Virus record (IMG/VR): IMGVR_UViG_3300032116_014939 | Span: 124,001 to 188,000 of that record | Direction: 5' to 3' (one strand) | DNA: 64,000 nucleotides | In this document: positions 1-64,000 of the stretch, one piece after another | Position numbering within the stretch: position 1 is the stretch's first letter | How the letters are laid out: the number at the start of each line of letters is the position of its first letter | Notes under the pieces: generated by a model | Databases searched by the model: none | What the model saw: only the letters and a program-made list of their open reading frames with translations | What the model was told of the DNA's origin: nothing | Made by a program: the position numbers and the translations under genes

Positions 1-806
1 TGATTCTTTAAAACAGAAATTTTTGTTCTGATAGCATAAGATACTGTTCTACCATTTTTAGTTGCCGTAATGTGATTAATACCAGCATTTTTCTGATTAC
101 CAAACAAGAATACAAGAGCCGATGCCAACCAAAGAGCCTCACCACCTTTTGCCTTAATTGTTGGTTGTCCAAATGGATTGTCAGGTAATTCAACCCACGG
201 TTGATTAACTACCACTAGTGTATTTGTATATGGATAGTCTTCTTTACGAGATTTGGTAATACGAGCTTGGATACCCATACCAATCTTATCTGCTAATACA
301 GATGCGTTATGTTGTTTACCACCTTTACCATCAAAGGTCATCTTACAAGGAACTGAACCAACAGAATCCCAAAGGAAACAAAGAGAATAAGGAATATTAC
401 CTTTTTCTTGTTCGTCTAATAATTCGTTGATGTAGTCTGTAACCTGTTCGATGTAATCAAAATTATCATTAAAAATAAATTGTCCGTCCCACTCACCGTC
501 AACCATCTCAGCCTTAAGACCAAGTTCTACTGCGTGGTTCCAACTCCATTTTTTCTCGGTGATAATGAAAACAGGCAAATGCCCCTTCTGCTGAGTAGAC
601 ACAGCGGCTTTGACAAGCGCGGTCGTTTTTGAAGAGTTCGAGTGACCCAAGAACATGTTGATGTTACCCAAAGCAGGGCCAGGTAAACCGCAACTATTAT
701 GGAAAGCTTCACCGACTTCATAAAAGTCTGTTTCTTTATATTTTGTCTTGGTTGAATATTTGTCTTTGATTGCATCTAACGAAAATTCTTTTTTCTTTAT
801 TGCCAT
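1..806 (-). CDS. uvsX: RecA/UvsX-like recombinase, partial (runs off the left edge; absent from the ORF track)
   Basis: Manual translation from ATG 806: MAIKKKEFSLDAIK...NMFLGHSNSSKTTALVKAA (P-loop)...FLWDSVGS (Walker B)...VVNQ...KAKGGEALW (RecA GG motif). Adjacent to the SSB gene. Confidence 0.85.
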   Translation of the reverse strand, partial: MAIKKKEFSLDAIKDKYSTKTKYKETDFYEVGEAFHNSCGLPGPALGNINMFLGHSNSSKTTALVKAAVSTQQKGHLPVFIITEKKWSWNHAVELGLKAEMVDGEWDGQFIFNDNFDYIEQVTDYINELLDEQEKGNIPYSLCFLWDSVGSVPCKMTFDGKGGKQHNASVLADKIGMGIQARITKSRKEDYPYTNTLVVVNQPWVELPDNPFGQPTIKAKGGEALWLASALVFLFGNQKNAGINHITATKNGRTVSYAIRTKISVLKN

Positions 807-848
807 AAATGTCTATGCGTTTAAATTGTTTGTTGTTTAAAAATAGCA

Positions 849-887
849 AAGGTTGGACACTTTGTGTATATTAGTGTCCAACCTTTT
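849..887. terminator. 14-bp perfect inverted repeat between ssb and uvsX (terminator or processing hairpin)
   Basis: AAAGGTTGGACACT-N11-AGTGTCCAACCTTT. Confidence 0.6.
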
Positions 888-892
888 ATAAA

Positions 893-1732
893 TTAGAATG
901 GTAAATCACCATCCGGCTCAGCCTCAGCCTGTGGGTCAACATATGAACCACCGATAGTACCTTCATCAGATGAACTATCACCGTAAACATATTTACCTAA
1001 ATCAGATGACCATCTTGGAGTTTCTCCACGAGCAATTGCCTCCAAGTACTCAACAGGTTTTTTAGAGTAAACATCTGCCCAAGTAAGTGGGTCTTCAATC
1101 CATGACTTAGCCGTTTCAGCATCTGTGTGAACAGGTGATGGGTCGTCATGCATAACTGTTTGAATAACTGTATAAGTTGCCCCTTTTGGAGTCTTAGCCT
1201 TTGTTAACTCAATGATAAGGTCACGTCCATTAACAGGGTCAGTGATATCACCTTTAGCTTTCCAAATCGGAATAATTTTGTCAAGGATACCTTCGTTCTT
1301 GTAATTGTGTTTAAAACGCCAGAACTTAACTCCGTCCGCTTCATTATCACGGTCAATTACTTTAACGATGTAAAATTTACGAGGTTTGTAAGACTTTGCG
1401 AGTTCTTTATCAGACTCTTTACCTGTTGACATTAATTCATCATGAATTTCAGTCAAAGGTGAACGCTCGTTGTCGTTCTTTCCTGGGTCATAGATTTTAT
1501 TCCATTTACCCTCAACTTGTACTTCGTGATACCATACTTCTTTGAAAGGTGATGACCCATCAGGTGTAGGTAGAATACGAAGACGTTTCTGTCCTGAGTT
1601 CTCATTTTGCGTTAAAATTGCTGCAAAATATTTTTTCATTCTGTCTTCTTGAGACATTTTGTTTGCAGAGTTACCTCCACTTTTCGCTTTTTCGTACTGA
1701 GCGAGTACAGCATCTAAGGAATTTGTCGCCAT
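893..1732 (-). CDS. ssb: Single-stranded DNA-binding protein, T4 gp32-like
   Basis: RLRILP...PFKEVWYH, KPRKFYIVKVIDR, GVKFWRF, GRDLII core; acidic tail ending DGDLPF. Confidence 0.85.
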   Translation of the reverse strand: MATNSLDAVLAQYEKAKSGGNSANKMSQEDRMKKYFAAILTQNENSGQKRLRILPTPDGSSPFKEVWYHEVQVEGKWNKIYDPGKNDNERSPLTEIHDELMSTGKESDKELAKSYKPRKFYIVKVIDRDNEADGVKFWRFKHNYKNEGILDKIIPIWKAKGDITDPVNGRDLIIELTKAKTPKGATYTVIQTVMHDDPSPVHTDAETAKSWIEDPLTWADVYSKKPVEYLEAIARGETPRWSSDLGKYVYGDSSSDEGTIGGSYVDPQAEAEPDGDLPF

Positions 1733-1761
1733 TTTGTGTATATAATTTATTAGTTAATATT

Positions 1762-1793
1762 CAAGTATAAGTGTGTCAGCCGTGATAATCAAA
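1762..1793 (-). promoter_or_regulatory. Bacteroidota-type housekeeping promoter upstream of ssb
   Basis: Minus strand TTTG-N20-TATACTTG, matching the -33/-7 consensus TTTG-N19-21-TAnnTTTG. Confidence 0.6.
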
Positions 1794-1801
1794 TTTGAAA
1801 T

Positions 1802-2467
1802 TTAGAATTTCAAAGGTTTGTATTGTGTTTCTTCTCCGTAATCGTTAAAAGTTGTTTTAATTTCTGAAGGAGTGAAATCTTCAACTTCATCAGTTGTTAA
1901 AATATATTCATTTTTTCCTGATTTTTCAATATCTTCTTGTTTGTCAACAAAAAAATCAGTTAATTTTTGATTAAATGGCCCTGAGTCTAAACTTCTTAAT
2001 TCAAGTTTTTCTTGTGGAGTTTTTTCTCTGTATTTTTCAATCTTAGCCTCGATATCATTTAATTTAGTAAAAATATTTTCCATATTACTTAACTTACTTT
2101 CTAAATCAGTTAATTGATTAAATAAGTTATTAAAATATTCTTCTTGTTTTGTTTCAATATTTTGTTGTGATTTTACTAAATCAGTAATTTCTAATTCTTC
2201 AGTTTCAGAAGATTCCCCTTCATCACCTACTTTTTCAACATCAGGGTCATTTGCAACATCAATAGGTTGAGCATCCGCCGGTGGAGGTGTCACTCCCGCT
2301 TCAGGTGCCGGTGGTAAAGCTCCAGCGTCAGGTGCTGCAGGTGCCGCCAATGGGTCTTCACCAGGTACAGGTGGTAATCCCGCTTCTTGTTCGGTGATAT
2401 AATTATTAATCTTATTATATCTTTTTAATTCTTCCAAAATTGTTTCTGAAATTCCCATTTTAACCAT
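1802..2467 (-). CDS. Late hypothetical protein, Pro/Ala-rich linker plus coiled coil (possible head internal or scaffold protein)
   Basis: N-terminal ILEELKRYNKINNYITEQ; PPVPGEDPLAAPAAPDAGALPPAP tract; heptad region LFNQLTDLESKLSNMENIFTKLNDIEAKIEKY. Confidence 0.7.
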   Translation of the reverse strand: MVKMGISETILEELKRYNKINNYITEQEAGLPPVPGEDPLAAPAAPDAGALPPAPEAGVTPPPADAQPIDVANDPDVEKVGDEGESSETEELEITDLVKSQQNIETKQEEYFNNLFNQLTDLESKLSNMENIFTKLNDIEAKIEKYREKTPQEKLELRSLDSGPFNQKLTDFFVDKQEDIEKSGKNEYILTTDEVEDFTPSEIKTTFNDYGEETQYKPLKF

Positions 2468-2684
2468 TTAATAATTGTTTGAAACCTTGAGTTGTTTCTA
2501 CGTTTATTTTTTTATTAGTATTAAGAGTATTATTAACTCTCTCAATTAAACCATCTTTCATTCTGATTGTATAACAATCACCAGTATCTAAATCACACAC
2601 CTCTTTAAAACCATTTCCTTTGTCAGTTTCAGTAATTCTTGTACTCTTACCTAAGTATCTGTCTAAAATTTGTTTAGTGTTCAT
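2460..2684 (-). CDS. Hypothetical late protein
   Basis: 74 aa ORF directly downstream of a TATTTATA motif, coupled to the next gene; CDLDTGDC motif. Confidence 0.7.
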   Translation of the reverse strand: MNTKQILDRYLGKSTRITETDKGNGFKEVCDLDTGDCYTIRMKDGLIERVNNTLNTNKKINVETTQGFKQLLNG

Positions 2685-2697
2685 AATATTATTTTAT

Positions 2698-2705
2698 TAT
2701 AAATA
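2698..2705 (-). promoter_or_regulatory. Putative late promoter TATTTATA
   Basis: Motif recurs just upstream of most structural genes. Confidence 0.65.
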
Positions 2706-2721
2706 TTCGTCAATAATGAAA

Positions 2722-5700
2722 TTACTCACTAATAGGAATAATACTTTGGTAAATATCAAATCCTTTTTTAATTTTACTTAACAGTTTTTGATAATTTTCG
2801 TTATTGGTTTGTATATAGTCATTAAAAATTGTTGGAGTATTAACTACTTTATTATAAGGGAAATATTCTATCCAAAATTTTGAAAATTCATTTGCAAACG
2901 TATCTTTGTTTATTATATCATTTACGTTATTATTAATGTAATCAGGGTATGCCGCAATCATAAAATCATATAAACTGTTTTCTCTTTCAAAGACTGCATA
3001 TGTTTGTGTATATTGGCTGGTGTTAGTTAAACACATGAAATTTGAAGTAATATAGTTTTTAAGTTCACCATGGTAATCGTAATCTAATGTTACTCCCGCG
3101 ATATTATTACCAAAAAACTGCAAACGATTTGTTGTTTCATTTATAGATAATCCTGATTCAATCCAACAACTAATAAAAATACAAAGTCGAACTTTATCAG
3201 TTGTAGGCAATACTTTAATTGCCGAAACAATAACATCAACACCTTCATTTTTAGTAAGCCCTGTGTATTTTGTATAATTAGAGTAAGCTTCATCTTTATT
3301 ACAATTTGGGGTATTAGACATTATTTTACCACCAATTATAGAATTAGTTATACTATTTTTTATTTGTACAGAATTGTTTGGTATACCTGTAGTAGACCCA
3401 CCTTGATTTTTAAATGTACTACCTAAATTAGTTAATAATTGTTTTTTAATTGTTTGGAAAAGTGTATCCACTTTTGGTAATGTAGCAACCGCCTGTCTTG
3501 TACCCGTAAATGATGTTGTAAAATCATCTAATCCTATACTATGGTTCACTTCAGTAATAAAATAAGACCCTGCAAATAATGGTATATTTCTTAAAACAAA
3601 ATACATTGATGGTTGAATCATTACGTTACCCATTGATTCAACAGACGCAGCGTAACTTCTAGTTTTATAAATGTTATATAAACTAACACTTTGTGTTGAT
3701 GTTTGAATTCCAGCACTTGAGTTAGCTAAATTATACTCAGCCATTAAGGATTCACTTGTTGCCTTACCTAAATCCTGACTTACATTTATTTTTTTGAAAA
3801 CTCCTTGATTTTGTAATTCAAAGTCAACCGCAAAACCAACTATTCTATTTTCTAAAGAAAAGTTTCTTTTTTGAGACGCATCAACCCCAACAGAATTTTC
3901 AGCACATATTGTAATATCTAAACCATCATCTTTATATCCATTAAGTTTGGATTTGTTATCCGTTTGTTGTGAAGGTTTATCAACAAATATATTTAACATT
4001 TTTGGTTTTGAGCTTTGATAATCAACAGTATCAAATGTTCCAAATAAATTGTTCGCAAATTCATTTGGTTCAGTATTTTTTGAAGTATCATCCTGTCCAG
4101 TTGGAGTTTGTCTTCCATAAAAATTAATGTATGATGGCATTAAAAAACTAACAAAATTATGGTCTTTTATTATTGAACCGACAACTGTAAAAACGTTTGA
4201 TTTAAGATTTGCACCTTTTAAATACGAATTAACTTTTGTAATATCAACAAATATATCACCAACATTTCTATTTGCTCTGTCAACAAATAAATAATCTTTA
4301 AATAAAGGAGCGTCAGAGTTTTCATCAATTTTTGTATAATCATTTCCAGCAATCCATTTATCATTAATTGCTTTAAACATATCATATAATTCAACTTTAC
4401 TTTGAAACCCTTCTAAAACCGAATCAATTTTTTCAGTATTTGTATTACCACCACCTAATTTTTTTTGTAAAGATGTGATAAAATTTGTGAAAGTTTCACC
4501 CGATAAATTATCAGTAATATTTAAATAAGTGTCTATTTTATTTTTAAAAACATCAATATTTCCAGAATTACCCAAAATTGATGTTGTTCCATACATTTTA
4601 ATTAAATTTCTAAATAATTTAATATTATCAACTGTAAAACCTATATTGAAAACTCTAAAGAAGTTAGTTAAATAATTTTCAGAAGCGTCGTAGTTTAATC
4701 CATCAATTGTTGAAAATCCGACATAAAGTTCCATAGTATTCCACTCGTTTGGATATAGAGCCTTTGATTCACTATAAGTTATACCAAAGTTAGTCGGCAC
4801 TGAATTTGGCGTTATCTCATAGTTTGGGATATTATATCGATTTACTATTTCAGGAGACGGATTTGATGAGAGTATATTAAACAAATTTTTATCAAACCCA
4901 GTCGGATTTCCTCGTTTAATTAAAATATCGTATTGTAACGAGTTTGTTATTGTTGTACTAACATCATAACTTTGTGAAATGGCAATACTTTTAACAATTT
5001 CGTTATAGTTAACTCCAATAATATTCTCAGATTTTTCATTATAGAATGTTATTTTTTTAAGTATTGACTCAAAAGAATAAACACTTGAACTTCCCTGATT
5101 TGCAAATTTTAAAAATTCAATTTCAAAATTATTTAATTCTTCAGTATCAAAAACAGAAAATAATTCTTCAATGTTTGAATAAATAAATTCAGAAAATAAT
5201 TCAAAACTTACTTGTTCTTGTTTATCGGAATAAACTTTTTTAAGATATTCATTATAACTAGATTTTCTAATTGGTGTTGTATTAAAATACCCATAGTTAG
5301 GTGCTCCCCAAAATAACCTTACCGAACCGTTATGAATACTTGGATTGTTTGAAAGTGAGATTATGTTATTATTATTGCCGTCAAAACATTCTTTTTTAAT
5401 TTGATTAGTTGTTGTACCAAAAGAAGGACATATTGTATAAGACTCCTCACCTTCCGAATTACTAACTTTAATTAAAACAGTCCAAGTTTTTAAATTAATG
5501 TTTGAAGATTGGATATTTGATTGGTCAGCATTAAATAAAATAATTTCTCGGTTATCAAGTGCGGTTTGTAATGCGTTTTGTATATCTAATGAAGTTGTGA
5601 CTGAGTTTGGGTTATATAAATAAGAACCATTATGTAAAAAATAAAAATCATTTACCAGTTTTGGATAAAATCCAATATGATAATTTATTGATGATGTTTG

Positions 5701-8700
5701 GGTATTTTCTAATGTAATTGATGTTGTATTAAATGTTTCTGAAGACAAAACATAAGTAGTTGATGCCAAATTGTTAATCGGGTCAAAATTATTTAAATAA
5801 TTAAAATTAGTCCAAATAGGTGTAATATAATCAGTCCCATCATTAACATAATTTTTATATCGGTTCCAAATTGAACCTAATTTCAAAATCCAAAAGTATG
5901 GTAACCTATGAACACCACCAAATTTCTTTAAACCAGCAAAAATAAAATCAGAATATGTATTTAAATTATTTTCAAATGACAAATATCTTTCTTTTAATGT
6001 TGATAAAGGTAAACTGTTTAAGAAAAGATAAGACGCTTCTAAATAGGCACTACTTTGACCATTTAAAGTTGCGTTAATACCTTTTTGTATTGCGTTAATA
6101 AAATAAGGTGTATTAAGAATTGAAGTTGTTTGTTTATTGGTTAATTCAGAGTCAATGTAATTAATAAACCCTTCTGTCGGTAAAAATTCTGTAGATTTTC
6201 TATTATTATAAAAAGTTTGTAAATCAACAGGTAGTGTTATTTCATTAGACCTCCAATTATAATCAGTATATGGTCGTAGTTTTGTTTTATTACCATTAGT
6301 ACCGACAACTGAAGAGTCTTCAAAATTTGTAACTTTTTTAAAGTATGTGTTATAATAAATTGAAAACTCTGTTGAGTTTATGTTTTTAAACTTTGTATTA
6401 TTTTGTCCCGCAGCTAAATTAGCGTAATTCCAATTTGAATCAATATATGGATATGTATCAGTAAAACTAATGTCATTATGGACATTAGAATTTAAATAAT
6501 TTACCATGTATTTTTCTTTGTCATTGGTTATTTGAATTGTTGGTAAATCTTCAAATAAAATTTTATTCGGATTTTCATTAACTTCTCTTTTTAAATAATC
6601 AGTTACAAAATACCCTTGTGAATAAATTGAATAATCCTGTTGTAAATTAACAAGTTCAGAAAAATAAGAATCTTTAGTAAAGTTCGATGTTTTAAAAAGA
6701 AAATTTAATCTTGGTGAATTTTCTCGATTACCCGAATTTAAAGCGTTAAATACATTCAGACTTTCTGTTTCAGCTAAGTAGTTTAATATATTTTGATTAG
6801 TTGAACTGTCATTATTTTTTTGAAATCCGTTATATTGTGTTATTGTTTGAATTCTTTCCCAAACTTCATATAAAAATTTACTTTCAGTTAAATTACTATA
6901 TGGCTCATTACTTGGTAACGTATCAAACCCTGAAATTAAAATTCGATTAATACCTTCATTAGTCGGTGTTGGTGGGATTGGGGGTATTTCTCTTTGTAAA
7001 TAACCTTTTAAAAACTCTTCGACAAACTCGACTTCAGGCCAAATAGTATAATTATTTCCTTTAGTTATCGATATAACTGAATTATCGCCAGGATATTGTA
7101 TTTCAAATTTCACTTGACCATCAATATTTTTTTCAACTACAAATTGAGGCCAAGGATATACAGGTGATAACTGTGATGCAGAATCATTTTTAGTTACTAA
7201 CTTTTTTATTTCACTGTTTCTAACATCAAATGCTTTTTTATGAACATCTTGCATTAATCTTAAAAAGGCCTCTGCAGATGCCATGATAACCGCAACTACA
7301 TTTCTTATTGTTGGTGAAAATCCTAATCCACTTGTTGTTTGTATAAAACTTGATAATTCTTTAGTAAGTTTATCTTCAATTAATGTTTTTTTATCATTTA
7401 ATATTTTATCTAACTCATATGTTAAATCTAAAAATCTACTTGCCCCATCAAATTGAAATAAAAATCCAACTTCACTTTCTTTAAAAATATTTTTTAAATT
7501 ATCAATCTCATTGACAATTGATGTGACTTGGTCTTGATTTACTGTTTCCACATTATTTCTTTGTTTATATGTTTCAACATAATCAATATTAGTATCATCA
7601 GTTCTTATATTTTGAATATCTATTGGGTTTTCAATTTTATATTCACCTGAACCAAAAGTTGTATTATTTTTTAAATTTTCATTATTTTGTGTAATAATTG
7701 ATTGTAATTTAGAATATTGGGAATCAATATCACTGATTGCAACTGTATCTAATTTTTGAAAATTTGATAACTTATAAGTGTAGATTTTATATCTGACATT
7801 ATTGATTGGGTTTGAAATAAAGAAATTCGTAGCATCTAAATTTAGATTAAACCACGAAGTAGTAAAATTATAAATTTCTCCACGATATTGTGTTAAATCT
7901 TGTGAGTATGTATCAATATCATTAAGCGGTGTTAGATTTGATTGACCAAATTTTGCTAAACTATAATTGATAAAATTATCCAATTTTGTTGATAACTGTT
8001 GTACCGTTAATTCGGGGAAATCTTTCGGAATTAATCCTAAGTTTTTATAATCAGTATAAACATCTCTAATCTTTTCATACCCAAGTTGAGTTATTTGTTG
8101 GGTATTAGTTTGTGTTTGATTTCCAGTATTTTCACCTTGTGACACATTAGTTCTTTTAAGATACATCTGTGGAACCGCAAAAAGTTCCGCCATTGTAATA
8201 TCGGTTAACACATTAAACTTATAACCAATCATTACCAAACTAATATCAAAATTACCTGTAGATGAATTAAATGAAGATGTAAATTTTTGTAAAATTAATG
8301 GGTATCTAACCGCCTTACCATAGTAACCTTTAAGTGTTAAATAAAATGTTGGGTATGGTAAATTAAAAAACGCAGAATATGGTGAATTTTCACCACTTTC
8401 AAATAGAGCTCTACCTTTAATATCTTCTAAATTTATTGTAATTGTTGGGATATAACTTAAACCTACTCGGTATGAAATCCCTTTTATTCCAAGAAGTTGA
8501 TTAGCAATTTGGTTTTGATTAGCAGTTGTGTCTTGTATTCCCGTCCATTCAGTAGTTAACGCACCTGTCCCTGTAGGATTTAAAAAATTCATACTTGCCA
8601 ATGAAACTGTTTTTACAGTGGTTTTGTCCGCCCCTGAAATTAGTCTACTTCTTGGTTCAAGGTCACACTCTAAATTAGCGTAATAAATTAAGTTTTCTTG

Positions 8701-8811
8701 TTTTATATTTCTATCTTCCGCATTACCATATTGGTTAGTAACCTTATTTGGGTTAATAACAAAAATGTTATCACATGTACTTGGAAAAACGTATATATTC
8801 TCACTGTCCAT
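2722..8811 (-). CDS. Baseplate hub protein (T4 gp27/P2 gpD-like) with large insertions and a possible C-terminal muralytic domain
   Basis: N-terminal GIKGISYRVG...PTITINLEDIKG; C-terminal hub signature GSYFITEVNHSIG..FTTSFTGTR; follows the gpU/gpX-like genes. Confidence 0.65.
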   Translation of the reverse strand: MDSENIYVFPSTCDNIFVINPNKVTNQYGNAEDRNIKQENLIYYANLECDLEPRSRLISGADKTTVKTVSLASMNFLNPTGTGALTTEWTGIQDTTANQNQIANQLLGIKGISYRVGLSYIPTITINLEDIKGRALFESGENSPYSAFFNLPYPTFYLTLKGYYGKAVRYPLILQKFTSSFNSSTGNFDISLVMIGYKFNVLTDITMAELFAVPQMYLKRTNVSQGENTGNQTQTNTQQITQLGYEKIRDVYTDYKNLGLIPKDFPELTVQQLSTKLDNFINYSLAKFGQSNLTPLNDIDTYSQDLTQYRGEIYNFTTSWFNLNLDATNFFISNPINNVRYKIYTYKLSNFQKLDTVAISDIDSQYSKLQSIITQNNENLKNNTTFGSGEYKIENPIDIQNIRTDDTNIDYVETYKQRNNVETVNQDQVTSIVNEIDNLKNIFKESEVGFLFQFDGASRFLDLTYELDKILNDKKTLIEDKLTKELSSFIQTTSGLGFSPTIRNVVAVIMASAEAFLRLMQDVHKKAFDVRNSEIKKLVTKNDSASQLSPVYPWPQFVVEKNIDGQVKFEIQYPGDNSVISITKGNNYTIWPEVEFVEEFLKGYLQREIPPIPPTPTNEGINRILISGFDTLPSNEPYSNLTESKFLYEVWERIQTITQYNGFQKNNDSSTNQNILNYLAETESLNVFNALNSGNRENSPRLNFLFKTSNFTKDSYFSELVNLQQDYSIYSQGYFVTDYLKREVNENPNKILFEDLPTIQITNDKEKYMVNYLNSNVHNDISFTDTYPYIDSNWNYANLAAGQNNTKFKNINSTEFSIYYNTYFKKVTNFEDSSVVGTNGNKTKLRPYTDYNWRSNEITLPVDLQTFYNNRKSTEFLPTEGFINYIDSELTNKQTTSILNTPYFINAIQKGINATLNGQSSAYLEASYLFLNSLPLSTLKERYLSFENNLNTYSDFIFAGLKKFGGVHRLPYFWILKLGSIWNRYKNYVNDGTDYITPIWTNFNYLNNFDPINNLASTTYVLSSETFNTTSITLENTQTSSINYHIGFYPKLVNDFYFLHNGSYLYNPNSVTTSLDIQNALQTALDNREIILFNADQSNIQSSNINLKTWTVLIKVSNSEGEESYTICPSFGTTTNQIKKECFDGNNNNIISLSNNPSIHNGSVRLFWGAPNYGYFNTTPIRKSSYNEYLKKVYSDKQEQVSFELFSEFIYSNIEELFSVFDTEELNNFEIEFLKFANQGSSSVYSFESILKKITFYNEKSENIIGVNYNEIVKSIAISQSYDVSTTITNSLQYDILIKRGNPTGFDKNLFNILSSNPSPEIVNRYNIPNYEITPNSVPTNFGITYSESKALYPNEWNTMELYVGFSTIDGLNYDASENYLTNFFRVFNIGFTVDNIKLFRNLIKMYGTTSILGNSGNIDVFKNKIDTYLNITDNLSGETFTNFITSLQKKLGGGNTNTEKIDSVLEGFQSKVELYDMFKAINDKWIAGNDYTKIDENSDAPLFKDYLFVDRANRNVGDIFVDITKVNSYLKGANLKSNVFTVVGSIIKDHNFVSFLMPSYINFYGRQTPTGQDDTSKNTEPNEFANNLFGTFDTVDYQSSKPKMLNIFVDKPSQQTDNKSKLNGYKDDGLDITICAENSVGVDASQKRNFSLENRIVGFAVDFELQNQGVFKKINVSQDLGKATSESLMAEYNLANSSAGIQTSTQSVSLYNIYKTRSYAASVESMGNVMIQPSMYFVLRNIPLFAGSYFITEVNHSIGLDDFTTSFTGTRQAVATLPKVDTLFQTIKKQLLTNLGSTFKNQGGSTTGIPNNSVQIKNSITNSIIGGKIMSNTPNCNKDEAYSNYTKYTGLTKNEGVDVIVSAIKVLPTTDKVRLCIFISCWIESGLSINETTNRLQFFGNNIAGVTLDYDYHGELKNYITSNFMCLTNTSQYTQTYAVFERENSLYDFMIAAYPDYINNNVNDIINKDTFANEFSKFWIEYFPYNKVVNTPTIFNDYIQTNNENYQKLLSKIKKGFDIYQSIIPISE

Positions 8812-9124
8812 AATAATAGAAATATTCTTTCACTGCTGTTTTATAATCTAACAAAGAACTCAATAAAGGGAATGGTATATTCAGCACGGCATTATCAGGA
8901 ATATTTAATTCAGAACCACTATATTGTGGATTTGACTGTAATATCAACCAACCATAAAATGGTGAGTTATAATATAACTGAGAAACTTTATCTAATCTTG
9001 ATACCCCTAACTTATAGATGTATTTCTTATCAGTAGTTTTTAATGGAATATTAACAAAAGGGATATATGTAGTTGTTCCATCAACAGTAAAATTTTGGTA
9101 TCTATTGTAATATTCGTTAGCCAT
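8801..9124 (-). CDS. LysM/P2 gpX-like baseplate protein
   Basis: YIYKLGVSRLDKVSQLYYNSPFYGWLILQSNP...LNIP pattern; canonical position before the hub. Confidence 0.7.
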   Translation of the reverse strand: MANEYYNRYQNFTVDGTTTYIPFVNIPLKTTDKKYIYKLGVSRLDKVSQLYYNSPFYGWLILQSNPQYSGSELNIPDNAVLNIPFPLLSSLLDYKTAVKEYFYYYGQ

Positions 9125-12100
9125 CAGTCAAAAATTATTTTTCCGTTAAAGGTCGTTTTATCTAAATTAACATTCACATTCGAATACAAATTTTTCAAAT
9201 TTTCGTTTTGTGTAGGAGTCGCACCTGCACTTGTATAAGAGAAATTTCTTGTTTTTCCAACAATACTTTGGTTTGACACTTGTGGATTATAATTTTTATA
9301 ACTTAAATAGTCAGGTGAATTAAAGAAAGTGTCAACCTTATTTGTTTGTGCATTTTTTTCAACTGTAAAACTTGAGACTAATCCATTAATTGTAGTTTCG
9401 ACAATACTTTTTGTTAACTGTACAGTATCTGAAACTAAATTTAAAGTTAAATTATTAATTAAACTTTGCCTTGAATTGTTATCAATTATTTCATTACAGA
9501 AAAGAGTGAAAAATCTATTTAAATTACCCGCAATATTTTGACTTGATATAGGTGTAAATGTTGTACTTGGAGTTGTCACGTCAATAATAATATCATTAGA
9601 ATTCAATAATGTATAGTATGATTGAACGTCAGAGGCTAATTTAATATAGTCAGTTCTTATTGAGGTTAGTGTATCACTTGCCCCGTCAGGTAATCCTGTA
9701 AGAGTATAAACATAAGGACTTCCAAGTGATGTGATTTTACCATCAGTCGCTGAACATATTAAATCAAGTTTTCTATAATTTTGATATATTCCAACTTGTG
9801 TATTAGAAACACTTTGTATTTGACTAGATATTTTAGAAATGATATTATTAACCTGATTTGATACTTGGGATATATAATTAGCCCTTACCGCTCTAATGTC
9901 CGATGTTGATACATTATTAACAATTAATGCTGAAATTAAAAAATCAGTTCCATTAGTAATTTCAGTACTTAGTTCATTTGCAACATTTAAAAGATAATTG
10001 TTGTAATTAACCATTTTACCAAGTATCTTAACGTTTGTAACGGGTGTATCTAAACTATTCAATGAACCTGTTACAAACTGTTTTTCAGAACTTACTTGTT
10101 TATAAACACCATAGTTTGTGGTTTGAACAATTTTTGTCACAAAACTTTCAATATTATTAAAATAGTTTTGAGTATAGACAACTGTGTTATCAAACAAACC
10201 ACCGTATAATAATGTACCCGTTTCAACACCACCTGAAGTTTGTGAATTAGTAATATTCCCAGCTTGTGTACCCCCATTATTTGTTATTTGGGTATTAAGT
10301 TGATTACTCATAGAAGGTGTTGAATTCGCAAATGCCGCATTTGCCTGACTAATATTACTTGATTGTTGATTACTTAAAATGAAAGATTCAACATTAGTAT
10401 CATCAGTTGCATCCGCTCTTTCATCGTATACTTCAGTATTTGCATAAAAATTAAAACTCAAAGCATTTTGAAGTTTTTCAATTGGTTCTTTTAGTCCGTG
10501 ACCACCAATCATTTTAAAACCAAGTTTAACATTAACAATCGCTGGTTGCACACCAATTCCTTCAGGATTAAAATCTAATTGTTCATAAGTAAACGATAAT
10601 GTATCAGGTACAATTTTACAATTATAAAAATCACCAACTCTTAAAATTAAAATTGGAGGTCTACCAAAATTAGTATTAAATGCGTCTTTGTTTTTAACAC
10701 CTCCTTGATTATCAGTTGTTGTAGGTATGGTTCTACCTGGTCTTACACATTGATTTAAAAATGTAATTCTTGAGTTAAAACCTTCAGGTGTTATAGAATG
10801 GAATAATGGATTAAAAAATTTAATTCTTTGTTTAATACCATCATATAAAAATGGGTCAGAGTTTTTTATCGTTTCAAAATAATTTTGTTCATTTAAAAGT
10901 TCTCTAATAAGTCTTTTTGTTACATTTTTTAATTTACTCTGAAAATCGGCAACAGGTACTTGTTTTAATCCAAAAGTATTATTATAACCTTCACTCACCG
11001 ATTTAGCAACTTTTGTACCAAATGGTGTATACGGTTGTACAGTAATTTTACTGATAACCAAAGTACTACAAGCAACACGGATTACATTATATTCATCGGC
11101 AATATTATTACCATTACAATTATAAGTTTGACTACTATCTTTAGGTTTGTAATTATCAATAGTTCCAGAGTTAACATCAATTTTTAATCTTCTGGAGTCA
11201 ACATACTCTGAAATATTTGTACCTTGATATACAAGTTGATTAAAATATTCAATAATACTTTGTTTTCTATCTTCACCTAAATTTTGTGATTCAGGCCCCG
11301 AAATACCACCAACACCAAAATTAGTAGCCTTTAAATCTATTTTAACCTCATTGTTATTAACTAAAGCATCCGCAATTTCTTGAGCTAATTCAATAAAATT
11401 ATTGTAATTTGGAGTTATTGTATTTTCTAAAAAACTTTTAGAAGCATCAATACCATCAAAAGATTCAGAGTTTATATTTGTGACAAGTTGGTTATATATG
11501 TTTTCATATGATTGGTCATAGTTACTATTTTCTGTAGTATCAGCATTAAAATATATTCCGTTACCAACATATGAACTTAAATTAGGTAATTCTTTTGGCC
11601 CTGAATTATCCTCTTGTGGTATTTGTGTTAGAGCGTCTACTTTATCACTTTCTGACGTATCTAAACTTTCCAATACCTGTTGATAAACTTCGTCAATAGT
11701 ACCTAAACTTAATGAACTAAATTTCTGAGCTAATTCATATATATCATACCTTTGACATCCTGCAAAAAATGAATCAACTACCGATGTTATAGTTGAGTTA
11801 GATTGATTTTGTAATTCTTTATTAACAATTAAATTTAACACGGACGGATGGTCAACAATAATTTTAAAATTTATACTACCCGACCTTTTAGTATTTTTAT
11901 AAGTATATATTGGTTCAGGTCTACCGATAAAATCAGTTTCATTAAATGATGGTGTAGAACTATCATCAAAAGTTAAATCGTATGGAGGGAACCACATAAT
12001 TCTACCACCATTAGGCCCTTTTTCTGCCGATGGAAGTTGATTATATTCAGGTGTGTCTTTCCAAGCTAAGTTTTCTAAAGACAACATGTATTTTTTTACC

Positions 12101-13902
12101 TGTCCGTTAATGACATTTGTCCCACCATTTTTAAAAGGTGTAATATTAAGATTGTAGGTACTATCTAAAACAGAATAAGTAAACCTTCTAATGTTACCAT
12201 TAGTTTCTAAACCTGAGTCATTAGCAACTGTTTTTTGTAAATTAGCATAAGTGTAATAAGGTTTATCTTTTGTAAAGATTCTACAATATTCTTGTCCTAC
12301 CTCAGTACCTGAGTTATTAACATATTTTTTAACTTTTGAACCTTTGGTTAATATTTTATAACCATCTGAAAATACTTTAGACACTTGATTAATTGCGTTT
12401 CCAACATGTCCCAATCTATCAGCACCTTGAGCAGGTGTTGAGTTAATTAATCGTTGTGTAACATCTAAAATAGAACCAGGTCTAAATGTATAGTTAGTAG
12501 ATAAAACTTGATTGTAAGAAGACGCTAACGGTGTAAAATTTGGATTATTACTTAACAACTGTCCACCTTGTCCAACATTTCTTCCAGCTTCAGGTTTTGT
12601 AAATTCTGTAATCCAAACAAATCCTCCATCAAAAGAAGGTTTTTGTTCGTAATTTAATCCAGCTAATCCAAACTGAAAATTTTGGTCACCTTCATATAAT
12701 ATACCAACCTTATCAGGCCCATATACAGGAGCTTGTGTTGGTATTCCAAAAGCGTCTATAGGCGAAGCGTTTGGTGGTGATACAACATTTGTAATGTCCG
12801 TTTCTTGTCTACCAACATAAAGGTTACCTATTGAAGTAAAATTATCAAATAAATTATTAATAAAATTACCAACCTGTGTAGATGTTATAGCGTAGTTAGG
12901 TTTAAACCTATTGTAGTTAAGTGCGTTAAATAAAACCGATTTTGTACCAGCACCTGTATTTTGTAAAAATTTAATTGACGGGTTTGGTCTGTTTGTAATA
13001 TTTCCACCACCCAAATTACCAATAGCTTGTAGTGGTCGTAATCTTAATATTTCAGTATCAGAAAAATAACTTCCCTCAATAGGTGAAGCGGGTAAATAAG
13101 TACCACTTAACTTTTGTATGAAAAACGCAGCGTAATCTAATAGACCGTCAGGTTTTGTAATAGTATAATCTCTATAAACAAAAGGTTCTTGACCTGTGGC
13201 TAACAACGTCGCATTAAATGGATTAGTTAAAGTATCAAGATTAATTGCTCCAATAGTATTTCTTTCAATTTCTCTAGCAATACGGGCTTGTGTAGCTTCT
13301 CTCAAACTTTGAGCCGCCAATTGTTGTAAAAATGAGTCGTTAGCTAATGCGGCGTCACCAAATAATATTTCGTAATTAGTATAATCTCCCTGAACAAATA
13401 TGATTGGAGCAACTTTACCATCACCATATATTTGTGAACCAGCAGGTAACTTACCTAAAATTAAATCAGATGTAACGAATAAATCCTCATAACCATCAGG
13501 TGGTAAATACCTATTAACAACTTCAGCATCATCAATAAATGCCTCATTGAATAAATCCATTCTTGATGTTTGTAAGTCATATGGTTGTGATGTACCTAAA
13601 GGGTTATTTTCAGTACTTCCTCCACCAGGAAGAACCGTATTATCAACAACTAATGCCCCATCAAAAAATTGACCTGCGGGACTATACAAATTCATTCTTG
13701 TACTATACGCAGGTTCAACATATAAGTTTGAACTTACACTTTCAGAATCTGCCGGTGAATTGTCTTGTAATTTAATTGGATAGTTTTGTAACCCTTGGGG
13801 TGAAGTAAAATTACCCTGAATACTATACGGTGCTAAATTCCTTGCAACTAATGCTTTTCTAAATTGTTCCGAATTGTTGAATGATAAGAATTCTACAGCC
13901 AT
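9124..13902 (-). CDS. Large baseplate/tail-tube-initiator protein (P2 gpU/gp48-like domain split by an insertion)
   Basis: WFPPYDLTF...FIGRPEPIYTYKNTKRSGSINF and RPPILILRVGDFY...SFTY...P.IVNVKLGF halves; lies between tape measure and LysM genes. Confidence 0.55.
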   Translation of the reverse strand: MAVEFLSFNNSEQFRKALVARNLAPYSIQGNFTSPQGLQNYPIKLQDNSPADSESVSSNLYVEPAYSTRMNLYSPAGQFFDGALVVDNTVLPGGGSTENNPLGTSQPYDLQTSRMDLFNEAFIDDAEVVNRYLPPDGYEDLFVTSDLILGKLPAGSQIYGDGKVAPIIFVQGDYTNYEILFGDAALANDSFLQQLAAQSLREATQARIAREIERNTIGAINLDTLTNPFNATLLATGQEPFVYRDYTITKPDGLLDYAAFFIQKLSGTYLPASPIEGSYFSDTEILRLRPLQAIGNLGGGNITNRPNPSIKFLQNTGAGTKSVLFNALNYNRFKPNYAITSTQVGNFINNLFDNFTSIGNLYVGRQETDITNVVSPPNASPIDAFGIPTQAPVYGPDKVGILYEGDQNFQFGLAGLNYEQKPSFDGGFVWITEFTKPEAGRNVGQGGQLLSNNPNFTPLASSYNQVLSTNYTFRPGSILDVTQRLINSTPAQGADRLGHVGNAINQVSKVFSDGYKILTKGSKVKKYVNNSGTEVGQEYCRIFTKDKPYYTYANLQKTVANDSGLETNGNIRRFTYSVLDSTYNLNITPFKNGGTNVINGQVKKYMLSLENLAWKDTPEYNQLPSAEKGPNGGRIMWFPPYDLTFDDSSTPSFNETDFIGRPEPIYTYKNTKRSGSINFKIIVDHPSVLNLIVNKELQNQSNSTITSVVDSFFAGCQRYDIYELAQKFSSLSLGTIDEVYQQVLESLDTSESDKVDALTQIPQEDNSGPKELPNLSSYVGNGIYFNADTTENSNYDQSYENIYNQLVTNINSESFDGIDASKSFLENTITPNYNNFIELAQEIADALVNNNEVKIDLKATNFGVGGISGPESQNLGEDRKQSIIEYFNQLVYQGTNISEYVDSRRLKIDVNSGTIDNYKPKDSSQTYNCNGNNIADEYNVIRVACSTLVISKITVQPYTPFGTKVAKSVSEGYNNTFGLKQVPVADFQSKLKNVTKRLIRELLNEQNYFETIKNSDPFLYDGIKQRIKFFNPLFHSITPEGFNSRITFLNQCVRPGRTIPTTTDNQGGVKNKDAFNTNFGRPPILILRVGDFYNCKIVPDTLSFTYEQLDFNPEGIGVQPAIVNVKLGFKMIGGHGLKEPIEKLQNALSFNFYANTEVYDERADATDDTNVESFILSNQQSSNISQANAAFANSTPSMSNQLNTQITNNGGTQAGNITNSQTSGGVETGTLLYGGLFDNTVVYTQNYFNNIESFVTKIVQTTNYGVYKQVSSEKQFVTGSLNSLDTPVTNVKILGKMVNYNNYLLNVANELSTEITNGTDFLISALIVNNVSTSDIRAVRANYISQVSNQVNNIISKISSQIQSVSNTQVGIYQNYRKLDLICSATDGKITSLGSPYVYTLTGLPDGASDTLTSIRTDYIKLASDVQSYYTLLNSNDIIIDVTTPSTTFTPISSQNIAGNLNRFFTLFCNEIIDNNSRQSLINNLTLNLVSDTVQLTKSIVETTINGLVSSFTVEKNAQTNKVDTFFNSPDYLSYKNYNPQVSNQSIVGKTRNFSYTSAGATPTQNENLKNLYSNVNVNLDKTTFNGKIIFD

Positions 13903-13915
13903 CTATACTTTTTTC

Positions 13916-13923
13916 TATAAATA
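13916..13923 (-). promoter_or_regulatory. Putative late promoter TATTTATA
   Basis: 13 nt upstream of ATG 13902. Confidence 0.65.
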
Positions 13924-13940
13924 GAATAGAAATAATTTTA

Positions 13941-15956
13941 TTACGTTGCAGTTAGACCATAATCAGAACCAACTACTCCAATTTTTTCTCTTAATGTTCT
14001 TAAAGTGTCGTCATTATTAAACGCTGATAGTATAGCATTTTTAATTTGAGGGTCATTAGAATTAGCATTTACATTTAATGTTAAAACCAATTCTTTTTTA
14101 CCTGATGTTGTATTATTTACCGCTTGTCCTTCATTTGAAGGTAATAACGGACCTACATTACCACCTATTGAAGATGCTAAGGCTTTTTGATTAACCGCCA
14201 TCAACATATCCCCTTTATCTAAACTATAATGCATTCCGTCAGCAGTAATCGCAATATCTTTTTTCTCTTCAGTTATTCCAAGTTTTTCTTTAGCCCAATT
14301 AGTAACCGCACTTCCAAGTATTGTAAGTTTAGTGACCGCATTACCAAAATCACCTACATTTATACCAAATTTTTTAGCACCTTCTTCAAATGAACTTGAA
14401 GCTTTCAATGCTTCTGAAATTACAACTTTAGTAGTGTTTTCGGTTGCGATTTTAACGGCATCATCCATTATTGGTTTTAAAGTTTCAAATCCTTGTGAAA
14501 AATCAGCTAATAATGATGTAATTTCAGTTATAGATATGTCACCTGATACAACTTTATTTACACGACCTTGTATATCCCCAATCAACTGTTGTGAGTTGTC
14601 TTTTCCTTTTTGGGTTGTTAGGCTAAAAGTTTCAAATCCGCTTTTTAAAATTTCTGTTTGCCCATTTACAGCATTTCTTAAAAATTCATTACCTTCTTTA
14701 GAAATTGCATATTGAGTCGATAATAAAGACGTTAAAGCGTTTTGTTGAGCAACTAACGTATTTGCAGCTCCAAGTTGGTCTTTAGCCAAATCAACCATCT
14801 GTGAACCACTATCTTTTTTTTGAAACTCCTGTTGTTGAGCTATTAGGTCAATATCACCTTTTTGTAAATTATTTAAAGCTTGTGTTGTAACGGCACCATT
14901 TGCATCTTTATAAGTTACTTCATATTTACCACTATTTTTATTAAATTCCGCAATATTTGCCAACATCATTTTTTGGTCTTCAGGAACATTTTCAAGACCT
15001 TTAAAATCAATCTCGCCCATTTTCTTTTCAATCTTAGCGGATTCAATTGCCATTTTTTCAAACTCCGCTCTGTCAATACCTAAAGAGTCAGCAACTTCTT
15101 TTAACTGTCTTCTAGCTTCAGGCATGATTTGGAACGTACCAGTTTTTTCATCAAATTTTGTAAAAGTTTTAGATAGTTCAGATAATTGATTTTGTAACTC
15201 AGGTACATTATTTTGAGCTAAATCCATTAATTTTAATGGGTCTAATAACGCACTTGATGTCGCCCCTAACCTTTGTAAAGTCGAAGCAACGTCTATTGCC
15301 GACTCAGGTGAAAAAAGTTTGTCAGCAACATTAAGAGTTTGAGCCATATCAACTCTCATAGCCGCCGCTTTTGCCGCCATTTTTGCCATACCTTCAACAC
15401 CTGTACCAAACCCGTACCTGTTCATTTTGTCTAAATTAGTAACTACCATTGCTGAAACTACTTGGGCATTTACACCCATATTTTGTGCGGTTGATACTAC
15501 TTTAGTCATTTCATCACTAATATGGGTAGTTTCCATACCCGCATTTCTAAATGAACTTTCTAATGTTTTTGCAGCAACACCTGTTACTTGTTGAGCAGCA
15601 TATAATTGTGTAATATTTTCAGTTGTTAAAACAATATTTCTATTAGTAACTTCATTAAATTCTTTCTGAAGGGTGTTAATTGCCTCTTGATTACCACCCA
15701 TTAAACTGATTTCAGTGTTTGCTCTACCTAATTGATTTTTTAAAATTTCAGCATAACTACTTGTAACACCCATACCTCTTATTAATGAAGAGGTACTTTT
15801 ATCCATATTAATTAAAGCATTTGCTCCCCCTTCAATAGATTTTTTAATTAATTCTGAATTTTTTAAAACATCAGTTTGATATAATATCAAATCTTTATAA
15901 CCAAGTGTTATATTTTCAGGATTTGGGACATTTGCATCCAGAGGAGTGTTTTGCAT
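13941..15956 (-). CDS. Tape measure protein
   Basis: Ala/Gln/Lys-rich helical protein after tube and chaperone genes; MAKMAAKAAAMRVDM repeat-like region. Confidence 0.7.
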   Translation of the reverse strand: MQNTPLDANVPNPENITLGYKDLILYQTDVLKNSELIKKSIEGGANALINMDKSTSSLIRGMGVTSSYAEILKNQLGRANTEISLMGGNQEAINTLQKEFNEVTNRNIVLTTENITQLYAAQQVTGVAAKTLESSFRNAGMETTHISDEMTKVVSTAQNMGVNAQVVSAMVVTNLDKMNRYGFGTGVEGMAKMAAKAAAMRVDMAQTLNVADKLFSPESAIDVASTLQRLGATSSALLDPLKLMDLAQNNVPELQNQLSELSKTFTKFDEKTGTFQIMPEARRQLKEVADSLGIDRAEFEKMAIESAKIEKKMGEIDFKGLENVPEDQKMMLANIAEFNKNSGKYEVTYKDANGAVTTQALNNLQKGDIDLIAQQQEFQKKDSGSQMVDLAKDQLGAANTLVAQQNALTSLLSTQYAISKEGNEFLRNAVNGQTEILKSGFETFSLTTQKGKDNSQQLIGDIQGRVNKVVSGDISITEITSLLADFSQGFETLKPIMDDAVKIATENTTKVVISEALKASSSFEEGAKKFGINVGDFGNAVTKLTILGSAVTNWAKEKLGITEEKKDIAITADGMHYSLDKGDMLMAVNQKALASSIGGNVGPLLPSNEGQAVNNTTSGKKELVLTLNVNANSNDPQIKNAILSAFNNDDTLRTLREKIGVVGSDYGLTAT

Positions 15957-15966
15957 GTTTTTTATT

Positions 15967-15974
15967 TATAAATA
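15967..15974 (-). promoter_or_regulatory. Putative late promoter TATTTATA
   Basis: 10 nt upstream of tape measure ATG. Confidence 0.65.
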
Positions 15975-15975
15975 A

Positions 15976-16158
15976 TCAACTTTCTGTTTTAGAATTTAAT
16001 TCAATAATCCTATCAACCAAAAATCTTCTCTGGTAAGTTGGTATTTTTAAAAAATCGGTATACGACATATGCAATTGTCGTGACAACAGAATATATTCTT
16101 CTAATAAAAATTTTAGATACTCAGAAGAAAGGACGAAAAAACTCCGCCCCAAAGGCAA
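15976..16158 (-). CDS. Tail assembly chaperone second ORF (gpT/gp51-like), probably made as a frameshift fusion
   Basis: Overlaps the upstream gene in the +1 frame; only a TTG start; SYTDFLKIPTYQRRFLVDRI pattern. Confidence 0.65.
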   Translation of the reverse strand: MPLGRSFFVLSSEYLKFLLEEYILLSRQLHMSYTDFLKIPTYQRRFLVDRIIELNSKTES

Positions 16159-16873
16159 TACGTGTGAGTACCTTTTTTCCGGATGGGGCTGTTACTTCTC
16201 TTATTAAATCTAAACCTGGTGAATTATCCGACAAAAATTTTGTAATGTATTTAGAATCCATGATTGGCATTTTTTCAATAAACTTAACAATTTCACCTTT
16301 ATCTGTACTTCCGTTTATTGAAACTATTTGTTTTGATAACCTCCATGTTACTTTCGGTACTACCATATTTTTAGGATATGACTCTTCTCTTTCATTTAAT
16401 TCTTTAATATCCCCAAAAGTAAGTATTTTTAATTTAACTACAGTATTTGACTTAGGTAATGTCGTTTCAAAAAACCCATTTTCATCAGGTTCAACATTTG
16501 TTTTAATAAAATCAACCTCATCTAAAATTTCAGTGTGTTCAAATTCTTTACCTGTTTCAGGGTCAACCAATGATAGTTTATATTCAGGTGTAAATGATGT
16601 GTTTCTTAAAAACAACAAAATTGCCTGTATATCACCGTCTAACATATCTTCAATTTTCAAATCAGGTTCATAAACTTTATTTCTAACCAAATTATAAATA
16701 ATCTGGTCACCACCCATATTTGACGCACTTGATAATATATTTTCATCAGAAGCGGTTAAAAAACCAACCTTAACTGATTTCTTTTTATTTTTATAAAATT
16801 TTCCCTGACTTGGTAATTGGATTACGTCGTGAGGTAAATTGAAATTCATTTGATTTACACTATTGTCTTCCAT
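16121..16873 (-). CDS. Tail/baseplate hub assembly chaperone (T4 gp26-like)
   Basis: LPHDVIQLPSQGKFY...LTASDENIL...DIQAILLFLRNTSF; ends FGAEFFRPFF; between tube and tape measure genes. Confidence 0.75.
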   Translation of the reverse strand: MEDNSVNQMNFNLPHDVIQLPSQGKFYKNKKKSVKVGFLTASDENILSSASNMGGDQIIYNLVRNKVYEPDLKIEDMLDGDIQAILLFLRNTSFTPEYKLSLVDPETGKEFEHTEILDEVDFIKTNVEPDENGFFETTLPKSNTVVKLKILTFGDIKELNEREESYPKNMVVPKVTWRLSKQIVSINGSTDKGEIVKFIEKMPIMDSKYITKFLSDNSPGLDLIREVTAPSGKKVLTRIAFGAEFFRPFF

Positions 16874-16916
16874 AGTTTTTGTTTATAAAATAGTTTAAAA
16901 TTATCTTTATGTAAAT

Positions 16917-16939
16917 AAAAAACCCACATTACTGTGGGT
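16917..16939 (-). terminator. Intrinsic terminator after the tail tube gene
   Basis: Minus strand ACCCACA-GTAA-TGTGGGT followed by TTTTTATTT. Confidence 0.8.
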
Positions 16940-16963
16940 CTTAATATAATATTTGTAATTGTA

Positions 16964-17452
16964 TTAGTAAAGTAAAACACAATAGTCAGGACGAAGAGTC
17001 AAAGTAATATCTGCCAAACCATCATCAGTATAGGCAATTGAACCAAAATCAACGTCAGTTAAGAAACATTGGATTAATGACCACTTTTCAATAACAACCC
17101 CTGTTGGGTCTAACATTTCAAGTTCCACATCTTTTTTGTAACCCGCAGCATATCCCATACGACCTGTTACTTCTTCAGCGTGTAATCTTACCCACTCCAT
17201 CATAGCCTGAGCAGCTGATGGCCCGATTGGGTCAAGAAGTTTAACCTGAATAGTATTCCACTCATACATACCCGCAACATATCTTTTGGTATTCAAAAAT
17301 GGAATATCATTTGATTTAATAGTAATTTTAGGTCGAGAAGCAGATTGAACAAACCACTCGTTTATTCCCAATGAATCAGGAAATCTCAAAATGAACCTGT
17401 TTTTCTTTTTGGGTTCATATGGAAAGGGCATTTTGGTTAACAAATCAGCCAT
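16964..17452 (-). CDS. Tail tube protein (T4 gp19-like)
   Basis: YEPKKKNRFILRF...SASRPK...EWNTIQVKLLDPI...YKKDVELEMLDPTGVVIEKW; downstream of the sheath gene. Confidence 0.85.
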   Translation of the reverse strand: MADLLTKMPFPYEPKKKNRFILRFPDSLGINEWFVQSASRPKITIKSNDIPFLNTKRYVAGMYEWNTIQVKLLDPIGPSAAQAMMEWVRLHAEEVTGRMGYAAGYKKDVELEMLDPTGVVIEKWSLIQCFLTDVDFGSIAYTDDGLADITLTLRPDYCVLLY

Positions 17453-17485
17453 ATTATTTTGTTTTTAAATTTTCTTTTATTTTAT

Positions 17486-17493
17486 TATAAATA
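17486..17493 (-). promoter_or_regulatory. Putative late promoter TATTTATA (second copy at 17561-17568)
   Basis: Upstream of tail tube ATG. Confidence 0.65.
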
Positions 17494-17568
17494 GTGTCAA
17501 TTAAATATTTTTCTATTTACTTTGAACTTTTTTTCAGTCAAACTTGCTATAAGTCCAGTTTATAAATA

Positions 17569-18384
17569 TTAATATAATTTCTTTTCTCCTCCATGTGTTG
17601 ATATTGTTTGAATAATATTTTCCGGGTCTTTTGATAATTCATCTTTAACTTTTTCTAAATTTCTTAAATCATCATCTGAAAAACCTATTTTAGGTATGAA
17701 TCTATTACTAATATCATCTTTAAACATTACAGGTTTCTTTAATAGATTTGCTAAATATTTTACATATTGTTGAAATTCTCTTAAAGCTTCAACCTTTCCT
17801 TTTTCAGGACTTTGAGCAGAACCGGCTCCAAATGTTACAGGATAATACTTATTCATATCCATATAAGCATTTATAAGTTCTTTGTCTGTCATATCTTCTT
17901 CACCGGCAAACTTTCTAAACTTTCTTAAATTTTTAACCAATTCTTTTTTAGATATTCCTCTAAAATTAGTTTCAATCATATTTTCAATTGCCCTACGTAA
18001 AGCCAATGGTGAATGTCCTCTTGCTGTAACTATTGAAAAAATTGAACCCCCATTAATCGCCTCAACAAAGTCATCCCATGCTGGGCCTTCTTTCGCCATC
18101 ATTGCATCAATAATGAACCTCTTATCCCCTTTGGTTCCAAAATTTCTGAATGGGTCGTCAGCAAATCCTACAACAGTTTTCTTTTTATATTCAAAAGGTT
18201 CAACCCCAACCTTTACACGATATTCCGCAAAGTCTTCAGTTGACATACCAACTTCTTCACCATCTTCTGTACGAAGTATTATTTGTGTCGGCATTGTAAG
18301 AATATTATCATCCCAATCAAATGCATAATATTTTAAATCGGGTGTGATTTCTTCATTAAATTCTTCTACTAAAAATATTTTCAT
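17569..18384 (-). CDS. HAD-superfamily phosphatase
   Basis: Motif I FDWDDN, motif II IVTARG, motif IV GFSDDD. Confidence 0.75.
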   Translation of the reverse strand: MKIFLVEEFNEEITPDLKYYAFDWDDNILTMPTQIILRTEDGEEVGMSTEDFAEYRVKVGVEPFEYKKKTVVGFADDPFRNFGTKGDKRFIIDAMMAKEGPAWDDFVEAINGGSIFSIVTARGHSPLALRRAIENMIETNFRGISKKELVKNLRKFRKFAGEEDMTDKELINAYMDMNKYYPVTFGAGSAQSPEKGKVEALREFQQYVKYLANLLKKPVMFKDDISNRFIPKIGFSDDDLRNLEKVKDELSKDPENIIQTISTHGGEKKLY

Positions 18385-18387
18385 ATC

Positions 18388-18395
18388 TATAAATA
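18388..18395 (-). promoter_or_regulatory. Putative late promoter TATTTATA
   Basis: 3 nt upstream of HAD gene ATG. Confidence 0.6.
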
Positions 18396-18406
18396 TTATG
18401 TAAAAT

Positions 18407-18433
18407 AAAAACCCCCACTTTCGTGAGGGTTTT
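18407..18433 (-). terminator. Intrinsic terminator after the tail sheath gene
   Basis: Minus strand CCCTCAC-GAAA-GTGGGGG then TTTTTATTTT (GNRA loop, one G-U pair). Confidence 0.8.
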
Positions 18434-18451
18434 CAATTATTTTATCGTTGA

Positions 18452-21400
18452 TTAAATATTTTCAAACGATGCTCCTGTTGGAGTAATTAAGAACTCAATG
18501 TCTATGAATTCAAGAGCTTTAGTTGGTTTGATATAAATCTTACCTACTAATTGGTTAGCATCTAAGTCTTCAGGTGTGTTTTGAACAGTAACTCTGAAGT
18601 CATATAAACCTCTGTCTCTTCTAATCGAATCTAAGATTGGATTAACTGAATCTAAGAACTGTTGTCTTACTAAGTTGTCGTTTTGTTCAAACAACAATCT
18701 TACCGCTACCGCTGAAATCAACTTACGAGCTTGTAATAACAATCTTCTTACGTTAATTCTGTCAAGAGCTGACTCTCTAATTTGAAGAGTTTTGTTACCC
18801 CAAATTACAGTTCCAACGTCGTTGAAAGTTGCAATTGGGTTAATTCTTCCCTTATAAAGAGTATCTCTATCTTCTTGAGTTAATCTCTTTCTTGCTCTGA
18901 TAGCATTTACAATACCTCTTGTGTAACCCGCAGTTGCGAACCATGGGAACGCTATATTGTCAGTTAACGCTAAGTTTCTTGTAACTTCAGCAGTTGATGG
19001 AATATAGATTTGAGTATTGTTTACCGTGTCACGAGTAAGAACCCATGGATAGTAAGTTGCTGTGTAATTAGAGTCAATTCCTGTATTTTCTAAATTATCA
19101 ACCGCTTCTTGTGGGTAAATTAAATTATCCATTGAAGTTGATGGTTGTAATAAGTTAAAGTCAGGAGTTGTACAGATGTAGATTGAATCCGCTCTGTCGT
19201 TTTCAACAATATCGATTGTTGCAGAAACTAAATCACTATTGTTAACATAGTCAACACCAGGTGTTACAAGAACATTGATGTTTGTTACTTCAGGATTTGC
19301 AAATGATTGTACACCTAACAAGTATGCGTAATAGTCAGTATTTGCGTAATCAACTGTGTTATCACCAACTGTGATTTGTTTAAATGCTCCCCATCCTGTA
19401 GCATCTGTGTACGGTGCACAAGATAGAGCTCCTTGTTTATATCCTGTGTTTCCTAAACGGAATCTGTCAGCGTTTGTTCTATATTCTCTGTATATATCCC
19501 ATCCGTCAAATCCTGCTTGAACAAGGAATGTAAACTTACGAGAATATAAGAAGTAATATGGACTTGTTTGTGACGTAGGTTCTGAACTAAATGAACCAGC
19601 TCCAACTTCAAATGCTGTTTGACCACTGTTTTGGTAAACATTTGCTATAACAATAGAAGTCGCTCCTGAATCCATGTGGAAACCTTTTGTAACATTTGGC
19701 CAAAATACGTGAGAAGGTGGTGTACAAGTTGCCGAATTTGGATTTGGCATCCCTTTGTATTGGAAGAAATCAGGGTCATAACCTGGTGCGTCTGATGAGA
19801 ACGCTACCGCTGAAGAAATACCTAAATAAGTTCTTCTTATGTTATCACCTGAACTAGCAGTAGTGTTAGAACCGTTAGAAGTTGTTCCAAATGGTGGGTT
19901 GTAAATAACTTCACCAGGATAGTCGTATTTTGTTTTGAAGATTTGGAATGGTGATTTTGCACCTGTGTAAGTTCTTGTTACAAAACCTTCAAATCCACAA
20001 GGAAGTGCATCTACAGGTGCCTCTTCATTTACTTCTACAAAAATATATTTCGACTGTACTGCATATTCACCATCAGATGAACCAACTTTTTTAGCCACAT
20101 AACTATTTTCAGCCGGGTCCATACTACAGTTTGTAAACTTCTCTAAAACAACAGGATTCGCATCTGTATCAAAGAAATCACGAACAATAAGGTCAAATGT
20201 ACCATTGTTAAATGATATGTTTGCAACGGACACTTTAATTTCAGTGTTCGCAGCATTACCATCAGCAATTGTATAAACTTTAAACAATCTATAAACTAAA
20301 TTACCACGTAATTCCGAAACAACCCACGGAGATTCAGGTGTTTGGTATTGCTCAAGATAATAAGCGATAGATGATGTATCATTATTTCTCGCTTCAGGTA
20401 AAGAAATTAAACTACAATTCAAACCACGAATATAACCTTTATTATAACCGTAATTTAATAATGTCGGATAACGCTCTTCAACAAACAACGGAACTTCAGT
20501 TCTATCTTTAGCGAAGTTCTCAACACCAAATACTTTAGAAATATAGTTAGCGTTACCCGCATTAAACGAAGTTTCAAATTGGAATGCTGAATTTTCATAA
20601 GTTAAACCTGAAATCAAGAATGTACTAAATGGATTTTTAGTAACTCCCGAATAAGAACCTGTACAAATCATTTGTACGTCTGAAGTACCTGTTACTTGGT
20701 AATCAGGGCCGTTTTGTGTCGATGAATAATTTGTAATACCTCTTGAACGTAAAGTTGCCACAACTAAATCATTATAACCTGAATAAGTTAAACCTGAGAA
20801 GTTATAGATATTACCTGTTATAGAACCACTATAAGAACCTGACGTACCAGTTATTGTACTAATTCTACTAAAGAACGAATAACCATTGTAATTTTCACCT
20901 GTTGTTGGAGGTGTAAATGTAGCATAATACCATACATCATTAACTTCAGAACAATAATCAATACTTGAAGCACTTATTGCATTAACACCAAATACGTTTG
21001 TAGATGCTGAATATCCAGCAGCAATGTTTGCCGTAACTTGAGCTCCCGAAACCGCTCCAAAATAATAGATGGAAGATGCTGAAGTTGAATTAGAACCAAT
21101 TACACCAAAAATTTGACTCTGAAGTTGAGCATAAATAGTTGATGAACCTCCACTATATGTTGTATAAGGAGTTGTTGCATTTGTAATTCCAACAGGTAAA
21201 CCTGTAATTGTTACTGTTGATGTTGAAGCCGTTGTACCAACAAATGTTGCGGTAAATGGTGTTGCAGTACCTGTAAGTGCAACAGTATTACAATCTACAT
21301 TAGCCACAGTTGTAATAGACCAAGATGGCCCTGCGTCATAACCTGATAATCCTAAGATTCTTGTTACAAACAATTGGTTAGATTGTTGAAGATATGACTT

Positions 21401-21643
21401 AGCAATATATGCTGCCTCATATTTTGGGATTTGTGTGTTCACAAATTTTTCAGGAGTAGTACCGCCGAAATAGGTTTCAAACTCTCCATAACTTGTGATG
21501 AAGATTGGTTCAAAAGCTGGGCCTTTTAAGGTTTCTCCAGCTATACCCAACGTGGTAATCCCAACACTTTGTGAAACAAATGATAAGTCTCTTTCTGATG
21601 TATATACACCTGGCGAGACGAAAACTTTGTTTGATGTTGCCAT
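18452..21643 (-). CDS. Tail sheath protein (T4 gp18-like), extended
   Basis: FVSPGVYTSERD start; C-terminal PWFATAGYTRG, LYKGRINPI, WGNKTLQ, LDRINVRRLL, IYIKPTKALEFIDIEF. Confidence 0.95.
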   Translation of the reverse strand: MATSNKVFVSPGVYTSERDLSFVSQSVGITTLGIAGETLKGPAFEPIFITSYGEFETYFGGTTPEKFVNTQIPKYEAAYIAKSYLQQSNQLFVTRILGLSGYDAGPSWSITTVANVDCNTVALTGTATPFTATFVGTTASTSTVTITGLPVGITNATTPYTTYSGGSSTIYAQLQSQIFGVIGSNSTSASSIYYFGAVSGAQVTANIAAGYSASTNVFGVNAISASSIDYCSEVNDVWYYATFTPPTTGENYNGYSFFSRISTITGTSGSYSGSITGNIYNFSGLTYSGYNDLVVATLRSRGITNYSSTQNGPDYQVTGTSDVQMICTGSYSGVTKNPFSTFLISGLTYENSAFQFETSFNAGNANYISKVFGVENFAKDRTEVPLFVEERYPTLLNYGYNKGYIRGLNCSLISLPEARNNDTSSIAYYLEQYQTPESPWVVSELRGNLVYRLFKVYTIADGNAANTEIKVSVANISFNNGTFDLIVRDFFDTDANPVVLEKFTNCSMDPAENSYVAKKVGSSDGEYAVQSKYIFVEVNEEAPVDALPCGFEGFVTRTYTGAKSPFQIFKTKYDYPGEVIYNPPFGTTSNGSNTTASSGDNIRRTYLGISSAVAFSSDAPGYDPDFFQYKGMPNPNSATCTPPSHVFWPNVTKGFHMDSGATSIVIANVYQNSGQTAFEVGAGSFSSEPTSQTSPYYFLYSRKFTFLVQAGFDGWDIYREYRTNADRFRLGNTGYKQGALSCAPYTDATGWGAFKQITVGDNTVDYANTDYYAYLLGVQSFANPEVTNINVLVTPGVDYVNNSDLVSATIDIVENDRADSIYICTTPDFNLLQPSTSMDNLIYPQEAVDNLENTGIDSNYTATYYPWVLTRDTVNNTQIYIPSTAEVTRNLALTDNIAFPWFATAGYTRGIVNAIRARKRLTQEDRDTLYKGRINPIATFNDVGTVIWGNKTLQIRESALDRINVRRLLLQARKLISAVAVRLLFEQNDNLVRQQFLDSVNPILDSIRRDRGLYDFRVTVQNTPEDLDANQLVGKIYIKPTKALEFIDIEFLITPTGASFENI

Positions 21644-21677
21644 TTTTATTTTAAATGTTTTTGAAAATTTATTTATT

Positions 21678-21685
21678 GATAAATA
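21678..21685 (-). promoter_or_regulatory. Putative late promoter TATTTATC for the sheath gene
   Basis: Same motif, 34 nt upstream of ATG. Confidence 0.6.
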
Positions 21686-21721
21686 TTGTCTTTTTATTCA
21701 AAAACTAATACGTTAAGTAAC

Positions 21722-21729
21722 TATTTATA
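21722..21729 (+). promoter_or_regulatory. Putative late promoter TATTTATA, divergent from the sheath promoter
   Basis: Upstream of the small ORF at 21764. Confidence 0.55.
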
Positions 21730-21763
21730 AAACAGTAGGAATAAATTCTACCTTTTTTCTACC

Positions 21764-21913
21764 TTGAAAATTAAGAACATTAAAATATCACCTGAGAGTC
21801 ACGAAATCTTAAAAAACTATTGTAACAAACATGGTTACAAAATTCATAAGTTTTTAGAAAAATTAATTATTGATACGTGTGTTGAAAAAAAAGATATTTA
21901 TGGGGAGAATTAA
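21764..21913 (+). CDS. Small ribbon-helix-helix-like DNA-binding protein (49 aa, not in the ORF track)
   Basis: TTG start; MKIKNIKISPESHEILKNYCNKHGYKIHKFLEKLIIDTCVEKKDIYGEN: alternating beta strand then two helices with a Gly turn; fills an otherwise empty gap. Confidence 0.6.
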   Translation: MKIKNIKISPESHEILKNYCNKHGYKIHKFLEKLIIDTCVEKKDIYGEN

Positions 21914-22962
21914 AGTATTGTGGAAACTAATTTTATAGTACTACTTAAACTTCCATTTGTTTTAACGACAGTAATTGATAATTCATCACTATCATTAATT
22001 TGTATATAACCTGTTAACAACTGTGTTGAACTATCACCGTAATATAAACCATTAATGTATATTGCATAAGAGTTAACATTTTCACTACCCTCAACCTTTA
22101 TGTTTGCAGTATAATTAAAAGTTTGAGTATATGCGGTGGTACCTACAGGATAATTTGCATTAAATTGGTATTGGTCAGGATTTGGGGGTAGTACCTTTTT
22201 TTTAACTTTTTTCTTTCTATTATCTAACTCAACCATAATCAAACTTCTACTAATTGCAGGTTTAACTTGGTATTCTTCTTCATCACTTAAAAACCCTTGT
22301 AAAGTAAAAGCGTAAGATTGGATGTAGTATCTTCTTTTTTCAACATCCATAACAGATTCATCTGAAATTTCATCTAAAGTTATTGGAATATAATGTCCTT
22401 TTATTTTAGTATAAGCCTGACGAGATGAAAATTTTTCAATAACAATTTGATTGAATTTATTCAATTCTCTCATTCTATTACAAATAATTTTAACAGAATA
22501 TTTTATATCTACAGGAACTGGCTGGGGAATTGTGTATATATCCATACCTTTTCTTTGTCCGTCCCAAGTCGGTACCGCAGCGTAATAAAATTGTTTTCTA
22601 TTAGGTATCGTATATTTTAAAGACGGTAATGTACCATATTTTACTTCAGGAGTTCTTACAGTTGTTATAATTGGTGGTTCAACGTTTTTATCTATGTTGT
22701 TAAAATCCCAAGTTTGTGTAAATTGAGCCCAGTTTTGAGTCGTCATTAAAATATCTACAACTTTAACTATTTTACCACTAACAACAGTTTTTAAATCATT
22801 TTTAACAAAATCTAAAAACCCTCTATCTAAATCTTCATGTAAAATAGATTTAGGCAAGTAAGTTCCATCCTTATTGATATCTTCAAGAAGTTCTAATCTT
22901 CGTTCATAACCAATAGGTGGGTATGTAAGGGGTAAAGTTTTTTTAATTTTAGGTAATCCCAT
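21910..22962 (-). CDS. Tail terminator / sheath stabiliser (T4 gp15-like)
   Basis: DLDRGF, PPIIT, PQPVPVDIKYSVKI, QIVIEKF, RRYYIQSYAFTLQG; next to the neck gene. Confidence 0.65.
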   Translation of the reverse strand: MGLPKIKKTLPLTYPPIGYERRLELLEDINKDGTYLPKSILHEDLDRGFLDFVKNDLKTVVSGKIVKVVDILMTTQNWAQFTQTWDFNNIDKNVEPPIITTVRTPEVKYGTLPSLKYTIPNRKQFYYAAVPTWDGQRKGMDIYTIPQPVPVDIKYSVKIICNRMRELNKFNQIVIEKFSSRQAYTKIKGHYIPITLDEISDESVMDVEKRRYYIQSYAFTLQGFLSDEEEYQVKPAISRSLIMVELDNRKKKVKKKVLPPNPDQYQFNANYPVGTTAYTQTFNYTANIKVEGSENVNSYAIYINGLYYGDSSTQLLTGYIQINDSDELSITVVKTNGSLSSTIKLVSTIL

Positions 22963-23477
22963 TATAATCCTCTAAATTCGTTTTCCATTACAGGAGATGC
23001 GTTTATTGTTCTATAAAACGGTTTGTATCCTGCATAAGTATGTTTGTTATCTGAAACAACACGTCCGTCATTATTAACTACATAATATCTAACTCTACTT
23101 TCAGTTTCGTAATAACCAATATAATCACCATATTCTATATCAACTCCTAATTCATCAAGGTGTGATTGATATACTGATATTCTTGCGTTTCCCGGCTCTA
23201 ACTGATTAATCTTACTTGTCCCAAGAAATTTATTTTCAGGGGCAACAATTTGTAAAAAAGCCTTAAACTCAACAGGTGGTAAAAATTTAATTCCGTCAAC
23301 AGACGCTTCACCATATACATCATCTACATTTGTCTTCTGTTTGTCAACACGATATAATACAAGAGTGAAGTTCATATCACCTTCTAACCATTCTCTACCC
23401 ATGTTGATATCCAAATTGTAATCTTCTGCACCGAAAAATTTACCTAATCTTGTTATTGGAACTATTCTATTTGACAT
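22962..23477 (-). CDS. Neck / head-closure protein (T4 gp14-like); start moved to ATG 23477
   Basis: MSNRIVP...LYRVD...DDVYGEA...LDELGVDIEYGDYI; TATTTATC motif at 23481-23488 immediately upstream. Confidence 0.7.
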   Translation of the reverse strand: MSNRIVPITRLGKFFGAEDYNLDINMGREWLEGDMNFTLVLYRVDKQKTNVDDVYGEASVDGIKFLPPVEFKAFLQIVAPENKFLGTSKINQLEPGNARISVYQSHLDELGVDIEYGDYIGYYETESRVRYYVVNNDGRVVSDNKHTYAGYKPFYRTINASPVMENEFRGL

Positions 23478-23534
23478 ATTGATAAATATTTCTTTTTTGA
23501 TTATTATTATAGTTGTATAGTTAATTAAAATATT

Positions 23535-25295
23535 TTGACGACTTCTACGGGACATTTAAGTGTTGAGCAACAAGCAATATCCATTCTTGAAAATTATCAA
23601 GGCTCAAATAACTATATCCTTAAATTAAAGAAACAAATTGAGTCAAATAAAAAGTATGTCCCAACAAGAGCTCAATGTGATTATGTTATTGACTATAATT
23701 CAGTAGTTCCAAAAGTCGCTAAGAAATGGGTTGAGATTGACTCATACTTTTCACAAAAACTTGTTGCCGATAATCCATTCATTAAGGAACCTGATAAAAT
23801 TTACGTTGAAAAGATTTTAATTGAAAAAGATAAATCATATCATATTTGGGGTAAGATTTTTAGTGGTGAAACTATTCATGATTTTTGGATACCAAAAGCG
23901 GCGGTTATCAAACAATACACCGAAAACTTGGTTGACGTTGATTACTCAAAATACGAAAACCGTCCACCACTTACTCACCAAAAAGAAGCAATTGAAAAGT
24001 TATTAAAAAACGACAAGTTTATTTTAGCAGATGACATGGGACTTGGTAAAACAACAAGTACTGTTATTGCTTCGTTAGAAAGTGGAGCTAATAGAGTGTT
24101 AATTATTTGTCCAGCGTCTCTCAAAATAAATTGGGAAAGAGAAATCAAAAACTATACTGACAAATCAGTTTATATCTGTGAGGGTAAGAAGTTTGAACAA
24201 GCGGACTACGTTATTGTTAACTACGACATTCTTAAAAACTTCCATGACCCAAAAGATAAGTTAAACTCAATAATTCTTAATTCAAAGTTTGATTTAGTTG
24301 TTATAGATGAAGCACATTATGTTTCAAACGCTCAAGCTCAAAGAACAAAGATTATAATGGATGTAACCAAGAATATTAAAAAATTATGGTTACTAACGGG
24401 AACACCAATGACTTCTCGTCCAATGAATTATTACAATATCTTAAAACTTATTGATAGTCCTGTAAGTCAAAACTGGCAAGCATACGCAATTAGATATTGT
24501 GGTGGATATCAGTTTAGAGTTGGTGGTAAAAAGATTTGGAATGTTACAGGAGCGTCAAACTTGGAAGAGTTGAGAGAAAGGACTTCTCGTCAAATTTTAA
24601 GAAGATTAAAAACTGATGTTTTAGATTTACCTGAAAAAATTATGACTCCTGTTTACCTTCGTTTGAAATCAAGGTTATATGAAGGATTGATGGGTGAGTA
24701 TTATGATTGGTATAACAACAGACAAGACGAATCAAAGTCATTATCTGTTCAGTTTACAAAACTGATGAAAGTAAGACAAGTAATTGCCGAAGAAAAAATA
24801 CCAATTACAATTGAACTTGCTGAGAACATTATCGAACAAGGTAAAAAAGTTATTATCTTTAGTAACTTTACCGAACCACTTAAAAAGATACACGAACATT
24901 TTGGTAAAAAATCTGTTTATTTAGATGGGTCAACATCAAAACCTGCAAGACAAGATGCGGTTGACAAGTTCCAAGAGAGTGATAAAATACAAGTTTTTTG
25001 TGGTAATATGAAAGCCGCAGGTGTTGGATTAACACTTACTGCGGGTGAAGCTGTTATTATGAATGACCTATCATTTGTACCGGCAGAACATTCCCAAGCT
25101 GAAGACCGAGCATACAGATACGGACAAAAAAATTCAGTTTCAGTATATTACCCACTATTTGAAAATACAATTGAGGGTGTTATCTACGACATTCTGATAA
25201 AGAAGAAACAGATTATTGGTACGGTTATGGGTGATGTTGATGAAAATTCTGTAGATATTGTTGAACAAATACTTAACGAAATCAATAGTAAGTAA
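23535..25295 (+). CDS. SNF2-family (HARP/SMARCAL1-like) helicase
   Basis: LADDMGLGKT, IDEAH, LTGTP, KVIIFS, AAGVGLTLT, QAEDRAYRYGQ. Confidence 0.92.
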   Translation: MTTSTGHLSVEQQAISILENYQGSNNYILKLKKQIESNKKYVPTRAQCDYVIDYNSVVPKVAKKWVEIDSYFSQKLVADNPFIKEPDKIYVEKILIEKDKSYHIWGKIFSGETIHDFWIPKAAVIKQYTENLVDVDYSKYENRPPLTHQKEAIEKLLKNDKFILADDMGLGKTTSTVIASLESGANRVLIICPASLKINWEREIKNYTDKSVYICEGKKFEQADYVIVNYDILKNFHDPKDKLNSIILNSKFDLVVIDEAHYVSNAQAQRTKIIMDVTKNIKKLWLLTGTPMTSRPMNYYNILKLIDSPVSQNWQAYAIRYCGGYQFRVGGKKIWNVTGASNLEELRERTSRQILRRLKTDVLDLPEKIMTPVYLRLKSRLYEGLMGEYYDWYNNRQDESKSLSVQFTKLMKVRQVIAEEKIPITIELAENIIEQGKKVIIFSNFTEPLKKIHEHFGKKSVYLDGSTSKPARQDAVDKFQESDKIQVFCGNMKAAGVGLTLTAGEAVIMNDLSFVPAEHSQAEDRAYRYGQKNSVSVYYPLFENTIEGVIYDILIKKKQIIGTVMGDVDENSVDIVEQILNEINSK

Positions 25296-25296
25296 G

Positions 25297-25304
25297 TATT
25301 TATA
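25297..25304 (+). promoter_or_regulatory. Putative late promoter TATTTATA
   Basis: 4 nt upstream of SOD ATG. Confidence 0.65.
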
Positions 25305-25308
25305 ATTA

Positions 25309-26814
25309 ATGAAATCGTTAAATTTAGTATCAGAGTCATTAGTTAGTCGTATATTAGGTGAGGAAACTCAACCTGAAACCAAATTCTTTATTAACGAAAT
25401 GAAAACCATAGGTATTGATAAATTACCTTACGGTTACGCATCATTAAGAAGATTTATTGACCCTGAAACAATGAAGTTTCATTATCAGAAACATTACAAA
25501 GGGTATGTTAAAAAATTAAATTCAGCTCTTCGTAAAAAAGATTATGGGGATGTTGAATTAGAAAACATTGTTAAACAAATTTCAAAGTATAATACAACAA
25601 TAAGAAACAACGCAGGTGGAGCATTTAATCACGCATTGTTTTGGAAGATGTTATCACCAACCCCACAAAAACCAAGTGGTGAAGTGTTTGAAAAGATTGT
25701 TAAACAATTTGGAACATATCGTAACTTCAAAACTAAATTTGAAGAAATCTCAAGAAAAAGATTTGGTTCAGGATGGTGTTGGTTAGTATTAACCGATACT
25801 GGTAGATTAAAAGTTATGTCGACTTCAAATCAGGATAATCCACTTATGAACATAATAAACAAGGGTGGTTTTCCGTTGTTAGGTTTAGATTTGTGGGAAC
25901 ACGCTTATTATTTAAAATACCAAAACAAAAGAGACGAATATATTGAAAATTTTTGGGACGTAATTAATTGGGAATTTGTTAACGAGTTATACAAATCAAA
26001 AACTGAAAAAAAATTGAACGAATCAATTTCACCAAAAAAACTTTTATACGAAAACGTATCTGATTATTCAGATATTTTTAGTAACAACAAAAATGTTCTT
26101 TGGACTTATAGAAGATGTATTGACAATACACTGAAAAGAGTTTTATCTGATAAATGGTATGAAAACAATCAACACTCTGAAGGTTCATCTTCAGGTATTT
26201 ACGATTTAGAAGCTCCTGGTCGTTCAGTAATTAATAAATTAAATACAAACTATATTGGGTTTAAAATTTTAGTTGATGATTTAAATGTGGTACTTACAAA
26301 ATTAAATAAACCCACATTAAATTTTATTGGGGTAACACCTTCACAACAAGTAGAAGAAATAAACAAATTTTGTGAGTATTTGGGTTTTTTTGGTGAAAGA
26401 ATTTTTAAAGGGTCTAAAACTCTTGATAAAATTATGAAACTTTTAAAAAGAACACATGACAAAGGTGGTCAACTTGAAGAGTATGTTGCAAAAAAAATCA
26501 ATCAAGAATTTGGTGAAGGAACTGCTACTGTAGTAGGTAGTTTAGGTTCAAAAGAAGATTTTGCAGGAACTGATTTAACAGTAAATTTTGATAACAAAAT
26601 ACAAAACGCTCAAGTAAAACCAATTTTAAGTATGGAAGTAATTGAAGGTTTCTATCATATCAAAATCAAAGGGTTTGTTAAAAAATTCAATACCGACTTG
26701 TTAATTTTCTCAAATCTTAATAAAGAAGTTTACATTTTTAAAAACAAAACTGTTGCTTTTAGTTCAAGTATGTTTAAAATTCCAACACAAGATTTAATTT
26801 ATACTCTGAATTGA
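25309..26814 (+). CDS. sod: Fe/Mn superoxide dismutase fused to a C-terminal PD-(D/E)XK-like domain
   Basis: FHYQKHYKGYV, NNAGGAFNHALFW, FGSGWCWL, NQDNP, DLWEHAYY; C-terminal EDFAGTDL...AQVK. Confidence 0.85.
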   Translation: MKSLNLVSESLVSRILGEETQPETKFFINEMKTIGIDKLPYGYASLRRFIDPETMKFHYQKHYKGYVKKLNSALRKKDYGDVELENIVKQISKYNTTIRNNAGGAFNHALFWKMLSPTPQKPSGEVFEKIVKQFGTYRNFKTKFEEISRKRFGSGWCWLVLTDTGRLKVMSTSNQDNPLMNIINKGGFPLLGLDLWEHAYYLKYQNKRDEYIENFWDVINWEFVNELYKSKTEKKLNESISPKKLLYENVSDYSDIFSNNKNVLWTYRRCIDNTLKRVLSDKWYENNQHSEGSSSGIYDLEAPGRSVINKLNTNYIGFKILVDDLNVVLTKLNKPTLNFIGVTPSQQVEEINKFCEYLGFFGERIFKGSKTLDKIMKLLKRTHDKGGQLEEYVAKKINQEFGEGTATVVGSLGSKEDFAGTDLTVNFDNKIQNAQVKPILSMEVIEGFYHIKIKGFVKKFNTDLLIFSNLNKEVYIFKNKTVAFSSSMFKIPTQDLIYTLN

Positions 26815-26822
26815 TATTTATA
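26815..26822 (+). promoter_or_regulatory. Putative late promoter TATTTATA
   Basis: 15 nt upstream of the neck gene ATG. Confidence 0.65.
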
Positions 26823-26837
26823 TAAAAATATCATTTC

Positions 26838-27968
26838 ATGAATACAATAATCGCAGAACCTTACAGAAGTCAACTATACACAAAAGTTAGACACGTATTA
26901 GGTGCACCAATTCGTTCAATTGAATTAGAAGATGAACAAATGGACTCAATCTTAGAATTTTCTATCGGAGATTATGCTCAGTATGTACAAGATTGGTTAA
27001 TTGAATCACAATGGACATCATTAAATAATCTAAATTTAGACACACAATCTTTATCAAGAGCTTTTGTAACAAAAAGTTTGGATTTTGAAAATAGATATGC
27101 TCAGGCTTATTCCAAAATAGTTGGGTTACAATCATCACCTCTTGGGGATTGGGTTCTTAAAAAAGATTATATCACATTAGTTCCAAATCAACAAATTTAT
27201 GAAATTCCAGCAGGTCGTGAAATTAATGAATTATTATGGTTTACACCAACCGCTCTTAATAATGTATTATTTGACCCATGGAGTTTTGGTGCGTTAGGTG
27301 GATATGGTATGGCAGGGCCAGCAGGTTATTCTCAAATGGGTTATACTGGTTCATACTTTATGATGCCAGCGTTTGATATGTTGTTAAGATTACAAGAAAT
27401 TAATATTCAAAGAAGAATTATTGCAGGTGATTTAACTTATAGAATAACAGGTTTACCTAATGGTAAAAAGGCAATTCATTTGATGCAAACACCTGGTGGT
27501 AAATTTGACTTCGGTAACTCATCATTAAGAAATTCACAAGTTTGGTATTGGTATTATGATGTTGGCCCTGAGGATAGAGACGCTTGTTTGGCCGCAAATC
27601 CTGATATTATTAAACTACCTTCAGATGTACCTATGAACTCAATTGCATGGGCGGATTTAAATGAACCGGCACAACAATGGGTTAGAAGATATTTTGTAGC
27701 AGGATGTAAAGAAACATTAGCCAAAGTAAGAGGAAAATACTCAGGAAACTTAAAAACACCTGATTCTGAATTAACAATGGATTACGCTTCATTGGCAACT
27801 GAGGGTAAAGATGAAAAAACAAAACTTATTGAAGAATTAATTGGTGCCGACGGTAGATTGACAAGATTACGTCCTGAAAAAATAATGGAACGAGAAGCAT
27901 TAATTGCTGAAAATCTAAACAAACAAATGAAGTTTAGAGCGTTCCCAAGAAATATGTATGTTATTTAA
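26838..27968 (+). CDS. Neck / head-tail adaptor protein (T4 gp13-like)
   Basis: VRHVLGAPIRSIELEDEQM; WVRRYFVAGCKETLAKVRGKYSG...EGKDEK. Confidence 0.75.
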   Translation: MNTIIAEPYRSQLYTKVRHVLGAPIRSIELEDEQMDSILEFSIGDYAQYVQDWLIESQWTSLNNLNLDTQSLSRAFVTKSLDFENRYAQAYSKIVGLQSSPLGDWVLKKDYITLVPNQQIYEIPAGREINELLWFTPTALNNVLFDPWSFGALGGYGMAGPAGYSQMGYTGSYFMMPAFDMLLRLQEINIQRRIIAGDLTYRITGLPNGKKAIHLMQTPGGKFDFGNSSLRNSQVWYWYYDVGPEDRDACLAANPDIIKLPSDVPMNSIAWADLNEPAQQWVRRYFVAGCKETLAKVRGKYSGNLKTPDSELTMDYASLATEGKDEKTKLIEELIGADGRLTRLRPEKIMEREALIAENLNKQMKFRAFPRNMYVI

Positions 27969-27971
27969 TTT

Positions 27972-28307
27972 ATGAGTGTTCAAAAATCAATTCCGATGAG
28001 AAGAGTCATCGGAAACCAAGTATTAACAACTTCTGAAGTATGTATGATTTCGGATGAAAAATATACAACTGAAGGTGAAAGTGTTGTAATTACAAAAGAA
28101 TTAGATGAAATTGAAATTGTTTTAAATCATAACAATACTGACCATGTAATAGTAAAAGCACTTACTAATACAAAAATCAAACCCATTGAGGGTTTGATTG
28201 ATGAAGAGTTTAATGAAATTAATATTGAAAAGGGAGCTTGTGTTGAACTATACTACGCATTTGGTTCTTGGTTTATAGTTTCATCAGACGGGTTGAAACA
28301 GTATTAA
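27972..28307 (+). CDS. Hypothetical beta-rich late protein
   Basis: Co-directional ORF 3 nt after the neck gene. Confidence 0.7.
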   Translation: MSVQKSIPMRRVIGNQVLTTSEVCMISDEKYTTEGESVVITKELDEIEIVLNHNNTDHVIVKALTNTKIKPIEGLIDEEFNEINIEKGACVELYYAFGSWFIVSSDGLKQY

Positions 28308-31099
28308 ACCATTTCTTCCCATCCTTCTTCCGCTAATTCATAAATGTATTCAGGGTCAATTCCTCGTTTACCCCAATACACCATTTCTTGGTCTGTAATA
28401 GTTAACAAATCTTCAATACTATCTTGGTCGGCAGGTTCAAAAGGAACACCATTAATTAGTTTACATTGTTCTTTGGTAAATAAAGCTCTGTCTTTAGGGT
28501 CGGTAACAATTAGATTATTTCTAACTTCTTCATTAAACACAATTAACAAAGGTTCAATTCTTTTATTAAATGTAACAATCGCTCTAGCTACGTTATATTC
28601 ACCTGTCATATCAGGATTTGATTCCAATTCAGATGGGTCAAGACGATAACAATTAAGTTTTACATACGATTCAACCATTTCACGAGGTATTTTACCATAT
28701 CCTTCCATCATATTATCCAAATCAGATTGTGACCATCCTTTTTTAGGTTTATTAACCTTTTGAACGTCACCATGTGATGCTTTCACACCATTGTTCACAT
28801 AGAATATCACATCACCTAAACTAACCGCAATTCCATCTCTCATTGCCAATTCCATATGAGCCATACGAGACATTTCATTACCGGCCTTGGTCTTTTCCTT
28901 TGAACGTTTGTTATAATCATCAATTGATAATTTAACTTTCGCTCTTTGGGCAATCTTCATTAAAGGAATTTGTTGGTTAAAGATTACTTCTAAATATTCA
29001 TAATACCACTCAACAAATGCTTGTCCATTACCTTCTAACAACATCTTAATTCCTTTATCCAAAAAGTCCTCAATGTAAAGTGGTAATTTCTTACTCTTGA
29101 TTGAGTTACCTGTGAGTTTAATCTTACCATTATGTTCCATTGTTGCGTAGTTCTTACGAGCAATGTTCATACAGGATTTCCAAGTTCCATCACAATCAAG
29201 TCCCATAGCCCCTTTCATAAACATATCGTTAAACTCGGCAACATCAGCGTCGTAACCTGTGTATTCTTTACCTTCTTTAACTAACCAATTTTTACCCTTA
29301 CCGATGTATCTTCTATCATCAACACCACCTTCAGGTAACGAGAAATTCATACCATCCGTATCACATACAAGTGGGGTATATCCTCGTTTCATAAAGAAAC
29401 GTAACATCTGACGAAGGTATTGTCGTCCTGTACAGGTAATCTGTTCACCCATATACATGTCACCCCAGTGATATACTTGTGGAGCGGATAACGCTCCGAA
29501 CATTGAGTTGATGAAAATCTTAATTGGTAATTGTTTTCTGTCGTAAGATGTTGCTTGTTTTTTATCAATATCCTGATATTCTTTCGCCAAGTTTTTATAC
29601 TTGATACGAGTATTACGGAAGTAATTTAACATTCCTTTCATTGCTCCTGTAATATCACAAGTTGGGAATACATCGTGAACAAGTTGTATTGACGGATAAA
29701 GTGATGAGAAGTCAAGTTTCAATACATCTGTTGAATAACCTACTTTAAGTAGTCGTGATAAACCACCAACAAATTCTGTCTTTTCATTCTTAGCAGGAAT
29801 AGCCAACATGTGTTTATAAGACCATGCTCTCATTTGGATTTCCCATAATGTTGCAGTTCCCATTGTAGAAACCCTTTCATATGTTGTTGGAACCAAAGAT
29901 GCAAGTAAGAATGAACCCTGATTGAATTCTTCATCAACCGTTAAAGTTTCCTCCAAGTCATCGTCAAGATATCGTTCAACCAAATCATCACCTGTTGTTT
30001 TGATATATATGTTTGAATGTTTAGAACACGCTTCGTCAATCTTTGGGTCAACCCCCACTTTTTTATATTTTCCGTTTTGAATGTTTAACCAAAACTCTTC
30101 TTTCTTTGCATAAAATGGACCAATATCTGTGTGGTCAATATAAACACGGTCAGGTGCTTCAGCCTTAATGTATTGGGTAATATATTTCAAACCCGCAGAT
30201 TTGATAGATGAGTTGATTGCCTGAGCTCTTCTAACTGCGTGTAACGTATCAACAACGTTATAACCCCACATAGATGTCTGATTAAATCTCTCAACCTCAT
30301 TTGCAAGTTTTAATAAACTTTCAGATTGTTTAATTGGATTGATTGGATTAAGAGTTTTGGCAACTTTCTTAATATCCAACTTTAAAGCTTTGGCTCTTTC
30401 AAATAACCAAAACCAGTCAAAGTTAAATCCGTTATAAGACGCGATGATACTTGGTTTAAGTTCATCTATGGTATTAAAAAATTTAATAATACCTTCTCTT
30501 TCTTGTTCTTCAGTTGAACACTCAATTACCTGACTAAAACCTTTATTGGTTTTCATTCCTATCATGAATATACGACCATCCTTTGGTTCTAATGCGGTCG
30601 TCTCTAAGTCAAATACAAACCTCGTAATACTGTTGTAATCGTCAAATCCCTTGAATAATCGTTTTTCTTTTGTAACCAAGAATTGTTCAACAGGTGGTAA
30701 TATTAATACTAAACCTTTTGTTGTTTCACCCCATGGGTCAACACCACCATCTCTAAAAAATTGGATGAGAGAACGATATCCGTTTAAGGATTTAACCATA
30801 AAGGTTAAACCTTTTTCTAATCTTTCGTTACCATCAGTTCTTAATTTTTCAATGACAATTTTATGTTTTGTCATTGCCTCTTTTTGTAATGCTTTTGAGG
30901 ATTTATAAAAATTTAACCCACGTAAATCACCTACCCAAGCAAATGGGATGAAGGTATCTTTTTTAATTTGTTTTCCGTGAATTGGGTGTTCGATAATTTT
31001 CCAAACACAATCTTTGACGTAATCGTATTCGACACTGACGATATATTTTTCGTCATCATTTCCCTGAAGGAAATTTTCAATTTCTTCGTTTGATATCAT
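28304..31099 (-). CDS. polB: DNA polymerase family B
   Basis: Exo I FDLETT, Exo II YNGFNFD; polymerase DFSSLYPS, KIFINSMFG, CDTDG. Confidence 0.95.
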   Translation of the reverse strand: MISNEEIENFLQGNDDEKYIVSVEYDYVKDCVWKIIEHPIHGKQIKKDTFIPFAWVGDLRGLNFYKSSKALQKEAMTKHKIVIEKLRTDGNERLEKGLTFMVKSLNGYRSLIQFFRDGGVDPWGETTKGLVLILPPVEQFLVTKEKRLFKGFDDYNSITRFVFDLETTALEPKDGRIFMIGMKTNKGFSQVIECSTEEQEREGIIKFFNTIDELKPSIIASYNGFNFDWFWLFERAKALKLDIKKVAKTLNPINPIKQSESLLKLANEVERFNQTSMWGYNVVDTLHAVRRAQAINSSIKSAGLKYITQYIKAEAPDRVYIDHTDIGPFYAKKEEFWLNIQNGKYKKVGVDPKIDEACSKHSNIYIKTTGDDLVERYLDDDLEETLTVDEEFNQGSFLLASLVPTTYERVSTMGTATLWEIQMRAWSYKHMLAIPAKNEKTEFVGGLSRLLKVGYSTDVLKLDFSSLYPSIQLVHDVFPTCDITGAMKGMLNYFRNTRIKYKNLAKEYQDIDKKQATSYDRKQLPIKIFINSMFGALSAPQVYHWGDMYMGEQITCTGRQYLRQMLRFFMKRGYTPLVCDTDGMNFSLPEGGVDDRRYIGKGKNWLVKEGKEYTGYDADVAEFNDMFMKGAMGLDCDGTWKSCMNIARKNYATMEHNGKIKLTGNSIKSKKLPLYIEDFLDKGIKMLLEGNGQAFVEWYYEYLEVIFNQQIPLMKIAQRAKVKLSIDDYNKRSKEKTKAGNEMSRMAHMELAMRDGIAVSLGDVIFYVNNGVKASHGDVQKVNKPKKGWSQSDLDNMMEGYGKIPREMVESYVKLNCYRLDPSELESNPDMTGEYNVARAIVTFNKRIEPLLIVFNEEVRNNLIVTDPKDRALFTKEQCKLINGVPFEPADQDSIEDLLTITDQEMVYWGKRGIDPEYIYELAEEGWEEMV

Positions 31100-31156
31100 A
31101 AAATTTAAAATGGTGTATTTGCTTCCGAAATTAAGGTCGGAATTTACCTTGTATGG

Positions 31157-31188
31157 TAAGTTTAACCAATCAAATATTATAAGTCAAA
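31157..31188 (-). promoter_or_regulatory. Candidate Bacteroidota-type promoter for polB
   Basis: Minus strand TTTG-N20-TAAACTTA, a near match to the consensus. Confidence 0.4.
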
Positions 31189-31194
31189 TTAAAT

Positions 31195-34119
31195 TTAAGC
31201 TTGTTTCTGAATTTGTATTTTGTTTTCTGCGGTAAATGTTCTGGCTGAGAATGTGTAAAGACTTTCACCAGCGTAGTCTATAGTTTGATTTACACCATTA
31301 CAATCCACATAATTTAAAGTTAAGTCAGGTGGTAATGTTTGACAATAAGTCGTCGCTTGGAAATTATAACAACTTGTAGATGAATAAGTTCCTAAATCAA
31401 TTAAATCAAATCCGTCAGGTGATGCTGGACCTGATATCCATCGTGGCGGATAACTCGCGTAAGACACAACTGTCATATAACCAATATCACTAAGAGAACC
31501 TAAAGTTTGACTAACATAATTACCATTAATATCTCTATATTGAACAACCATACTTGATACTGAACAGTCACCATTCTTTTCATTACCAATCACATACATA
31601 TTTAAAGGTTCCGCAGGTGATGGTGATGGAGTTAAACTAACTGTAGGAGTTACCGTTGGTGTTTTAGTTACTGTTGGCGTGTTAGTTGGGGTTGATGTTA
31701 TTGTTGGAGTTTGTGTAACTGTTGGTGTATTTGTAGGAGTTTGACTTGGAGTTACAGTATTAGTTGGAGTTTGAGTTACAGTTGCGGTATTAGTAGGGGT
31801 TTGGGTTACGGTAGGAGTATTTGTTGGTGTATTTGTTGGTGTTTCAGTATTAGTTGGAGTAGGTGTTGTTGTTGGTGTTGGAGACGCGTAAATTGTTGGA
31901 GTAACCGATGGTGTTGGCGTAATAGTTGGAGTAACTGATGGTGTTGGTGTGACGGTAGGTGTCGGTGTTGGTGTTGGTCTACTTGGGTCAAAACAAGTTA
32001 AAATTAAAGTTTGGTCATCCTCAATTAAATGTAAATAAAAGTTATTATAACAACAATTAGGTATTGTAGTATTGTTAACTGTAAATGGGAATGTCTGACC
32101 TGATGTAATCAAATATCTTGGATTTGATTCTGAAACATCATAATATAAATTAAATGTTCTATCGGCAAAAGTAGTTGAGGTAACTGTAAGATTATTACCT
32201 GAAACTAATAAACAAATATCGTTAATTAATCCGTCAGAACAATCGGGACATCCGTAGTCAAAAAGTAAAAACGGACTTTTTAAAATATCAAAATTATGTA
32301 TAACTTCAGGATAACTTAATGGTTCTGTATACATTCTGAATTGAGAAATTGCACCATCAAACGTTCCACCAAAAGTTGGTTCTAATAGTATATTGGTTGT
32401 TAAACCTGATAATGAAGTTCCTGACAATGTTTGATTTGGCATAACCTCAGGGTCTTGCATGTATGTCAATCCTGTTAAGGTTGTTGGACATCCGGTAAAA
32501 GTTAAACTCTCTCTTAAACCTTGTGTTCCACCACCCCAAGAAATATTAAATGGAACACCTAATTGTTTTTCTTTTTCTGTATTTAGAGCTCTTGGGATTA
32601 CCTCTTCAAATCCGTTAATAACATAGAATAATCTTCCGTTAATATAGATTTTTAACACACCTAATCTATCTTCTCTCTCAATTAACCATCTTTCATTTAG
32701 GTTAACTATCTCAACTTGTTCCGCAGGTGTTGAACCTGTATGTGTTATTGGTGGTTCGATTAATAATACGGTATTATTTGATAAACTATCAACATATTCT
32801 GTATCACTAATTAGTCCTAACCCTCCTCTGTAATATAAATCACAAGTATCAAAATAAGTACTTCTTTCCCACACACAATCTACTAAAATCCAATGTTCTT
32901 TTGTTGTATAATCAGAATTTAAACTTTCACAATAATCAAAAATTTGATTTGATGAACAATATTCAGTAATAGTATATCCTGTTTGATATGTAATACCTGT
33001 TGTTGGACAAGTACCAGTAGTGACACATCCACCTGTAAATGTTAATACTTTAACACAAACTTTTGGATTTTTAGGGTCACCTGATAACCTCAATGAAAAT
33101 GAATTTGACATTGAATCGTATAACGGGTCTTTGTCACTATTTGGAACTTGGGTGGTTGCGTTACACCCACAATTACAATCTGTATTATGTTGTGGACTAT
33201 AAACCAAAGGTTCATATACTTCAACACATCTTGAATTGGTCACACCCGTGTTTGAACAAGCACAAGTTTCTAAACATCCACTTAAAACACTTGTAACTCT
33301 TGTGTATCCACTATCTGAAGATGGTGAACCTGATGCGTGATGGTAGAATTTATTTTCAGCTCTCGCCCCAAAGTAGAAAAAAGTATTTTCATTTTCAGGA
33401 TATGTTAAATTTAAAGTTGTTTGAGATGATGTCGGCGCAAATTCATCAACATATCTTGGTCTAATTAACATTTCAACAGTCCATCCTTCGTTTGTTCTAC
33501 TTGGAAATGTTTCGTAGTCATATCCAAACAATCTAAAGAAACCTTGATAAAACCCTCCATACAATTGATTGTAATATGTAATAGTATAACCTGATTCTGA
33601 AACCATATTATACAAAGTTTGTTTTGTATTTCCTGAAAATCTTTCGTTTGGAGGATTCGTATATCCAGTTACCTGAAATAATTTTGTTCTTCTATCAAAA
33701 TAATATCTATCCCACTTACTTGACCCAGTAAATAAACCCATTGTGTAATTAATTGTTTCACCTGTCATCTGTGGTACTAAACCATTATCTATGCCTGTTA
33801 ATCCAATATCACATAATGTAGATGCGGTTAAACAATTTAAATCATCATTTAGTGGATTGTAATAATTTAATGAAACTAAAGTATTACCTGATAAAAAATC
33901 ACCATAGTTAATTGTTAGTTCTTGTGATGATAAAGGATTATTTAAATCAAAATAAATAGGTAATCTATTACCATCATTATAACCAATAAGATTAGTTGAA
34001 AATACAACTTCTTCGTTATAATCTTTTTCATCCGATGCTAAACAAATGTCAAAAATTTTTGGGACAGGTTTAACATACCACTTTTTAAAATTGAATTGAT
34101 TTATATTCTGTTGAGCCAT
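31195..34119 (-). CDS. Virion structural protein with LamG/ConA-like region, Cys-rich segments and Pro-Thr linker
   Basis: GWTVEMLIR, LKIYING, FGGTFDGAISQFRMYTEPLS (LamG-like); ~120 aa TPT tract; late promoter at 34126-34133. Confidence 0.65.
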   Translation of the reverse strand: MAQQNINQFNFKKWYVKPVPKIFDICLASDEKDYNEEVVFSTNLIGYNDGNRLPIYFDLNNPLSSQELTINYGDFLSGNTLVSLNYYNPLNDDLNCLTASTLCDIGLTGIDNGLVPQMTGETINYTMGLFTGSSKWDRYYFDRRTKLFQVTGYTNPPNERFSGNTKQTLYNMVSESGYTITYYNQLYGGFYQGFFRLFGYDYETFPSRTNEGWTVEMLIRPRYVDEFAPTSSQTTLNLTYPENENTFFYFGARAENKFYHHASGSPSSDSGYTRVTSVLSGCLETCACSNTGVTNSRCVEVYEPLVYSPQHNTDCNCGCNATTQVPNSDKDPLYDSMSNSFSLRLSGDPKNPKVCVKVLTFTGGCVTTGTCPTTGITYQTGYTITEYCSSNQIFDYCESLNSDYTTKEHWILVDCVWERSTYFDTCDLYYRGGLGLISDTEYVDSLSNNTVLLIEPPITHTGSTPAEQVEIVNLNERWLIEREDRLGVLKIYINGRLFYVINGFEEVIPRALNTEKEKQLGVPFNISWGGGTQGLRESLTFTGCPTTLTGLTYMQDPEVMPNQTLSGTSLSGLTTNILLEPTFGGTFDGAISQFRMYTEPLSYPEVIHNFDILKSPFLLFDYGCPDCSDGLINDICLLVSGNNLTVTSTTFADRTFNLYYDVSESNPRYLITSGQTFPFTVNNTTIPNCCYNNFYLHLIEDDQTLILTCFDPSRPTPTPTPTVTPTPSVTPTITPTPSVTPTIYASPTPTTTPTPTNTETPTNTPTNTPTVTQTPTNTATVTQTPTNTVTPSQTPTNTPTVTQTPTITSTPTNTPTVTKTPTVTPTVSLTPSPSPAEPLNMYVIGNEKNGDCSVSSMVVQYRDINGNYVSQTLGSLSDIGYMTVVSYASYPPRWISGPASPDGFDLIDLGTYSSTSCYNFQATTYCQTLPPDLTLNYVDCNGVNQTIDYAGESLYTFSARTFTAENKIQIQKQA
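31615..31985 (-). repeat. Coding Thr-Pro low-complexity repeat (mucin-like)
   Basis: PTPTPTPTVTPTPSVTPTIT...TPTNTPTVTQTPTNT...; degenerate 6/12-nt periodicity. Confidence 0.9.
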
Positions 34120-34125
34120 TCTATT

Positions 34126-34153
34126 GATAAATAGTTAAATCCAAGTATTTATA
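34126..34153. promoter_or_regulatory. Back-to-back divergent late promoters
   Basis: TATTTATC on minus (34126-34133) and TATTTATA on plus (34146-34153) in a 47-nt intergenic gap. Confidence 0.65.
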
Positions 34154-34166
34154 TGTAAAAAGCCAA

Positions 34167-35036
34167 ATGGAATTTAATAAAGAATATTTTAGTTCACCAT
34201 ATTACTTCTATATCAAAGAGGGGAAGCAAGATATTTCTGTATATTTTAGTGTTTCTAATACATTAACTGAAGCCAGAAAAAAAGATGAAGTTGTTAAATT
34301 CGACAAGAAAGATAAAAAAGAGGTTGAAAAAACAATTTCAAAAATTCAAAAAGAAAAAAAATTAAAAAATAATTCTGACGTTAAAAAAACTTTAAATAAG
34401 AAAAAAGACGAATTAGAAGAATTAGTTGATTATGATGGAAGTTTTTTAAGTTCTAAAATTCCAATTTTTAATCCTTATCTTTCACCAAAGAGTACAATGG
34501 ACCAGGAGGTTGTTGCAACAAGACAAACAAACAATCCTGTTACTCGTGGATATCGTGTATATTGGGGTGAGGGTGAGGAAGAAACTGACGAGGTAATTAA
34601 TGAAACTGACTTTTCAGATGCATTTGGATATGAAGAAACAAAAGACAAAAATGGCCCTGAAACTTTCAAAACATTTGTTAAAGAGTTAGGTTTAGATAAA
34701 GAAGAGGCGGCTGAAAGAACAAGACAACAAGGTAAAGAACCTGACGCTAAAAAACATAGACAAAAATTAGAAAGAGTTCCCAAAAAAATTAAAAAACAAA
34801 AAGGTTTTATTGATAGAATGACTATTTCTGAAAAAGAAAATTTGGAAGAAGAGAAAAAAGAAATGATGAAAAAAATGGTTGAAGATATAGTTCTTAAGAA
34901 AAAATCAGGTGACAAAGAAATGGGTAAGAAAAGTGGGTTGAGTAAAGTCCTTATGAAAAATTTAGAAAATATTAAAAAATTGGCCGACAAAGAAGGTATT
35001 GAAATAAATGACTTGGTTAAAATACTTAAGAAATGA
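34167..35036 (+). CDS. Highly charged late hypothetical protein
   Basis: K/E-rich ORF downstream of the late motif. Confidence 0.8.
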   Translation: MEFNKEYFSSPYYFYIKEGKQDISVYFSVSNTLTEARKKDEVVKFDKKDKKEVEKTISKIQKEKKLKNNSDVKKTLNKKKDELEELVDYDGSFLSSKIPIFNPYLSPKSTMDQEVVATRQTNNPVTRGYRVYWGEGEEETDEVINETDFSDAFGYEETKDKNGPETFKTFVKELGLDKEEAAERTRQQGKEPDAKKHRQKLERVPKKIKKQKGFIDRMTISEKENLEEEKKEMMKKMVEDIVLKKKSGDKEMGKKSGLSKVLMKNLENIKKLADKEGIEINDLVKILKK

Positions 35037-35449
35037 ATAGTGAAATGTATGGAAATACATACGAGGTTCCTCACAACGTATTATCGTCTTTAGAAAATTT
35101 TAAAGACGAAAAAACTATTCATAATATTTTTACAAATGGATTTTTAACATATCAAAATATGAAGAAAATACTTCATGATATTGATAATGGTAAATTTGGT
35201 AATAAAGATTTAAGTACTTTAAAATCATTTATAACACAAAATTTAGATTCAGATAGAGGAAGTATTAAGAGACAAAAAAGAGATGCTTCGGATTCAGGAA
35301 TGCAAAACCAATATTTATCAACACATAGAAAAGATAATGTTAGGGATTTAAACAGACCTTCTAAAAGTCATCACTCTATTTATGAAGATTACAATAAAGA
35401 AGTTGTAGATAATTTAAAAAGAATAAACGAAATAATGAAAAAATTATAA
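35033..35449 (+). CDS. Hypothetical late protein
   Basis: Coupled ORF (ATGA overlap); ends NLKRINEIMKKL. Confidence 0.75.
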   Translation: MNSEMYGNTYEVPHNVLSSLENFKDEKTIHNIFTNGFLTYQNMKKILHDIDNGKFGNKDLSTLKSFITQNLDSDRGSIKRQKRDASDSGMQNQYLSTHRKDNVRDLNRPSKSHHSIYEDYNKEVVDNLKRINEIMKKL

Positions 35450-35453
35450 AATT

Positions 35454-35747
35454 ATGGCATCAAAAGTTCCAATAGATTTAAACCAACCAGATAATACTTT
35501 AAGTGCTATTGCCGAAAAAGTTAGAAAAGACTTGGTTACAAGAAATGATTATAAATCAAATGCTAATGAATATGGTGTAACTAATCCTGACGCTATCTCT
35601 GATGGTGACGGTAAAGGAAGAGGAACAGGAGTATTTTTAGATATATTTAATGGTGGTACATCTACAGACCAAGTTACTAAAGTTGATAATATTAAACTAA
35701 ACAAATACAGTTCAAAAAATCCTTATAATTCACCTTCAACAGAATGA
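35454..35747 (+). CDS. Hypothetical late protein
   Basis: Coupled ORF; DAISDGDGKGRGTG motif. Confidence 0.75.
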   Translation: MASKVPIDLNQPDNTLSAIAEKVRKDLVTRNDYKSNANEYGVTNPDAISDGDGKGRGTGVFLDIFNGGTSTDQVTKVDNIKLNKYSSKNPYNSPSTE

Positions 35748-36136
35748 AGCTTTACAACGTCATAAAACAACTTATTTTTGAAGCAAGTAGTGAAGAAATT
35801 ACTAATGCAATAAAAAATAGAAATGTTGCAATAATTTACTATGACGGAGAAGATAACGGTGGTAAGGGACTTCGTGTTATTGAACCTTTTTGTTACGGAA
35901 CATCAAAAAGAGGTAACAAAGTAATAAGAGCATGGGAAAGAGAAGGTGCTTCACACACCGCAACAATAGGTGACCAACCATTACCAGGTTGGAGATTATT
36001 TAGGGTGGATAGAATTGGAAGCTTTTCATCTGACCCACGTGAAAAATTTGATGTAATAAGACCAAATTACAATCCTGAAGATAAAGGAATGGTCGGATTA
36101 AGAGTATGTACAAAATTTGAATTAGAAAATGAATGA
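35744..36136 (+). CDS. Stand-alone WYL-like domain protein
   Basis: IIYY...RVIEPFCYG...VIRAW...GWRLFRVDRI. Confidence 0.7.
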   Translation: MKLYNVIKQLIFEASSEEITNAIKNRNVAIIYYDGEDNGGKGLRVIEPFCYGTSKRGNKVIRAWEREGASHTATIGDQPLPGWRLFRVDRIGSFSSDPREKFDVIRPNYNPEDKGMVGLRVCTKFELENE

Positions 36137-36701
36137 TTTAATGCAAAAACTAATGTTGTCTAAAGAAATTATGAATAGACACGACGAAATGGACAAGGGA
36201 AGTTCATCTAAAAGGTCATCATCAACTCAACAATTAGTTAGAGAATATGATGAGGCTCCTATACCCGCAACTTATAATATACCACAAGAATTTTTAGCAC
36301 AAGAACAACCAAAAGCAGTTGCCCCAAAAGTTATGACAGAAGATAGAATAAAAAATTCTAAACTACCTGACGCAATCAAAAGATTGATGATGGAACACCC
36401 AATAGACCAACCACAACAATATCAGGCAACAATTTCAGATGATGTTATTGAAAAAGCCGCAAGACTAATGGGTAATAACAAAACCCAAGTTGCAGAATCA
36501 AAAAAACAAGAACCATCATACACATCTAACGGATTATCTGCGTCGGATATTAAAAAAATTGTAAGGGAAACGGTTGAAGAAGTTTTAAGTGAAAATGGAC
36601 TTCTTGTTGAGTCTTCTCAAAAATCAAATGAAATTATGACTATCAAAGTAGGTAAACACATTTTTGAAGGTAAAATTTCAAAAGTTAAAAAAGTTCAATA
36701 A
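36129..36701 (+). CDS. Hypothetical late protein
   Basis: DIKKIVRETVEEVL segment; last gene before the terminator. Confidence 0.75.
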   Translation: MNDLMQKLMLSKEIMNRHDEMDKGSSSKRSSSTQQLVREYDEAPIPATYNIPQEFLAQEQPKAVAPKVMTEDRIKNSKLPDAIKRLMMEHPIDQPQQYQATISDDVIEKAARLMGNNKTQVAESKKQEPSYTSNGLSASDIKKIVRETVEEVLSENGLLVESSQKSNEIMTIKVGKHIFEGKISKVKKVQ

Positions 36702-36723
36702 AATTAAATACACTAAAAATTTT

Positions 36724-36749
36724 GTCCTCCTTGTGAGGACTTTTTTTTT
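36724..36749 (+). terminator. Intrinsic terminator
   Basis: GTCCTC-CTTGT-GAGGAC followed by 9 T. Confidence 0.85.
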
Positions 36750-36792
36750 GTTATAGTTGAATTATAAATGTCTTTCTATTATCTTTTAGATT

Positions 36793-38007
36793 ATGAAAGA
36801 AAAAATTAAAGTTTTAGTTATCCCTTCTGACACTACAGGTGTTGGAAGATTTAGGTCAATCACTCCTCATACTCATTTACAATCAAAATACGGTGAAGAT
36901 TTTCATGTTGATATTGAATTCAACCCTGATTTGACTAATATAAATTATTTTAAGGATTATCAAATAATTCACTATCACCGTTCTCTTGGTCAAGATATGG
37001 ATAAGTCAGTACAAATAGTACCGATTCTTAATTCTTTGGGCATTATTACTATCTGTGATTTAGATGATTACTGGTTACCTGGCAAAGAACATCCTCTTCA
37101 TCAGTTGATTGTACAAGAAAAAATACATGAAAAAATTATTGCAAATTTAAAAGTTGCTCAATATGTAACTACAACAACTGAGTTATTTGCGGATGAAATA
37201 CGTAAATACAATAAAAATGTTGTAATTTTTCCAAATGCAATTGACCAAAATGAAGCTCAATTTAAAGAACCTACTGAAGAATCTGATTTAGTTAGAATTG
37301 GTTGGTTAGGTGGTTCATCTCACTTACATGATTTAAAACTTCTTGACGGTATGGTTTCAAAACTATCAGACATACAAAAAAATCTTCAATTTGTTGTTTG
37401 TGGTTTTGACACACGTGGTATGATGACAGAAATTAATCAGGCAACTGGAGAACAAACAAGAAGACCAATTAAACCACACGAAACTGTATGGTATGATTAC
37501 GAAAAGATTTTTACAAACAATTACTCAATTGTTACACCTGAATATAAAAAACATTTAGAACTTTTTGTTCAAACACCTTACGAAAATGAACAAAACCAAC
37601 CATACAGAAGAGTTTGGACAAAACCTGTTACATCTTATGCTCGTAATTATTCAAAATTTGACATATCTTTGGCACCAATTAAACAACATATGTTTAACAA
37701 AGTAAAATCACAACTTAAAGTTATTGAAGCAGGTTTTTATAAAAAAGCATTAATCGCCAGTAACTATGGGCCATATACTATTGATTTAAAACACGCAATG
37801 AAAAATGGTGAATTTACTGATGGTAACGCTCTTTTAGTTGATGACGCAAGAAATCATAGTGATTGGGCTAAATATGTTAAAAAATTGGTTCAAAACCCAA
37901 ATATGAGAATTGACATGGGTGAAAGATTATATGAATATGTTTCACAAAGATATAGTTTAGATGTAGTAACAAAAACAAGAGCAGAATTTTATAAATCAAT
38001 CGTATGA
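36793..38007 (+). CDS. Glycosyltransferase, GT-B fold (GT4-like)
   Basis: GVGRFR, DLDDYW, IFPNAID, RIGWLGGSSH, DISLAP...KSQLKVIEAG..ALIASNYGPY. Confidence 0.85.
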   Translation: MKEKIKVLVIPSDTTGVGRFRSITPHTHLQSKYGEDFHVDIEFNPDLTNINYFKDYQIIHYHRSLGQDMDKSVQIVPILNSLGIITICDLDDYWLPGKEHPLHQLIVQEKIHEKIIANLKVAQYVTTTTELFADEIRKYNKNVVIFPNAIDQNEAQFKEPTEESDLVRIGWLGGSSHLHDLKLLDGMVSKLSDIQKNLQFVVCGFDTRGMMTEINQATGEQTRRPIKPHETVWYDYEKIFTNNYSIVTPEYKKHLELFVQTPYENEQNQPYRRVWTKPVTSYARNYSKFDISLAPIKQHMFNKVKSQLKVIEAGFYKKALIASNYGPYTIDLKHAMKNGEFTDGNALLVDDARNHSDWAKYVKKLVQNPNMRIDMGERLYEYVSQRYSLDVVTKTRAEFYKSIV

Positions 38008-38702
38008 TAAAACACCCATTACACAAAATTTTATTTATTGACATTGAAACTGTCGGGGTTTCAAGTAACTATGAAAATTTTAAAAAGGATTATCCTGAAC
38101 TTCATTTCCAATTTATCAATTATTTAGATTGGTTTCAAAAAAGGTTTCCTGAAGACGCTGAAAAAAGTATTGATGAAATTTTTGTTAATCGTGCGGCTTT
38201 AGTTCCTGAGTTCTCAAAGATTGTTTGTGTTTCAGTAGGATTTCTTGACCCAAAGGGTGACATTAAAAAACAAAGTTTTTTTAACTCAGATGAAAAAGTA
38301 TTACTTACAGATGTAAACACATTGTTAAATCGAGTTGATAAGTTAGGTTTTATCCTTTGTGGACATAATCTTAAAAACTTTGATATTCCTGTATTGGCAA
38401 AAAGAATGTTAGTTAATGGTATTTTACCATCATCTATCCTTCCATCTTACGATACTAAACCTTGGGAGATTAAAGCAATTGATACAAAAGAAATTTGGCA
38501 ATATGGACAATTTGGAGCAATAAGTTCATTAGAACTAATGTGTGTATCTCTTGGTGTTGAGACTTCTAAAAATATGGAAGTCACGGGAAATAAAGTTCAC
38601 AACGCATTTTGGAATAAAAACAAATACCAAGAAATCCAAGATTATTGTGAGAAAGATGTTGAAGTACTAATTAAAGTTTTAATAAAATTAACAAATTTAT
38701 GA
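38004..38702 (+). CDS. Stand-alone PolB-type 3'-5' exonuclease (DEDD)
   Basis: FIDIET, GHNLKNFDIP, IDT, YCEKDV. Confidence 0.85.
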   Translation: MIKHPLHKILFIDIETVGVSSNYENFKKDYPELHFQFINYLDWFQKRFPEDAEKSIDEIFVNRAALVPEFSKIVCVSVGFLDPKGDIKKQSFFNSDEKVLLTDVNTLLNRVDKLGFILCGHNLKNFDIPVLAKRMLVNGILPSSILPSYDTKPWEIKAIDTKEIWQYGQFGAISSLELMCVSLGVETSKNMEVTGNKVHNAFWNKNKYQEIQDYCEKDVEVLIKVLIKLTNL

Positions 38703-39283
38703 GTGAAAAATTTAATTTTGCAAGAGAATTAGAAGAATTAAAAAAATTGGTTGATGACTTTAGTCAATTACAGGAACAAGAATTAAATGATGAATTAGGG
38801 TTCGATATTAAGGAATTTGAGGATGCAAATCAATTTATTGGGGATGGAAAAATTACAATAAATTTTGTTTCAACGAATGAAAAAGAATTGAATTACGCGT
38901 ACGAATCAGACAGTGGATTTGATTTATACGCAAATGAAGAAGTTAAAATACCTGCATTTGGTAGGGCTTTAGTTCCAACAGGTGTTTCAGTTGATTTACC
39001 CCAAGACTTTGAGATACAAGTTAGGTCAAAGAGCGGTTTAGCCATCAATCAAGGGTTAATGGTTTTAAACTCCCCAGGAACTGTAGATGAAGGTTATACT
39101 GGTGAAATTAAAGCCATTATTTTTAATACAAACAACCATGAATTTGTGATAACAAAAGGTATGAAAGTCGCTCAAGCGGTAGTTGCAAGATGTATTACAG
39201 GTAGATGGGTTAATTTGAAAAAAGTAGATAAAATAGAAGAAAAAGATAGAGGTAGTAAAGGTTTTGGGAGTACAGGGATATGA
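38699..39283 (+). CDS. dut: Trimeric dUTPase
   Basis: DSGFDL, KSGLA, GTVDEGYTGEI, VAQ, RGSKGFGSTG. Confidence 0.92.
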   Translation: MSEKFNFARELEELKKLVDDFSQLQEQELNDELGFDIKEFEDANQFIGDGKITINFVSTNEKELNYAYESDSGFDLYANEEVKIPAFGRALVPTGVSVDLPQDFEIQVRSKSGLAINQGLMVLNSPGTVDEGYTGEIKAIIFNTNNHEFVITKGMKVAQAVVARCITGRWVNLKKVDKIEEKDRGSKGFGSTGI

Positions 39284-40785
39284 TAACAATAATATACTCA
39301 ACACATAAAGACGAAAATTATAATAAAAAATTTAAACAACATTTATTAGAAAGTGTTGATTTGAAAAATGTTCAAATATTAGAATACCAAAACAATAATC
39401 AATATTCGTTGGCTCAAATTTATAATAGTGGAATAACAGAATCAAATTATGATATTGTTGTTTGTTGTCATAATGATATTAAATTAGAAAAAGGATGGGG
39501 TAAAAAATTATTAAGAGATTTTGAAGAAAATCTTGATTTTGGTATTTTAGGTAAGGCTGGTTCATGTTATTTTCCTAAATCAGGTGTTTATTGGGAAAAT
39601 ATGCACAATACAATGGTCGGTCATGTGTATCACCAACCTGAAGGTCAACCAAAGTGGATTAGTAAATACTCGGCCAAATTACCTAAACCAATACCAGTTG
39701 TCACATTAGACGGATTATTTTTATCGTTTAATAAAAATAAAATAAAACACACATTTGATGAAACTATTGGTAAATTTCATTTTTATGACCACCCGTTTTG
39801 TTTGAGTAATTTTTTGGATGGTGTTAAATTAGGGGTAACTTTTTCATTCGATATTACACACCAATCTGTTGGTCAACCAAACCATGAATTTTATAATAGT
39901 AAAATTACATTTTTAGAAAAATACGGACAATTTTTGCCTATTGTAATTTATCCCGAAATTTATATCCCAAGAATACAAAGAAAACCAATAAAAATTGATG
40001 GTAAAGTTGCAATTATTATCCCACATAAAGATAATTTTTCTTTATTAAAAAAATGTATTTTATCTTATTTTGATAATTGTGATGAAACTATTTTTGATAT
40101 TTTTGTTGCGGATACGGGTTCTTCTAAACTTGAAAAAAAAGCTATTAAAAATTTTATATTTAATTATTCAAATATAAAGTTGATTGAATATGATTATTAT
40201 AATTTTGCAAAAATTAATAATGATGTAGTTAAAAATCATTTATTTAACGAACATACGTACATTTTATTTAGTAACAATGATATTGAACTTTTAAATGATG
40301 TGATTTATGGTATGTTAAAAATACATAAGACTATTCCCGCAGTTGGTACTGTTGGTTGTAGATTACATTTTAAAAATAAATTAATCCAACATGATGGAGT
40401 AATCATTGTAAGTGATAAAGAAAATAAAATTCAAATGCACCATAGTGGTATTAATTCTCATTATAACTTTCAAAATCAAATAAAAAAAGTACCAATCACT
40501 ACAGGTGCTCTTATGATGGTATATAGAAAGGTTTTTGAAAAATTAAATTATTTTAATGAATCATATACTGAATGTTTTGAAGATGTTGAATTTAATTTAA
40601 AATGTTTGATAAATGGATATACTAATTATTTAGATGGTAATTTAGTATCATATCACTATGAAAGTCAAACAAGAAATTTAAATTATGATAAAAATGAAAG
40701 AGTGATTGAAGATTATAAAAAAACATTATCGCCTTTTATTTCAAACAATTTTAATAAATTACAAAAATTTATATTATCAATCTAA
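39280..40785 (+). CDS. Two-domain GT-A (GT2-like) glycosyltransferase
   Basis: Domain 1 CCHND...TLDGLFL...FHFYD; domain 2 IIIPHKD...VADTGS...YNFAKINN...FSNNDI...TGALMM...FEDVEF. Confidence 0.85.
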   Translation: MITIIYSTHKDENYNKKFKQHLLESVDLKNVQILEYQNNNQYSLAQIYNSGITESNYDIVVCCHNDIKLEKGWGKKLLRDFEENLDFGILGKAGSCYFPKSGVYWENMHNTMVGHVYHQPEGQPKWISKYSAKLPKPIPVVTLDGLFLSFNKNKIKHTFDETIGKFHFYDHPFCLSNFLDGVKLGVTFSFDITHQSVGQPNHEFYNSKITFLEKYGQFLPIVIYPEIYIPRIQRKPIKIDGKVAIIIPHKDNFSLLKKCILSYFDNCDETIFDIFVADTGSSKLEKKAIKNFIFNYSNIKLIEYDYYNFAKINNDVVKNHLFNEHTYILFSNNDIELLNDVIYGMLKIHKTIPAVGTVGCRLHFKNKLIQHDGVIIVSDKENKIQMHHSGINSHYNFQNQIKKVPITTGALMMVYRKVFEKLNYFNESYTECFEDVEFNLKCLINGYTNYLDGNLVSYHYESQTRNLNYDKNERVIEDYKKTLSPFISNNFNKLQKFILSI

Positions 40786-41672
40786 TGGAAGAGAAAAAAT
40801 TAAAAATTTTATTTGGGTGTCTTTTATACCGAGACTTCACAGGTTCTGAAATGTATGTATTTGAACTTTGTAAAAATTTAGTTAAAAACGGACATGATGT
40901 TAGTGTAGTTTCACCTTCAATAGAAGGTCCAATAAGATACCTATCAGAATCATTAGGAATTAAAGTTTACGATTTCAACAATGCCCCTGTTCATGAAAAT
41001 TTTGATATAATACACGGACAACATTATCCTGTTGTTGAAATTTTGGTACACGCATTCCCAAACACACCAATAATTACAACAATTCATTCTGAAGTTATTG
41101 AATTAGAAAATCCAGTAATTTCTCCAAATATTAAAAAATACATCTGTATAAGACCTGAAATTAAACAACATATTATTAATAATTTTAAAATTGATATTAA
41201 TTCAACTACAATTATTTATAACCCAATAGATGAATCAAGATTTAATCAAAACAATACTGAAAATTCTAACTCAGTACTTTTTGTCGGTACTATAGATTAT
41301 TTACGTAAAAATTCAATTTTTGATATTTCAGATTATTGTGAAAAAAACAATAAAGAACTTTGGTTAGTTGGTAAAAACCACTCAAATTATTTGAATGAAC
41401 TAACAACTAAACCACATGTTAAATACTTTAGTGAAACAAGTTCTGTTGAGGAGTTCACAAAAAAATGTGGTGAAACTGCGGGTATATTATTGGGTAGAAC
41501 AACTATTGAAGGATGGATGTGTGGCAAAAAGGGTTGGATTTATAATATCAATAGTAATGGGAATATTATTGATAAAAAATTACACGATGTCCCTGAAAAT
41601 ATTGGTCAATTTGAATCGTCAAATGTTTGTAAAGAAATAACAAACGAATATATTAAAATATTAAATCAATGA
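40785..41672 (+). CDS. Glycosyltransferase, GT-B fold (GT4-like)
   Basis: FTGSEMYVFEL, DIIHGQH, IYNPID, LFVG, GRTTIEGWMCG. Confidence 0.8.
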   Translation: MEEKKLKILFGCLLYRDFTGSEMYVFELCKNLVKNGHDVSVVSPSIEGPIRYLSESLGIKVYDFNNAPVHENFDIIHGQHYPVVEILVHAFPNTPIITTIHSEVIELENPVISPNIKKYICIRPEIKQHIINNFKIDINSTTIIYNPIDESRFNQNNTENSNSVLFVGTIDYLRKNSIFDISDYCEKNNKELWLVGKNHSNYLNELTTKPHVKYFSETSSVEEFTKKCGETAGILLGRTTIEGWMCGKKGWIYNINSNGNIIDKKLHDVPENIGQFESSNVCKEITNEYIKILNQ

Positions 41673-42727
41673 AAAAAACAATCATAACTATCACCGGTAT
41701 TAGACCCGATTTTATAAGAATGTCTGAAATTTTTAAAAAATTAGATAACAATTTTAATCATATATTAATACACACAGGACAACATTATGATAAAATGTTA
41801 TCTGATGTATTTTTTGATGAGTTATCAATACGTAAACCTGATTTTAATTTAGAAATCGGCTCAAAGGGAAAAGAACATTTTCACCAACAGGCAGATTTAT
41901 CTGTCAAAATAATTGACTTAATCCGTAATGAAAATATAAATCCTGATTTAATAATTTTTTTAGGTGATTCAAATTCGGCTTTAGCATCGGTACCTCTTAA
42001 AAAAGAGGGGTATAAAATTGCCCACATTGAGGCAGGTATGAGGTCGGGTGATAAAAGAATGCTTGAAGAAATTAATAGAATTGTTTGTGACCATTGTAGT
42101 GACCTTTTGTTTGTTTATCATGATAATTACAAAGAAAAATTGATTAGAGAATCAATTAATCCAAAATCAATTTATGTTGTAGGAAATACAATTAAAGAGG
42201 TTGCAAATAAAATAGAATTAAATAAATCTAAAAAAAATAATAAAATAATTTTAGATATTCATAGACCTGAAAATTTTAATAGTAAGGAACGTTTAAAAAA
42301 CATATTAAACTATGCTAATATTTGTTCCCAAAGATTTGGGATACCTGTTGAAATGTTATCATTTAAAAGAACTATTGATAAAATATCCGAATTTAATTTA
42401 GATTTAGAAAATATTAAAGTAATTGATTTATTATCTTTTAAAAATTATATAAATGAAATGTACCATTCTAAGTTTATAATTTCAGATTCAGGTACAGCTC
42501 AAGAAGAACCTTGTTTATTTAATACTCCAGTTATTGTCCCAAGAGATTTTACTGAAAGACCTGAATCGGTTGAATCTGGATGTTCATATATGATTAATGT
42601 AAACGAATTAGATGTTTCGTGGATTGAGTCATTTAATTATCTATCAAATTATAACTCAAACACAGATTGGTTAGGAGATGGTAAAACATCCGACAAAATT
42701 ATTGAAATATTAAAAGAAAAATTATGA
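41669..42727 (+). CDS. wecB: UDP-N-acetylglucosamine 2-epimerase (non-hydrolysing; WecB/FnlC family)
   Basis: GIRPD, HTGQHY, HIEAGMRS, HRPEN, SDSG..QEE, RDFTERPE. Confidence 0.9.
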   Translation: MKKTIITITGIRPDFIRMSEIFKKLDNNFNHILIHTGQHYDKMLSDVFFDELSIRKPDFNLEIGSKGKEHFHQQADLSVKIIDLIRNENINPDLIIFLGDSNSALASVPLKKEGYKIAHIEAGMRSGDKRMLEEINRIVCDHCSDLLFVYHDNYKEKLIRESINPKSIYVVGNTIKEVANKIELNKSKKNNKIILDIHRPENFNSKERLKNILNYANICSQRFGIPVEMLSFKRTIDKISEFNLDLENIKVIDLLSFKNYINEMYHSKFIISDSGTAQEEPCLFNTPVIVPRDFTERPESVESGCSYMINVNELDVSWIESFNYLSNYNSNTDWLGDGKTSDKIIEILKEKL

Positions 42728-43533
42728 TTTCCATTGTTACTGCGTATCACAATCGAAAAAAAATATTTATTAAAACATTAGAAAGTTTTAAAAAAAGTAG
42801 TTTTACTGATTTTGAAGTTATCGCTGTCGATGACTGTAGTCACGAAGATGAAAGATTAGAAGATTTGGTAGACGAATTTCCTTTTTTAAAAATTGTTAGA
42901 TTAGAAAAAAAAGATAAATGGTATGTAAATCCATGTGTTCCTTTTAACGTCGGATTTAACCACGCATCAGGTGATAAAATTATTATACAAAATCCTGAAT
43001 GTTTACATTCAGATGATATTTTAAATTTTGTAAACGAAAATTTAATTGATAATGATTATTTATCATTTGCTTGTTATTCTTTAAGTGAAATTCAAACATC
43101 GGCAGTGTTACAACTTAATGATTTTAAATCATTTATTAACCCCTCAACATATAAAAAAATATCAGTAGTTAATGATGGTGATGAAGGATGGTATAATCAT
43201 TCATTATATCGACCAAAATCTTATCATTTTTGTACCGCAATAACTAAAAAAGATTTAAAAGAATTAGGAGGATTTGACGAAAGATTTGCAACTGGAGTAG
43301 CGTTTGATGATGATGAATTTATACATAGAATTCGTCTTAAATTAAATGTAAGGTTTATTGATGATTTTGTTGCTCTTCATTTATGGCATTACGGAAATGA
43401 TAAAAATGCAACAGTAACAAATAGAGTAAATATGGATAATAAATTTTGGGAAATGTGGAATAAAAATAATTACTTATTCAATTATGTGACTAAAATTGAA
43501 AATAAATACACAATTAATAATTTAATTAAATGA
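42724..43533 (+). CDS. GT2 glycosyltransferase
   Basis: ISIVTAYHNR, IAVDDCS, GGFDERF...DDDEF. Confidence 0.85.
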   Translation: MISIVTAYHNRKKIFIKTLESFKKSSFTDFEVIAVDDCSHEDERLEDLVDEFPFLKIVRLEKKDKWYVNPCVPFNVGFNHASGDKIIIQNPECLHSDDILNFVNENLIDNDYLSFACYSLSEIQTSAVLQLNDFKSFINPSTYKKISVVNDGDEGWYNHSLYRPKSYHFCTAITKKDLKELGGFDERFATGVAFDDDEFIHRIRLKLNVRFIDDFVALHLWHYGNDKNATVTNRVNMDNKFWEMWNKNNYLFNYVTKIENKYTINNLIK

Positions 43534-44324
43534 AAATAGTAGGATTTACACAATTAAGAAATGAATTATCAAAAGGAAATTTACATAATTGGTTAAAACA
43601 AATGTTTGAAATATGTGAATACGTTTATGTATACGACCAAAATTCTGATGATGGTAGTAAAGAAATTTATAAAAATTTTTCTAATTTACGAGTAATTGAG
43701 TCAGAAATAAATGATTTTAAAAATGAAATATCGTGTAAGAAAAAATTGTTAGATACTCTACTACTTGAGCAACCTGACACTGAATTTATTATATGGTTAG
43801 ATGGTGATTCACTTTTAGATAGTCGTTTAACTAATGATAACAATAAAATTTTAATTGATATTTGTAACTACGCTAAAAACAATAATATTGACGGTATATT
43901 GTTGGGTCATTACAATCTATGGAGAAGTGACATCCACTATAGAATAGATAACGCTTATCATAGTTTAAGTCATGGGGTTTGTGCAATATGGAGAAATAAT
44001 AAAAATTTAAATTTTCAGTCAATTCACGGGTTACACCAACCTCAATATCCAAATGGAATTGTAACAACCATTAAAATACCTTATAGTATAATACATAGAG
44101 GTTTTGCGACTGACTATCAAATTATTACTAAATATAATGTTTATAAAAGTTATGGCCAAGACGGATGGGCACTTGAGAGATTATTAGACGAAACTACGTT
44201 AGAAGTTGTTGAATTAGATACTAATATATTACCTTCATGGTTTAAAATTACTGACGCAACTAATCCAAAAGAAAAAGAAAAAATAATTAATATTTTTAAA
44301 AAACAAAATGAAGAAATCAATTGA
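43530..44324 (+). CDS. GT2-like glycosyltransferase
   Basis: RNE, YDQNSDDGS, WLDGD, IIHRG. Confidence 0.75.
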   Translation: MKIVGFTQLRNELSKGNLHNWLKQMFEICEYVYVYDQNSDDGSKEIYKNFSNLRVIESEINDFKNEISCKKKLLDTLLLEQPDTEFIIWLDGDSLLDSRLTNDNNKILIDICNYAKNNNIDGILLGHYNLWRSDIHYRIDNAYHSLSHGVCAIWRNNKNLNFQSIHGLHQPQYPNGIVTTIKIPYSIIHRGFATDYQIITKYNVYKSYGQDGWALERLLDETTLEVVELDTNILPSWFKITDATNPKEKEKIINIFKKQNEEIN

Positions 44325-45033
44325 AATTATTTCATTAATTTTTAAATCAGTAGAATACTTAGATTTAATACATAAAGAATTAACTAGTGAAAAATGTAAA
44401 GTTAATGGTTGGGATGTCTCAATAAGAATTGTCGCAAATGATGCAACAGATGAGATTATAAATAAATTAACAAAATTAGATATACCATATTCAATTTATA
44501 ATGACCCAATTCCTAATGATTATTATTTAAATAGAGTTTATAGATGTTGGAATTACGCCGGTAAAACTAGTAAATCAGATAATATTTGTTTTGTTAATTC
44601 AGATATGGTCTTTAGTAATGGATGGTTAGAAAATTTATTAAAACATCACGATGGTACTAATATACCAACATCTAGATTAGTTGAGAGTGGTAAAATGAGG
44701 AGTGGAACTTATGGTATTAGTATTGATTGTGGTAAAAGTCCTAAAAAAATTGATTATGAACTTTGGGAAAAAGTTAATACATCTATGAGGGAGGATAACA
44801 TTTATTCAGGTGGTTTATACATGCCATGTATTTTTGAAAAAACTCGATTTATTGAAAGTGGTATGTATCCTGAAGGTAACATTTATACTGATGGAGTTGG
44901 TACTTTAAATGGGTTTGTTCAAAGTGGAGATGACTGGTATTTTAGAAAATTAGAATCAACTTATGGGATGAGACATGTTACAGTATTTGATTCATTAGTT
45001 TATCATATACAAGAAGGTGAAAAAGACGATTAA
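44308..45033 (+). CDS. GT-A-like glycosyltransferase
   Basis: FVNSDMVFSNGWLENL, SGDDWYF, LVYHIQEGE. Confidence 0.7.
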   Translation: MKKSIEIISLIFKSVEYLDLIHKELTSEKCKVNGWDVSIRIVANDATDEIINKLTKLDIPYSIYNDPIPNDYYLNRVYRCWNYAGKTSKSDNICFVNSDMVFSNGWLENLLKHHDGTNIPTSRLVESGKMRSGTYGISIDCGKSPKKIDYELWEKVNTSMREDNIYSGGLYMPCIFEKTRFIESGMYPEGNIYTDGVGTLNGFVQSGDDWYFRKLESTYGMRHVTVFDSLVYHIQEGEKDD

Positions 45034-45057
45034 AATATTAAAGATATACAAAATAAA

Positions 45058-45468
45058 ATGGAAAAAATATATTCTAAAATTAATGGAGAACTCCTTCATC
45101 AAATTGTGAGATTATCTGATGTTACTTCTGAACGAACTGATTTAAGCTTAGATAAAAACTACCTTCAATGTGCCAGTTTAAAATTATCTAAAGGACATAC
45201 ATTTAAACCTCACAAACATAATATAATCCCAAGACATGATGAAAATTACATACCTCAGGAAAGTTGGTGTGTTATAAAAGGAAAGGTAAAATGTATTTTC
45301 TATGACATTGATGATAATATAATTGCGGAACCTATATTATCCGCAGGTGATATTAGTTTTACATTTAATGGTGGTCATAATTATTTGATTTTAGAAGACG
45401 ATACTATTGTATATGAATACAAAACAGGGCCATATTTTGGTCAAACAATTGATAAAACTTTTATTTGA
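45058..45468 (+). CDS. Cupin-fold protein (WbuC-like)
   Basis: PHKH...QESW...GGHNY...EYKTGPY. Confidence 0.75.
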   Translation: MEKIYSKINGELLHQIVRLSDVTSERTDLSLDKNYLQCASLKLSKGHTFKPHKHNIIPRHDENYIPQESWCVIKGKVKCIFYDIDDNIIAEPILSAGDISFTFNGGHNYLILEDDTIVYEYKTGPYFGQTIDKTFI

Positions 45469-45992
45469 TGAAAATAGGTAGTGATGTTGTTTTAGATTTA
45501 GATATAATAATAAAAGAAAAAAATAATTGTGTTATAGGTAGTCATGTTGCAATAGATAAAGGATTTTATTGTACAACAAAATTATATATTGGTGATTATA
45601 CACATATTAGTCCTTATGTAACAATTATAGGTGGTAAAAACTCAGATTTTACGGCCAAAGGGTTTAATAACATAATGGCCGGAGCTAGAATTGTATGTGG
45701 TTCAGATAGATTTGATGATAGTGGATTATTTGGAGCGATGATACCTGAAGAATTAAAAGGTACTCAAATAATTAAACCTGTTCTTATGGAAGAATTTTCT
45801 AATATCGGAACAAATTCTATTGTATTACCCGGCTCAAGATTAAGACGTGGTGTTCTATTATCCGCAGGTAGTTTATTAATGGGTGATACTGAAGAATGGG
45901 GGGTATATAAGGGAAATCCAGCAATTTTAGTTAAAAAAATAGATAGTACAAGAATACTTTACAACGCGAAAAAATTAGGATATAATTATTAA
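45465..45992 (+). CDS. Left-handed beta-helix sugar acetyltransferase
   Basis: Hexapeptide repeats; IGTNSIVLPG...GVYKGNPA. Confidence 0.85.
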   Translation: MMKIGSDVVLDLDIIIKEKNNCVIGSHVAIDKGFYCTTKLYIGDYTHISPYVTIIGGKNSDFTAKGFNNIMAGARIVCGSDRFDDSGLFGAMIPEELKGTQIIKPVLMEEFSNIGTNSIVLPGSRLRRGVLLSAGSLLMGDTEEWGVYKGNPAILVKKIDSTRILYNAKKLGYNY

Positions 45993-45996
45993 TCTT

Positions 45997-46605
45997 ATGG
46001 AACAAGTGAATATGGATACTGTGACGGAATTTGAAAAAAAGATATCACAATTTTACAACGCCCCTTACGCAGTTGCTGTAGATAGTTGTACTCATGGTAT
46101 AGAGTTATGTTTAAGATTAACAAATACTACTAAAATTAACGTCCCATTACGAACTTATTTATCCGTACCCATGTTGTCTAAAAAATTGGGGATTGGATTA
46201 GAATGGAGAGATGAAAAATGGGAAGATTACTACACTTTAAATTACGAAGAAAAAAAAATAATTGACGCAGCAGTACTGTGGAAAAAAGACAGTTATATTC
46301 CAAATACGTATATGTGTTTAAGTTTTCAATTTCAAAAACATTTAAGTTTAGGTAGAGGTGGAATGATTCTTTTGGACAACGAACAAGATGCTATTCAGTT
46401 AAAAAAAATGAGTTATGACGGTAGACTACCCAATATTCCATGGAGAGAACAAAATATCGATACAATGGGTTACCATTACTATATGACTCCTGAAACCGCT
46501 AAATTAGGATTAGATAAATTATCTAATGCCATTAATACAAATCCTAGAAAATGGAAATATGAGGATTGGCCAGATTTGACTAAAATGAATTTTTTTAAAA
46601 GTTAA
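45997..46605 (+). CDS. Short DegT/DnrJ/EryC1/StrS PLP sugar aminotransferase
   Basis: YAVAVDSCTHG, IIDAA, SFQFQKHL (PLP Lys), GRGGM, GYHYYM; only 202 aa. Confidence 0.85.
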   Translation: MEQVNMDTVTEFEKKISQFYNAPYAVAVDSCTHGIELCLRLTNTTKINVPLRTYLSVPMLSKKLGIGLEWRDEKWEDYYTLNYEEKKIIDAAVLWKKDSYIPNTYMCLSFQFQKHLSLGRGGMILLDNEQDAIQLKKMSYDGRLPNIPWREQNIDTMGYHYYMTPETAKLGLDKLSNAINTNPRKWKYEDWPDLTKMNFFKS

Positions 46606-46614
46606 AAATAAAAT

Positions 46615-47586
46615 ATGATTAAACGTGCATTTATAACCGGTGTGGGTGGCCAAGATGGGTCATATCTAGCGGAATATCTTTTATCATTAGGATATGAAGT
46701 TCATGGTATTATACGAAGAAATTCTACACCTGAACACCAACAAAGTAGACTTGACGAAATTCGAGACAAAATAAATATATATTATGGTGACTTGTTAGAC
46801 CAATCTAATATTGAAAGATTATTAAGTGAAATACAACCTGACGAAATATACAACTTAGCCGCTCAAAGTCATGTACGTATTAGTTACGATATCCCACAAT
46901 TTACATCACAAGTTAATTCTTTAGGTGTTTTAAATATTTTAGATGCTTATCGTAGAGTTTGTCCTAACGCAAAATTTTATCAAGCAAGTAGTTCGGAAAT
47001 GTTTGGAAGTTCGGTAGACCCTGATGGGTACCAAAGAGAAACAACTCATATGAATCCAGTTTCACCATATGGATGTAGTAAAGTATTTGGGTATAATATT
47101 GTTCGAAATTATAGAAACGCATATAATTTACATGCTAATAATGGTATTTTATTCAATCATGAATCTCCTCGTAGAGGTTCTAATTTTGTTACTAATAAAG
47201 TAGTTAAAGCCGCGGTGATGATAAGTTTAGGTTTATCTGATAAATTAGAACTTGGTAACATGGATTCATATAGAGATTGGGGACATTCCAAAGACTATGT
47301 AAAAGCAATGCATTTAATATTACAACAGGATAAACCAGTCGACTTAGTTGTGGCAACTGGGGAGTCAAGGTCAGTTAGAGATATGTGTGAATATGTTTTT
47401 AGTAAATTAAATTTAAATTATAAAGACTATGTTGTTCAAAATGATAAGTTTTTACGTCCTGAAGAATTACCATACCTTAAAGGTGACTCAAGTAAAATTA
47501 GGTCTTTAGGATGGAAACCTGAATATAGTTTTGAGACAATGATGGATGAAATGATTGATTATTGGTTAAACATTTATAAAAAATAA
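46615..47586 (+). CDS. gmd: GDP-mannose 4,6-dehydratase
   Basis: ITGVGGQDGSYLAE, NLAAQSHV, QASSSEMFG, SPYGCSK, ILFNHES, RDWGH. Confidence 0.95.
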   Translation: MIKRAFITGVGGQDGSYLAEYLLSLGYEVHGIIRRNSTPEHQQSRLDEIRDKINIYYGDLLDQSNIERLLSEIQPDEIYNLAAQSHVRISYDIPQFTSQVNSLGVLNILDAYRRVCPNAKFYQASSSEMFGSSVDPDGYQRETTHMNPVSPYGCSKVFGYNIVRNYRNAYNLHANNGILFNHESPRRGSNFVTNKVVKAAVMISLGLSDKLELGNMDSYRDWGHSKDYVKAMHLILQQDKPVDLVVATGESRSVRDMCEYVFSKLNLNYKDYVVQNDKFLRPEELPYLKGDSSKIRSLGWKPEYSFETMMDEMIDYWLNIYKK

Positions 47587-47594
47587 AACATACT

Positions 47595-48518
47595 ATGGAT
47601 AATAAAATTGGGTGGTTAGTTAACGATACACTTACGTGTATTCCAAACACGAGAACATTTTGGCATGACCTATTAGAATGGTTTCCAGGCCTTCAAGATA
47701 AATGTGACGGATATACAAGTTATGCAATATTAGCTGATAAAATAGAATCTATTAGAGAGCGCCCTGATTATATAATTAGAAATGGAAGTTATTTTCGTAA
47801 ACTTAATATTGATGTCCCAACATTCTGTCTAATACAAGATACTATGGATAATCCAATGCAAACTGAAGTTATAAATTCATGTACTTGTGTTGTATTTGCG
47901 TCTAAACAAACGTATAATCTTTATAAAGAAAGAATTAATCCAAAAAATGTAAGAGTAATTGAACAATCATCAGATTTTAATTTTTTTAAACCTATTCCTG
48001 AAAGACATCCAGAAGTTTTACCTAATTCAATTATTTTTATAGGTGATTCTTCTCATGAAAAAAAAGGATTTCATAGAGTTTTAAACCTCATTGAAACAAT
48101 GACGGATTTTAATTTTTGTTTAGTAATGAAAGATAATACAACTATTGACGCAATTCCTGAACATAATAGAAATAGAGTAAGAATATTTAACAGAGTTGAC
48201 ACAAATACAGTTAGACTTTTAATAAATTCATCAGTGTGTGGTATTTGTACATCAGGAAATGAAGAAGGTCATTTTGCAGGAATTGAAATAGGTGCATGTG
48301 ACATACCAATGGTTGCAAGACCTATGGGATGTTATTTAGATAGACAAGATGATAAAACATGGGGGTTAGTATCTAACGATGAAAATTTTCCTGAAACAAT
48401 AAGATACGTTATTAGTAATCGAAATCTTTTTTCACCACGAGAATATTATTCAAAAGAATATACTTTAGAACGTTGTCGTGAAAAATGGAATAATTTAATT
48501 AATGAATTTGTTAAATAA
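47595..48518 (+). CDS. Glycosyltransferase, GT-B fold (GT4-like)
   Basis: FIGDSSHEKKG, EEGHFAGIEIGACDIPMVA. Confidence 0.75.
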   Translation: MDNKIGWLVNDTLTCIPNTRTFWHDLLEWFPGLQDKCDGYTSYAILADKIESIRERPDYIIRNGSYFRKLNIDVPTFCLIQDTMDNPMQTEVINSCTCVVFASKQTYNLYKERINPKNVRVIEQSSDFNFFKPIPERHPEVLPNSIIFIGDSSHEKKGFHRVLNLIETMTDFNFCLVMKDNTTIDAIPEHNRNRVRIFNRVDTNTVRLLINSSVCGICTSGNEEGHFAGIEIGACDIPMVARPMGCYLDRQDDKTWGLVSNDENFPETIRYVISNRNLFSPREYYSKEYTLERCREKWNNLINEFVK

Positions 48519-48525
48519 TACATAT

Positions 48526-49350
48526 ATGAAATTTACGGTAGAAATAAAATCTGGTTTATGTAATGTTTTAAAATCTTTTGTCACCGCTTTAAGTATAGGT
48601 GAAACTAATATTTTACCTAGATTTGACGCACATTTTGACGCTGATTATCGAGAAATTTTAGATGATAGTTTAATTTGCCATAACCCACACGAATTTGGTA
48701 ATTCTTTTATTTCTGCAAGATTTTTAGTTTTAAAATCAGAAGAAACAGAACAACCTGATTTAATAAACGACGCTAAAGCTTTAGGTGACCACCCTAATAT
48801 CGTAAATAAATCACTTTCTTATTTATTTTCAACACATTCAATTGATTGGTTTTTTAATAGAAATTTAATATGTGATACAGTATTTAACAGAATACAAAAA
48901 GGAATTAGTAAAATTAAATGGAGACCTGAAGTTTTATCCGAAGTTGATAGAGTGTCAAAACATTTTGAATACCCATTACTTACCATACAAATAAGAACTT
49001 GGACTCATCAATTTGACCCTCCAAACTGTACAAGTATTCGAGACGGAGTTATTAGAGATTATAATTTTGAAACTTATAAAAATGCAATTAATGAATTTTT
49101 ACCAAAAGTAAAAACTATTTTTCTTACTTCAGATAACGACAGTGTTTTACCTGAATATTTAGAATATTTAAAAGACTACAATGTAATAACTTACACTAAA
49201 CCAGATAATGTTACTCAAATGCAATATTCTACAGCAACTATGTTAATAGCCTCAAAATGTGATATGTTGGTTTGTAATCGTCTTAGTACATTTTCAGAAT
49301 GTATTTGGTGGTTTGGCGGATGTAAAGCCGAAACAATACCTGTTTTTTAA
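48526..49350 (+). CDS. Fucosyltransferase-like GT-B protein (NodZ/POFUT/GT11-like); alternative start 48502
   Basis: GLCNVLK, TIQIRT, IFLTSDN, MLIASKCDMLVCNRLSTFS. Confidence 0.6.
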   Translation: MKFTVEIKSGLCNVLKSFVTALSIGETNILPRFDAHFDADYREILDDSLICHNPHEFGNSFISARFLVLKSEETEQPDLINDAKALGDHPNIVNKSLSYLFSTHSIDWFFNRNLICDTVFNRIQKGISKIKWRPEVLSEVDRVSKHFEYPLLTIQIRTWTHQFDPPNCTSIRDGVIRDYNFETYKNAINEFLPKVKTIFLTSDNDSVLPEYLEYLKDYNVITYTKPDNVTQMQYSTATMLIASKCDMLVCNRLSTFSECIWWFGGCKAETIPVF

Positions 49351-49415
49351 GATGAATAAAAACAACACTTAATGTTTACTGTATCCATATTTTTTATTAA
49401 TTTAAAATAAAAAAT

Positions 49416-49949
49416 ATGGATAAATTTGCATACGGACATGAAGTTCACACGGACATGATAGTCCAAATAGTTAAATCAATTAATTGTAAAAATTATTTAG
49501 AATTAGGTGTATATGATGGGTCAACTTTTGAAAAAGTTTCAGAAGTAGTACCTAGGGTAATTGGGGTTGATATTATTGATTTTAGAAGAAATAAAAACAT
49601 TGGTGAGTTCCATCAAACATCAACACAAGACTTTTTAAATAATTTTAATGAAATAGTAGATGTTATTTTCATAGATGCTGACCATGCGTTTGAAGCGGTT
49701 AAATTAGATTTCAAAGCATCACTTAAAAATTTAAATGAATTTGGGGTAATTATTTTACATGATACTGACCCAATTTCTGAAAAATATATTACCCGAGAAC
49801 ACTGTGAGGATTCTTATAAAATGATAGATTGGATTAAAACTGAATATCCTGAGATGGATATTTTTACATTCCCCATATCCGAAGCGGGTTTAACAATTGT
49901 CAAACGTTCTATTGACAGACGTGTTAGTAAATTTTTAAATAATGGATAA
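49416..49949 (+). CDS. Class I SAM-dependent methyltransferase
   Basis: YLELGVYDG, IGVD, DVIFIDADH, GVIILHD. Confidence 0.85.
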   Translation: MDKFAYGHEVHTDMIVQIVKSINCKNYLELGVYDGSTFEKVSEVVPRVIGVDIIDFRRNKNIGEFHQTSTQDFLNNFNEIVDVIFIDADHAFEAVKLDFKASLKNLNEFGVIILHDTDPISEKYITREHCEDSYKMIDWIKTEYPEMDIFTFPISEAGLTIVKRSIDRRVSKFLNNG

Positions 49950-49972
49950 TAAAAAAATAAATTAAAATTACC

Positions 49973-50626
49973 ATGAATAAAGAATATACTATAATTATAC
50001 CAAGCAATAGAGACTCTTTAAAAGATGAATTAATTACTCATTTAAAAAACATGGATGAAGAATCAATTTGGAAAAATGGTCACGGATACCCATCTTTCTC
50101 AAAATTAATTAATGATTGTGTTGTTGAATCACCAACAGAAACCATTATTATTTGTAATGACAAAGCTAGACCTAAAAAAGAACATATTGAAAAAATTTTA
50201 ACTCTTTTAGAACAAGGATATGGGTTTGTTGGATTATATGCGTGGGGGTTTTTTGGTTTTAAAAAAGAATTATTTAGAAATATTGGGTTTATGGATGAAA
50301 GATTTATTGGGGGTAATTATGAAGATAGTGATTACCTAAGAAGAATGATGGAGGGCAATATTGCCATGTATAATTCATTTGAAATAGATTATATCTCTAT
50401 GAGTTCAGGATGGAACATATCAAATACAAAAAACCATTTTGATAAAAAATGGGAGCATGGTGATTTACCAGGTGATAAATATGTAAAACGATTATTACCA
50501 GAAGAAACTTATGATTATAACATAGGTGAAAAAACAAACATAAAATTTCTACCATGGTCTGATTCATTTTTTAGTATTGACGTAGGTAAATCAGAAACAT
50601 TCATGGATTACAAAATAAAAATATAA
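49973..50626 (+). CDS. GT-A-like glycosyltransferase (short)
   Basis: IIIPSNR, IGFMDERFIGGNYEDSDY. Confidence 0.7.
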   Translation: MNKEYTIIIPSNRDSLKDELITHLKNMDEESIWKNGHGYPSFSKLINDCVVESPTETIIICNDKARPKKEHIEKILTLLEQGYGFVGLYAWGFFGFKKELFRNIGFMDERFIGGNYEDSDYLRRMMEGNIAMYNSFEIDYISMSSGWNISNTKNHFDKKWEHGDLPGDKYVKRLLPEETYDYNIGEKTNIKFLPWSDSFFSIDVGKSETFMDYKIKI

Positions 50627-50648
50627 AATAAATAAATTATATAAAATA

Positions 50649-51623
50649 ATGAAAGAAAAAGTTTTATTAGTAGGTGGTGCCGGTTACATCGGAGGATTAA
50701 CATCAGATTATCTTATTAGAGAAGGGTTTGATATAACTATTTACGATAATTTATTATATGAAAATAGGTATTTAAAAGATGTTTCTTTTATTTATGGAGA
50801 CATTAGAGATACTGATAAACTTTATGAAGTATCTAAAGATTTTGATATTATAGTTTTAATGGCTGCTTTAGTTGGTGACCCGGCTTGTAGTGTTGACCCA
50901 TTTTTAACTGAAGAAATTAATTATAATTCTATTAAAAATTTTTGTGATATTGTTTCACCCGATAAACATTTAATTTTCATGTCTACGTGTTCAGTTTACG
51001 GGGCTCAAGATGGTATATTAGATGAATTAAGTGAAACAAATCCATTATCATCATATGCATCAACAAAACTTAAAGCCGAAAAACACATTTTAGACAAAAA
51101 TGGGACAATTTTTAGATTAGGAACTGTATTTGGTCTTGGTGACACATATTCTAGAATTAGAATGGATTTAGTTGTTAATGTATTAACTATGAAGGCGGTA
51201 AAAGAAGGTACTATAACTATTAATGGAGGTGAACAATGGAGACCAATAATAGCAGTTAAAGATATTGCGGGATATATTACAGAGGCCTGTAAAGAAAAGT
51301 ATCCGGGAATTTTTGTTTTATCAAAAGAAAATGTTATAATTAAAGAACTAGGTGAACGTGTTGCTAAAATAGTACCTAATACTAAAGTAACGTACACTGA
51401 AATATCTTTTCAAGATGCTAGAAATTATCGTGTTGATAATTCAAAATCTTTAAAAGTTTTTAAATATAAACCAATTACAACCGTTGAGGATGAGGTATTA
51501 AGAATGGTAACTTTATTTGAAGAAAATAGAATTGAAAACCCTGAAGATAAAGTTTACCACAATGGAGCGTTTTTAACAAATAAAAAAAATCAAAAAGAAT
51601 TATTATGGACACAAAAAAATTAA
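50649..51623 (+). CDS. NAD-dependent nucleotide-sugar epimerase/dehydratase (extended SDR)
   Basis: GGAGYIG, STCSVYG, YASTK, RLGTVFG. Confidence 0.9.
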   Translation: MKEKVLLVGGAGYIGGLTSDYLIREGFDITIYDNLLYENRYLKDVSFIYGDIRDTDKLYEVSKDFDIIVLMAALVGDPACSVDPFLTEEINYNSIKNFCDIVSPDKHLIFMSTCSVYGAQDGILDELSETNPLSSYASTKLKAEKHILDKNGTIFRLGTVFGLGDTYSRIRMDLVVNVLTMKAVKEGTITINGGEQWRPIIAVKDIAGYITEACKEKYPGIFVLSKENVIIKELGERVAKIVPNTKVTYTEISFQDARNYRVDNSKSLKVFKYKPITTVEDEVLRMVTLFEENRIENPEDKVYHNGAFLTNKKNQKELLWTQKN

Positions 51624-52024
51624 TGAATGGTGGTATCTCTGTTGATGATAGAGGTTCGGTTAGATTTGTTAATGATTTCAATTTTGAAAATGTAAAGAGA
51701 TTTTACCAAGTTGAGAATCATAGACAAGGATTTATAAGAGCGTGGCATGGTCATAAAAAAGAAGGGAAATATGTTTATGTATCTAGTGGTACCGCACTTA
51801 TTGGAATTGTTAATATGGAAACTGAAGAAATTACAAAATATATTTTAAGTGCAAGACAACCAAAAGTATTATTTATCCCACCGAATCATTATAATGGTTT
51901 TAAAAATTTGGAAGAAAATACTTCAGTTATTTTCTTTTCTACTACATCATTAGAAGAAAGTTTAGGTGACGATATAAGATTACCACATGATAATTGGAAT
52001 ATATGGGAAGAAGATTTTAGATAA
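51605..52024 (+). CDS. rmlC: dTDP-4-dehydrorhamnose 3,5-epimerase-like cupin
   Basis: DDRG, IRAWHGH, LFIPP..YNGF. Confidence 0.75.
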   Translation: MDTKKLMNGGISVDDRGSVRFVNDFNFENVKRFYQVENHRQGFIRAWHGHKKEGKYVYVSSGTALIGIVNMETEEITKYILSARQPKVLFIPPNHYNGFKNLEENTSVIFFSTTSLEESLGDDIRLPHDNWNIWEEDFR

Positions 52025-52049
52025 AAAAAATAAAAAAAGTAAAAAAATT

Positions 52050-52874
52050 ATGAAAATTTATATTTTAGGTTCAAAAGGTATGTTAGGTAAATATGTTTAC
52101 ACTTATTTATCTGAAAAATTTAATGTTAATGAAATTAACAGAGATGTTCTTGACGCATCTCAACAGACAGAAAAAACATTAGAAGAAATTTTAATCAATT
52201 GTGGAGTAAATCAGGGTGATGTTATTATAAATTGTATTGGTACAATTAAACCAAGAGTTGACCAATTAGGTGACTTAAACGCAATTTTAGTAAACTCAGT
52301 TTTTCCAAGATTATTAGCTAATGTTTGTGAGAAAAATGAATGGAATATGATTCATCCAACAACTGATTGTGTCTTTTCAGGTAAAAAAGGTAGATATGAT
52401 GAAAAAGATAAATATGATGTTGATGATGTATATGGTATGTCTAAAGCTATGGGAGAACCAAGTAATTGTACAATAATAAGAACTTCAATAATTGGTGAAG
52501 AAGTTAATCAACATAGGTCTTTAGTTGAATGGGTTAAAAGTCAAAAAAATAATACAGTTAATGGTTTTTTAAATCATTTTTGGAATGGTATTACTTGTTT
52601 AGAATGGGCTAAATTAGTGGAAAAAATTATTGATAACAAAGATTTTTGGAAAGGGATTAAACATTTTGTTTCACCAACTCAAGTTACAAAATACGATTTA
52701 GTAAAAATGATATCAAATTCATATGAATTAAATATTGGTATTAACGCCATGAATTCAGAATTAACTGTTGATAGAACTTTATCGACTATTTTTGATACAA
52801 AATATGATATACCTGAGTTGGAATTTCAAATAAATGAAATGCAATCATTCTCAAAAAAGTTACACAAAAATTAA
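52050..52874 (+). CDS. rmlD: dTDP-4-dehydrorhamnose reductase-like; start moved to ATG 52050
   Basis: GSKGMLG, TTDCVFSG, YGMSK, RTSIIG. Confidence 0.85.
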   Translation: MKIYILGSKGMLGKYVYTYLSEKFNVNEINRDVLDASQQTEKTLEEILINCGVNQGDVIINCIGTIKPRVDQLGDLNAILVNSVFPRLLANVCEKNEWNMIHPTTDCVFSGKKGRYDEKDKYDVDDVYGMSKAMGEPSNCTIIRTSIIGEEVNQHRSLVEWVKSQKNNTVNGFLNHFWNGITCLEWAKLVEKIIDNKDFWKGIKHFVSPTQVTKYDLVKMISNSYELNIGINAMNSELTVDRTLSTIFDTKYDIPELEFQINEMQSFSKKLHKN

Positions 52875-52877
52875 ATA

Positions 52878-53618
52878 ATGACAAGAAAAAAAACAATTAG
52901 CAAAGACAGTCAGTATATTCCTACTGAAGCTAAACCAAAAATGTCGAAAAAAGACCAAATTAGTGGGATGATTAAAAAGAGTAAAGATAAATTCTTAACT
53001 CAAAGTCAGAGAGAGTACTATGATAAATTGAAGAAAAATCAAATAACAATTTGTTCAGGTCCGGCAGGTGTTGGTAAAAGTTTTATAGCAATGAAAGCAG
53101 CGGTTGATTTAATTGCCGACCATACGTCACCTTACGAAAAAATTATCATTGTTAGACCAGCGGTTGAAGCTGAAGAAAAACTTGGTTCATTACCTGGTAA
53201 TGTTGAAGAAAAATTAGACCCGTATATCTTCCCATCATATTATCTATTAAATAAAATTATAGGTAAAGAGGCGAGAGAAAAATTAAAACAAATGGAAGTT
53301 ATTGAGGTTTTCGCATTGGCATATATGAGAGGGATGAATATTGATAATTCTATTTTAATATTTGAAGAAGCTCAAAATGCTACGCCAAAACAAATGAAGT
53401 TATTATTAACTCGTATTGGTACCGATAGCAAATTTTTTATATCAGGTGATTTAGAACAAACTGACAGATATAAAGATAAAAAACATTCAGGTTTATGGGA
53501 TGCTATTGAGAAATTTAAAAACATTTCAGAGATTGGAGTTCATGAATTTGGAGATGATGATGTTGTTAGAAATCCATTAATTACTGAAATATTAAAAAGG
53601 TATGAAGATAGGAATTGA
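52878..53618 (+). CDS. phoH: PhoH-family ATPase
   Basis: GPAGVGKS, RPAVE, LGSLPG, YMRG, EEAQN, GDLEQ.D, VVRNPL. Confidence 0.95.
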   Translation: MTRKKTISKDSQYIPTEAKPKMSKKDQISGMIKKSKDKFLTQSQREYYDKLKKNQITICSGPAGVGKSFIAMKAAVDLIADHTSPYEKIIIVRPAVEAEEKLGSLPGNVEEKLDPYIFPSYYLLNKIIGKEAREKLKQMEVIEVFALAYMRGMNIDNSILIFEEAQNATPKQMKLLLTRIGTDSKFFISGDLEQTDRYKDKKHSGLWDAIEKFKNISEIGVHEFGDDDVVRNPLITEILKRYEDRN

Positions 53619-54228
53619 TATTAACGGAGTTTTAAGGGATACTATTGGTAAGTTTAAAACAACCTATAATAAATTTCTAATTGAAAAAAGTGACGGGTTT
53701 GAGGAAGATGAGGTGTCGTTTAACTATGAGATAATTGAACCAATTGATAGTTTAGATTTATCCAAACATTTTTTATTTCCTTCAAAAGAAGAAATGTTTT
53801 CATTCATGTTTGAAGAATGTCCTATGGAAATATTTGGTCATTCACCATCAAGTGAAATGACAACATTTGTGGATTTCAACGACATATATGTTAAACACAG
53901 AGATAATATTCAGTTCACTATTATATCAGATGAAATTTCAAAATCAAAACCCGCAACTTTATTTTTTTTATCAAAATTTGGTTGTTTGGTTGAAAGAATT
54001 ATTTTCTATAATGAAGTAACAAAAAAAGAAGTTTTAAATGAATTTGATTTAATAGTTACTTCTAACCCTGAAATTATTATTAATTACAATAATAAAGTTG
54101 TTAAATATAAAACACTTTATAATGAAAAAATAAACTCGTCTAAAACTATTGAAAAGTTAAAGGAATTAGACGAAATAATCTCAAATATTACAGATGTTAA
54201 AAATACTAGGGGAACATTACTATATTGA
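53602..54228 (+). CDS. 5'(3')-deoxyribonucleotidase-like HAD protein
   Basis: MKIGIDINGVLRD motif I. Confidence 0.65.
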   Translation: MKIGIDINGVLRDTIGKFKTTYNKFLIEKSDGFEEDEVSFNYEIIEPIDSLDLSKHFLFPSKEEMFSFMFEECPMEIFGHSPSSEMTTFVDFNDIYVKHRDNIQFTIISDEISKSKPATLFFLSKFGCLVERIIFYNEVTKKEVLNEFDLIVTSNPEIIINYNNKVVKYKTLYNEKINSSKTIEKLKELDEIISNITDVKNTRGTLLY

Positions 54229-54457
54229 TTTGGAGTCTGCTCAATCAATTATTAATATAGACACACCAAACTCATCAGGTTCAACTGAACAACAGATAGG
54301 TGTGGTTCAATACGAAATAATTAAAATGATGCTAGAGGTAGTCTTGAGTGAAACTGAAGAAGTTGATGAAACTTTAGGAGATAAAGCATCAGCATCAATA
54401 CCATTTAAATTGGCATTTAACACTTTATTAAATAATAAAATAATTCAAAAATACTAA
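54194..54457 (+). CDS. Hypothetical protein
   Basis: Coupled ORF inside the operon. Confidence 0.7.
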   Translation: MLKILGEHYYIDLESAQSIINIDTPNSSGSTEQQIGVVQYEIIKMMLEVVLSETEEVDETLGDKASASIPFKLAFNTLLNNKIIQKY

Positions 54458-54460
54458 AAC

Positions 54461-55519
54461 ATGGAAGAAACAATTAAAAAAATTGAAGATTCAATTAAAA
54501 ATTTGAGTGAAAAAAAATCAAGAATTTATTTTTTCGCTCAAGATACTTTAGGGAACGCTAAAGCGTCAATCAAATACATTTATGATATGGCATTAACACT
54601 TAAAAATGCCGGTTATAATGTCATTATTTTACATGAAAAACCTAATTATTTTGGAGTACAAAGTTGGTTAGGAAATAAATATGATTCTATTCCCCACCAA
54701 TCAGTAGAAGGACAAAATTTACAAATAGCGCCTGAAGATTTTATGATTATTCCTGAAATTTTTGGTTACGTTATGAGTCAATTAACAAACTTACCTTGTA
54801 CTAAAATCGTATTGTCACAGTCTTATGACTATATATTTGAAACTCTTCAACCAGGACAAACTTGGCAACAATTTAACTTTACAAAGTGTATCACAACTTC
54901 AGAAGAGCAAAAAAATTATGTTTCAAAATTAATGAGAATGAGTGCTGTTGACGTTATTGAACCAGTAATCGATGAGAATTTTGTTGTTTCTGAAAAACCT
55001 GTTAAACCAATTATTTCGGTTGTGTTTAGAGAACAAAGAGATTCAATTAATTTTATCAAGTCGTTCTATCAAAAGTATCCACAATTTAGATGGATTACTT
55101 TCCGTGATTTAAGAGGTTTATCTCAAGAAGAATTTGCAAGTTCATTAAGAGAATCTATGTTGTCAGTATGGAACGATAGAATTAGTTCTTTTGGTACCTT
55201 CCCATTAGAATCTATGAAGAGTGGTGTAGCAGTTATGGGTGTAGTTCCAAAACTAATTCCAAGTTGGTTAAGCGAAGAAAACGGAATTTGGATACAAGAT
55301 GAAATAAAACTTGTAGACTATGTTGCAGATTTTGTTCAAAATTGGTTAGAAGATAATGTTTCTGAAAATCTTTACAAGAATGGTATTGAAACTTCGGAAA
55401 AATATAGTGATGTAGAAAAATTTGAAAAGACAATTTTATCAACGTTTGAAGGTTATCTTCAAGTTATAAAAGAAAATTTTGAAACTGAATTAAATAAACT
55501 ACAATTAATTGAAAATTAA
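54461..55519 (+). CDS. Glycosyltransferase, GT-B-like
   Basis: IIPEIF, VLSQ, FGTFPLESMKSG acceptor/donor loop. Confidence 0.7.
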   Translation: MEETIKKIEDSIKNLSEKKSRIYFFAQDTLGNAKASIKYIYDMALTLKNAGYNVIILHEKPNYFGVQSWLGNKYDSIPHQSVEGQNLQIAPEDFMIIPEIFGYVMSQLTNLPCTKIVLSQSYDYIFETLQPGQTWQQFNFTKCITTSEEQKNYVSKLMRMSAVDVIEPVIDENFVVSEKPVKPIISVVFREQRDSINFIKSFYQKYPQFRWITFRDLRGLSQEEFASSLRESMLSVWNDRISSFGTFPLESMKSGVAVMGVVPKLIPSWLSEENGIWIQDEIKLVDYVADFVQNWLEDNVSENLYKNGIETSEKYSDVEKFEKTILSTFEGYLQVIKENFETELNKLQLIEN

Positions 55520-55523
55520 TATT

Positions 55524-56330
55524 ATGGAAAATATTTTAGATTTAAGTGTTATATTACCTATTAAAAGTATGGTAATGAGAGATTTTGAGGATTTCTTTAA
55601 AAAATCAATTGAGTCTGTACAATCTCAAGAGTTCTTACCAAAAAACTTAATTATAGTTCATGGTAAAGATAAAAATTTATCGGATTATTTGAAAAAATAT
55701 GATTTTCAAAATCTTAAAGTAACAACTTTTGAATTTGATGGAGAACCAAATTTTTCAAATCAGGTTAATTTTGGAATTACAAAAGCTGAAACTAAATGGG
55801 TTAGTATTCTAGAAGTTGACGATGAATACTCAAAAATTTGGTTTAAAAATGTAAAAAAATATTTAGATTCATATTCTGATGTTGACGCATTTTTACCTAT
55901 CGTAGTTGAGGTAGATAATAAATTAACCTTCCAAGGATTTACAAACGAAGCTACATTTGCGGCTAATTTCTCACAAGAAATGGGATATCTAACAAATGAA
56001 ACTTTATTACAATATCAAAATTTTCAAACATCAGGAATGGTATTCAAAAAATCTCTAATTGAAGATTTTGGTGGATTTAAACCAAGCATTAAATTAACAT
56101 TTGTTTATGAATTGTTACTTCGTTTAACGTACAATTCGGCTAAAATTATGACTATTCCTAAAATTGGTTACAAACACACTAATTTAAGAGAAGGTTCTAT
56201 TTTTTGGGAATACAAAAATGGTGAAACCAAACTTGAAGAAAATGAGGTTAAGTTTTGGGTATCTTCAGCTAAAAAAGAATATTTTTTTAGTGAAGACAGA
56301 AACATAAAATTTGTTCCTGAAAATGCTTAA
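55524..56330 (+). CDS. GT2 glycosyltransferase
   Basis: LSVILP, QVNFGI, ILEVDDEY, GGFKPS, YKHTN. Confidence 0.8.
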   Translation: MENILDLSVILPIKSMVMRDFEDFFKKSIESVQSQEFLPKNLIIVHGKDKNLSDYLKKYDFQNLKVTTFEFDGEPNFSNQVNFGITKAETKWVSILEVDDEYSKIWFKNVKKYLDSYSDVDAFLPIVVEVDNKLTFQGFTNEATFAANFSQEMGYLTNETLLQYQNFQTSGMVFKKSLIEDFGGFKPSIKLTFVYELLLRLTYNSAKIMTIPKIGYKHTNLREGSIFWEYKNGETKLEENEVKFWVSSAKKEYFFSEDRNIKFVPENA

Positions 56331-57067
56331 TGATATTAAGCGCCAGCTCAATAGAAATTGCCGTTAAGACGAAAAAAAAATCTAGCGGTGAAAATTACTT
56401 TGACATAAGAGAAGAGAATGCGGTCAGAATGTTTCTGACTGCTTCTACTTTTGAAGAAAAAAATAAGATTTATAATGAATATTTAAGACATCCTTTAGAT
56501 AAAATGATTTCTTCAATTATTCGTAGATATAAATTATACAGAAAAGATATGGATTTTATTGAAATTCATACTGATACACATTCATTTTTGATGACAAAAA
56601 TTGACAAATTTAGTCCATCAAAAGAAAAGAAAGCTTATTCATATTTTGGAACTATTTGCAAGAATTATCTTATGGGTCAAATATTAAAAGACCAAAAAGA
56701 ACAAAATAGAAAAATTTCCTATGAAGATATATCAGGTGATTTAGAAAATTCTCCTGAAATGGTTTATTACTTAGATGTTGAACCATCTGAAGAAGTTAAT
56801 TTAATACCAATATTAATTGATTATATTAAAGAAACTATTGAAATTGATGATTTAAACGAAAGTGAAATAAAATTAGGTATTTCATTAGTTGAGATTATGG
56901 AAAATTATGAGACAATTTTTCCAGCAACTGATAACAATAAATTTAATAAAAATATTATTTTATTATCGCTCAGAGAGATGACAAATATGTCAACAAAAGA
57001 AATAAGAGCGTCAATGAAAAAGTTCAAAAAAATATATACTGCTCTACTCCAAGTTAATCCTGAATAA
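56330..57067 (+). CDS. Phage RNA polymerase sigma factor (T4 gp55-like late sigma candidate)
   Basis: Sigma region 2-like KIDKFSPSKEKKAYSYFGTICKNYL; NYF...E.A N-terminus. Confidence 0.7.
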   Translation: MILSASSIEIAVKTKKKSSGENYFDIREENAVRMFLTASTFEEKNKIYNEYLRHPLDKMISSIIRRYKLYRKDMDFIEIHTDTHSFLMTKIDKFSPSKEKKAYSYFGTICKNYLMGQILKDQKEQNRKISYEDISGDLENSPEMVYYLDVEPSEEVNLIPILIDYIKETIEIDDLNESEIKLGISLVEIMENYETIFPATDNNKFNKNIILLSLREMTNMSTKEIRASMKKFKKIYTALLQVNPE

Positions 57068-57083
57068 AAAATGTCATAAAAAA

Positions 57084-57091
57084 TATTTATA
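57084..57091 (+). promoter_or_regulatory. Putative late promoter TATTTATA
   Basis: 3 nt upstream of ATG 57095. Confidence 0.65.
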
Positions 57092-57094
57092 AGT

Positions 57095-57457
57095 ATGACA
57101 AAACCAAAAAAGAAACAAATAAATTTTACACAGGACTCAATTTTAGCTCTGATGCAGGAAATTTATAATGAGTTAGTTGAACAACGCTCCACCGCAATTA
57201 GAATTCAAAATAAAATGATTTCTATGATGAAAGAGCCTGAAGACATGACTGTTATAGGCCCGGTTATTGAAAAACAACAAAAAATCATAAATGATTGTGT
57301 TGAGAAAAAACTTACGTTATCTAAGTTACAATCAGGTATATGGGAAAAAAGAAGTAATTCCGAAGAAACTTTTGATATTTCATCTATGGATGATGATATT
57401 CTACAGGGTCTAATTTCAAAGGATATAAATTCAGATATTGAAAAATTTAATCTGTAA
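57095..57457 (+). CDS. Hypothetical helical late protein
   Basis: ORF after the late motif, coupled to the next gene. Confidence 0.75.
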   Translation: MTKPKKKQINFTQDSILALMQEIYNELVEQRSTAIRIQNKMISMMKEPEDMTVIGPVIEKQQKIINDCVEKKLTLSKLQSGIWEKRSNSEETFDISSMDDDILQGLISKDINSDIEKFNL

Positions 57458-59379
57458 TGGCAGAGGATATCAGACAAGGTTTTAAAGAAAGTAAAGCAAG
57501 GGCTAAAGCCGTCAAAACTTTTACGCAAGTACAAAAGGATTATGAAGGGTTTATACAGAACAATACTGATAGATTACAAAAAAAAGCGGAAAACATTCAA
57601 ATAAATTTAGATTCCGCAACAATTTCAAGAAAAATTAAAGAAAAAACAAGTAATTCGTTTGAAGAATTAATTGATTTAATTGGTCAAACAAATACTAACC
57701 CAAATAATGATTTTTTTATTAATATTTTAAAAAATCAATTACAGAATTTACCAACTTTAATTGAAGGTATTATCGAAGAGTGTGTTTTTAGCTCATTGAA
57801 TTGTTCTAATGAACAAACTTATTTAACAAATCAAGAACTATATATTCAAGTAAGTGAAATTGATTTATTTAATCAACTTAAATTAAGTCCTGATAGTTCC
57901 ATTGGTGCTTCAATATATGAAAAAATACCGTATGACCCATTAGCATCAAGAAGAAGTACTAACAGGTTTTTATACGAATTAATTCAAACACCATCAGTTC
58001 CGCAAGTTTACTACGGTTCATCAGGTCAAGAATTATTTAAAATTTCTTTTGAAACTTTTAACGGAGTTACTCAGGGGAATTATTTTAAAGTAGTTTTATA
58101 CCAAAGAATAAATGCTCCAAATAGAGTAACAGATTTTATTATTGATTATTATAAAACTCTAAAAATGTTAGATTTTAATAATGCGATAAATAAAATAGTT
58201 GATTTAATTTTAAACATAACAAAATTTAATTCAAATACCGGACCTTCAAAATATAATGATTGGTTAAAATTCACTAGAATACTTGAAAGAATTTTAGGAA
58301 TGTGTTTTGATTCTAACCAAGAGATTGATGTTGGGGGTATTGCAAAATATCCTGAATATGATGATGTTACTGACACATTTTTTGAATTTACACCAAATGA
58401 AATTTCTCAAATTGAGAACGAAATTTCTATCATAAGACAGGGTTATGTTGAATTTATTGATTGTAATAATGTTCAATTACCAATTAGTGATGTTGATTAT
58501 GTTTTTGACACTATAAGTGAAGTCAATGAAGATGGAAGTAATATTAATACAATATTTCAAGATATCTATTTTAATTTATCTAATGATGATAGATGGCAAT
58601 TACAAGGTATTTCTCTTGATTACGCTTGGAATCAAGGAATAATTAAAAACTTTGTTAAAGGTGCAATGATGTCAATTTTATCACCAAAAGTCCTATTACC
58701 TTTTGTGGTTATGTCTAAAGCACTTTCAACCACTGTTTCCAATTTAGATGAAAACATTGTAAACGATTTAGAAGCAAGTTCACCAGGAATGATGCAGTTT
58801 GCAAAATTGAACAGAAAAATGATAATCTGTGCTACCTCAAAAATAGGTGCGTTATTTATTGAAGCATTATATGAACAATTCAAACAGGATATTCTTAAAT
58901 TAGTTAAATCAATATTAAGAGATTTGATTGTGACTAAAACAAAAATGCAAAAAAATGCAATTCAATCAATTTTAGATAATACAGAGGCAATTATTAGAGG
59001 AGTAGTTAGTTTAGTTAATGACTATCGAAGTTGTAAATCACTACTTAATGCAATTTTTAATCTATTAAAATTAACTCCAATACCTAGAAAATATATTTTA
59101 CCAACACCATTTTTATATTTAACTGAATATCTATCTGGAGTTTTACCTCAAAAAGAAGTTGTTGAATACATTTTACAAATGCAACAACTTGGGATACCAA
59201 CAGGCCCGGGTATTAATGGTGAGCCTGACTTAGGAACCCTTGAGAAAATTGCGGTCTTTACAGCATCTTTTAATGAAAGGACTAAAAATGGTAAAATTGA
59301 AGGTGTTATAGTTACTGAAACAATTTCACCTACAGGTCAACCAACAGGAAATGTAAGAGTAACAGGAAAATATTTTTAA
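57457..59379 (+). CDS. Hypothetical virion/baseplate-associated protein
   Basis: 640 aa ORF in the late operon before the spike-like gene. Confidence 0.7.
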   Translation: MAEDIRQGFKESKARAKAVKTFTQVQKDYEGFIQNNTDRLQKKAENIQINLDSATISRKIKEKTSNSFEELIDLIGQTNTNPNNDFFINILKNQLQNLPTLIEGIIEECVFSSLNCSNEQTYLTNQELYIQVSEIDLFNQLKLSPDSSIGASIYEKIPYDPLASRRSTNRFLYELIQTPSVPQVYYGSSGQELFKISFETFNGVTQGNYFKVVLYQRINAPNRVTDFIIDYYKTLKMLDFNNAINKIVDLILNITKFNSNTGPSKYNDWLKFTRILERILGMCFDSNQEIDVGGIAKYPEYDDVTDTFFEFTPNEISQIENEISIIRQGYVEFIDCNNVQLPISDVDYVFDTISEVNEDGSNINTIFQDIYFNLSNDDRWQLQGISLDYAWNQGIIKNFVKGAMMSILSPKVLLPFVVMSKALSTTVSNLDENIVNDLEASSPGMMQFAKLNRKMIICATSKIGALFIEALYEQFKQDILKLVKSILRDLIVTKTKMQKNAIQSILDNTEAIIRGVVSLVNDYRSCKSLLNAIFNLLKLTPIPRKYILPTPFLYLTEYLSGVLPQKEVVEYILQMQQLGIPTGPGINGEPDLGTLEKIAVFTASFNERTKNGKIEGVIVTETISPTGQPTGNVRVTGKYF

Positions 59380-59380
59380 T

Positions 59381-59575
59381 ATGTCAGAAAAAATAAAAGA
59401 AATATTAGTTGAATATAAAACTAAATCAAACAAAGATTTGGTATTAGCAATGGATTTTTTATCAAAAGAATTTGATAATACCAAACATTTAGTTATTGAA
59501 TTAACAAAAAAAATTGATAAAATAGAATCAACATATAACAAAATTTTAAAAGAATATGAGTCAAGGAAGGGATGA
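59381..59575 (+). CDS. Small coiled-coil protein
   Basis: Heptad pattern LSKEFDNTKHLVIELTKKIDKIESTYNKIL. Confidence 0.65.
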   Translation: MSEKIKEILVEYKTKSNKDLVLAMDFLSKEFDNTKHLVIELTKKIDKIESTYNKILKEYESRKG

Positions 59576-61145
59576 CCAACAAAAACATAGGATATTATTT
59601 GGAGGTACTGTTACCCATAATGAAGACAAATATTCATTAGAACGTATTAGAGTTAAACCTGATTTTGAAATTTACCAACAAGTAATTGATTCACTTAAAG
59701 ATATTACAAAAAATGGTAAATCAGTTTTAAATGCTCAAGGTAATGATATTTTAGAAGAATTTTTTTACGAAGATGTCGACCCTTTTGTTTATATTCCTTT
59801 AATTCCTGTTCAATTAAATATTGTTCCTGAAAATAATGATTATGTTCATTTAATTTATTATAATTGGTCTGAAAATACAGGAAGAAAAAATCAATTTTAT
59901 ATTAAAGGCCCGATATCATCAGCAATGTCTGTTGCTCGTGAAAATTCAAACCAAACAAAAAGTATTATGGCGGCAGGGCCTAATGTTAAACCAGGTTTAC
60001 CATTAAAAAATTCAAATGGATACTTTTTTGAAAACACTAAAGGGGTATTTGCTGAACCAAAAGATTATGGAATTTATTCTAAAGGAAGGTCTGATATTAT
60101 TTTAAAAGATAATGAAGTTTTATTAAGGTCAAAAAAAACACCAATATTAAAAACAAATGAATACCCTGTAACGAATCCTAAAAGGTCTTTTTTACAATTA
60201 TCTAATTTTGATTCTAAAACAACCAAAGGGACACAAAAAACAATTACTCAAAATTCAACAGTATCTGAACAAATTGTTAAACTTGTTGAGTATGAAATTT
60301 ATTATGGATTGGATACTGAAGGCCCATTTTCAGGTAACATTAACATATATAATTTACCCGGAAAGTCCCCAAATACTTTAACAGATAGATTTACACAACA
60401 AACAGTTATTGACGATGTTACATATACGTATTTTTCACATTCTTTTAATAACATTGATACTCTACAAGAAGTATCTGATATAATTAATAAAGTGATATCA
60501 GGATTAAATGACGGACTAATTAATATTGATTACTTAACGCCAAGAGAAACTGTAAATGTTACAGATGTTAGATTTCCATTTTTCTTTAGACCATCATTAT
60601 CTTTACAAAAAAAATCACTAATTGGTAGTGACCTCGAAAAGAAAAATACAAATACTTTAATTTCATTAATAGCATTTCCGAAATCACAGAAATTAACAAA
60701 CCCTGGTTCAGGATTAATTTCAAGTAAAAATAAATACGGATTAAAAAAGGTTTCAAAGAAAGTAAAATACACTCCTAATGTAAGTCAAAACGGTGATTTT
60801 GGTTACGCAGTAATGGGGTCTGAAAAAATATTTTTAATATCTAACAATTCAAATATTCCAGGATTAGAAAAAATCCAATTAAAAAATTCAGATGTTTATG
60901 GTATTAATGAACCTACTTTATCAGGAAATTATTATAATTCAACAAACTCTATGGTTAGAGGAGAATCGTTAAAAGATTTATTGGCATTAATTGTGAGATT
61001 TTTATTAAATCATCAACACCTATATCATAGAGAAACTCCATTTGAATTAACAAGGGAAACTTCTCCAATATCTAAGACAAAATTAACATCTGAATGGAAA
61101 TTATTCGATACTAAAGTATTAAATCAAAATATTCGTATAAATTGA
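59556..61145 (+). CDS. Baseplate central spike-like protein (gp5/VgrG OB-fold N-terminus)
   Basis: GTVTHNEDKYSLERIRVK...PLIP..LNIVP...YVHLIY; GRSDIILKDNEVLLRS. Confidence 0.55.
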   Translation: MSQGRDDQQKHRILFGGTVTHNEDKYSLERIRVKPDFEIYQQVIDSLKDITKNGKSVLNAQGNDILEEFFYEDVDPFVYIPLIPVQLNIVPENNDYVHLIYYNWSENTGRKNQFYIKGPISSAMSVARENSNQTKSIMAAGPNVKPGLPLKNSNGYFFENTKGVFAEPKDYGIYSKGRSDIILKDNEVLLRSKKTPILKTNEYPVTNPKRSFLQLSNFDSKTTKGTQKTITQNSTVSEQIVKLVEYEIYYGLDTEGPFSGNINIYNLPGKSPNTLTDRFTQQTVIDDVTYTYFSHSFNNIDTLQEVSDIINKVISGLNDGLINIDYLTPRETVNVTDVRFPFFFRPSLSLQKKSLIGSDLEKKNTNTLISLIAFPKSQKLTNPGSGLISSKNKYGLKKVSKKVKYTPNVSQNGDFGYAVMGSEKIFLISNNSNIPGLEKIQLKNSDVYGINEPTLSGNYYNSTNSMVRGESLKDLLALIVRFLLNHQHLYHRETPFELTRETSPISKTKLTSEWKLFDTKVLNQNIRIN

Positions 61146-61153
61146 TATTTATC
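61146..61153 (+). promoter_or_regulatory. Putative late promoter TATTTATC
   Basis: 12 nt upstream of ATG 61166. Confidence 0.6.
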
Positions 61154-61165
61154 TAAAAAGAGTAA

Positions 61166-62671
61166 ATGTCAATACATCGTTCATATTTTAGTAGGAACAA
61201 TACAATAATTTCAAATAGTTTTACCAACACTGGTAAATCACCTTATACGCAATTATATTTTGGTTCAGCATCTGATGTAATTGCGTCCCCTGGATTTAGT
61301 AGATTTATCTTTGATTTAGATTTATCATTACTTGTACAAAAAATCCAAGACGGAATAATATCAACAGGATGTACAGGTTTTTCAGGTATCACTCATACAT
61401 TAAAAATGACCAACACATCTTCTTTTGATAAAGATGGGTTAAGTAATGAATACACATCACAAGGAAGATTAAGAGCAACATCATTTGACTTAGTTTTATT
61501 TAGAATACCTCTTACTTCAGGTAATACAGGAACTGCTCAAACGTGGGATGAAGGTGTTGGATATGATTACTATGATGTTCAACGTACTTTAAATTCAACT
61601 AATGGTTTATTATCACCAATAGCTTTACCACAAGATAAAGCATATTCTCAAAGACCTTCTAATTGGTATCAAACAACAACATTAGATAATTGGTCAACAC
61701 CCGGAATATACAATAATACAAACACAGGAACAGGGTCAACAATTAATTATTCGGCGTTAACAATTGTTGATACTCAACATTTTGAATTTGGGAATGAAGA
61801 TATTGAGTTTGATATGACAAATGAAATCAATCGAATTCTTACCGGTACAACAACTGGGTCAACAGGATGGGGAGTTGCTTTTTTACCCGAATTAGAAAAT
61901 TTAACAGGTTTAACTGAAAACTATTCAGTAGGATTTTTTACAAGGCATACCCAAACTTTCTACGAACCATTTCTTGAAACAAATTATAACGATTTAATAC
62001 TTGATAATCGAAACGCTTTTTATTCTTACAACAATAATAAATTATACTTGTATTCTTACATAGGTGGTGTACCAACAAATTTGGATAATTTACCGATTGT
62101 TACCTTAGAAAATAATCAAGGTAACACTATTGGTACTTATACGGGGTGTCAAATTACTCAAGGTGTTTATGAAATAACAACTAATTCTGTTTCAGCAACA
62201 ACACCTTGTATGTTTACAGATACTTGGTCAAATCTTTATTATAACGGTATACAAATACCTAATGTAGTTAATGATTTAACTGTTTTACCATACACTGGTT
62301 ATTTTACTCTTGGGCCTAATAGTCAAGACCCTGAACTTTTTGGTTTTGATTTTTACGGTATTAAACAAGATGAAAAAATATTAAATACTGATTTAAGAAA
62401 AGTTGGTGTTGTTGTTAAAAAAGCGTACACATCTAATCAAGTATTAACACCTGTAACTGTTTATTACCGAGTTTATGTTAAAGAGGGTCAAACAGAAGTA
62501 CAAGTTCAAGATTGGACACAAGTAAACAGAGCGTCAAATGAATATTATTTCATCTTTGATACAAGAGATAAAATACCTAATGAATATTCAATAGATATTA
62601 AAGTACTTACATCAGGTGAAGTAGATACTTATAAGAAAACACTAACATTCCAAATAGTTGATAAGAAATGA
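61166..62671 (+). CDS. Putative virion structural protein, beta-rich and Thr/Gly-rich
   Basis: SRFIFDLDL, TWDEGVG, FFTRHT; seven [ST]GxT motifs. Confidence 0.65.
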   Translation: MSIHRSYFSRNNTIISNSFTNTGKSPYTQLYFGSASDVIASPGFSRFIFDLDLSLLVQKIQDGIISTGCTGFSGITHTLKMTNTSSFDKDGLSNEYTSQGRLRATSFDLVLFRIPLTSGNTGTAQTWDEGVGYDYYDVQRTLNSTNGLLSPIALPQDKAYSQRPSNWYQTTTLDNWSTPGIYNNTNTGTGSTINYSALTIVDTQHFEFGNEDIEFDMTNEINRILTGTTTGSTGWGVAFLPELENLTGLTENYSVGFFTRHTQTFYEPFLETNYNDLILDNRNAFYSYNNNKLYLYSYIGGVPTNLDNLPIVTLENNQGNTIGTYTGCQITQGVYEITTNSVSATTPCMFTDTWSNLYYNGIQIPNVVNDLTVLPYTGYFTLGPNSQDPELFGFDFYGIKQDEKILNTDLRKVGVVVKKAYTSNQVLTPVTVYYRVYVKEGQTEVQVQDWTQVNRASNEYYFIFDTRDKIPNEYSIDIKVLTSGEVDTYKKTLTFQIVDKK

Positions 62672-63186
62672 AAAAAATAAAATTAAAAGAAAACGAATAT
62701 ATTAAATTATTAAAATTTGTTTTATCCGAAGCCTTTACTCCTGGTGAAGATAAAATTGACGCAATTTTAGATAAAATTAGTCAATCAGGTATGGAATCAA
62801 TTACACCTGAAGAAAGAAAAACTCTTGAGAAATTTACTAAAGGTATTTCAATTGAAGACGAACCGTCATCTAAAGAAGATGCTATAACAAAGGCAGGTGG
62901 TTTTTGGTCTTTTGAATTTCCAGGAATGCCATCGTTTAAATTTAGATATGAGTCAACTGAAGATAATGAGGATGAAAAAATACATACAGGGTATCTAACT
63001 GTTGATGATAGTGACTATTATGGTGAAATTTATTGTGACCCCGAAGGTAATTTTCAAACTTGTATGTTTGAAAACACAACTGAAGGAACAAATGTATTTG
63101 AAGATTATGAAGGTTTAGAACATGATATTGAAGTGTTTTTAGATGTAGTCTGTAATGACCTAAAAGAAGATGATATGATAGCTTAA
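62668..63186 (+). CDS. Late protein with a DUF6576-like helical segment
   Basis: DKIDAILDKISQSGMESITPEERKTL after the leader MKKIKLKENEYIKLLKFVLSEA. Confidence 0.65.
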   Translation: MKKIKLKENEYIKLLKFVLSEAFTPGEDKIDAILDKISQSGMESITPEERKTLEKFTKGISIEDEPSSKEDAITKAGGFWSFEFPGMPSFKFRYESTEDNEDEKIHTGYLTVDDSDYYGEIYCDPEGNFQTCMFENTTEGTNVFEDYEGLEHDIEVFLDVVCNDLKEDDMIA

Positions 63187-63187
63187 T

Positions 63188-63643
63188 ATGAAAAACTTAG
63201 ACAATTTAATTAAACAAGTATTAAAAGAACAAAATGAAAGATATATGTTTTTCAGTAATTTAGAACAAATGCACCGTCAATGTGAGATACTTTTATCTAT
63301 ACCTAAAGATGACGTTGAAAATATTTTAAACAATGGTCACGATTGGGCTCAAGACCACATTGCCGAATCTAAAAATAACTTAGACCAAGTATTTGATTTT
63401 ATGATGAATGAAATCAAAGGTGATAAGTTTAGTTCTGATGATGCAGTTAAACCTCAAGAAGATATCATGATGGAAGGTCGTAAAAAAGCAGGTACTAAAC
63501 TTTGTGCACGTGGTAAATCGGCAGCTAAAGCTAAATTTGATGTTTACCCTTCAGCATATGCTAATGGTTATGCGGTACAGGTATGTAAAGGTACAAAACC
63601 TGGTTTAGACGGAAAAAAACACTGTTCAGGGGCTTATTGTTAA
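63188..63643 (+). CDS. Two-domain late hypothetical protein with a basic C-terminal module
   Basis: Leader MKNLDNLIKQVLKEQ; C-terminal LCARGKSAAKAKFDVYPSAYANGYAVQVCKG. Confidence 0.75.
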   Translation: MKNLDNLIKQVLKEQNERYMFFSNLEQMHRQCEILLSIPKDDVENILNNGHDWAQDHIAESKNNLDQVFDFMMNEIKGDKFSSDDAVKPQEDIMMEGRKKAGTKLCARGKSAAKAKFDVYPSAYANGYAVQVCKGTKPGLDGKKHCSGAYC

Positions 63644-63651
63644 CAAAACAT

Positions 63652-63682
63652 TTTGAATTATTAAAAAAACATAGTATATTTG
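63652..63682 (+). promoter_or_regulatory. Bacteroidota-type housekeeping promoter
   Basis: TTTG-N19-TATATTTG, an exact consensus match. Confidence 0.7.
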
Positions 63683-63701
63683 TAGTCAAATCATAAATGA
63701 C

Positions 63702-64000
63702 ATGACTATAATAAAAAAACTATGGGTTAAATATCGTCTATATCTACGTCGATTAGACCGAGAAAGTACCGAATTTGACATTTATATGTCTAACGTGAGG
63801 AAATGTTCCACCATATGTAGAAAACTCATTCATTCGGAGGATTCTGAACTCATAATCGCTCCAATATCTGACAAAAAATATATCCGTAATGATAAATTAG
63901 GTATTTTTGTTACTATGGACGGTGGTCAAATAACTGTAACAAATCATACATACAGTTATTTTATTAAATTAAGTAAAAGTCAATGGGATAAATTGGTTAA
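63702..64000 (+). CDS. Hypothetical protein, partial (runs off the right edge; not in the ORF track)
   Basis: MTIIKKLWVKYRLYLRRLDRESTEFDIYMSNVRKCSTICRKLIHSEDSELIIAPISDKKYIRNDKLGIFV... open to the end of the window. Confidence 0.75.
   Translation, partial: MTIIKKLWVKYRLYLRRLDRESTEFDIYMSNVRKCSTICRKLIHSEDSELIIAPISDKKYIRNDKLGIFVTMDGGQITVTNHTYSYFIKLSKSQWDKLV

What the first reader, a model, noticed from the sequence alone, without database searches (positions are those of the whole stretch)
1802..63643. Shared Glu-terminated leader on unrelated late proteins: candidate capsid-packaging and protease-maturation signal
Seen: short amphipathic K/I/L-rich segments ending in a hydrophobic-x-E pattern start or subdivide many unrelated proteins: ILEELKRYNKINNYITEQ (1802), MKIFLVEEFNEE (HAD), MKSLNLVSESLVSRILGEE and internal KKLNES..LLYE (SOD), LTEA (34167), NLKRINEI (35033), MKLYNVIKQLIFEA (WYL), IKKIVRETVEEVLSE (36129), MKKIKLKENEYIKLLKFVLSEA (62668), MKNLDNLIKQVLKEQ and IMMEG (63188). 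All lie in TATTTAT-driven units; replication and sugar genes lack such leaders. Established: T4 gp21 cleaves after Glu in (L/I)-x-E and removes capsid-targeting leaders from internal proteins; phiKZ gp175 also cleaves after Glu. Inference: a modular tag that loads enzymes and effectors into the head for ejection into the host.
Basis: partly seen in the sequence, partly recalled or inferred. Interest (0 to 1): 0.75.

Follow-up and report, generated by a model that had tools for sequence, protein, structure and literature searches.

The report
Glu-ended leader tags in jumbo phage

Summary

A specific signal does exist. Window ORFs 62668 and 63188 belong to a 22-residue leader family, MKKIIRLTESDLtRIVkRVI-x-E. 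It heads 8-13 unrelated proteins in this genome and 8,276 protein clusters in metagenomes. It was found in no Pfam or PHROG model and no cultured phage.

An unbiased N-terminus comparison links 209 proteins in six related genomes, about 10% of genes, into sub-families with Phi-x-Glu motifs.

Eighteen of 20 large contigs carrying the leader encode a T4 gp21-type (S77) head protease. Leader genes carry the same TATTTAT promoter motif as structural genes (59% against 24%).

In the SOD fusion, conserved L/I-x-E motifs lie in the two disordered linkers flanking the SOD fold.

ORF 1802, the HAD-like protein and ORF 36129 are plausible further cases. The WYL-like protein and ORF 34167 are ambiguous, and ORF 35033 is rejected.

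Best reading (confidence about 0.55): T4-CTS-like packaging and cleavage tags, used on a far larger scale than in T4. No virion data exist.

The parts
62668..63186 (+). 172-aa leader-bearing protein. The leader is residues 1-21 (62668-62730, MKKIKLKENEYIKLLKFVLSE), followed by a cargo with a DUF6576 match.
   Evidence: The leader HMM gives 9 bits (E 0.12). The G006 orthologue carries the canonical leader MKKVVRLTESELINVIQRIIKE. It is a member of the 209-protein N-terminus network. Pfam DUF6576 matches residues 29-58.
63188..63643 (+). 151-aa leader-bearing protein. It has a short leader at residues 1-14 (63188-63229, ...VLKE|Q) and a conserved internal [VI]-M-x-E|G site at residues 93-97 (63464-63478) after an acidic, gappy linker.
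   Evidence: Orthologues in G008 and G011 carry the full canonical leader. Of 118 homologues, 72 score 12 bits or more to the leader HMM and 5 have the full form; the internal site is kept in nearly all. The AF2 model puts residues 87-113 below pLDDT 50.
25309..26814 (+). 501-aa SOD polyprotein-like fusion. Leader: residues 1-30 (25309-25398, ...F-I-N-E30|M). Fe/Mn SOD fold: residues 31-233 (25399-26007). Linker: residues 234-251 (26008-26061) with L-N-E238|S and L-Y-E248|N. C-terminal domain: residues 252-501 (26062-26811), helical part plus a PD-(D/E)xK-like fold.
   Evidence: Pfam Sod_Fe_N and Sod_Fe_C match. In 119 homologues only E30, the catalytic-site E197 and E248 are Phi-x-E conserved at 90% or more; E238 is 93% Glu. 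AF2 gives pLDDT below 50 at residues 1-6, 8-11, 13-15, 17-36, 78-82 and 234-251, so the leader and the linker are both low. The fold search matches Fe-SOD at Z 24 over residues 33-230 and Hjc or restriction-endonuclease folds at Z 5-7.7 over residues 383-501.
2390..2467 (-). N-terminal helix, residues 1-26, of the 221-aa ORF 1802-2467. It ends Y-I-T-E26|Q and is followed by a Pro/Ala/Asp-rich low-complexity linker. Candidate propeptide.
   Evidence: All six orthologues keep ...YI[TVL]EQ and then diverge into low complexity. It is not a member of the leader network. No family match.
18349..18384 (-). N-terminal extension, residues 1-12, of the HAD-like protein (ORF 17569-18384), lying before the DxD motif. 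Candidate short propeptide.
   Evidence: The six orthologues have extensions that vary in length and sequence before the conserved KYYAFDWDDN, and each contains Phi-x-E. HAD-like identity is only a lead, from atlas features; there is no Pfam or PDB hit.
36546..36593 (+). Internal leader-like helix DIKKIVRETVEEVLSE|NG, residues 140-155 of ORF 36129-36701. It sits after a gappy linker and before a conserved 35-aa C-terminal segment.
   Evidence: V-L-x-E|[NK]G is conserved in five orthologues, and the preceding segment is indel-rich.
35744..35782 (+). N-terminus MKLYNVIKQLIFE of the WYL-like 130-aa protein. Ambiguous.
   Evidence: L-I-x-E is kept in five orthologues, but conservation continues on both sides, so there is no boundary signature. 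The WYL match is below the Pfam cut-off.
34260..34271 (+). T-L-T-E, residues 32-35 of ORF 34167-35036. Ambiguous.
   Evidence: [LI]-[TS]-E-[AS] is kept in four orthologues, inside a conserved non-helical N-terminal region.
35420..35434 (+). R-I-N-E-I of ORF 35033-35449. Rejected as a leader.
   Evidence: It lies at residues 130-134 of 138, the C-terminal end.
25297..25303 (+). TATTTAT promoter-like motif 12 nt upstream of the SOD start. Equivalent sites: 34146-34152 (+), 61146-61152 (+), 18389-18395 (-), 2699-2705 (-).
   Evidence: Coordinates are. The motif is 12x enriched in the 60 nt upstream of genes and sits in two registers, -11..-14 and -19..-25. It also lies upstream of the sheath, tube, baseplate, scaffold, protease and terminase genes.

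Best explanation
The window belongs to a 242-kb uncultivated T4-like jumbo myovirus from fresh water. It is probably of the recently named 'moraphage' lineage that infects Bacteroidota.

This phage and its relatives use short N-terminal amphipathic helices as modular tags on many unrelated, mostly small and unannotated proteins. The main type is the 22-residue MKKIIRLTESDLtRIVkRVI-x-E. Sister types are MK[IY]IITESQ.., MNLQExIRRILREE and ..EEKxRILxMH....[LI]-x-E.

Proposed mechanism, by analogy with the T4 capsid targeting sequence:
1. The tagged proteins are made late, from the same TATTTAT promoters as the structural genes.
2. The helix docks them to the scaffolding core inside the assembling prohead.
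3. The gp21-type S77 protease cuts after the Glu of the terminal (I/L)-x-E. This releases the mature cargo inside the head, ready for ejection with the DNA.

Multi-domain proteins are processed the same way at (I/L)-x-E sites in their linkers. These include the SOD fusion, ORF 63188, and metagenomic proteins that carry a second, internal leader.

Shown here: the existence, modularity, position, spread and motif structure of the leaders; the presence of the protease; the shared promoter motif; and the placement of conserved sites in disordered linkers.

Inferred, not shown: docking, cleavage, packaging and ejection.
For: 1. Modularity. Eight strong leaders in this genome all start at Met1 and head unrelated proteins. 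Metagenome proteins share the leader and nothing else. There are 8,276 cluster representatives at E<=1e-3, nearly all matching at residue 1, and at least 448 stretches in IMG/VR.

2. Selection acts on the protein. Codons differ synonymously between copies.

3. Motif. In 133 leaders, I20 is 94%, position 21 is variable, E22 is 99% with no Asp, and nothing is conserved after Q23. This equals the L/I-X-E specificity of T4 gp21 (PMC9026906). Every sub-family of the 209-protein network carries one or two Phi-x-E motifs at 68-98% occupancy.

4. Protease. An S77 match at 9e-28; similarity to T4 gp21 (5JBL) at 4e-18 with the His and Ser kept. It is present in 18 of 20 large leader-bearing contigs. One exception is a truncated near-copy of a positive genome, by coordinate arithmetic.

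5. Bona fide head substrates behave as expected. The capsid protein's 60-residue propeptide ends L-I-N-E|A and holds 5 of the protein's 10 [LIV]xE motifs. The core-position protein g194750 has [LIV]xE at z=3.3. The head-module protein g199305 has a variable leader, canonical-like in G005 and G009, followed by invariant Phi-x-E|APIDY.GPER.

6. Expression. TATTTAT lies within 60 nt upstream of 59% of leader genes against 24% of other genes (p 2e-23, all six genomes). The same motif precedes structural genes.

7. SOD. Conserved sites at E30 and E248 (and E238) flank the fold and lie in segments with pLDDT below 50. The canonical fold spans residues 33-230. The sites persist when the neighbouring domains differ.

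8. Internal leader copies have a Phi-x-E within 12 aa upstream in 25 of 45 cases, against 28% in control windows (p 9e-5). This is what excision of the module would predict.
Against: - There is no virion proteome, N-terminal sequence or cultured relative. Tblastn of the leader against 50,697 phage records found nothing, and PHROGs has no model for it.
- The leader has no sequence similarity to the T4 CTS MKTYQEFIAE.
- P1' is mostly Gln, Asn or Ser, not the Ala seen in T4 IPs and in this phage's own capsid protein.
- About a third of the top metagenomic hits have an internal copy without Met, which is unlike T4.
- Many B-type leaders have only an early I-T-E at residues 5-7 and no terminal Glu.
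- Cargo pI is no more basic than that of other small proteins.
- The protease-leader complex prediction gave no answer.
- Phi-x-E as such is not enriched genome-wide.
- 'Late' timing is inferred from promoter sharing only. The gp55-like sigma hit is weak (E 0.003).
Confidence: 0.55

Rival explanations
1. The leader is a docking or oligomerisation helix that stays on the mature protein. It would bind some shared partner other than the prohead core, for example the phage-encoded ClpA-like ATPase or DnaJ/K chaperones, a host target, or DNA. The terminal Glu would be part of the binding surface, not a cleavage site.
For: - Strict conservation of many surface positions, including E9, S10, D11, R14, K17 and R18, suggests a specific interface.
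- Internal copies without Met exist.
- The genome encodes a Clp-type ATPase and a DnaJ-like protein (N-termini), and the moraphage core set lists ClpA.
- In the AF2 model of ORF 63188 the leader is continuous with the first helix.
Against: - It does not explain why unrelated leader sub-families all carry Phi-x-E.
- It does not explain why P2 is the variable position between invariant I and E, with no Asp.
- It does not explain why conservation stops right after the Glu.
- It does not explain why the same motif marks the capsid propeptide end and the SOD linkers, or why a second Phi-x-E tends to precede internal copies.
Confidence: 0.2
2. Compositional coincidence. In a 32% GC genome rich in K, I, L, E and N, amphipathic N-termini with hydrophobic-x-Glu arise by chance. 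On this view most of the reader's nine examples are unrelated and unprocessed.
For: - 50% of shuffled N-termini carry the motif, and 56% of sugar-island genes do.
- There is no excess of conserved Phi-x-E over Phi-x-K.
- The SOD leader is unrelated to the main family by hhalign (probability 1.5%).
- The 35033 item is at a C-terminus.
Against: It cannot account for:
- the leader family itself, with 57-85 hits against 0-2 in controls and 8,276 clusters;
- orthologues of 62668 and 63188 carrying the canonical leader;
- invariant E30 and E248 at the SOD domain borders in 119 homologues.
It remains a fair description of the WYL, 34167 and 35033 items.
Confidence: 0.15
3. The conserved 5' ends are DNA- or RNA-level cassettes (promoter plus start region) kept for recombinational gene shuffling or for translation initiation, and the peptide has no function of its own.
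For: - Leader genes are stand-alone cassettes with a TATTTAT motif and terminator hairpins, 16 found against 3.7 expected.
- They cluster in a variable region at both contig ends, like the T4 IP loci.
Against: - The copies differ at synonymous sites while the peptide is kept.
- Internal, promoter-less copies keep the peptide.
- Amino-acid conservation holds across genomes whose SOD orthologues share only 45-67% identity with the window protein.
Confidence: 0.03

Closest known systems
T4 capsid targeting sequence (CTS) of internal proteins IPI, IPII, IPIII and Alt, removed by the gp21 prohead protease
   Same: - Short N-terminal peptide on otherwise unrelated proteins.
- Begins M-K and ends (I/L)-x-E.
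- The genome encodes a gp21-type S77 protease.
- Cargo genes are small, diverse and lie in variable regions.
- The capsid protein has a propeptide ending L-x-E|A.
   Different: - No sequence similarity (leader HMM scores are negative on the T4 IPs).
- 22 residues rather than 10-19.
- 20-46 tagged genes per genome (about 10% of genes) rather than about 4.
- Several sister leader types.
- Internal copies and polyprotein-like arrays.
- Cargo includes enzymes (SOD fusion).
- P1' is mostly Gln, Asn or Ser.
- Function is untested.
Propeptides of phiKZ, 201phi2-1 and SPN3US head and ejection proteins, cut by gp175/gp245 proteases
   Same: - Jumbo phages in which many head proteins are processed after Glu.
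- Redundant sites in linkers.
- Paralogues share identical N-termini, as in SPN3US gp53 and gp54 (PMC5694885; PMC9026906).
   Different: - Their motif is S/A-x-E or A-x-E; here P3 is I, L, V or M.
- Their propeptides are mostly over 100 residues.
- This phage has a T4-like head gene set including a scaffold-position protein.
- No proteomics here.
Encapsulin cargo-loading peptides (comparison from my own knowledge, not tested here)
   Same: Short terminal peptides that load diverse enzymes, often oxidative-stress enzymes, into an HK97-fold shell.
   Different: They are usually C-terminal, are not cleaved, have a different sequence and belong to cellular nanocompartments. This is a functional analogy only.
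'Moraphages', large aquatic Bacteroidota phages (PMC12619734)
   Same: - 200-307 kb, freshwater.
- T4-like core including the prohead core protease, gp13, gp6/gp25, SSB and ClpA.
- This genome is 242 kb, found in lake and freshwater runs, and has Clp-like and DnaJ-like genes and Bacteroidota-type signal peptides.
   Different: Membership was not tested phylogenetically. A term search of the paper found no mention of 'N-terminal' or 'superoxide'.

Membership tests
T4-type CTS / gp21-cleaved propeptide system | Genome encodes an S77 (gp21-type) prohead protease with the catalytic His and Ser | tested here: met
   PF03420 matches at 9e-28 at G000 193421-193855. Similarity to 5JBL at 4e-18, with NHP and SRG kept. 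Present in 18 of 20 leader-bearing large contigs.
T4-type CTS / gp21-cleaved propeptide system | Short peptide at the extreme N-terminus of the precursor | tested here: met
   Nearly all of the 150 best of 8,276 hits match at residue 1. 57-85 N-terminal hits against 0-2 internal or shuffled hits. Caveat: 45 of the top 147 proteins also have an internal copy.
T4-type CTS / gp21-cleaved propeptide system | Ends in the protease motif (L/I)-x-E | tested here: met
   I20 94%, x21 variable, E22 99%. Phi-x-E is conserved in every sub-family. Some B-type leaders have only I-T-E at residues 5-7.
T4-type CTS / gp21-cleaved propeptide system | Attached to mutually unrelated cargo proteins | tested here: met
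   95 of 100 cargos have no Pfam hit.
T4-type CTS / gp21-cleaved propeptide system | Sequence homology to the T4 CTS (MKTYQEFIAE) | tested here: not met
   T4 ipI, ipII and ipIII were fetched and scored with the leader HMMs; all scores were negative.
T4-type CTS / gp21-cleaved propeptide system | Co-expression with head genes (late) | tested here: inconclusive
   The TATTTAT motif is shared with structural genes and enriched on leader genes, but there are no timing data. RNA-labelled runs gave no start sites.
T4-type CTS / gp21-cleaved propeptide system | Cargo present in virions with the leader removed; leader sufficient for packaging | not testable with these tools
   No cultured relative. 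The complex prediction gave no answer.
phiKZ-like head protease substrates | Cleavage motif S/A-x-E | tested here: not met
   P3 is I, L, V, M or F at the leader end, the capsid propeptide end and the SOD borders.
Fe/Mn superoxide dismutase (ORF 25309-26814) | Both Pfam domains, the metal ligands and the fold | tested here: met
   Sod_Fe_N at 2e-23 and Sod_Fe_C at 7e-42. H58, H108, D194 and H198 are invariant in 61 sequences; their assignment as the metal ligands is from my own knowledge. Z 24 to Fe-SOD 3tqj over residues 33-230.
Sec-type signal peptide | Hydrophobic core after a basic N-terminus | tested here: not met
   The leader is charged throughout. True signal peptides (MKKLILSL..FSQ) form separate N-terminus clusters.

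The most novel reading that the evidence does not exclude
A sequence-readable 'packaging code'. In a widespread clade of freshwater jumbo T4-like phages, a family of Glu-terminated leader helices marks 20-46 proteins per genome, about 10% of genes and over 8,000 protein clusters in metagenomes, for loading into the capsid and release by the S77 protease. Polyprotein arrays and enzymes such as an Fe/Mn SOD fused to a nuclease-fold domain are included. If so, the whole set of ejected proteins of uncultivated phages could be read from sequence, and the tag could be reused to package foreign proteins.
Probability: 0.4. Interest if true: 0.85.

Novelty: new variant of a known kind. Interest (0 to 1): 0.7.

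Why it matters
T4 packages about four proteins through a 10-residue tag, and those proteins are anti-defence weapons.

If the leaders found here work the same way, a whole lineage of uncultivated jumbo phages delivers dozens of proteins per infection. Most have unknown function, and some are enzymes, including a superoxide dismutase. All of them are recognisable from a 22-residue signature that is in no protein-family library searched here.

That would give three things:
- a direct, sequence-only way to list candidate ejected and anti-defence proteins in metagenomes;
- a testable case of polyprotein processing in a T4-type head;
- a new packaging tag for phage engineering.

Even if the capsid reading is wrong, a module shared by more than 8,000 otherwise unrelated protein clusters still needs an explanation.

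Tried and rejected
1. Rejected: near chance, and present in the sugar genes.

2. ORF 35033 'NLKRINEI' as a leader. Rejected: it is C-terminal.

3. SOD leader as a member of the main leader family. Rejected by hhalign, probability 1.5%; it is a separate, poorly conserved 30-residue segment.

4. Homology of the leader to the T4 CTS. Rejected.

5. Protease plus leader complex prediction. No answer; not evidence either way.

6. Basic cargo, as for the DNA-binding T4 IPs. Not seen.

7. Pfam and PHROGs on 100 cargos. Almost nothing: one GNAT, one peptidoglycan-binding domain, two or three endolysin-like proteins.

8. Search of cultured phages and prokaryote genomes for the leader. None among phages.

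9. Sequencing runs. The phage is in lake and freshwater DNA runs. RNA-labelled runs held only relatives' contigs, with no start sites.

10. Rfam on the window. Nothing found.

12. Other genetic codes. No sign of recoding; all genes read in table 11.

Full report
**What the window is**

The 64-kb window is bases 124001-188000 of a 242,064-bp IMG/VR viral contig, 32% GC, with a CheckV completeness of 82%. It is a distant T4-like myovirus.
- The tail sheath is about 30% identical to cyanophage and Microcystis-phage sheaths, and there is no near match among 50,697 phage records.
- The window holds a UvsX-like recombinase, a gp32-like SSB, a baseplate hub, a tail tube, a sheath, a helicase, a DNA polymerase, a neck/adaptor-like protein, a 20-kb sugar-gene island, and many proteins without a family.
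- Just to the right of the window lies a T4-type head module: large terminase, portal, a core-position protein, an S77 prohead protease, an acidic scaffold-position protein, and a gp23-type major capsid protein.
- The protease matches T4 gp21 (PDB 5JBL) at E 4e-18, with the catalytic His and Ser motifs kept.
- The phage occurs in lake and freshwater metagenomes. It fits the description of the recently named 'moraphages' of Bacteroidota (PMC12619734). That is a lead, not a tested placement.

**Checking the observation**

- A hydrophobic-x-Glu triplet occurs in residues 2-30 of 59% of all genes. Composition-matched shuffles give 50% (sd 3%).
- In the window, the sugar-island genes have it in 56% of cases, and the remaining window genes in 43%.
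- Over 129 orthologue groups from six genomes, invariant Phi-x-E in the first 40 residues (37 columns) is no commoner than invariant Phi-x-K (37) or E-x-Phi (34).

So the statement that "replication and sugar genes lack such leaders" fails for the loose motif.

The promoter statement holds. TATTTAT is 8-13 times enriched in the 60 nt upstream of genes and sits in two registers, -11..-14 and -19..-25 from the ATG. It precedes each unit that holds a listed protein. It also precedes the sheath, tube, baseplate, scaffold, protease and terminase genes. It is absent from the sugar island.

**The real signal**

- Eight proteins at 222-242 kb begin MKK[IV][IV]RLTE[SN][DE]L..[IL][IV]K[KR]V[IV].E. A profile built from them finds these eight at 38-51 bits in a six-frame scan, each starting at the Met, with window ORF 62668 next.
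- The proteins behind the leader are unrelated, apart from one pair of paralogues.
- The copies differ at synonymous codon positions, so selection acts on the peptide.
- Metagenome proteins share the same 22 residues and nothing else.
- A profile search of 1.84 billion cluster representatives gives 8,276 proteins at E<=1e-3, and nearly all of the 150 best match at residue 1.
- IMG/VR holds at least 448 confirmed stretches.
- Eleven jumbo genomes of 240-322 kb carry 7-17 copies each.
- No Pfam or PHROG model covers the leader, and 95 of 100 cargos have no Pfam domain.
- No cultured phage has it. A limited pattern search of prokaryote genomes found only one 3-kb MAG contig.

**An unbiased test**

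I fetched five whole relatives. I then compared the first 40 residues of all proteins with each other, discarding pairs that are also similar downstream.
- One connected component of 209 proteins emerged: 21 in this genome and 30-46 in each of the others, about 10% of genes.
- It splits into sub-families:
  - A: MKKIIRLTESDLtRIVkRVI.Eq
  - B: MK[IY]IITESQ..
  - C: MNLqE.IrrILrEe
  - D: MKkliItEEEKnRIl.mH..a.....l.Eq
- Separate small groups have ...MGDVKPLI.E and ...LLLMKYdskkTLtEN.
- In every sub-family, Phi-x-E motifs are conserved at 68-98% occupancy, at positions 7; 5 and 13; 9 and 22; 9 and 29; or 21.
- In 133 metagenomic A-type leaders, I20 is 94%, position 21 is free, E22 is 99% (never Asp), Q23 is 57%, and nothing is conserved after that.

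This is the L/I-X-E specificity described for T4 gp21 (PMC9026906). It recurs in leaders of different sequence.

**Link to the head machinery**

- Eighteen of 20 large leader-bearing contigs encode the S77 protease. One of the two exceptions is a truncated near-copy of a positive genome, in which the gene would lie beyond the contig end.
- The capsid protein's first 60 residues are almost invariant in the clade and end L-I-N-E|A. They hold five of the protein's ten [LIV]xE motifs.
- The protein in the gp67/68 position has twice the expected density of such motifs, z = 3.3.
- A conserved 431-aa protein of the head module has a leader of variable length, canonical-like in two genomes, followed by invariant Phi-x-E|APIDY.GPER.
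- Leader genes carry TATTTAT within 60 nt in 59% of cases, against 24% for other genes (p 2e-23). The difference holds in all six genomes.
- Leader genes are shorter (median 159 against 204 aa). They sit as terminator-bounded cassettes in a variable region at both contig ends.

- ORF 62668 is a member. Its G006 orthologue has the canonical leader.
- ORF 63188 is a member with a shortened leader. Orthologues in G008 and G011 and five metagenomic homologues have the full form, and 72 of 118 homologues score 12 bits or more. Its 'IMMEG' is a conserved [VI]-M-x-E|G after an acidic, gappy linker, in a segment of low model confidence.
- SOD (501 aa) has an active-looking Fe/Mn SOD at residues 31-233.
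  - Pfam matches both halves. H58, H108, D194 and H198 are invariant; their assignment as the metal ligands is from my own knowledge. The fold matches Fe-SOD at Z 24.
  - Its 30-residue N-terminal segment is poorly conserved and unrelated to the main leader. It ends in [FL]-[IL]-x-E30|[MA]K, with E 100% and I/L 100% in 119 homologues.
  - The linker after the fold has [LI]-N-E238|S (E 93%) and [IVL]-[LI]-x-E248 (E 99%).
  - Over the whole 501 columns, the only other Phi-x-E conserved at 90% or more is in the active-site region, LWEH.
  - AlphaFold2 gives pLDDT below 50 across the leader (residues 1-36), at a short loop (78-82) and across the linker (234-251).
  - In relatives the same sites persist although the SOD is instead fused to an N-terminal HExxH domain, or to other C-terminal domains, or the protein ends there.
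  - The C-terminal part has a PD-(D/E)xK-like fold at residues 383-501. The fold matches Hjc and restriction enzymes at Z 5-7.7, and D422, Q435 and K437 are invariant. This is moderate support.
- ORF 1802 has a conserved 26-residue helix ending Y-I-x-E|Q, followed by a Pro/Ala/Asp-rich linker. Plausible.
- The HAD-like protein has an N-terminal extension of variable length and sequence before the conserved KYYAFDWDDN in six orthologues, each containing Phi-x-E. Plausible; its identity is only a lead.
- ORF 36129 has an internal helix resembling the second half of the leader, ending V-L-x-E|NG after an indel-rich linker. Plausible.
- The WYL-like protein and ORF 34167 have a conserved motif but no boundary signature. 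Ambiguous.
- ORF 35033: the motif is at the C-terminus. Rejected.

**Interpretation**

The closest known system is the T4 capsid targeting sequence. It is a 10-19-residue N-terminal peptide (MKTYQEFIAE|A on IPII and IPIII...ITE|A on IPI). It docks otherwise unrelated internal proteins to the scaffolding core and is removed by gp21 (PMC3012670; PMC9026906).

The layout here is the same in these respects: an M-K start, a short helix, a terminal I/L-x-E, diverse small cargo, variable loci, and the same protease family.

It differs in these respects:
- no sequence similarity to the T4 CTS;
- a tenfold larger repertoire;
- several leader types;
- enzymes among the cargo;
- frequent internal copies. 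Forty-five of the 147 best metagenomic proteins have a second copy, mostly without Met. A further Phi-x-E lies within 12 residues upstream in 25 of the 45, against 28% in control windows (p 9e-5). This suggests polyproteins from which the module is excised.

Giant phiKZ-like phages also process many head proteins after Glu, but at S/A-x-E and with long propeptides. That motif is not met here.

I therefore file this as working like a T4 CTS, without being a sequence member of it. My confidence is about 0.55, because packaging and cleavage themselves are untested.

**Rivals**

- A retained docking helix for another partner, such as the phage Clp-like ATPase. Confidence 0.2.
- Compositional coincidence. 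This fits the WYL, 34167 and 35033 items but not the family. Confidence 0.15.
- A nucleotide-level cassette. Contradicted by the synonymous variation and by the internal copies. Confidence 0.03.

**What failed or gave nothing**

- The protease-leader complex prediction gave no answer.
- Cargo is not unusually basic.
- RNA-labelled runs held only relatives' contigs.
- Rfam found nothing in the window.

**Verdict**

The finding is a new variant of a known kind. It is interesting because it would make the packaged-protein set of an uncultivated phage lineage readable from sequence.

Noticed in passing
window 25297-25303, 18389-18395 (-), and genome-wide: TATTTAT sits in two preferred registers. 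The -11..-14 register leaves almost no 5' UTR, which suggests leaderless or near-leaderless late mRNAs.
   Followed up: partly
window 26062-26811 (SOD fusion residues 252-501): The C-terminal domain of the SOD fusion is a helical region plus a PD-(D/E)xK-like fold, with invariant D422, Q435 and K437. Relatives instead fuse SOD to an N-terminal HExxH metallopeptidase-like domain, or end after SOD.
   Followed up: partly
window 36793-57067: A 20-kb island of glycosyltransferase, sugar-nucleotide and methyltransferase-like genes, plus a 3'-5' exonuclease and a dUTPase. All are on the + strand and the island has no TATTTAT motif.
   Followed up: no
window 56330-57067: A weak match (E 0.003) to the gp55-like late sigma factor family phrog_234.
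   Followed up: no
window 31648-31947: Tandem 30-nt (and 18/60-nt) repeats inside the 974-aa ORF 31195-34119.
   Followed up: no
G000 775-3956 (L006): An array of 14 tRNA genes at the left end of the contig.
   Followed up: yes
G000 227409-229196 (L004:7409-9196): A 595-aa fusion of polyphosphate kinase 2 and a phage-lysozyme domain, with its own Glu-containing N-terminal segment (...IMGLTE|A).
   Followed up: no
G000 59022, 66679, 97773 and relatives: A second shared N-terminal module, 'P.T.ITI...G.SPFDVYVCD', on 15 proteins including very large ones (71 to 1,481 aa).
   Followed up: no
G000 27303, 42166, 222084 and relatives: Several phage proteins carry signal peptides of the MKKLILSL...FSQ type. 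From my own knowledge this looks Bacteroidota-like, which would point to the host phylum.
   Followed up: no
L004:10000-20000 (G000 230-240 kb): Terminator-like hairpins are four times more frequent than in shuffles (16 against 3.7). Each small leader gene is its own promoter-terminator cassette.
   Followed up: partly
metagenome proteins P0024-P0066: Proteins with two leader copies, [leader-cargo]x2 in one reading frame. The internal copies mostly lack the initial MKK.
   Followed up: partly

What the first reader, a model, noticed from the sequence alone, without database searches (positions are those of the whole stretch)
2698..61153. Late promoter TATTTAT(A/C) is the reverse complement of the T4 late promoter, with a cognate sigma candidate in the window
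Seen: TATTTATA/C lies on the coding strand within about 45 nt of the start codon at 14 positions (2698, 13916, 15967, 17486, 18388, 21678, 21722, 23481, 25297, 26815, 34126, 34146, 57084, 61146), on both strands and including a back-to-back pair; an extra copy sits at 17561. It is absent before uvsX, ssb, polB, SNF2 and the sugar operon. Established: T4 gp55 recognises TATAAATA on the coding strand. Inference: sigma 56330 has a different -10 specificity. It is the last gene of the pre-late operon, directly followed by a late promoter.
Basis: partly seen in the sequence, partly recalled or inferred. Interest (0 to 1): 0.6.

Follow-up and report, generated by a model that had tools for sequence, protein, structure and literature searches.

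The report
Late promoter box of Flavobacterium-type jumbo phage
A short DNA box, TATTTAT(A/T/C) followed three bases later by AAA, sits just before the virus-particle and lysis genes of this 242-kb phage and its relatives, next to a gene for a very divergent sigma-like protein. It is most likely this group's own version of the phage T4 late-gene switch.

Summary
All 15 coordinates are exact matches. The window total (28) does not exceed shuffles (25), but on the coding strand within 60 nt of starts there are 12 copies against 1.1±1.0 expected. For the whole 242-kb genome the figures are 46 against 6.0±2.3.

The element extends to (A/G)TATTTAT(A/T/C, never G)-N3-AAA and has no -35 box. It is the most enriched upstream 8-mer here, in 28 related metagenomic loci, and in the cultured Flavobacterium phage immuto.

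It directly precedes endolysin, large terminase, prohead protease, tail sheath and tail tube genes, and no replication or sugar gene (Fisher p 2.6e-4).

ORF 56330-57067 is a real but very divergent sigma. Its best structural match is T4 gp55 (Z 10.9), and all of the top 50 Foldseek hits are sigma factors. The order "sigma gene, box, next gene" persists down to 25-33% sigma identity.

Caveats:
- "Reverse complement of the T4 box" is formally true but follows from near-palindromy. The box differs from TATAAATA at two positions.
- A second, canonical sigma gene lies outside the window.
- No transcription start data exist.

Verdict: a new variant of a known kind, with moderate interest.

The parts
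2698..2705 (-). Box TATTTATA-ATA-AAA, 21 nt before the ATG of a 74-aa ORF (2460-2684)
13916..13923 (-). Box TATTTATA-GAA-AAA before the 1592-aa ORF (9124-13902), which heads the array with the 107-aa and 2029-aa ORFs
15963..15974 (.). 12-bp palindrome TATTTATAAATA. Its minus-strand reading (15967-15974) is the box before the 671-aa ORF 13941-15956. The plus-strand copy at 15963 is a by-product of the palindrome.
17486..17493 (-). Box TATTTATA-ATA-AAA, 41 nt before the tail tube gene (16964-17452)
17561..17568 (-). Extra copy just after the stop of ORF 17569-18384. It lacks the N3-A extension (AAC-TGG), so its function is doubtful.
18388..18395 (-). Box TATTTATA-GAT-ATG, 11 nt before the ATG of a 271-aa ORF (17569-18384). 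A hairpin plus T-run lies directly upstream. Predicted leaderless class.
21678..21685 (-). Box TATTTATC-AAT-AAA, 42 nt before the tail sheath gene (18452-21643)
21722..21729 (+). Divergent partner box. The only plus-strand ORF behind it is a 49-aa TTG-started ORF, 21764-21913.
23481..23488 (-). Box TATTTATC-AAT-ATG, 11 nt before the in-frame ATG at 23477 of ORF 22962-23555 (probable true start)
25297..25304 (+). Box TATTTATA-ATTA-ATG, 12 nt before the 501-aa ORF 25309-26814, directly after the stop of the SNF2 helicase gene
26815..26822 (+). Box TATTTATA-TAA-AAA before the 376-aa ORF 26838-27968 (weak match to head-tail adaptor Ad2)
34126..34153 (.). Back-to-back pair in a 47-nt divergent spacer: 34126-34133(-) before the 974-aa ORF 31195-34119, and 34146-34153(+) before the 289-aa ORF 34167-35036
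56330..57067 (+). Divergent sigma-like protein, 245 aa. Residues 22-122 form a sigma domain 2, with T4 gp55 as the best structural match. Residues 152-245 form a helical domain weakly like sigma region 4.
57084..57091 (+). Box TATTTATA-AGT-ATG, 16 nt after the sigma stop codon and 11 nt before the ATG of the 120-aa ORF 57095-57457. Conserved at this place in all 52 related loci printed, in immuto, and after 31-33%-identical sigma homologs.
61146..61153 (+). Box TATTTATC-TAA-AAA, 20 nt before the 501-aa ORF 61166-62671
63652..63682 (+). For contrast: a host-type Bacteroidota promoter, TTTG-N19-TATATTTG, before ORF 63702-64106
36723..36787 (+). Hairpin plus T-run (36723-36749), then a near-consensus host-type promoter (TTG 36757-36759, N20, TATCTTTT 36780-36787) 5 nt before ATG 36793. 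This is the probable head of the array that ends with the sigma gene.

Best explanation
The window belongs to a 242-kb distant T4-like jumbo myovirus whose host is very probably a member of the Flavobacteriia (Bacteroidota).

(A/G)TATTTAT(A/T/C)-N3-AAA is its late-gene promoter. It is a single -10/-7-type box with no -35 element. An AT-rich block lies about 13-18 nt upstream, and the conserved A-tract marks the probable transcription start.

The host core RNA polymerase is redirected to this box by the phage's gp55-like sigma (window 56330-57067). That sigma is made from the preceding non-late array, and it then switches on the particle, packaging and lysis genes on both strands.

Where the box lies 11-12 nt before the ATG, the predicted start is the A of the ATG, or one base before it. 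Those late mRNAs would be leaderless or nearly so.

Shown:
- positional and strand enrichment;
- conservation across relatives;
- association with late genes;
- the sigma fold.

Inferred:
- that transcription starts there;
- the late timing;
- which sigma reads the box;
- the leaderless class.
For: Enrichment:
- 46 copies against 6.0±2.3 in the genome and 12 against 1.1±1.0 in the window.
- It is the top upstream 8-mer.
- The extended form TATTTAT[ACT]NNNA[AT][AG] lies upstream of a gene in 52 of 63 genome copies.
- A occupies the 4th, 5th and 6th base after the 8-mer in 42, 39 and 40 of 45 sites whose ATG is at least 15 nt from the box start; for the 4th base alone, binomial p 7e-13.

Phylogenetic footprint:
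- In all 52 related loci printed from the 80 fetched (sigma 65-100% identical), the spacer after the sigma gene varies in length and sequence, but TATTTAT[ATC] stays 3-6 nt before the ATG.
- The same k-mers come top in 28 related loci pooled.
- Sigma homologs of 31-33% identity from other metagenomes are also followed by the box.

Cultured Flavobacterium phage immuto:
- 33 upstream copies against 6.1±2.2.
- The box precedes the large terminase, portal, sheath, tail completion, hub, tape measure, and tail fibre and spike genes.
- The order sigma, box, about 117-aa gene, baseplate is the same.

Gene class:
- The box directly precedes endolysin, large terminase, prohead protease, sheath, tube and an adaptor-like gene. 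It precedes none of 22 recognised replication, nucleotide or sugar genes (Fisher p 2.6e-4).
- Divergent pairs and 12-bp palindromes fill very short spacers between divergent genes, where transcription must start.

Sigma candidate:
- Pfam Sigma70_r2 scores 13 bits.
- The family profile hits SigA region 2 at E 0.003 and gp55 at E 0.16.
- The model has pLDDT 89.7, and the top 50 Foldseek hits are all sigma factors.
- The best of 48,161 chains is T4 gp55, 7d7d_F, at Z 10.9, rmsd 2.5 Å over 96 residues.
- hhalign to gp55 gives E 1.3e-4 and is collinear from the N-terminus. gp55 Y97, which stacks on A-12, aligns with the family's nearly invariant Y105.

immuto has no Sigma70_r2 match at all, yet keeps the box and this sigma.

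Geometry: the Flavobacterium johnsoniae -7 box spans -12 to -5, lies 4-5 nt from the start, and has AT-rich blocks at -18 and -28 (PMC6847099).
Against: - There are no transcription start or time-course data. The sequencing-run search found no usable RNA run.
- Box-to-ATG distances of 11-12 nt do not fit T4 geometry, where the box spans -13 to -6. They fit only if the start lies 3-4 nt after the box.
- Pfam and PHROG do not recognise the sigma at their thresholds. The gp55 match ties within 1 Z with sigma B.
- A canonical phage sigma exists outside the window.
- The box also precedes many small ORFs of unknown function (for example genome 232-242 kb), whose timing is unknown.
- The major capsid and portal genes have no exact box of their own.
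- A TATTTATT copy heads an array that runs on into the ribonucleotide reductase genes.
- Gene calls come from my own simple ORF rule.
Confidence: 0.62

Rival explanations
1. The box is a late (or middle/late) promoter, but it is read by the phage's other, canonical sigma-70-family protein (genome 51244-52044, outside the window). The gp55-like protein would then have a different promoter class or role.
For: That gene has clear regions 2 and 4 (Pfam E 4e-19 and 1e-17). It sits behind a host-type TTTG-N19-TATCTTTG promoter, so it is probably made early.
Against: - Phage immuto (complete genome) has no Sigma70_r2 match, yet has the same box before its structural genes.
- The box shows no -35 partner, which a sigma with a classical region 4 would be expected to use.
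- The tight 'gp55-like sigma, then box' synteny holds down to 25-33% identity.
Confidence: 0.13
2. The box is read by a host sigma factor, either the housekeeping Bacteroidota sigma in a modified state or an alternative host sigma. The phage protein would act only as an accessory.
For: The box matches the host -7 consensus TAHHTTTG at 6 of 8 positions and shares its apparent geometry and upstream AT-rich block.
Against: - The two nearly invariant host positions T-7 and G-5 are changed (A at position 6; the 8th base is never G in 69 sites).
- A separate host-type class, TTTG-N17-21-TAnnTTTG, coexists in the same genome before other genes.
- In immuto the early class is sharply distinct.
Confidence: 0.1
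3. The box acts in RNA rather than DNA, as an AU-rich processing site or a translation signal placed before late cistrons.
For: It is strand-specific, lies close to start codons, and sits in a genome that lacks Shine-Dalgarno sequences (25 of 259 genes carry an SD-like 4-mer).
Against: - Distance to the ATG ranges from 11 to 48 nt, while the AAA tract keeps a fixed distance to the box, not to the ATG.
- The box heads divergent gene pairs in spacers of 15-47 nt, where no upstream transcript exists.
- It follows terminator-like hairpins more often than non-box genes do, 6 of 68 against 4 of 191.
Confidence: 0.07
4. It is a chance feature of AT-rich intergenic DNA.
For: Raw window counts equal the shuffle expectation.
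Against: - The count is about 17 sd above shuffles of the upstream stretches themselves.
- The box has a strand bias, a conserved extension, and conservation across relatives whose flanks have diverged.
Confidence: 0.01

Closest known systems
Phage T4 late transcription: gp55 with the TATAAATA box (plus gp33 and the gp45 clamp)
   Same: - An 8-bp TATA-type box with no -35 element and an A/T-rich stretch downstream.
- Tens of copies per genome, on both strands, before particle and lysis genes (PMC2988020).
- A small phage sigma whose domain 2 is the best structural match to gp55.
- Positions 1-3 and 6-8 of the box are identical to T4's, including two of the three adenines that gp55 flips into pockets, A-12 and A-8 (PMC7892883).
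- The phage has T4-type capsid, portal, sheath, UvsX and gp32-like genes.
   Different: - Positions 4-5 are TT instead of AA, so the T4 A-9 is lost. The 8th base is degenerate (A/T/C). A fixed N3-AAA follows the box.
- The box can lie only 3-4 nt before the ATG, which T4 spacing (box at -13 to -6) does not allow.
- The sigma is 245 aa, with an extra C-terminal helical domain. No conserved hydrophobic clamp-binding tail is visible.
- No Pfam gp45 clamp domain was found.
- Sequence similarity to gp55 is marginal.
Bacteroidota housekeeping promoters (-33 TTTG / -7 TAHHTTTG)
   Same: - TA at positions 1-2 and T at positions 5 and 7.
- The apparent distance to the start and the AT-rich block about two helical turns upstream match.
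- The same genome uses this host-type class before other genes.
   Different: - The nearly invariant T-7 and G-5 are replaced (A; never G).
- There is no TTTG at -33.
- The box is tied to late genes and to a phage sigma.
Phage-encoded sigma cascades (for example Bacillus phage SPO1 gp28 and gp33/34); two-domain group 4 (ECF-type) sigma factors
   Same: A phage-made sigma replaces the host sigma on the host core enzyme to time gene classes. The architecture has two domains, sigma domain 2 plus a small C-terminal domain.
   Different: - No -35-type partner motif is seen.
- No detectable sequence kinship with those families (own knowledge for SPO1; not tested here).

Membership tests
T4-type late transcription system (gp55 / TATAAATA) | A promoter-specificity subunit with a sigma domain 2 fold | tested here: met
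   AF2 model pLDDT 89.7. The top 50 Foldseek hits are sigma factors. VIA Z 8-11 to sigma domain 2 of many sigma factors.
T4-type late transcription system (gp55 / TATAAATA) | Specific kinship with gp55 rather than with sigma factors in general | tested here: inconclusive
   gp55 (7d7d_F) ranks first at Z 10.9 but ties within 1 Z with sigma B. hhalign gives probability 54%, E 1.3e-4, collinear. The profile hits gp55 at E 0.16, behind SigA at 0.003. A six-frame protein search of the genome with T4 gp55 finds nothing.
T4-type late transcription system (gp55 / TATAAATA) | Box sequence TATAAATA on the non-template strand | tested here: not met
   The box is TATTTAT(A/T/C). TATAAATA lies upstream of genes in only 15 of 73 copies, against 40 of 73 for TATTTATA. 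Many of those 15 belong to palindromes or divergent pairs.
T4-type late transcription system (gp55 / TATAAATA) | No -35 element; A/T-rich downstream of the box; both polarities; before late genes | tested here: met
   PMC2988020
T4-type late transcription system (gp55 / TATAAATA) | Coupling to the sliding clamp (gp45) through a hydrophobic C-terminal tail, plus the gp33 co-activator | tested here: inconclusive
   No Pfam gp45-slide_C match in a genome estimated 82% complete. The C-terminus of the family is not conserved or hydrophobic. gp33 was not searched for.
Sigma-70 family (Pfam Sigma70_r2 / r4) | Region 2 above the curated cut-off | tested here: not met
   13.2 bits against a cut-off of 24. 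No Pfam hit in the direct scan.
Sigma-70 family (Pfam Sigma70_r2 / r4) | A region 4 helix-turn-helix domain | tested here: inconclusive
   Residues 152-245 match sigma H and sigma E region 4 only at Z 5.0-5.4. Pfam r4 is found only in the other sigma.
Bacteroidota -33/-7 housekeeping promoter | Nearly invariant T-7 and G-5 of TAHHTTTG, and TTTG near -33 | tested here: not met
   Position 6 is always A and position 8 is never G in 69 sites. There is no upstream TTTG signal (PMC6847099).
Bacteroidota -33/-7 housekeeping promoter | 4-5 nt between the box and the transcription start | not testable with these tools
   No raw RNA reads cover this phage. The only support is indirect: the conserved A-tract at the 4th-6th base after the box.

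The most novel reading that the evidence does not exclude
A very large family of two-domain, gp55-like sigma factors has kept one late-promoter code, TATTTATW-N3-AAA, across protein divergence down to about 25% identity. The family has over 1000 clusters at 50% identity, is unnamed in Pfam and PHROGs, and is abundant in freshwater and marine phages of Bacteroidota. That code is offset from the host -7 box at exactly the two positions the host sigma needs. It launches about a third of this phage's late mRNAs as leaderless or nearly leaderless transcripts, in a phylum that lacks Shine-Dalgarno pairing and mostly uses leadered mRNAs.
Probability: 0.35. Interest if true: 0.65.

Novelty: new variant of a known kind. 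Interest (0 to 1): 0.5.

Why it matters
The box gives a simple, testable rule for finding late genes and operon heads in a large, mostly uncultured group of Bacteroidota jumbo phages, where most genes have no annotation.

It assigns a function to a protein family with thousands of members that Pfam and PHROGs leave unnamed.

It offers a natural specificity variant of the gp55/TATAAATA pair. Two of the three flipped adenines are kept and one is lost, which is useful for understanding how minimal sigma factors read single-stranded -10 DNA.

It predicts leaderless late mRNAs in a phylum whose translation initiation is unusual.

A cultured relative (phage immuto on Flavobacterium sp. LMO8) makes all of this testable at the bench.

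Tried and rejected
- **Raw-count enrichment:** none.
- **Direct family and sequence searches for the sigma:** Pfam, PHROG and PDB-sequence searches gave no hit. The phage nucleotide search found nothing near.
- **The search for related loci with alignment A1:** Repeated with the single protein.
- **RNA evidence:** the one run search gave only contig-kept runs holding 6% or less of the words, none on record as RNA. Read laying was therefore not used, since contigs cannot show starts.
- **Complex prediction (sigma with Flavobacterium beta-prime):** No result either way.
- **Other gp55 or clamp genes:** a search with T4 gp55 protein against the genome found nothing, and Pfam gp45-slide_C found nothing.
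- **More distant phages with weak sigma homologs:** Microcystis phage Mel-JY01 and megaphage LR756508 show no clear box system. Mel-JY01 has TATTTATG overlapping the next start codon. They neither support nor contradict the link.
- **Terminator hairpins upstream of boxes:** only a modest excess with a strict rule.
- **Literature:** searches found no description of this box or of late promoters in Flavobacterium phages.


Full report
**What the window is.** The window is bases 124001-188000 of a single 242,064-bp virus contig with 32% G+C. CheckV estimates the genome at 82% complete. It encodes:
- a T4-type tail sheath, tail tube and baseplate hub;
- UvsX, a gp32-like ssDNA-binding protein, a family B DNA polymerase and an SNF2-type helicase;
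- an exonuclease, a dUTPase and a long run of glycosyltransferase and epimerase genes.

Outside the window it encodes a gp23-type capsid protein, a gp20-type portal, the large terminase, a prohead protease and an endolysin. The nearest records are only distant protein-level relatives: T4-like cyanophages, Microcystis phage Mel-JY01, a 484-kb uncultured phage, and Flavobacterium phage immuto.

Three things point to a Bacteroidota (Flavobacteriia) host:
- Only 25 of 259 genes carry a Shine-Dalgarno-like 4-mer, and A is favoured at -3.
- Ten genes sit behind the host-type promoter TTTG-N17-21-TAnnTTTG (consensus from PMC6847099).
- The only cultured relative that shares the sigma gene infects Flavobacterium.

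**The observation.** The raw count is not enriched: 28 copies against 25.0±5.1 in shuffles. Position and strand are.
- Within 60 nt upstream of starts on the coding strand, the window has 12 copies against 1.1±1.0. The genome has 46 against 6.0±2.3 (maximum 15 in 300 shuffles of those same stretches).
- 46 of the 99 genome copies lie in 3.2% of the sequence space. The reverse complement is there 19 times.
- ATATTTAT and TATTTATA are the most enriched upstream 8-mers.

Two listed sites need a note. 21722(+) is followed only by a 49-aa TTG-started ORF. 23481(-) precedes an in-frame ATG at 23477 inside the longest ORF.

**Anatomy of the element.** I aligned 69 upstream sites.
- The core TATTTAT is preceded by A or G in 57 of 69 sites.
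- The 8th base is A (40), T (23) or C (6), and never G.
- In the 45 sites whose ATG is at least 15 nt from the box start, the 4th, 5th and 6th bases after the 8-mer are A in 42, 39 and 40 cases. For the 4th base alone, the binomial p is 7e-13 against 42% A.
- This A-tract keeps its distance to the box, not to the ATG.
- There is no -35-like signal. Positions 13-18 nt upstream of the box are almost purely A/T.
- The extended pattern TATTTAT[ACT]NNNA[AT][AG] lies upstream of a gene in 52 of 63 genome copies. Most copies inside window genes lack the extension.
- Distances from box start to ATG cluster at 11-14 nt (24 sites, mode 12) and at 18-25 nt.
- Six 12-bp palindromes, TATTTATAAATA, occur in the genome. 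One is at 15963-15974 in the window, and several lie between divergent genes.
- Terminator-like hairpins precede boxes somewhat more often than they precede other genes, 6 of 68 against 4 of 191.

**Which genes carry it.** Genes directly preceded by a box:
- endolysin;
- large terminase;
- prohead protease;
- the gene in the scaffold position just before the capsid gene;
- tail sheath and tail tube;
- an adaptor-like gene.

Genes not directly preceded by a box:
- UvsX, the ssDNA-binding protein, the polymerase and the SNF2 helicase;
- two exonucleases and the dUTPase;
- SbcC, SbcD and the large ribonucleotide reductase subunit;
- the glycosyltransferases and a methyltransferase;
- both sigma genes.

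That is 7 of 13 recognised late genes against 0 of 22 others (Fisher p 2.6e-4). The late genes without a box of their own lie just behind box-headed genes. They are the capsid, portal, hub, a tail fibre, a structural protein and a wedge protein.

Caveats: many box-headed ORFs are small and of unknown function. One TATTTATT copy heads an array that continues into the reductase genes.

**Conservation.**
- I fetched 80 IMG/VR loci through the sigma protein and printed the spacer for 52 of them (65-100% sigma identity). In all 52, the spacer between the sigma stop and the next ATG differs in length and sequence, but TATTTAT[A/T/C] stays 3-6 nt before the ATG.
- Pooled over 28 non-redundant loci, the same 8-mers come top and the A-tract persists.
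- Three sigma homologs of 31-33% identity from unrelated metagenome contigs are also followed by TATTTATA or TATTTATG.
- In the complete genome of Flavobacterium phage immuto, the sigma homolog is 25% identical. TATTTAT[ACT] occurs 33 times upstream against 6.1±2.2 expected.
- In immuto the box precedes the large terminase, portal, sheath, tail completion, hub, tape measure, tail fibre and tail spike genes. The order sigma, GATATTTATA, about 117-aa gene, baseplate genes is the same as in the window.
- immuto's small-gene array uses a sharply different, host-like promoter, TTGC-N18-TATATTTAGGTAT.

**The sigma candidate.** ORF 56330-57067 (245 aa) has no Pfam, PHROG or PDB-sequence hit at standard thresholds. 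It belongs to a very large unnamed family:
- more than 8000 proteins in the word search;
- 1098 clusters at 50% identity in the exhaustive search, which I ran because the family scans left the protein open;
- one member carries a UniRef name beginning 'RNA polymerase sigma f'.

Evidence that it is a sigma:
- Pfam Sigma70_r2 matches it weakly, at 13 bits.
- A 75-member profile hits SigA region 2 (E 0.003-0.01), then T4 gp55 (E 0.16).
- The AlphaFold model is confident, at pLDDT 89.7.
- All of the top 50 Foldseek matches are sigma factors.
- In an all-against-representatives structural search, the best of 48,161 chains is T4 gp55 in the late activation complex: Z 10.9, rmsd 2.5 Å, 96 residues. 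It is followed closely by sigma B and other domain 2 structures.
- hhalign against T4 gp55 is collinear from the N-terminus, at E 1.3e-4 and probability 54%.

In that alignment gp55 Y97, which stacks on the flipped A-12 (PMC7892883), falls on the family's nearly invariant Y105. gp55 H95, part of the shallow pocket for A-9, falls on Y103. This is only a hint, because the alignment is weak.

Residues 152-245 form a helical domain that resembles sigma region 4 only weakly, at Z about 5. No hydrophobic clamp-binding tail is evident, and no Pfam gp45 domain was found.

**A second sigma.** Outside the window (genome 51244-52044, minus strand) lies a canonical 266-aa sigma-70-family gene with clear regions 2 and 4. 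It sits behind a host-type promoter. It is a rival reader of the box. The gp55-like protein is favoured for three reasons:
- immuto has no Sigma70_r2 match at all, yet keeps both the box and the gp55-like gene.
- The box has no -35 partner.
- The sigma-then-box synteny is very deep.

**Relation to the T4 box.** TATTTATA is the reverse complement of TATAAATA, but that follows from the T4 box being nearly palindromic. The two differ only at positions 4-5. Read in the same register, the T4 adenines at -12 and -8 are kept, and the one at -9 becomes T.

The box is equally close, at 6 of 8 positions, to the host -7 box TAHHTTTG. It differs from that box at exactly the nearly invariant T-7 and G-5.

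The geometry fits the host box better than it fits T4. The F. johnsoniae -7 box spans -12 to -5, lies 4-5 nt from the start, and has AT-rich blocks at -18 and -28. On that geometry the conserved A-tract is the start site, and boxes 11-12 nt from the ATG would give leaderless or one-base-leader mRNAs. T4 spacing (box at -13 to -6; PMC2988020) would put the start inside or beyond the ATG. Several host-type promoters of this phage also end 4-5 nt before an ATG.

**What is missing.** Late timing, the start position, the leaderless class and the cognate sigma therefore remain inferences. I found no paper that describes this box or late promoters of Flavobacterium phages.

**Verdict.** The feature is real and conserved. 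It is best read as the late promoter of a Bacteroidota branch of T4-like phages, paired with a divergent gp55-like sigma. It is a new variant of a known kind.

Noticed in passing
outside the window: genome 51244-52044 (-), locus L001: A second, canonical sigma-70-family gene (266 aa, clear regions 2 and 4). The operon head, one gene upstream, has a perfect Bacteroidota-type promoter, TTTG-N19-TATCTTTG.
   Followed up: partly
window 63652-63682 (+); genome-wide list: Host-type promoters TTTG-N17-21-TAnnTTTG precede ten genes. In several the box ends only 4-5 nt before the ATG, so leaderless or near-leaderless mRNAs may also arise from host-type promoters.
   Followed up: partly
window 21764-21913 (+): A 49-aa TTG-started ORF in the 266-nt gap upstream of the sheath gene, behind the 21722 box. 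Its strand-helix-helix look suggests a small DNA-binding protein. Not tested.
   Followed up: no
window 57095-57457 (+): A 120-aa basic protein (N-terminus MTKPKKKQINF) always follows the sigma gene and its box. This holds in all 52 related loci printed. In immuto a 116-aa gene (153) holds the same place. It has no family hit, and a role in late transcription or as the first baseplate-module gene is open.
   Followed up: partly
window 2722-8811 (-) and 9124-13902 (-): Two giant ORFs (2029 and 1592 aa) with no PHROG hit, in one array behind the 13916 box. They are presumably virion or tail-fibre-like proteins.
   Followed up: no
window 15963-15974; genome 209872, 215707, 220275, 222013, 233645: The 12-bp palindrome TATTTATAAATA reads as the box on both strands. 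Several copies sit in spacers of 15-30 nt between divergent genes, as apparent bidirectional promoters.
   Followed up: partly
outside the window: genome about 237.9-239.9 kb (-): A repeated C-rich element (CCAATCCCCCCTACCCCCC followed by a T-run) lies just upstream of the boxes of several small tandem ORFs. It is not an obvious hairpin.
   Followed up: no
outside the window: genome 189654-191504 (-): The gp23-type capsid protein is 616 aa. Its Pfam match is split into two pieces about 210 residues apart, which suggests an inserted domain.
   Followed up: no
window 36793-56330 (+): An array of about 20 kb with at least eight glycosyltransferase, epimerase or sugar-related genes, plus an exonuclease and a dUTPase. 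It ends in the sigma gene. A similar sugar-gene cluster precedes the sigma region in immuto.
   Followed up: partly
locus L093 (immuto) 2800-18750: About 25 small immuto genes each carry an almost identical promoter, TTGC-N18-TATATTTAGGTATCAATAATTAAAAC. This is a sharply defined early class, distinct from the late box.
   Followed up: partly
window 52104-52111 (+): An intragenic copy with the full extension (TATTTATC-TGA-AAA), 117 nt inside ORF 51987-52874. It may be an internal promoter or chance.
   Followed up: no
window 62668-63186 (+): A 172-aa ORF with a DUF6576 match (E 7e-9), in the late array behind the 61146 box.
   Followed up: no

What the first reader, a model, noticed from the sequence alone, without database searches (positions are those of the whole stretch)
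18452..62671. [ST]-G-x-T motif strongly enriched in three virion proteins: candidate O-glycosylation sequon
Seen (hand count): 13 copies in the LamG protein (SGNT x2, TGET, TGYT x2, SGYT x2, TGVT, TGIT, TGST, TGLT, SGLT, SGQT), 7 in ORF 61166 (TGCT, SGIT, SGNT, TGST x2, TGTT, TGLT) and 5 in the sheath (SGLT x2, SGVT, SGAT, SGQT). I noticed only scattered single copies in enzymes. A rough composition-based expectation for the LamG protein is 1-2. It differs from the Bacteroidota host sequon D-(S/T)-(A/I/L/V/M/T). Inference: a recognition motif for the phage's own glycosyltransferases.
Basis: partly seen in the sequence, partly recalled or inferred. Interest (0 to 1): 0.75.

Follow-up and report, generated by a model that had tools for sequence, protein, structure and literature searches.

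The report
Recurring S/T-G-x-T motif in virion proteins
A four-residue motif (Ser/Thr-Gly-any-Thr) is 5-12 times over-represented in the tail, fibre, sheath and head proteins of a large group of uncultured aquatic jumbo phages; it is present or absent by lineage regardless of protein fold, and the best but unproven explanation is that it marks where the phage's own glycosyltransferases attach sugars.

Summary
Enrichment is robust for the LamG-like protein and ORF 61166, but marginal for this window's sheath alone. In the 242-kb genome all excess sits in about ten tail, fibre or head proteins; the rest of the proteome is at expectation. [ST]-[GA]-x-T is the top-ranked three-position pattern in five proteins with no detectable similarity. 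The signal is protein-level and absent from T4 and from Flavobacterium phage immuto.

Across relatives the motif behaves like a short linear signal. Both hydroxyl positions are kept, N or D does not replace position 1, most sites turn over while density is kept, and density co-varies among unrelated proteins of one phage (rho 0.65). A marine sister lineage has the same syntenic virion module with no enrichment (about 66 observed, 69 expected), so the folds do not need the motif.

All six near-complete motif-rich genomes carry a rare PF13712 glycosyltransferase. None was found in about 650 kb of fragments from the motif-free lineage, but coverage is incomplete. The large sugar island is hypervariable and does not track the motif. 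No structural or chemical evidence of glycosylation exists. The O-glycosylation sequon reading is the best explanation (about 0.45) but unproven.

The parts
31195..34119 (-). LamG-like (concanavalin-like, sub-threshold) protein of 974 aa, probably an exposed virion or fibre protein. It has 13 [ST]GxT sites at aa 77, 119, 151, 162, 176, 270, 291, 374, 380, 461, 549, 571 and 673.
   Evidence: Searches give 13 observed against 2.14 expected (1.12 for aa 1-705). In one search, 120 homologs average 9.8 sites against 1.2 expected, and sites 151, 270, 291, 374 and 380 are kept in at least 96%. In one search the Pfam Laminin_G_3 hit is only 16.8 bits. In one search the gene is preceded by the TATTTAT upstream element.
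31615..31983 (-). Pro/Thr-rich linker (aa ~713-835) within the LamG-like protein. It contains no [ST]GxT motif and is a classical mucin-like candidate region for O-glycosylation.
   Evidence: Read directly from the sequence. In one search, T-P-[ST] is the top pattern of the whole protein (26 observed, 2.5 expected).
61166..62671 (+). ORF 61166, 501 aa, a phage-specific protein rich in beta-sandwich domains and of unknown role. It lies in a conserved block next to the head genes. It has 7 sites at aa 67, 73, 118, 189, 226, 230 and 247.
   Evidence: Searches give the counts. In one search homologs average 6.1 sites against 0.74 expected. One search gives an AF2 model with pLDDT 63 in which the sites lie in loops or at strand N-caps. 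In one search the best fold match is an uncharacterised myovirus protein (TM 0.71). In one search remote homologs carry 0 to 8 sites.
18452..21643 (-). Tail sheath protein, 1063 aa, with 5 sites at aa 283, 332, 345, 659 and 673. All lie in the lineage-specific insertion (aa ~100-720), outside the conserved sheath core.
   Evidence: In some searches, Pfam and PHROG sheath matches cover aa 731-1061. One search gives 5 observed against 1.7 expected (P 0.027), and one search gives window-shuffle P of 0.08-0.11. In some searches, orthologs have 3-9 sites against 1.4-1.8 expected, all within aa 129-673. Sheaths of the motif-free lineage have 0 sites.
39280..40785 (+). Two-domain glycosyltransferase (N-terminal PF13712 Glyco_tranf_2_5 plus C-terminal PF00535 GT2), with no predicted membrane segment. 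It is the best candidate for the motif-recognising enzyme.
   Evidence: One search gives the domains. In one search it is syntenic after dUTPase in all 80 relatives with enough flank. In one search the N-terminal half is conserved at 43-58% in G001-G003. In some searches PF13712 is present in every near-complete motif-rich genome and in 0 of 14 control genomes. It was not found in fragments of the motif-free lineage.
40785..52874 (+). Hypervariable sugar-biosynthesis and GT island: GT4, UDP-GlcNAc 2-epimerase, two GT2-like genes, a hexapeptide acyltransferase, a DegT-like aminotransferase, GDP-mannose 4,6-dehydratase, a methyltransferase, an NDP-sugar epimerase/reductase, RmlC-like and RmlD-like genes, and unknown ORFs.
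   Evidence: Searches give the Pfam assignments. In one search the island is absent from G001 and G002 and mostly absent from G003, and no protein has a predicted TM segment. In one search close relatives (98% LamG identity) carry 47-51% identical alleles of the first two GTs.
55509..56330 (+). Conserved single-domain GT2, a core gene of the clade. It lies in the block unk208-unk352-GT2-unk245-unk120-unk640-unk529-ORF 61166.
   Evidence: One search gives the PF00535 hit. In one search it is 57-64% identical across G001-G003. In some searches it is present in motif-rich and motif-free lineages alike, so it cannot by itself explain the motif.
57457..61145 (+). Two unknown proteins (640 and 529 aa) between the conserved GT2 and ORF 61166. 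They have no motif copies here, but their orthologs carry the motif in other lineages.
   Evidence: One search gives 0 copies here. In one search the orthologs in L187 and L172 have 3 observed against 0.27 expected and 2-3 against 0.4. In one search the G010 ortholog has 5 against 0.37.
16964..17452 (-). Tail tube protein, 162 aa, an internal virion part with 0 motif copies (contrast case).
   Evidence: One search gives the match to phrog_4542 (tail tube). One search gives 0 copies.

Best explanation
[ST]-G-x-T (degenerate form [ST]-[GA]-x-[TS]) is a short linear recognition motif on the exposed virion proteins of this phage clade: sheath insertion domain, baseplate and fibre proteins, the LamG-like protein, ORF 61166 and the capsid protein. 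Most likely it is an acceptor sequon for cytoplasmic O-glycosylation by a phage-encoded soluble glycosyltransferase.

Proposed mechanism (inferred, not shown): the PF13712-domain GT attaches a first sugar to a Ser or Thr of the motif on virion proteins in the host cytoplasm. Further GTs then extend it using nucleotide sugars made by the adjacent island (6-deoxy, amino, N-acetyl and O-methyl sugars). The island is swapped between lineages, giving variable glycans on a constant set of attachment sites. The result would be a glycan coat on the tail and head surface.

Shown: the motif's enrichment, specificity, turnover, lineage-level on/off behaviour and independence from fold, and the presence of soluble GTs. 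Inferred: that the motif is modified at all, which enzyme reads it, and which of the two hydroxyl residues is the acceptor.
For: 1. Enrichment is real, protein-level and specific. The counts are 13 observed against 1.1 expected, 7 against 1.0, 12 against 1.3 and 8 against 0.8. The rest of the proteome shows 34 against 36. Codon usage at the sites matches background and the other five reading frames show no enrichment. The signal survives local-composition shuffles.

2. The same pattern ranks first in five proteins that share no BLAST similarity and have no internal repeats. In T4 and immuto each fibre protein has its own idiosyncratic repeat motif instead.

3. The substitution pattern is specific. 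Position 1 swaps S and T, but NG.T and DG.T are nearly absent. Position 4 is T, less often S, and rarely V. The only abundant neighbouring patterns are [ST]A.T and [ST]G.S.

4. Sites turn over while density is kept. The LamG family has 49 distinct motif columns, against 10-26 for permuted controls. Most sites are private to one of four genomes.

5. It is a lineage-level trait. Motif count in ORF 61166 homologs predicts observed/expected in the other genes of the same locus (0.91, 1.50, 2.09, 3.69 across classes; rho 0.65, P 3e-9). The capsid protein follows the same trend (rho 0.38).

6. A marine sister lineage has the same syntenic virion module with no enrichment. G008 shows 15 observed against 15.4 expected, G015 11 against 9.8, G022 7 against 6.4, G023 17 against 13.8, G027 11 against 11.3 and G028 5 against 12.5. 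Its sheath, capsid, g62404, g100985, g104890 and g106720 orthologs have 0-1 copies where other lineages have 6-19.

7. The sites sit on exposed parts. All sheath sites are in the insertion domain, while the tube and hub have none. In the ORF 61166 model the sites lie in loops or at strand caps.

8. A rare PF13712 GT is present in all six near-complete motif-rich genomes (G000-G003, G006, G011), and also in G009, G010, G012 and G014. It is present in 0 of 14 control genomes. It was not found in 15 fragments (about 650 kb in sum) of the motif-free lineage, where dUTPase abuts PhoH at the canonical site.

9. No cluster protein has a predicted TM segment, so there is no flippase or oligosaccharyltransferase, which fits direct cytoplasmic transfer. 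No ThyA-like hydroxymethylase was found that would point to DNA glycosylation.

10. The LamG-like protein also has a mucin-like PT linker. Virion glycosylation by phage GTs has a published precedent in mycobacteriophages (cited in PMC12619734).
Against: There is no chemical evidence that any site is modified, and no solvent-accessibility data. The LamG model failed (pLDDT 37.7). The ORF 61166 model is only moderate, and several of its sites fall in segments below pLDDT 50.

The sugar island that prompted the idea does not co-vary with the motif. The conserved GT2 at 55509 is present in the motif-free lineage. Flavobacterium phage immuto has five GTs but no enriched protein.

Absence of PF13712 in the motif-free lineage rests on fragments that leave part of the genome unsampled. 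A remote ORF 61166 homolog with 0 motifs (L140) has a PF13712 gene 10 kb away, although single-protein counts proved to be a noisy proxy.

The GT block sits among nucleotide-metabolism genes (exonuclease, dUTPase, PhoH) and lacks the TATTTAT upstream element that precedes the virion genes. PF13712 is known in the literature only from lipooligosaccharide loci.

The lineage comparisons are not phylogenetically independent. The motif-free lineage is marine, so habitat or host is confounded with motif state.
Confidence: 0.45

Rival explanations
1. The motif is a structural micro-motif: a Gly-containing turn or strand N-cap with hydroxyl capping residues. It is favoured in the beta-rich exposed domains of this clade for folding, stability or solubility, and has nothing to do with glycosylation.
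For: In the one usable model the sites lie at loop/strand junctions. The residues at position -1 and at x are often hydrophobic, consistent with strand edges. Fibre proteins of other phages also carry extremely over-represented short patterns from structural repeats, such as H.EG at 1e-19 and H.H[ST] at 1e-9. T4 gp37 shows mild enrichment (6 observed, 2.1 expected). Some copies belong to known domain signatures, for example TGGTPPY in SprB repeats.
Against: Orthologs of every enriched protein exist without the motif in a sister lineage. Remote ORF 61166 homologs of the same fold family have 0 to 8 copies. The motif recurs in proteins with no detectable similarity and no internal repeats. Sites turn over rapidly. 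N and D, the usual equivalents of S and T in capping turns, do not substitute at position 1. Density co-varies across unrelated proteins of one genome, which a per-protein structural need does not predict.
Confidence: 0.22
2. The motif is read by a different trans-acting factor. This could be another modification of Ser or Thr (phosphorylation, acylation, ADP-ribosylation), a docking site for a phage decoration, chaperone or lectin protein, or a feature selected by a host-side factor such as a protease, a receptor or a defence sensor that differs between host groups.
For: The lineage-level on/off behaviour, the turnover and the hydroxyl requirement call for a trans-acting reader but do not identify it. 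The motif-free lineage differs in habitat, and probably in host (marine samples). The conserved unknown genes flanking the 55509 GT2 have no assigned function.
Against: No kinase or other Ser/Thr-modifying enzyme was recognised among the annotated window genes. GTs are the only recognised protein-modifying candidates, and a rare GT domain tracks the motif-rich genomes.
Confidence: 0.15
3. The enrichment is a post-hoc artefact of picking one pattern among many in Thr/Ser/Gly-rich proteins.
For: The motif was chosen by eye after reading the sequence. These proteins are rich in T, S and G. The sheath count alone is not significant after local-composition control.
Against: It is the top-ranked of 59,049 patterns, with a Bonferroni-corrected P of about 1e-5 in LamG aa 1-705. 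It replicates independently in ORF 61166, g62404, g104890 and g93651. It also replicates in hundreds of homologs and in five further genomes with orthologs 27-63% identical. Permuted motifs are flat.
Confidence: 0.01

Closest known systems
Mycobacteriophage virion glycosylation (Freeman et al. 2023, as cited in PMC12619734)
   Same: Phage-encoded glycosyltransferases would modify the phage's own virion proteins inside the host cytoplasm, producing a surface glycan coat. The GT genes are carried in the phage genome rather than borrowed from the host.
   Different: In that system the glycans are reported at the C-termini of the capsid and tail tube subunits of siphoviruses that infect Actinobacteria. 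Here the candidate sites are internal, defined by a four-residue motif, and spread over sheath, baseplate, fibre and head proteins of a T4-like jumbo myovirus that probably infects Bacteroidota. The tube has no sites. Nothing has been shown chemically here.
Bacteroidota general O-glycosylation (sequon D-(S/T)-(A/I/L/V/M/T))
   Same: It is a short Ser/Thr-centred sequon used on many unrelated proteins, in the likely host phylum.
   Different: That sequon is not enriched here (2 observed against 4.1 expected, 0 against 2.3, and 5 against 4.1). The host system acts on exported proteins using a lipid-linked glycan. The phage cluster has no membrane proteins, and virions assemble in the cytoplasm.
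Cytoplasmic glycosylation of flagellins and adhesins by soluble GTs (for example GT2-type flagellin O-GlcNAc transferases, HMW1C-type N-glycosyltransferase) - from general knowledge, not tested here
   Same: Soluble GTs modify many surface-exposed Ser, Thr or Asn residues of proteins before export or assembly. The glycan gene islands are hypervariable.
   Different: Flagellin O-glycosylation has no strict sequon. The NGT enzymes use N-x-S/T, which is not enriched here. The phage GTs show only generic GT2 or PF13712 similarity.
Glycan-shield sequon dynamics of enveloped animal viruses (N-x-S/T gain, loss and shifting) - analogy from general knowledge
   Same: Site density is maintained while individual positions turn over, and the sites are concentrated on exposed surfaces.
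   Different: The chemistry, enzymes and host differ. Here the modification itself is hypothetical.
Collagen-like Thr-glycosylated fibres (Bacillus exosporium BclA-type GxT triplets) - from general knowledge
   Same: Two giant proteins of this genome have (G-S-S)n collagen-like tracts. In these tracts, triplets with L, I or N at X carry T at Y in 29 of 39 cases, which recreates S-G-x-T.
   Different: Most motif copies (95 sites) lie outside the collagen tracts, in globular proteins. The triplet pattern may be inherited through repeat duplication.

Membership tests
Bacteroidota general O-glycosylation targets | Enrichment or presence of the sequon D-(S/T)-(A/I/L/V/M/T) on the modified proteins | tested here: not met
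   2 observed against 4.1 expected (LamG-like), 0 against 2.3 (ORF 61166) and 5 against 4.1 (sheath).
Bacteroidota general O-glycosylation targets | Lipid-linked glycan assembly with a flippase and transfer outside the cytoplasm (membrane proteins in the locus) | tested here: not met
   none of the 30+ proteins of window 36793-63643 has a 19-aa segment with Kyte-Doolittle mean of 1.6 or more. This is a crude hydropathy test only.
Phage virion glycosylation of the mycobacteriophage type | Phage-encoded GT genes present in the genome | tested here: met
   PF13712+PF00535, GT4, three further GT2 or GT2-like genes, and nucleotide-sugar enzymes.
Phage virion glycosylation of the mycobacteriophage type | Glycans demonstrably attached to virion proteins (capsid and tail tube C-termini) | not testable with these tools
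   No mass-spectrometry or staining data are available. The tail tube here (16964-17452) has no motif copy.
Sequon-type acceptor motif (general definition) | Short linear pattern over-represented on the substrate set and not elsewhere in the proteome | tested here: met
   the excess is confined to about 10 virion-type proteins, while the rest of the proteome shows 34 observed against 36 expected.
Sequon-type acceptor motif (general definition) | Independent of protein fold, with gain and loss of sites while density is kept | tested here: met
Sequon-type acceptor motif (general definition) | Presence of the motif co-varies with presence of the modifying enzyme across genomes | tested here: inconclusive
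   The PF13712 GT is in all 6 near-complete motif-rich genomes. It is not seen in 15 fragments of the motif-free lineage, but those fragments do not cover the whole genome. The 55509 GT2 and the sugar island do not co-vary with the motif.
Sequon-type acceptor motif (general definition) | Acceptor residues solvent-exposed on the folded or assembled protein | tested here: inconclusive
   The sheath sites all lie in the non-core insertion. In the ORF 61166 model the sites are in loops or strand caps, but several fall in regions below pLDDT 50. The LamG model was unusable.
T4-like (gp23-type) myovirus | gp23-family major capsid protein, contractile sheath, tail tube, baseplate hub | tested here: met
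   PF07068 Gp23 with E 7e-73; sheath; tube and hub. The nearest cultured capsid protein is from Flavobacterium phage immuto, at 41% identity.
Laminin-G / concanavalin-like lectin domain protein | Pfam Laminin_G_3 match above the gathering score | tested here: not met
   16.8 bits against a cut-off of 27.6, over only 23 residues. The 'LamG' label is tentative.

The most novel reading that the evidence does not exclude
A large, globally distributed clade of uncultured aquatic T4-like jumbo phages coats its whole exposed virion surface (sheath, baseplate, fibres, head) with O-linked glycans. The glycans are attached at a defined four-residue sequon, [ST]-G-x-T, by a phage-encoded cytoplasmic PF13712-type glycosyltransferase. 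A swappable sugar-gene island sets the glycan type, and whole lineages have switched the system off. This would be the first sequon-defined protein glycosylation system of a phage, and a phage analogue of a viral glycan shield.
Probability: 0.4. Interest if true: 0.85.

Novelty: new variant of a known kind. Interest (0 to 1): 0.7.

Why it matters
Glycosylation of phage particles by the phage's own enzymes is documented in very few systems, and no acceptor sequon is known for any of them. If [ST]-G-x-T is such a sequon, three things follow.

First, glycosylated virion proteins and surfaces could be predicted from sequence alone across thousands of environmental phage genomes.

Second, it would point to a specific, rare GT family (PF13712) as a protein O-glycosyltransferase, with a simple peptide substrate suited to in vitro work and glyco-engineering.

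Third, it would explain why these phages carry O-antigen-like hypervariable sugar islands: surface variation of the virion rather than of DNA or of the host envelope.

Independent of mechanism, one result already stands. A four-residue motif behaves as a lineage-wide, fold-independent trait of virion proteins, with a natural motif-free control lineage. That gives a clean comparative system for experiments.

Tried and rejected
1. Similarity search of the LamG-like protein and ORF 61166 against 50,697 cultured or deposited phage records found no match.

2. Profile searches of both families against PDB sequences gave nothing useful.

3. The AF2 model of LamG aa 1-705, built from a 25-sequence alignment, had pLDDT 37.7 and was unusable. 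Both prediction jobs were then spent, so the sheath, g62404 and g104890 could not be modelled.

4. A Foldseek search of the ORF 61166 model against the PDB gave only generic tandem beta-sandwich hits with TM below 0.2.

5. I expected Flavobacterium phage immuto to serve as a GT-less control. It has its own GT cluster, so it serves only as 'GTs without motif'.

6. Hypothesis that the sugar island at the dUTPase/PhoH junction drives the motif: rejected. Motif-rich homologs (7 copies) occur where dUTPase abuts PhoH.

8. Using the ORF 61166 homolog's motif count as a proxy for a genome's state proved unreliable (G016, G010 and G011).

10. A DNA-level cause (favoured oligonucleotide or frame-independent signal) was rejected.

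11. Domain duplication or a shared domain as the cause was rejected.

12. Collagen G-x-T triplets as the cause account for only a minority of sites.

13. T4-type late promoter timing of the GT genes could not be resolved. The abundant upstream element TATTTAT is absent from the GT block, but its timing class is unknown.

14. Literature searches for a phage or bacterial [ST]GxT sequon, and for PF13712 function, found nothing relevant.

15. No complex prediction was submitted. An enzyme-substrate contact of this kind is unlikely to be scored meaningfully.

Full report
**What the window is.** The window is positions 124,001-188,000 of a 242,064-bp single-contig virus record with about 32% G+C. 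It belongs to a T4-like myovirus. The major capsid protein is of the gp23 family and lies just beyond the window (PF07068, E 7e-73). The window holds a contractile sheath at 18452-21643, a tail tube at 16964-17452, a baseplate hub at 16121-16873 and a family-B DNA polymerase. The nearest cultured capsid proteins are those of the Flavobacterium 'immuto' phages, at 41% identity. Several fibre-like proteins carry SprB repeats, PKD and F5/8-C domains. A Bacteroidota host is therefore plausible but not proven. Both focal proteins have thousands of homologs, all from uncultured environmental phages with contigs up to about 300 kb.

**Check of the observation.** There are 13, 7 and 5 copies, against expectations of 2.14, 1.03 and 1.70, and only four more copies in the other 51 ORFs. 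The LamG-like protein contains a Pro/Thr-rich linker (aa ~713-835) that inflates its Thr content. All 13 sites lie upstream of it, so for aa 1-705 the expectation falls to 1.12 (P = 2.4e-10).

To allow for post-hoc choice of the motif, I scored all 59,049 three-position patterns of the same form. [ST]G.T ranks first in LamG aa 1-705. The near-identical [ST][AG].T ranks first in ORF 61166. Nothing similar stands out in the sheath. Permutations of the motif, N-x-[ST] and the Bacteroidota sequon are all flat.

Shuffling residues only within 10-40-aa windows keeps the signal for the LamG-like protein and ORF 61166 (P <= 0.0008). It leaves this window's sheath at P = 0.08-0.11.

An empirical null adds a caveat. 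Single fibre proteins of other phages also reach extreme best-pattern P-values because of internal structural repeats, for example an immuto tail spike with H.EG at 1e-19 and T4 gp37 with H.H[ST] at 1e-9. An extreme P in one protein is therefore not unusual. What is unusual is that the same pattern ranks first in five proteins of this genome: the LamG-like protein without its linker, ORF 61166, g62404, g104890 and the fibre g93651. These share no BLAST similarity and have no internal repeats.

**Extent within the genome.** A scan of all 251 ORFs places the whole excess in about ten proteins. Most lie outside the window, in a minus-strand block of baseplate and fibre genes at genome 62-106 kb. 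Examples are 12 observed against 1.26 expected, 8 against 0.82, 22 against 7.7, 6 against 1.2 and 9 against 3.0. The remaining proteome shows 34 against 36. Replication enzymes, the sugar enzymes, the tube, the hub and the large proteins next to the tube are not enriched.

Codon usage at the sites matches the background, at least a dozen different hexamers encode the first two residues, and the other five reading frames show no excess. The signal is therefore selected at the protein level. Two giant proteins carry collagen-like (G-S-S)n tracts in which G-[LIN]-T triplets recreate the motif, but 95 sites lie outside such tracts.

**Behaviour across relatives.** In 120 homologs of each focal protein the enrichment holds: a mean of 9.8 copies against 1.2 expected, and 6.1 against 0.74. 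Some sites are nearly invariant (LamG 151, 270, 291, 374, 380; ORF 61166 118, 230, 247). At those sites position 1 swaps S and T, G is occasionally A, x is free, and position 4 is T and rarely S.

Family-wide, the motif occupies 49 distinct alignment columns, against 10-26 for permuted motifs. The only abundant neighbouring patterns are [ST]A.T and [ST]G.S. NG.T and DG.T are almost absent. [ST]G.V is rare in the LamG family (0.05 per sequence) but not in the ORF 61166 family (0.83 per sequence). N and D normally stand in for S and T in capping turns, so this argues for a specific need for the two hydroxyl groups.

I fetched whole genomes of five relatives whose orthologs are 27-63% identical: G001-G003, G006 and G011. 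G011 is complete, with terminal repeats. All show the same proteome-wide excess, 2.1 to 3.15 times expectation after masking collagen tracts, and in the same orthologous module. Most individual sites are private to one genome. Sheath orthologs carry 3, 9, 7, 7 and 9 copies against 1.4-1.8 expected.

**Controls from other phages.** The structural half of T4 shows 25 observed against 19.6 expected, with gp37 at 6 against 2.1. Flavobacterium phage immuto shows 87 against 50, with no protein above 5 against 1.3, even though it encodes five GTs and sugar enzymes. The enrichment is therefore neither a general property of T4-like fibres nor an automatic consequence of carrying GT genes.

**A natural experiment.** An exhaustive profile search found 742 clusters of ORF 61166 relatives. 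Full-length remote homologs carry anywhere from 0 to 8 copies. Across 67 non-identical loci, the count in this protein predicts the observed/expected ratio in the other genes of the same locus. The ratio rises through 0.91, 1.50, 2.09 and 3.69 across classes (Spearman rho 0.65, P 3e-9), and the capsid protein follows the same trend (rho 0.38). In syntenic loci the motif appears together in four proteins, or in none of them.

Single-protein counts are nonetheless noisy. G016 has none in its ORF 61166 homolog but 56 against 12.7 overall.

One lineage is truly motif-free. It comes from marine samples and is typified by P0257. Its fragments show 15 observed against 15.4 expected, 11 against 9.8, 7 against 6.4, 17 against 13.8, 11 against 11.3 and 5 against 12.5. 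Its sheath, capsid, g62404, g100985, g104890, g106720 and g108515 orthologs have 0-3 copies, where other lineages have 6-19.

These proteins therefore fold and assemble without the motif. The motif is a lineage-level trait affecting many unrelated proteins in parallel. That is what a trans-acting reader predicts, and what a per-protein structural requirement does not.

**Link to glycosyltransferases.** The cluster is real. It comprises:
- a two-domain GT (PF13712 + GT2) at 39280
- a GT4 and a UDP-GlcNAc 2-epimerase
- GT2-like genes
- an acyltransferase and a DegT-like aminotransferase
- GDP-mannose 4,6-dehydratase
- a methyltransferase
- an epimerase/reductase
- RmlC-like and RmlD-like genes
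- a separate GT2 at 55509

None of these proteins has a predicted membrane segment, and no ThyA-like hydroxymethylase is present in the genome. This favours direct cytoplasmic transfer to a soluble acceptor over lipid-linked export or classical DNA glucosylation.

The details cut both ways:

- The island at 40785-52874 is hypervariable. It is missing from G001 and G002, is mostly different in G003, and its first genes are replaced by 47-51% identical alleles in relatives that are 96-100% identical in the flanks. It does not track the motif. Motif-rich homologs occur where dUTPase directly abuts PhoH.
- The GT2 at 55509 is a core gene that is also present in the motif-free lineage.
- The PF13712 domain is found in none of 14 control genomes but in every near-complete motif-rich genome (G000-G003, G006, G011), and also in G009, G010, G012 and G014. 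In G006 it lies beside a relocated GT cluster.
- PF13712 was not found in 15 fragments of the motif-free lineage (about 650 kb in sum). Apart from the 55509-type gene, those fragments contain no GT2 above threshold.
- The fragments do not cover the whole genome, and the 236-kb contig of that lineage could not be searched. The correlation is therefore suggestive only.
- The GT block also lacks the TATTTAT upstream element that precedes the virion genes.
- In the literature PF13712 is known only from lipooligosaccharide loci.

**Structure.** The ORF 61166 model (pLDDT 63, pTM 0.62) places all seven sites in loops or at the N-terminal caps of strands. None lies in the middle of a strand, but three fall in segments below pLDDT 50. 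Its only close fold matches are uncharacterised myovirus proteins. The LamG model failed. Exposure of the sites is therefore supported only indirectly: by the sheath insertion domain, by the absence of sites from the tube and hub, and by loop positions in one model.

**Verdict.** It is a clade-wide, fold-independent, protein-level motif on exposed virion proteins, and there is a natural motif-free control lineage. The interpretation as an O-glycosylation sequon read by the phage's own enzymes is the best available explanation (about 0.45). It is unproven. A structural micro-motif (about 0.22) and another trans-acting reader (about 0.15) remain open. Chance is excluded.

Noticed in passing
window 31615-31983 (-), aa ~713-835 of the LamG-like protein: A long Pro/Thr-rich (PT/PTPS/TNTPT) linker separates the conserved N-terminal 705 aa from a small C-terminal domain. 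Homologs replace everything after about aa 640-705 with C-terminal parts of very different length (total lengths 550-2013 aa). The linker is itself a classical candidate for O-glycosylation.
   Followed up: partly
G000 genome-wide; in the window before 34119(-), 61166(+), 21643(-), 18384(-), 13902(-), 15956(-), 25309(+), 26838(+), 34167(+), 57095(+): The upstream element (A/G)TATTTAT(A/T) lies 11-26 nt before the start codons of about 60 of 251 ORFs. The 8-mer ATATTTAT precedes 45 genes against 2.5 expected. It is absent from the whole plus-strand GT and sugar block (36793-57067). It is probably a phage promoter class, but its timing is unknown.
   Followed up: partly
window 39280-52874 compared with L009, L026, L044 and G001-G003: The GT and sugar island between dUTPase and PhoH behaves like an O-antigen locus. 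In relatives with 96-100% identical flanks, the first two GTs are only 47-51% identical (allelic replacement). In more distant relatives the whole island has different content, or sits elsewhere in the genome (G006 at 155-165 kb).
   Followed up: partly
G000 genome 70258-78168 (-) and 78319-84315 (-), outside the window (L001, L002): Two giant proteins (2636 and 1998 aa) each have about 500 collagen-like G-X-Y triplets, mostly GSS and GTS. When X is L, I or N, Y is T in 29 of 39 triplets, against about 6% when X is S.
   Followed up: partly
window 31195-34119 (-), aa ~280-400 and 540-630: The LamG-like protein is unusually Cys-rich for a cytoplasmically assembled phage protein (2.9% Cys, many invariant). 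It has short similar stretches (LTFTG-C..TTG.C/PTT..TG[IL]TY) around two motif sites.
   Followed up: no
L136 16699-16893 (marine relative, motif-free lineage): A ribosomal protein S21 gene (PF01165) lies among the head genes of this phage contig.
   Followed up: no
L138 7748-10294 (remote relative): An IMPDH-like gene appears split into two pieces by an insertion carrying Hint_2 and NUMOD3 domains. This suggests an intein or homing-endonuclease insertion.
   Followed up: no
G028 (L436-L438), motif-free lineage: This contig is not merely unenriched but depleted (5 observed against 12.5 expected). Three Thr/Ser/Gly-rich proteins are each expected to carry 1.7-2.1 copies and have none, which may indicate avoidance of the motif.
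   Followed up: no
window 45997-46605 (+): The DegT/DnrJ/EryC1-type aminotransferase ORF is only 202 aa and matches only profile positions 166-243 of 360. It may be a truncated or split gene within the sugar island.
   Followed up: no
L003 5805-7985 and L001 4602-6632 (genome 98805-100985 and 64602-66632): Phage fibre-like proteins carry SprB repeats, a Bacteroidota gliding-motility adhesin repeat whose consensus (TGGTxPY) itself contains the motif. This gives an independent hint of a Bacteroidota host.
   Followed up: partly
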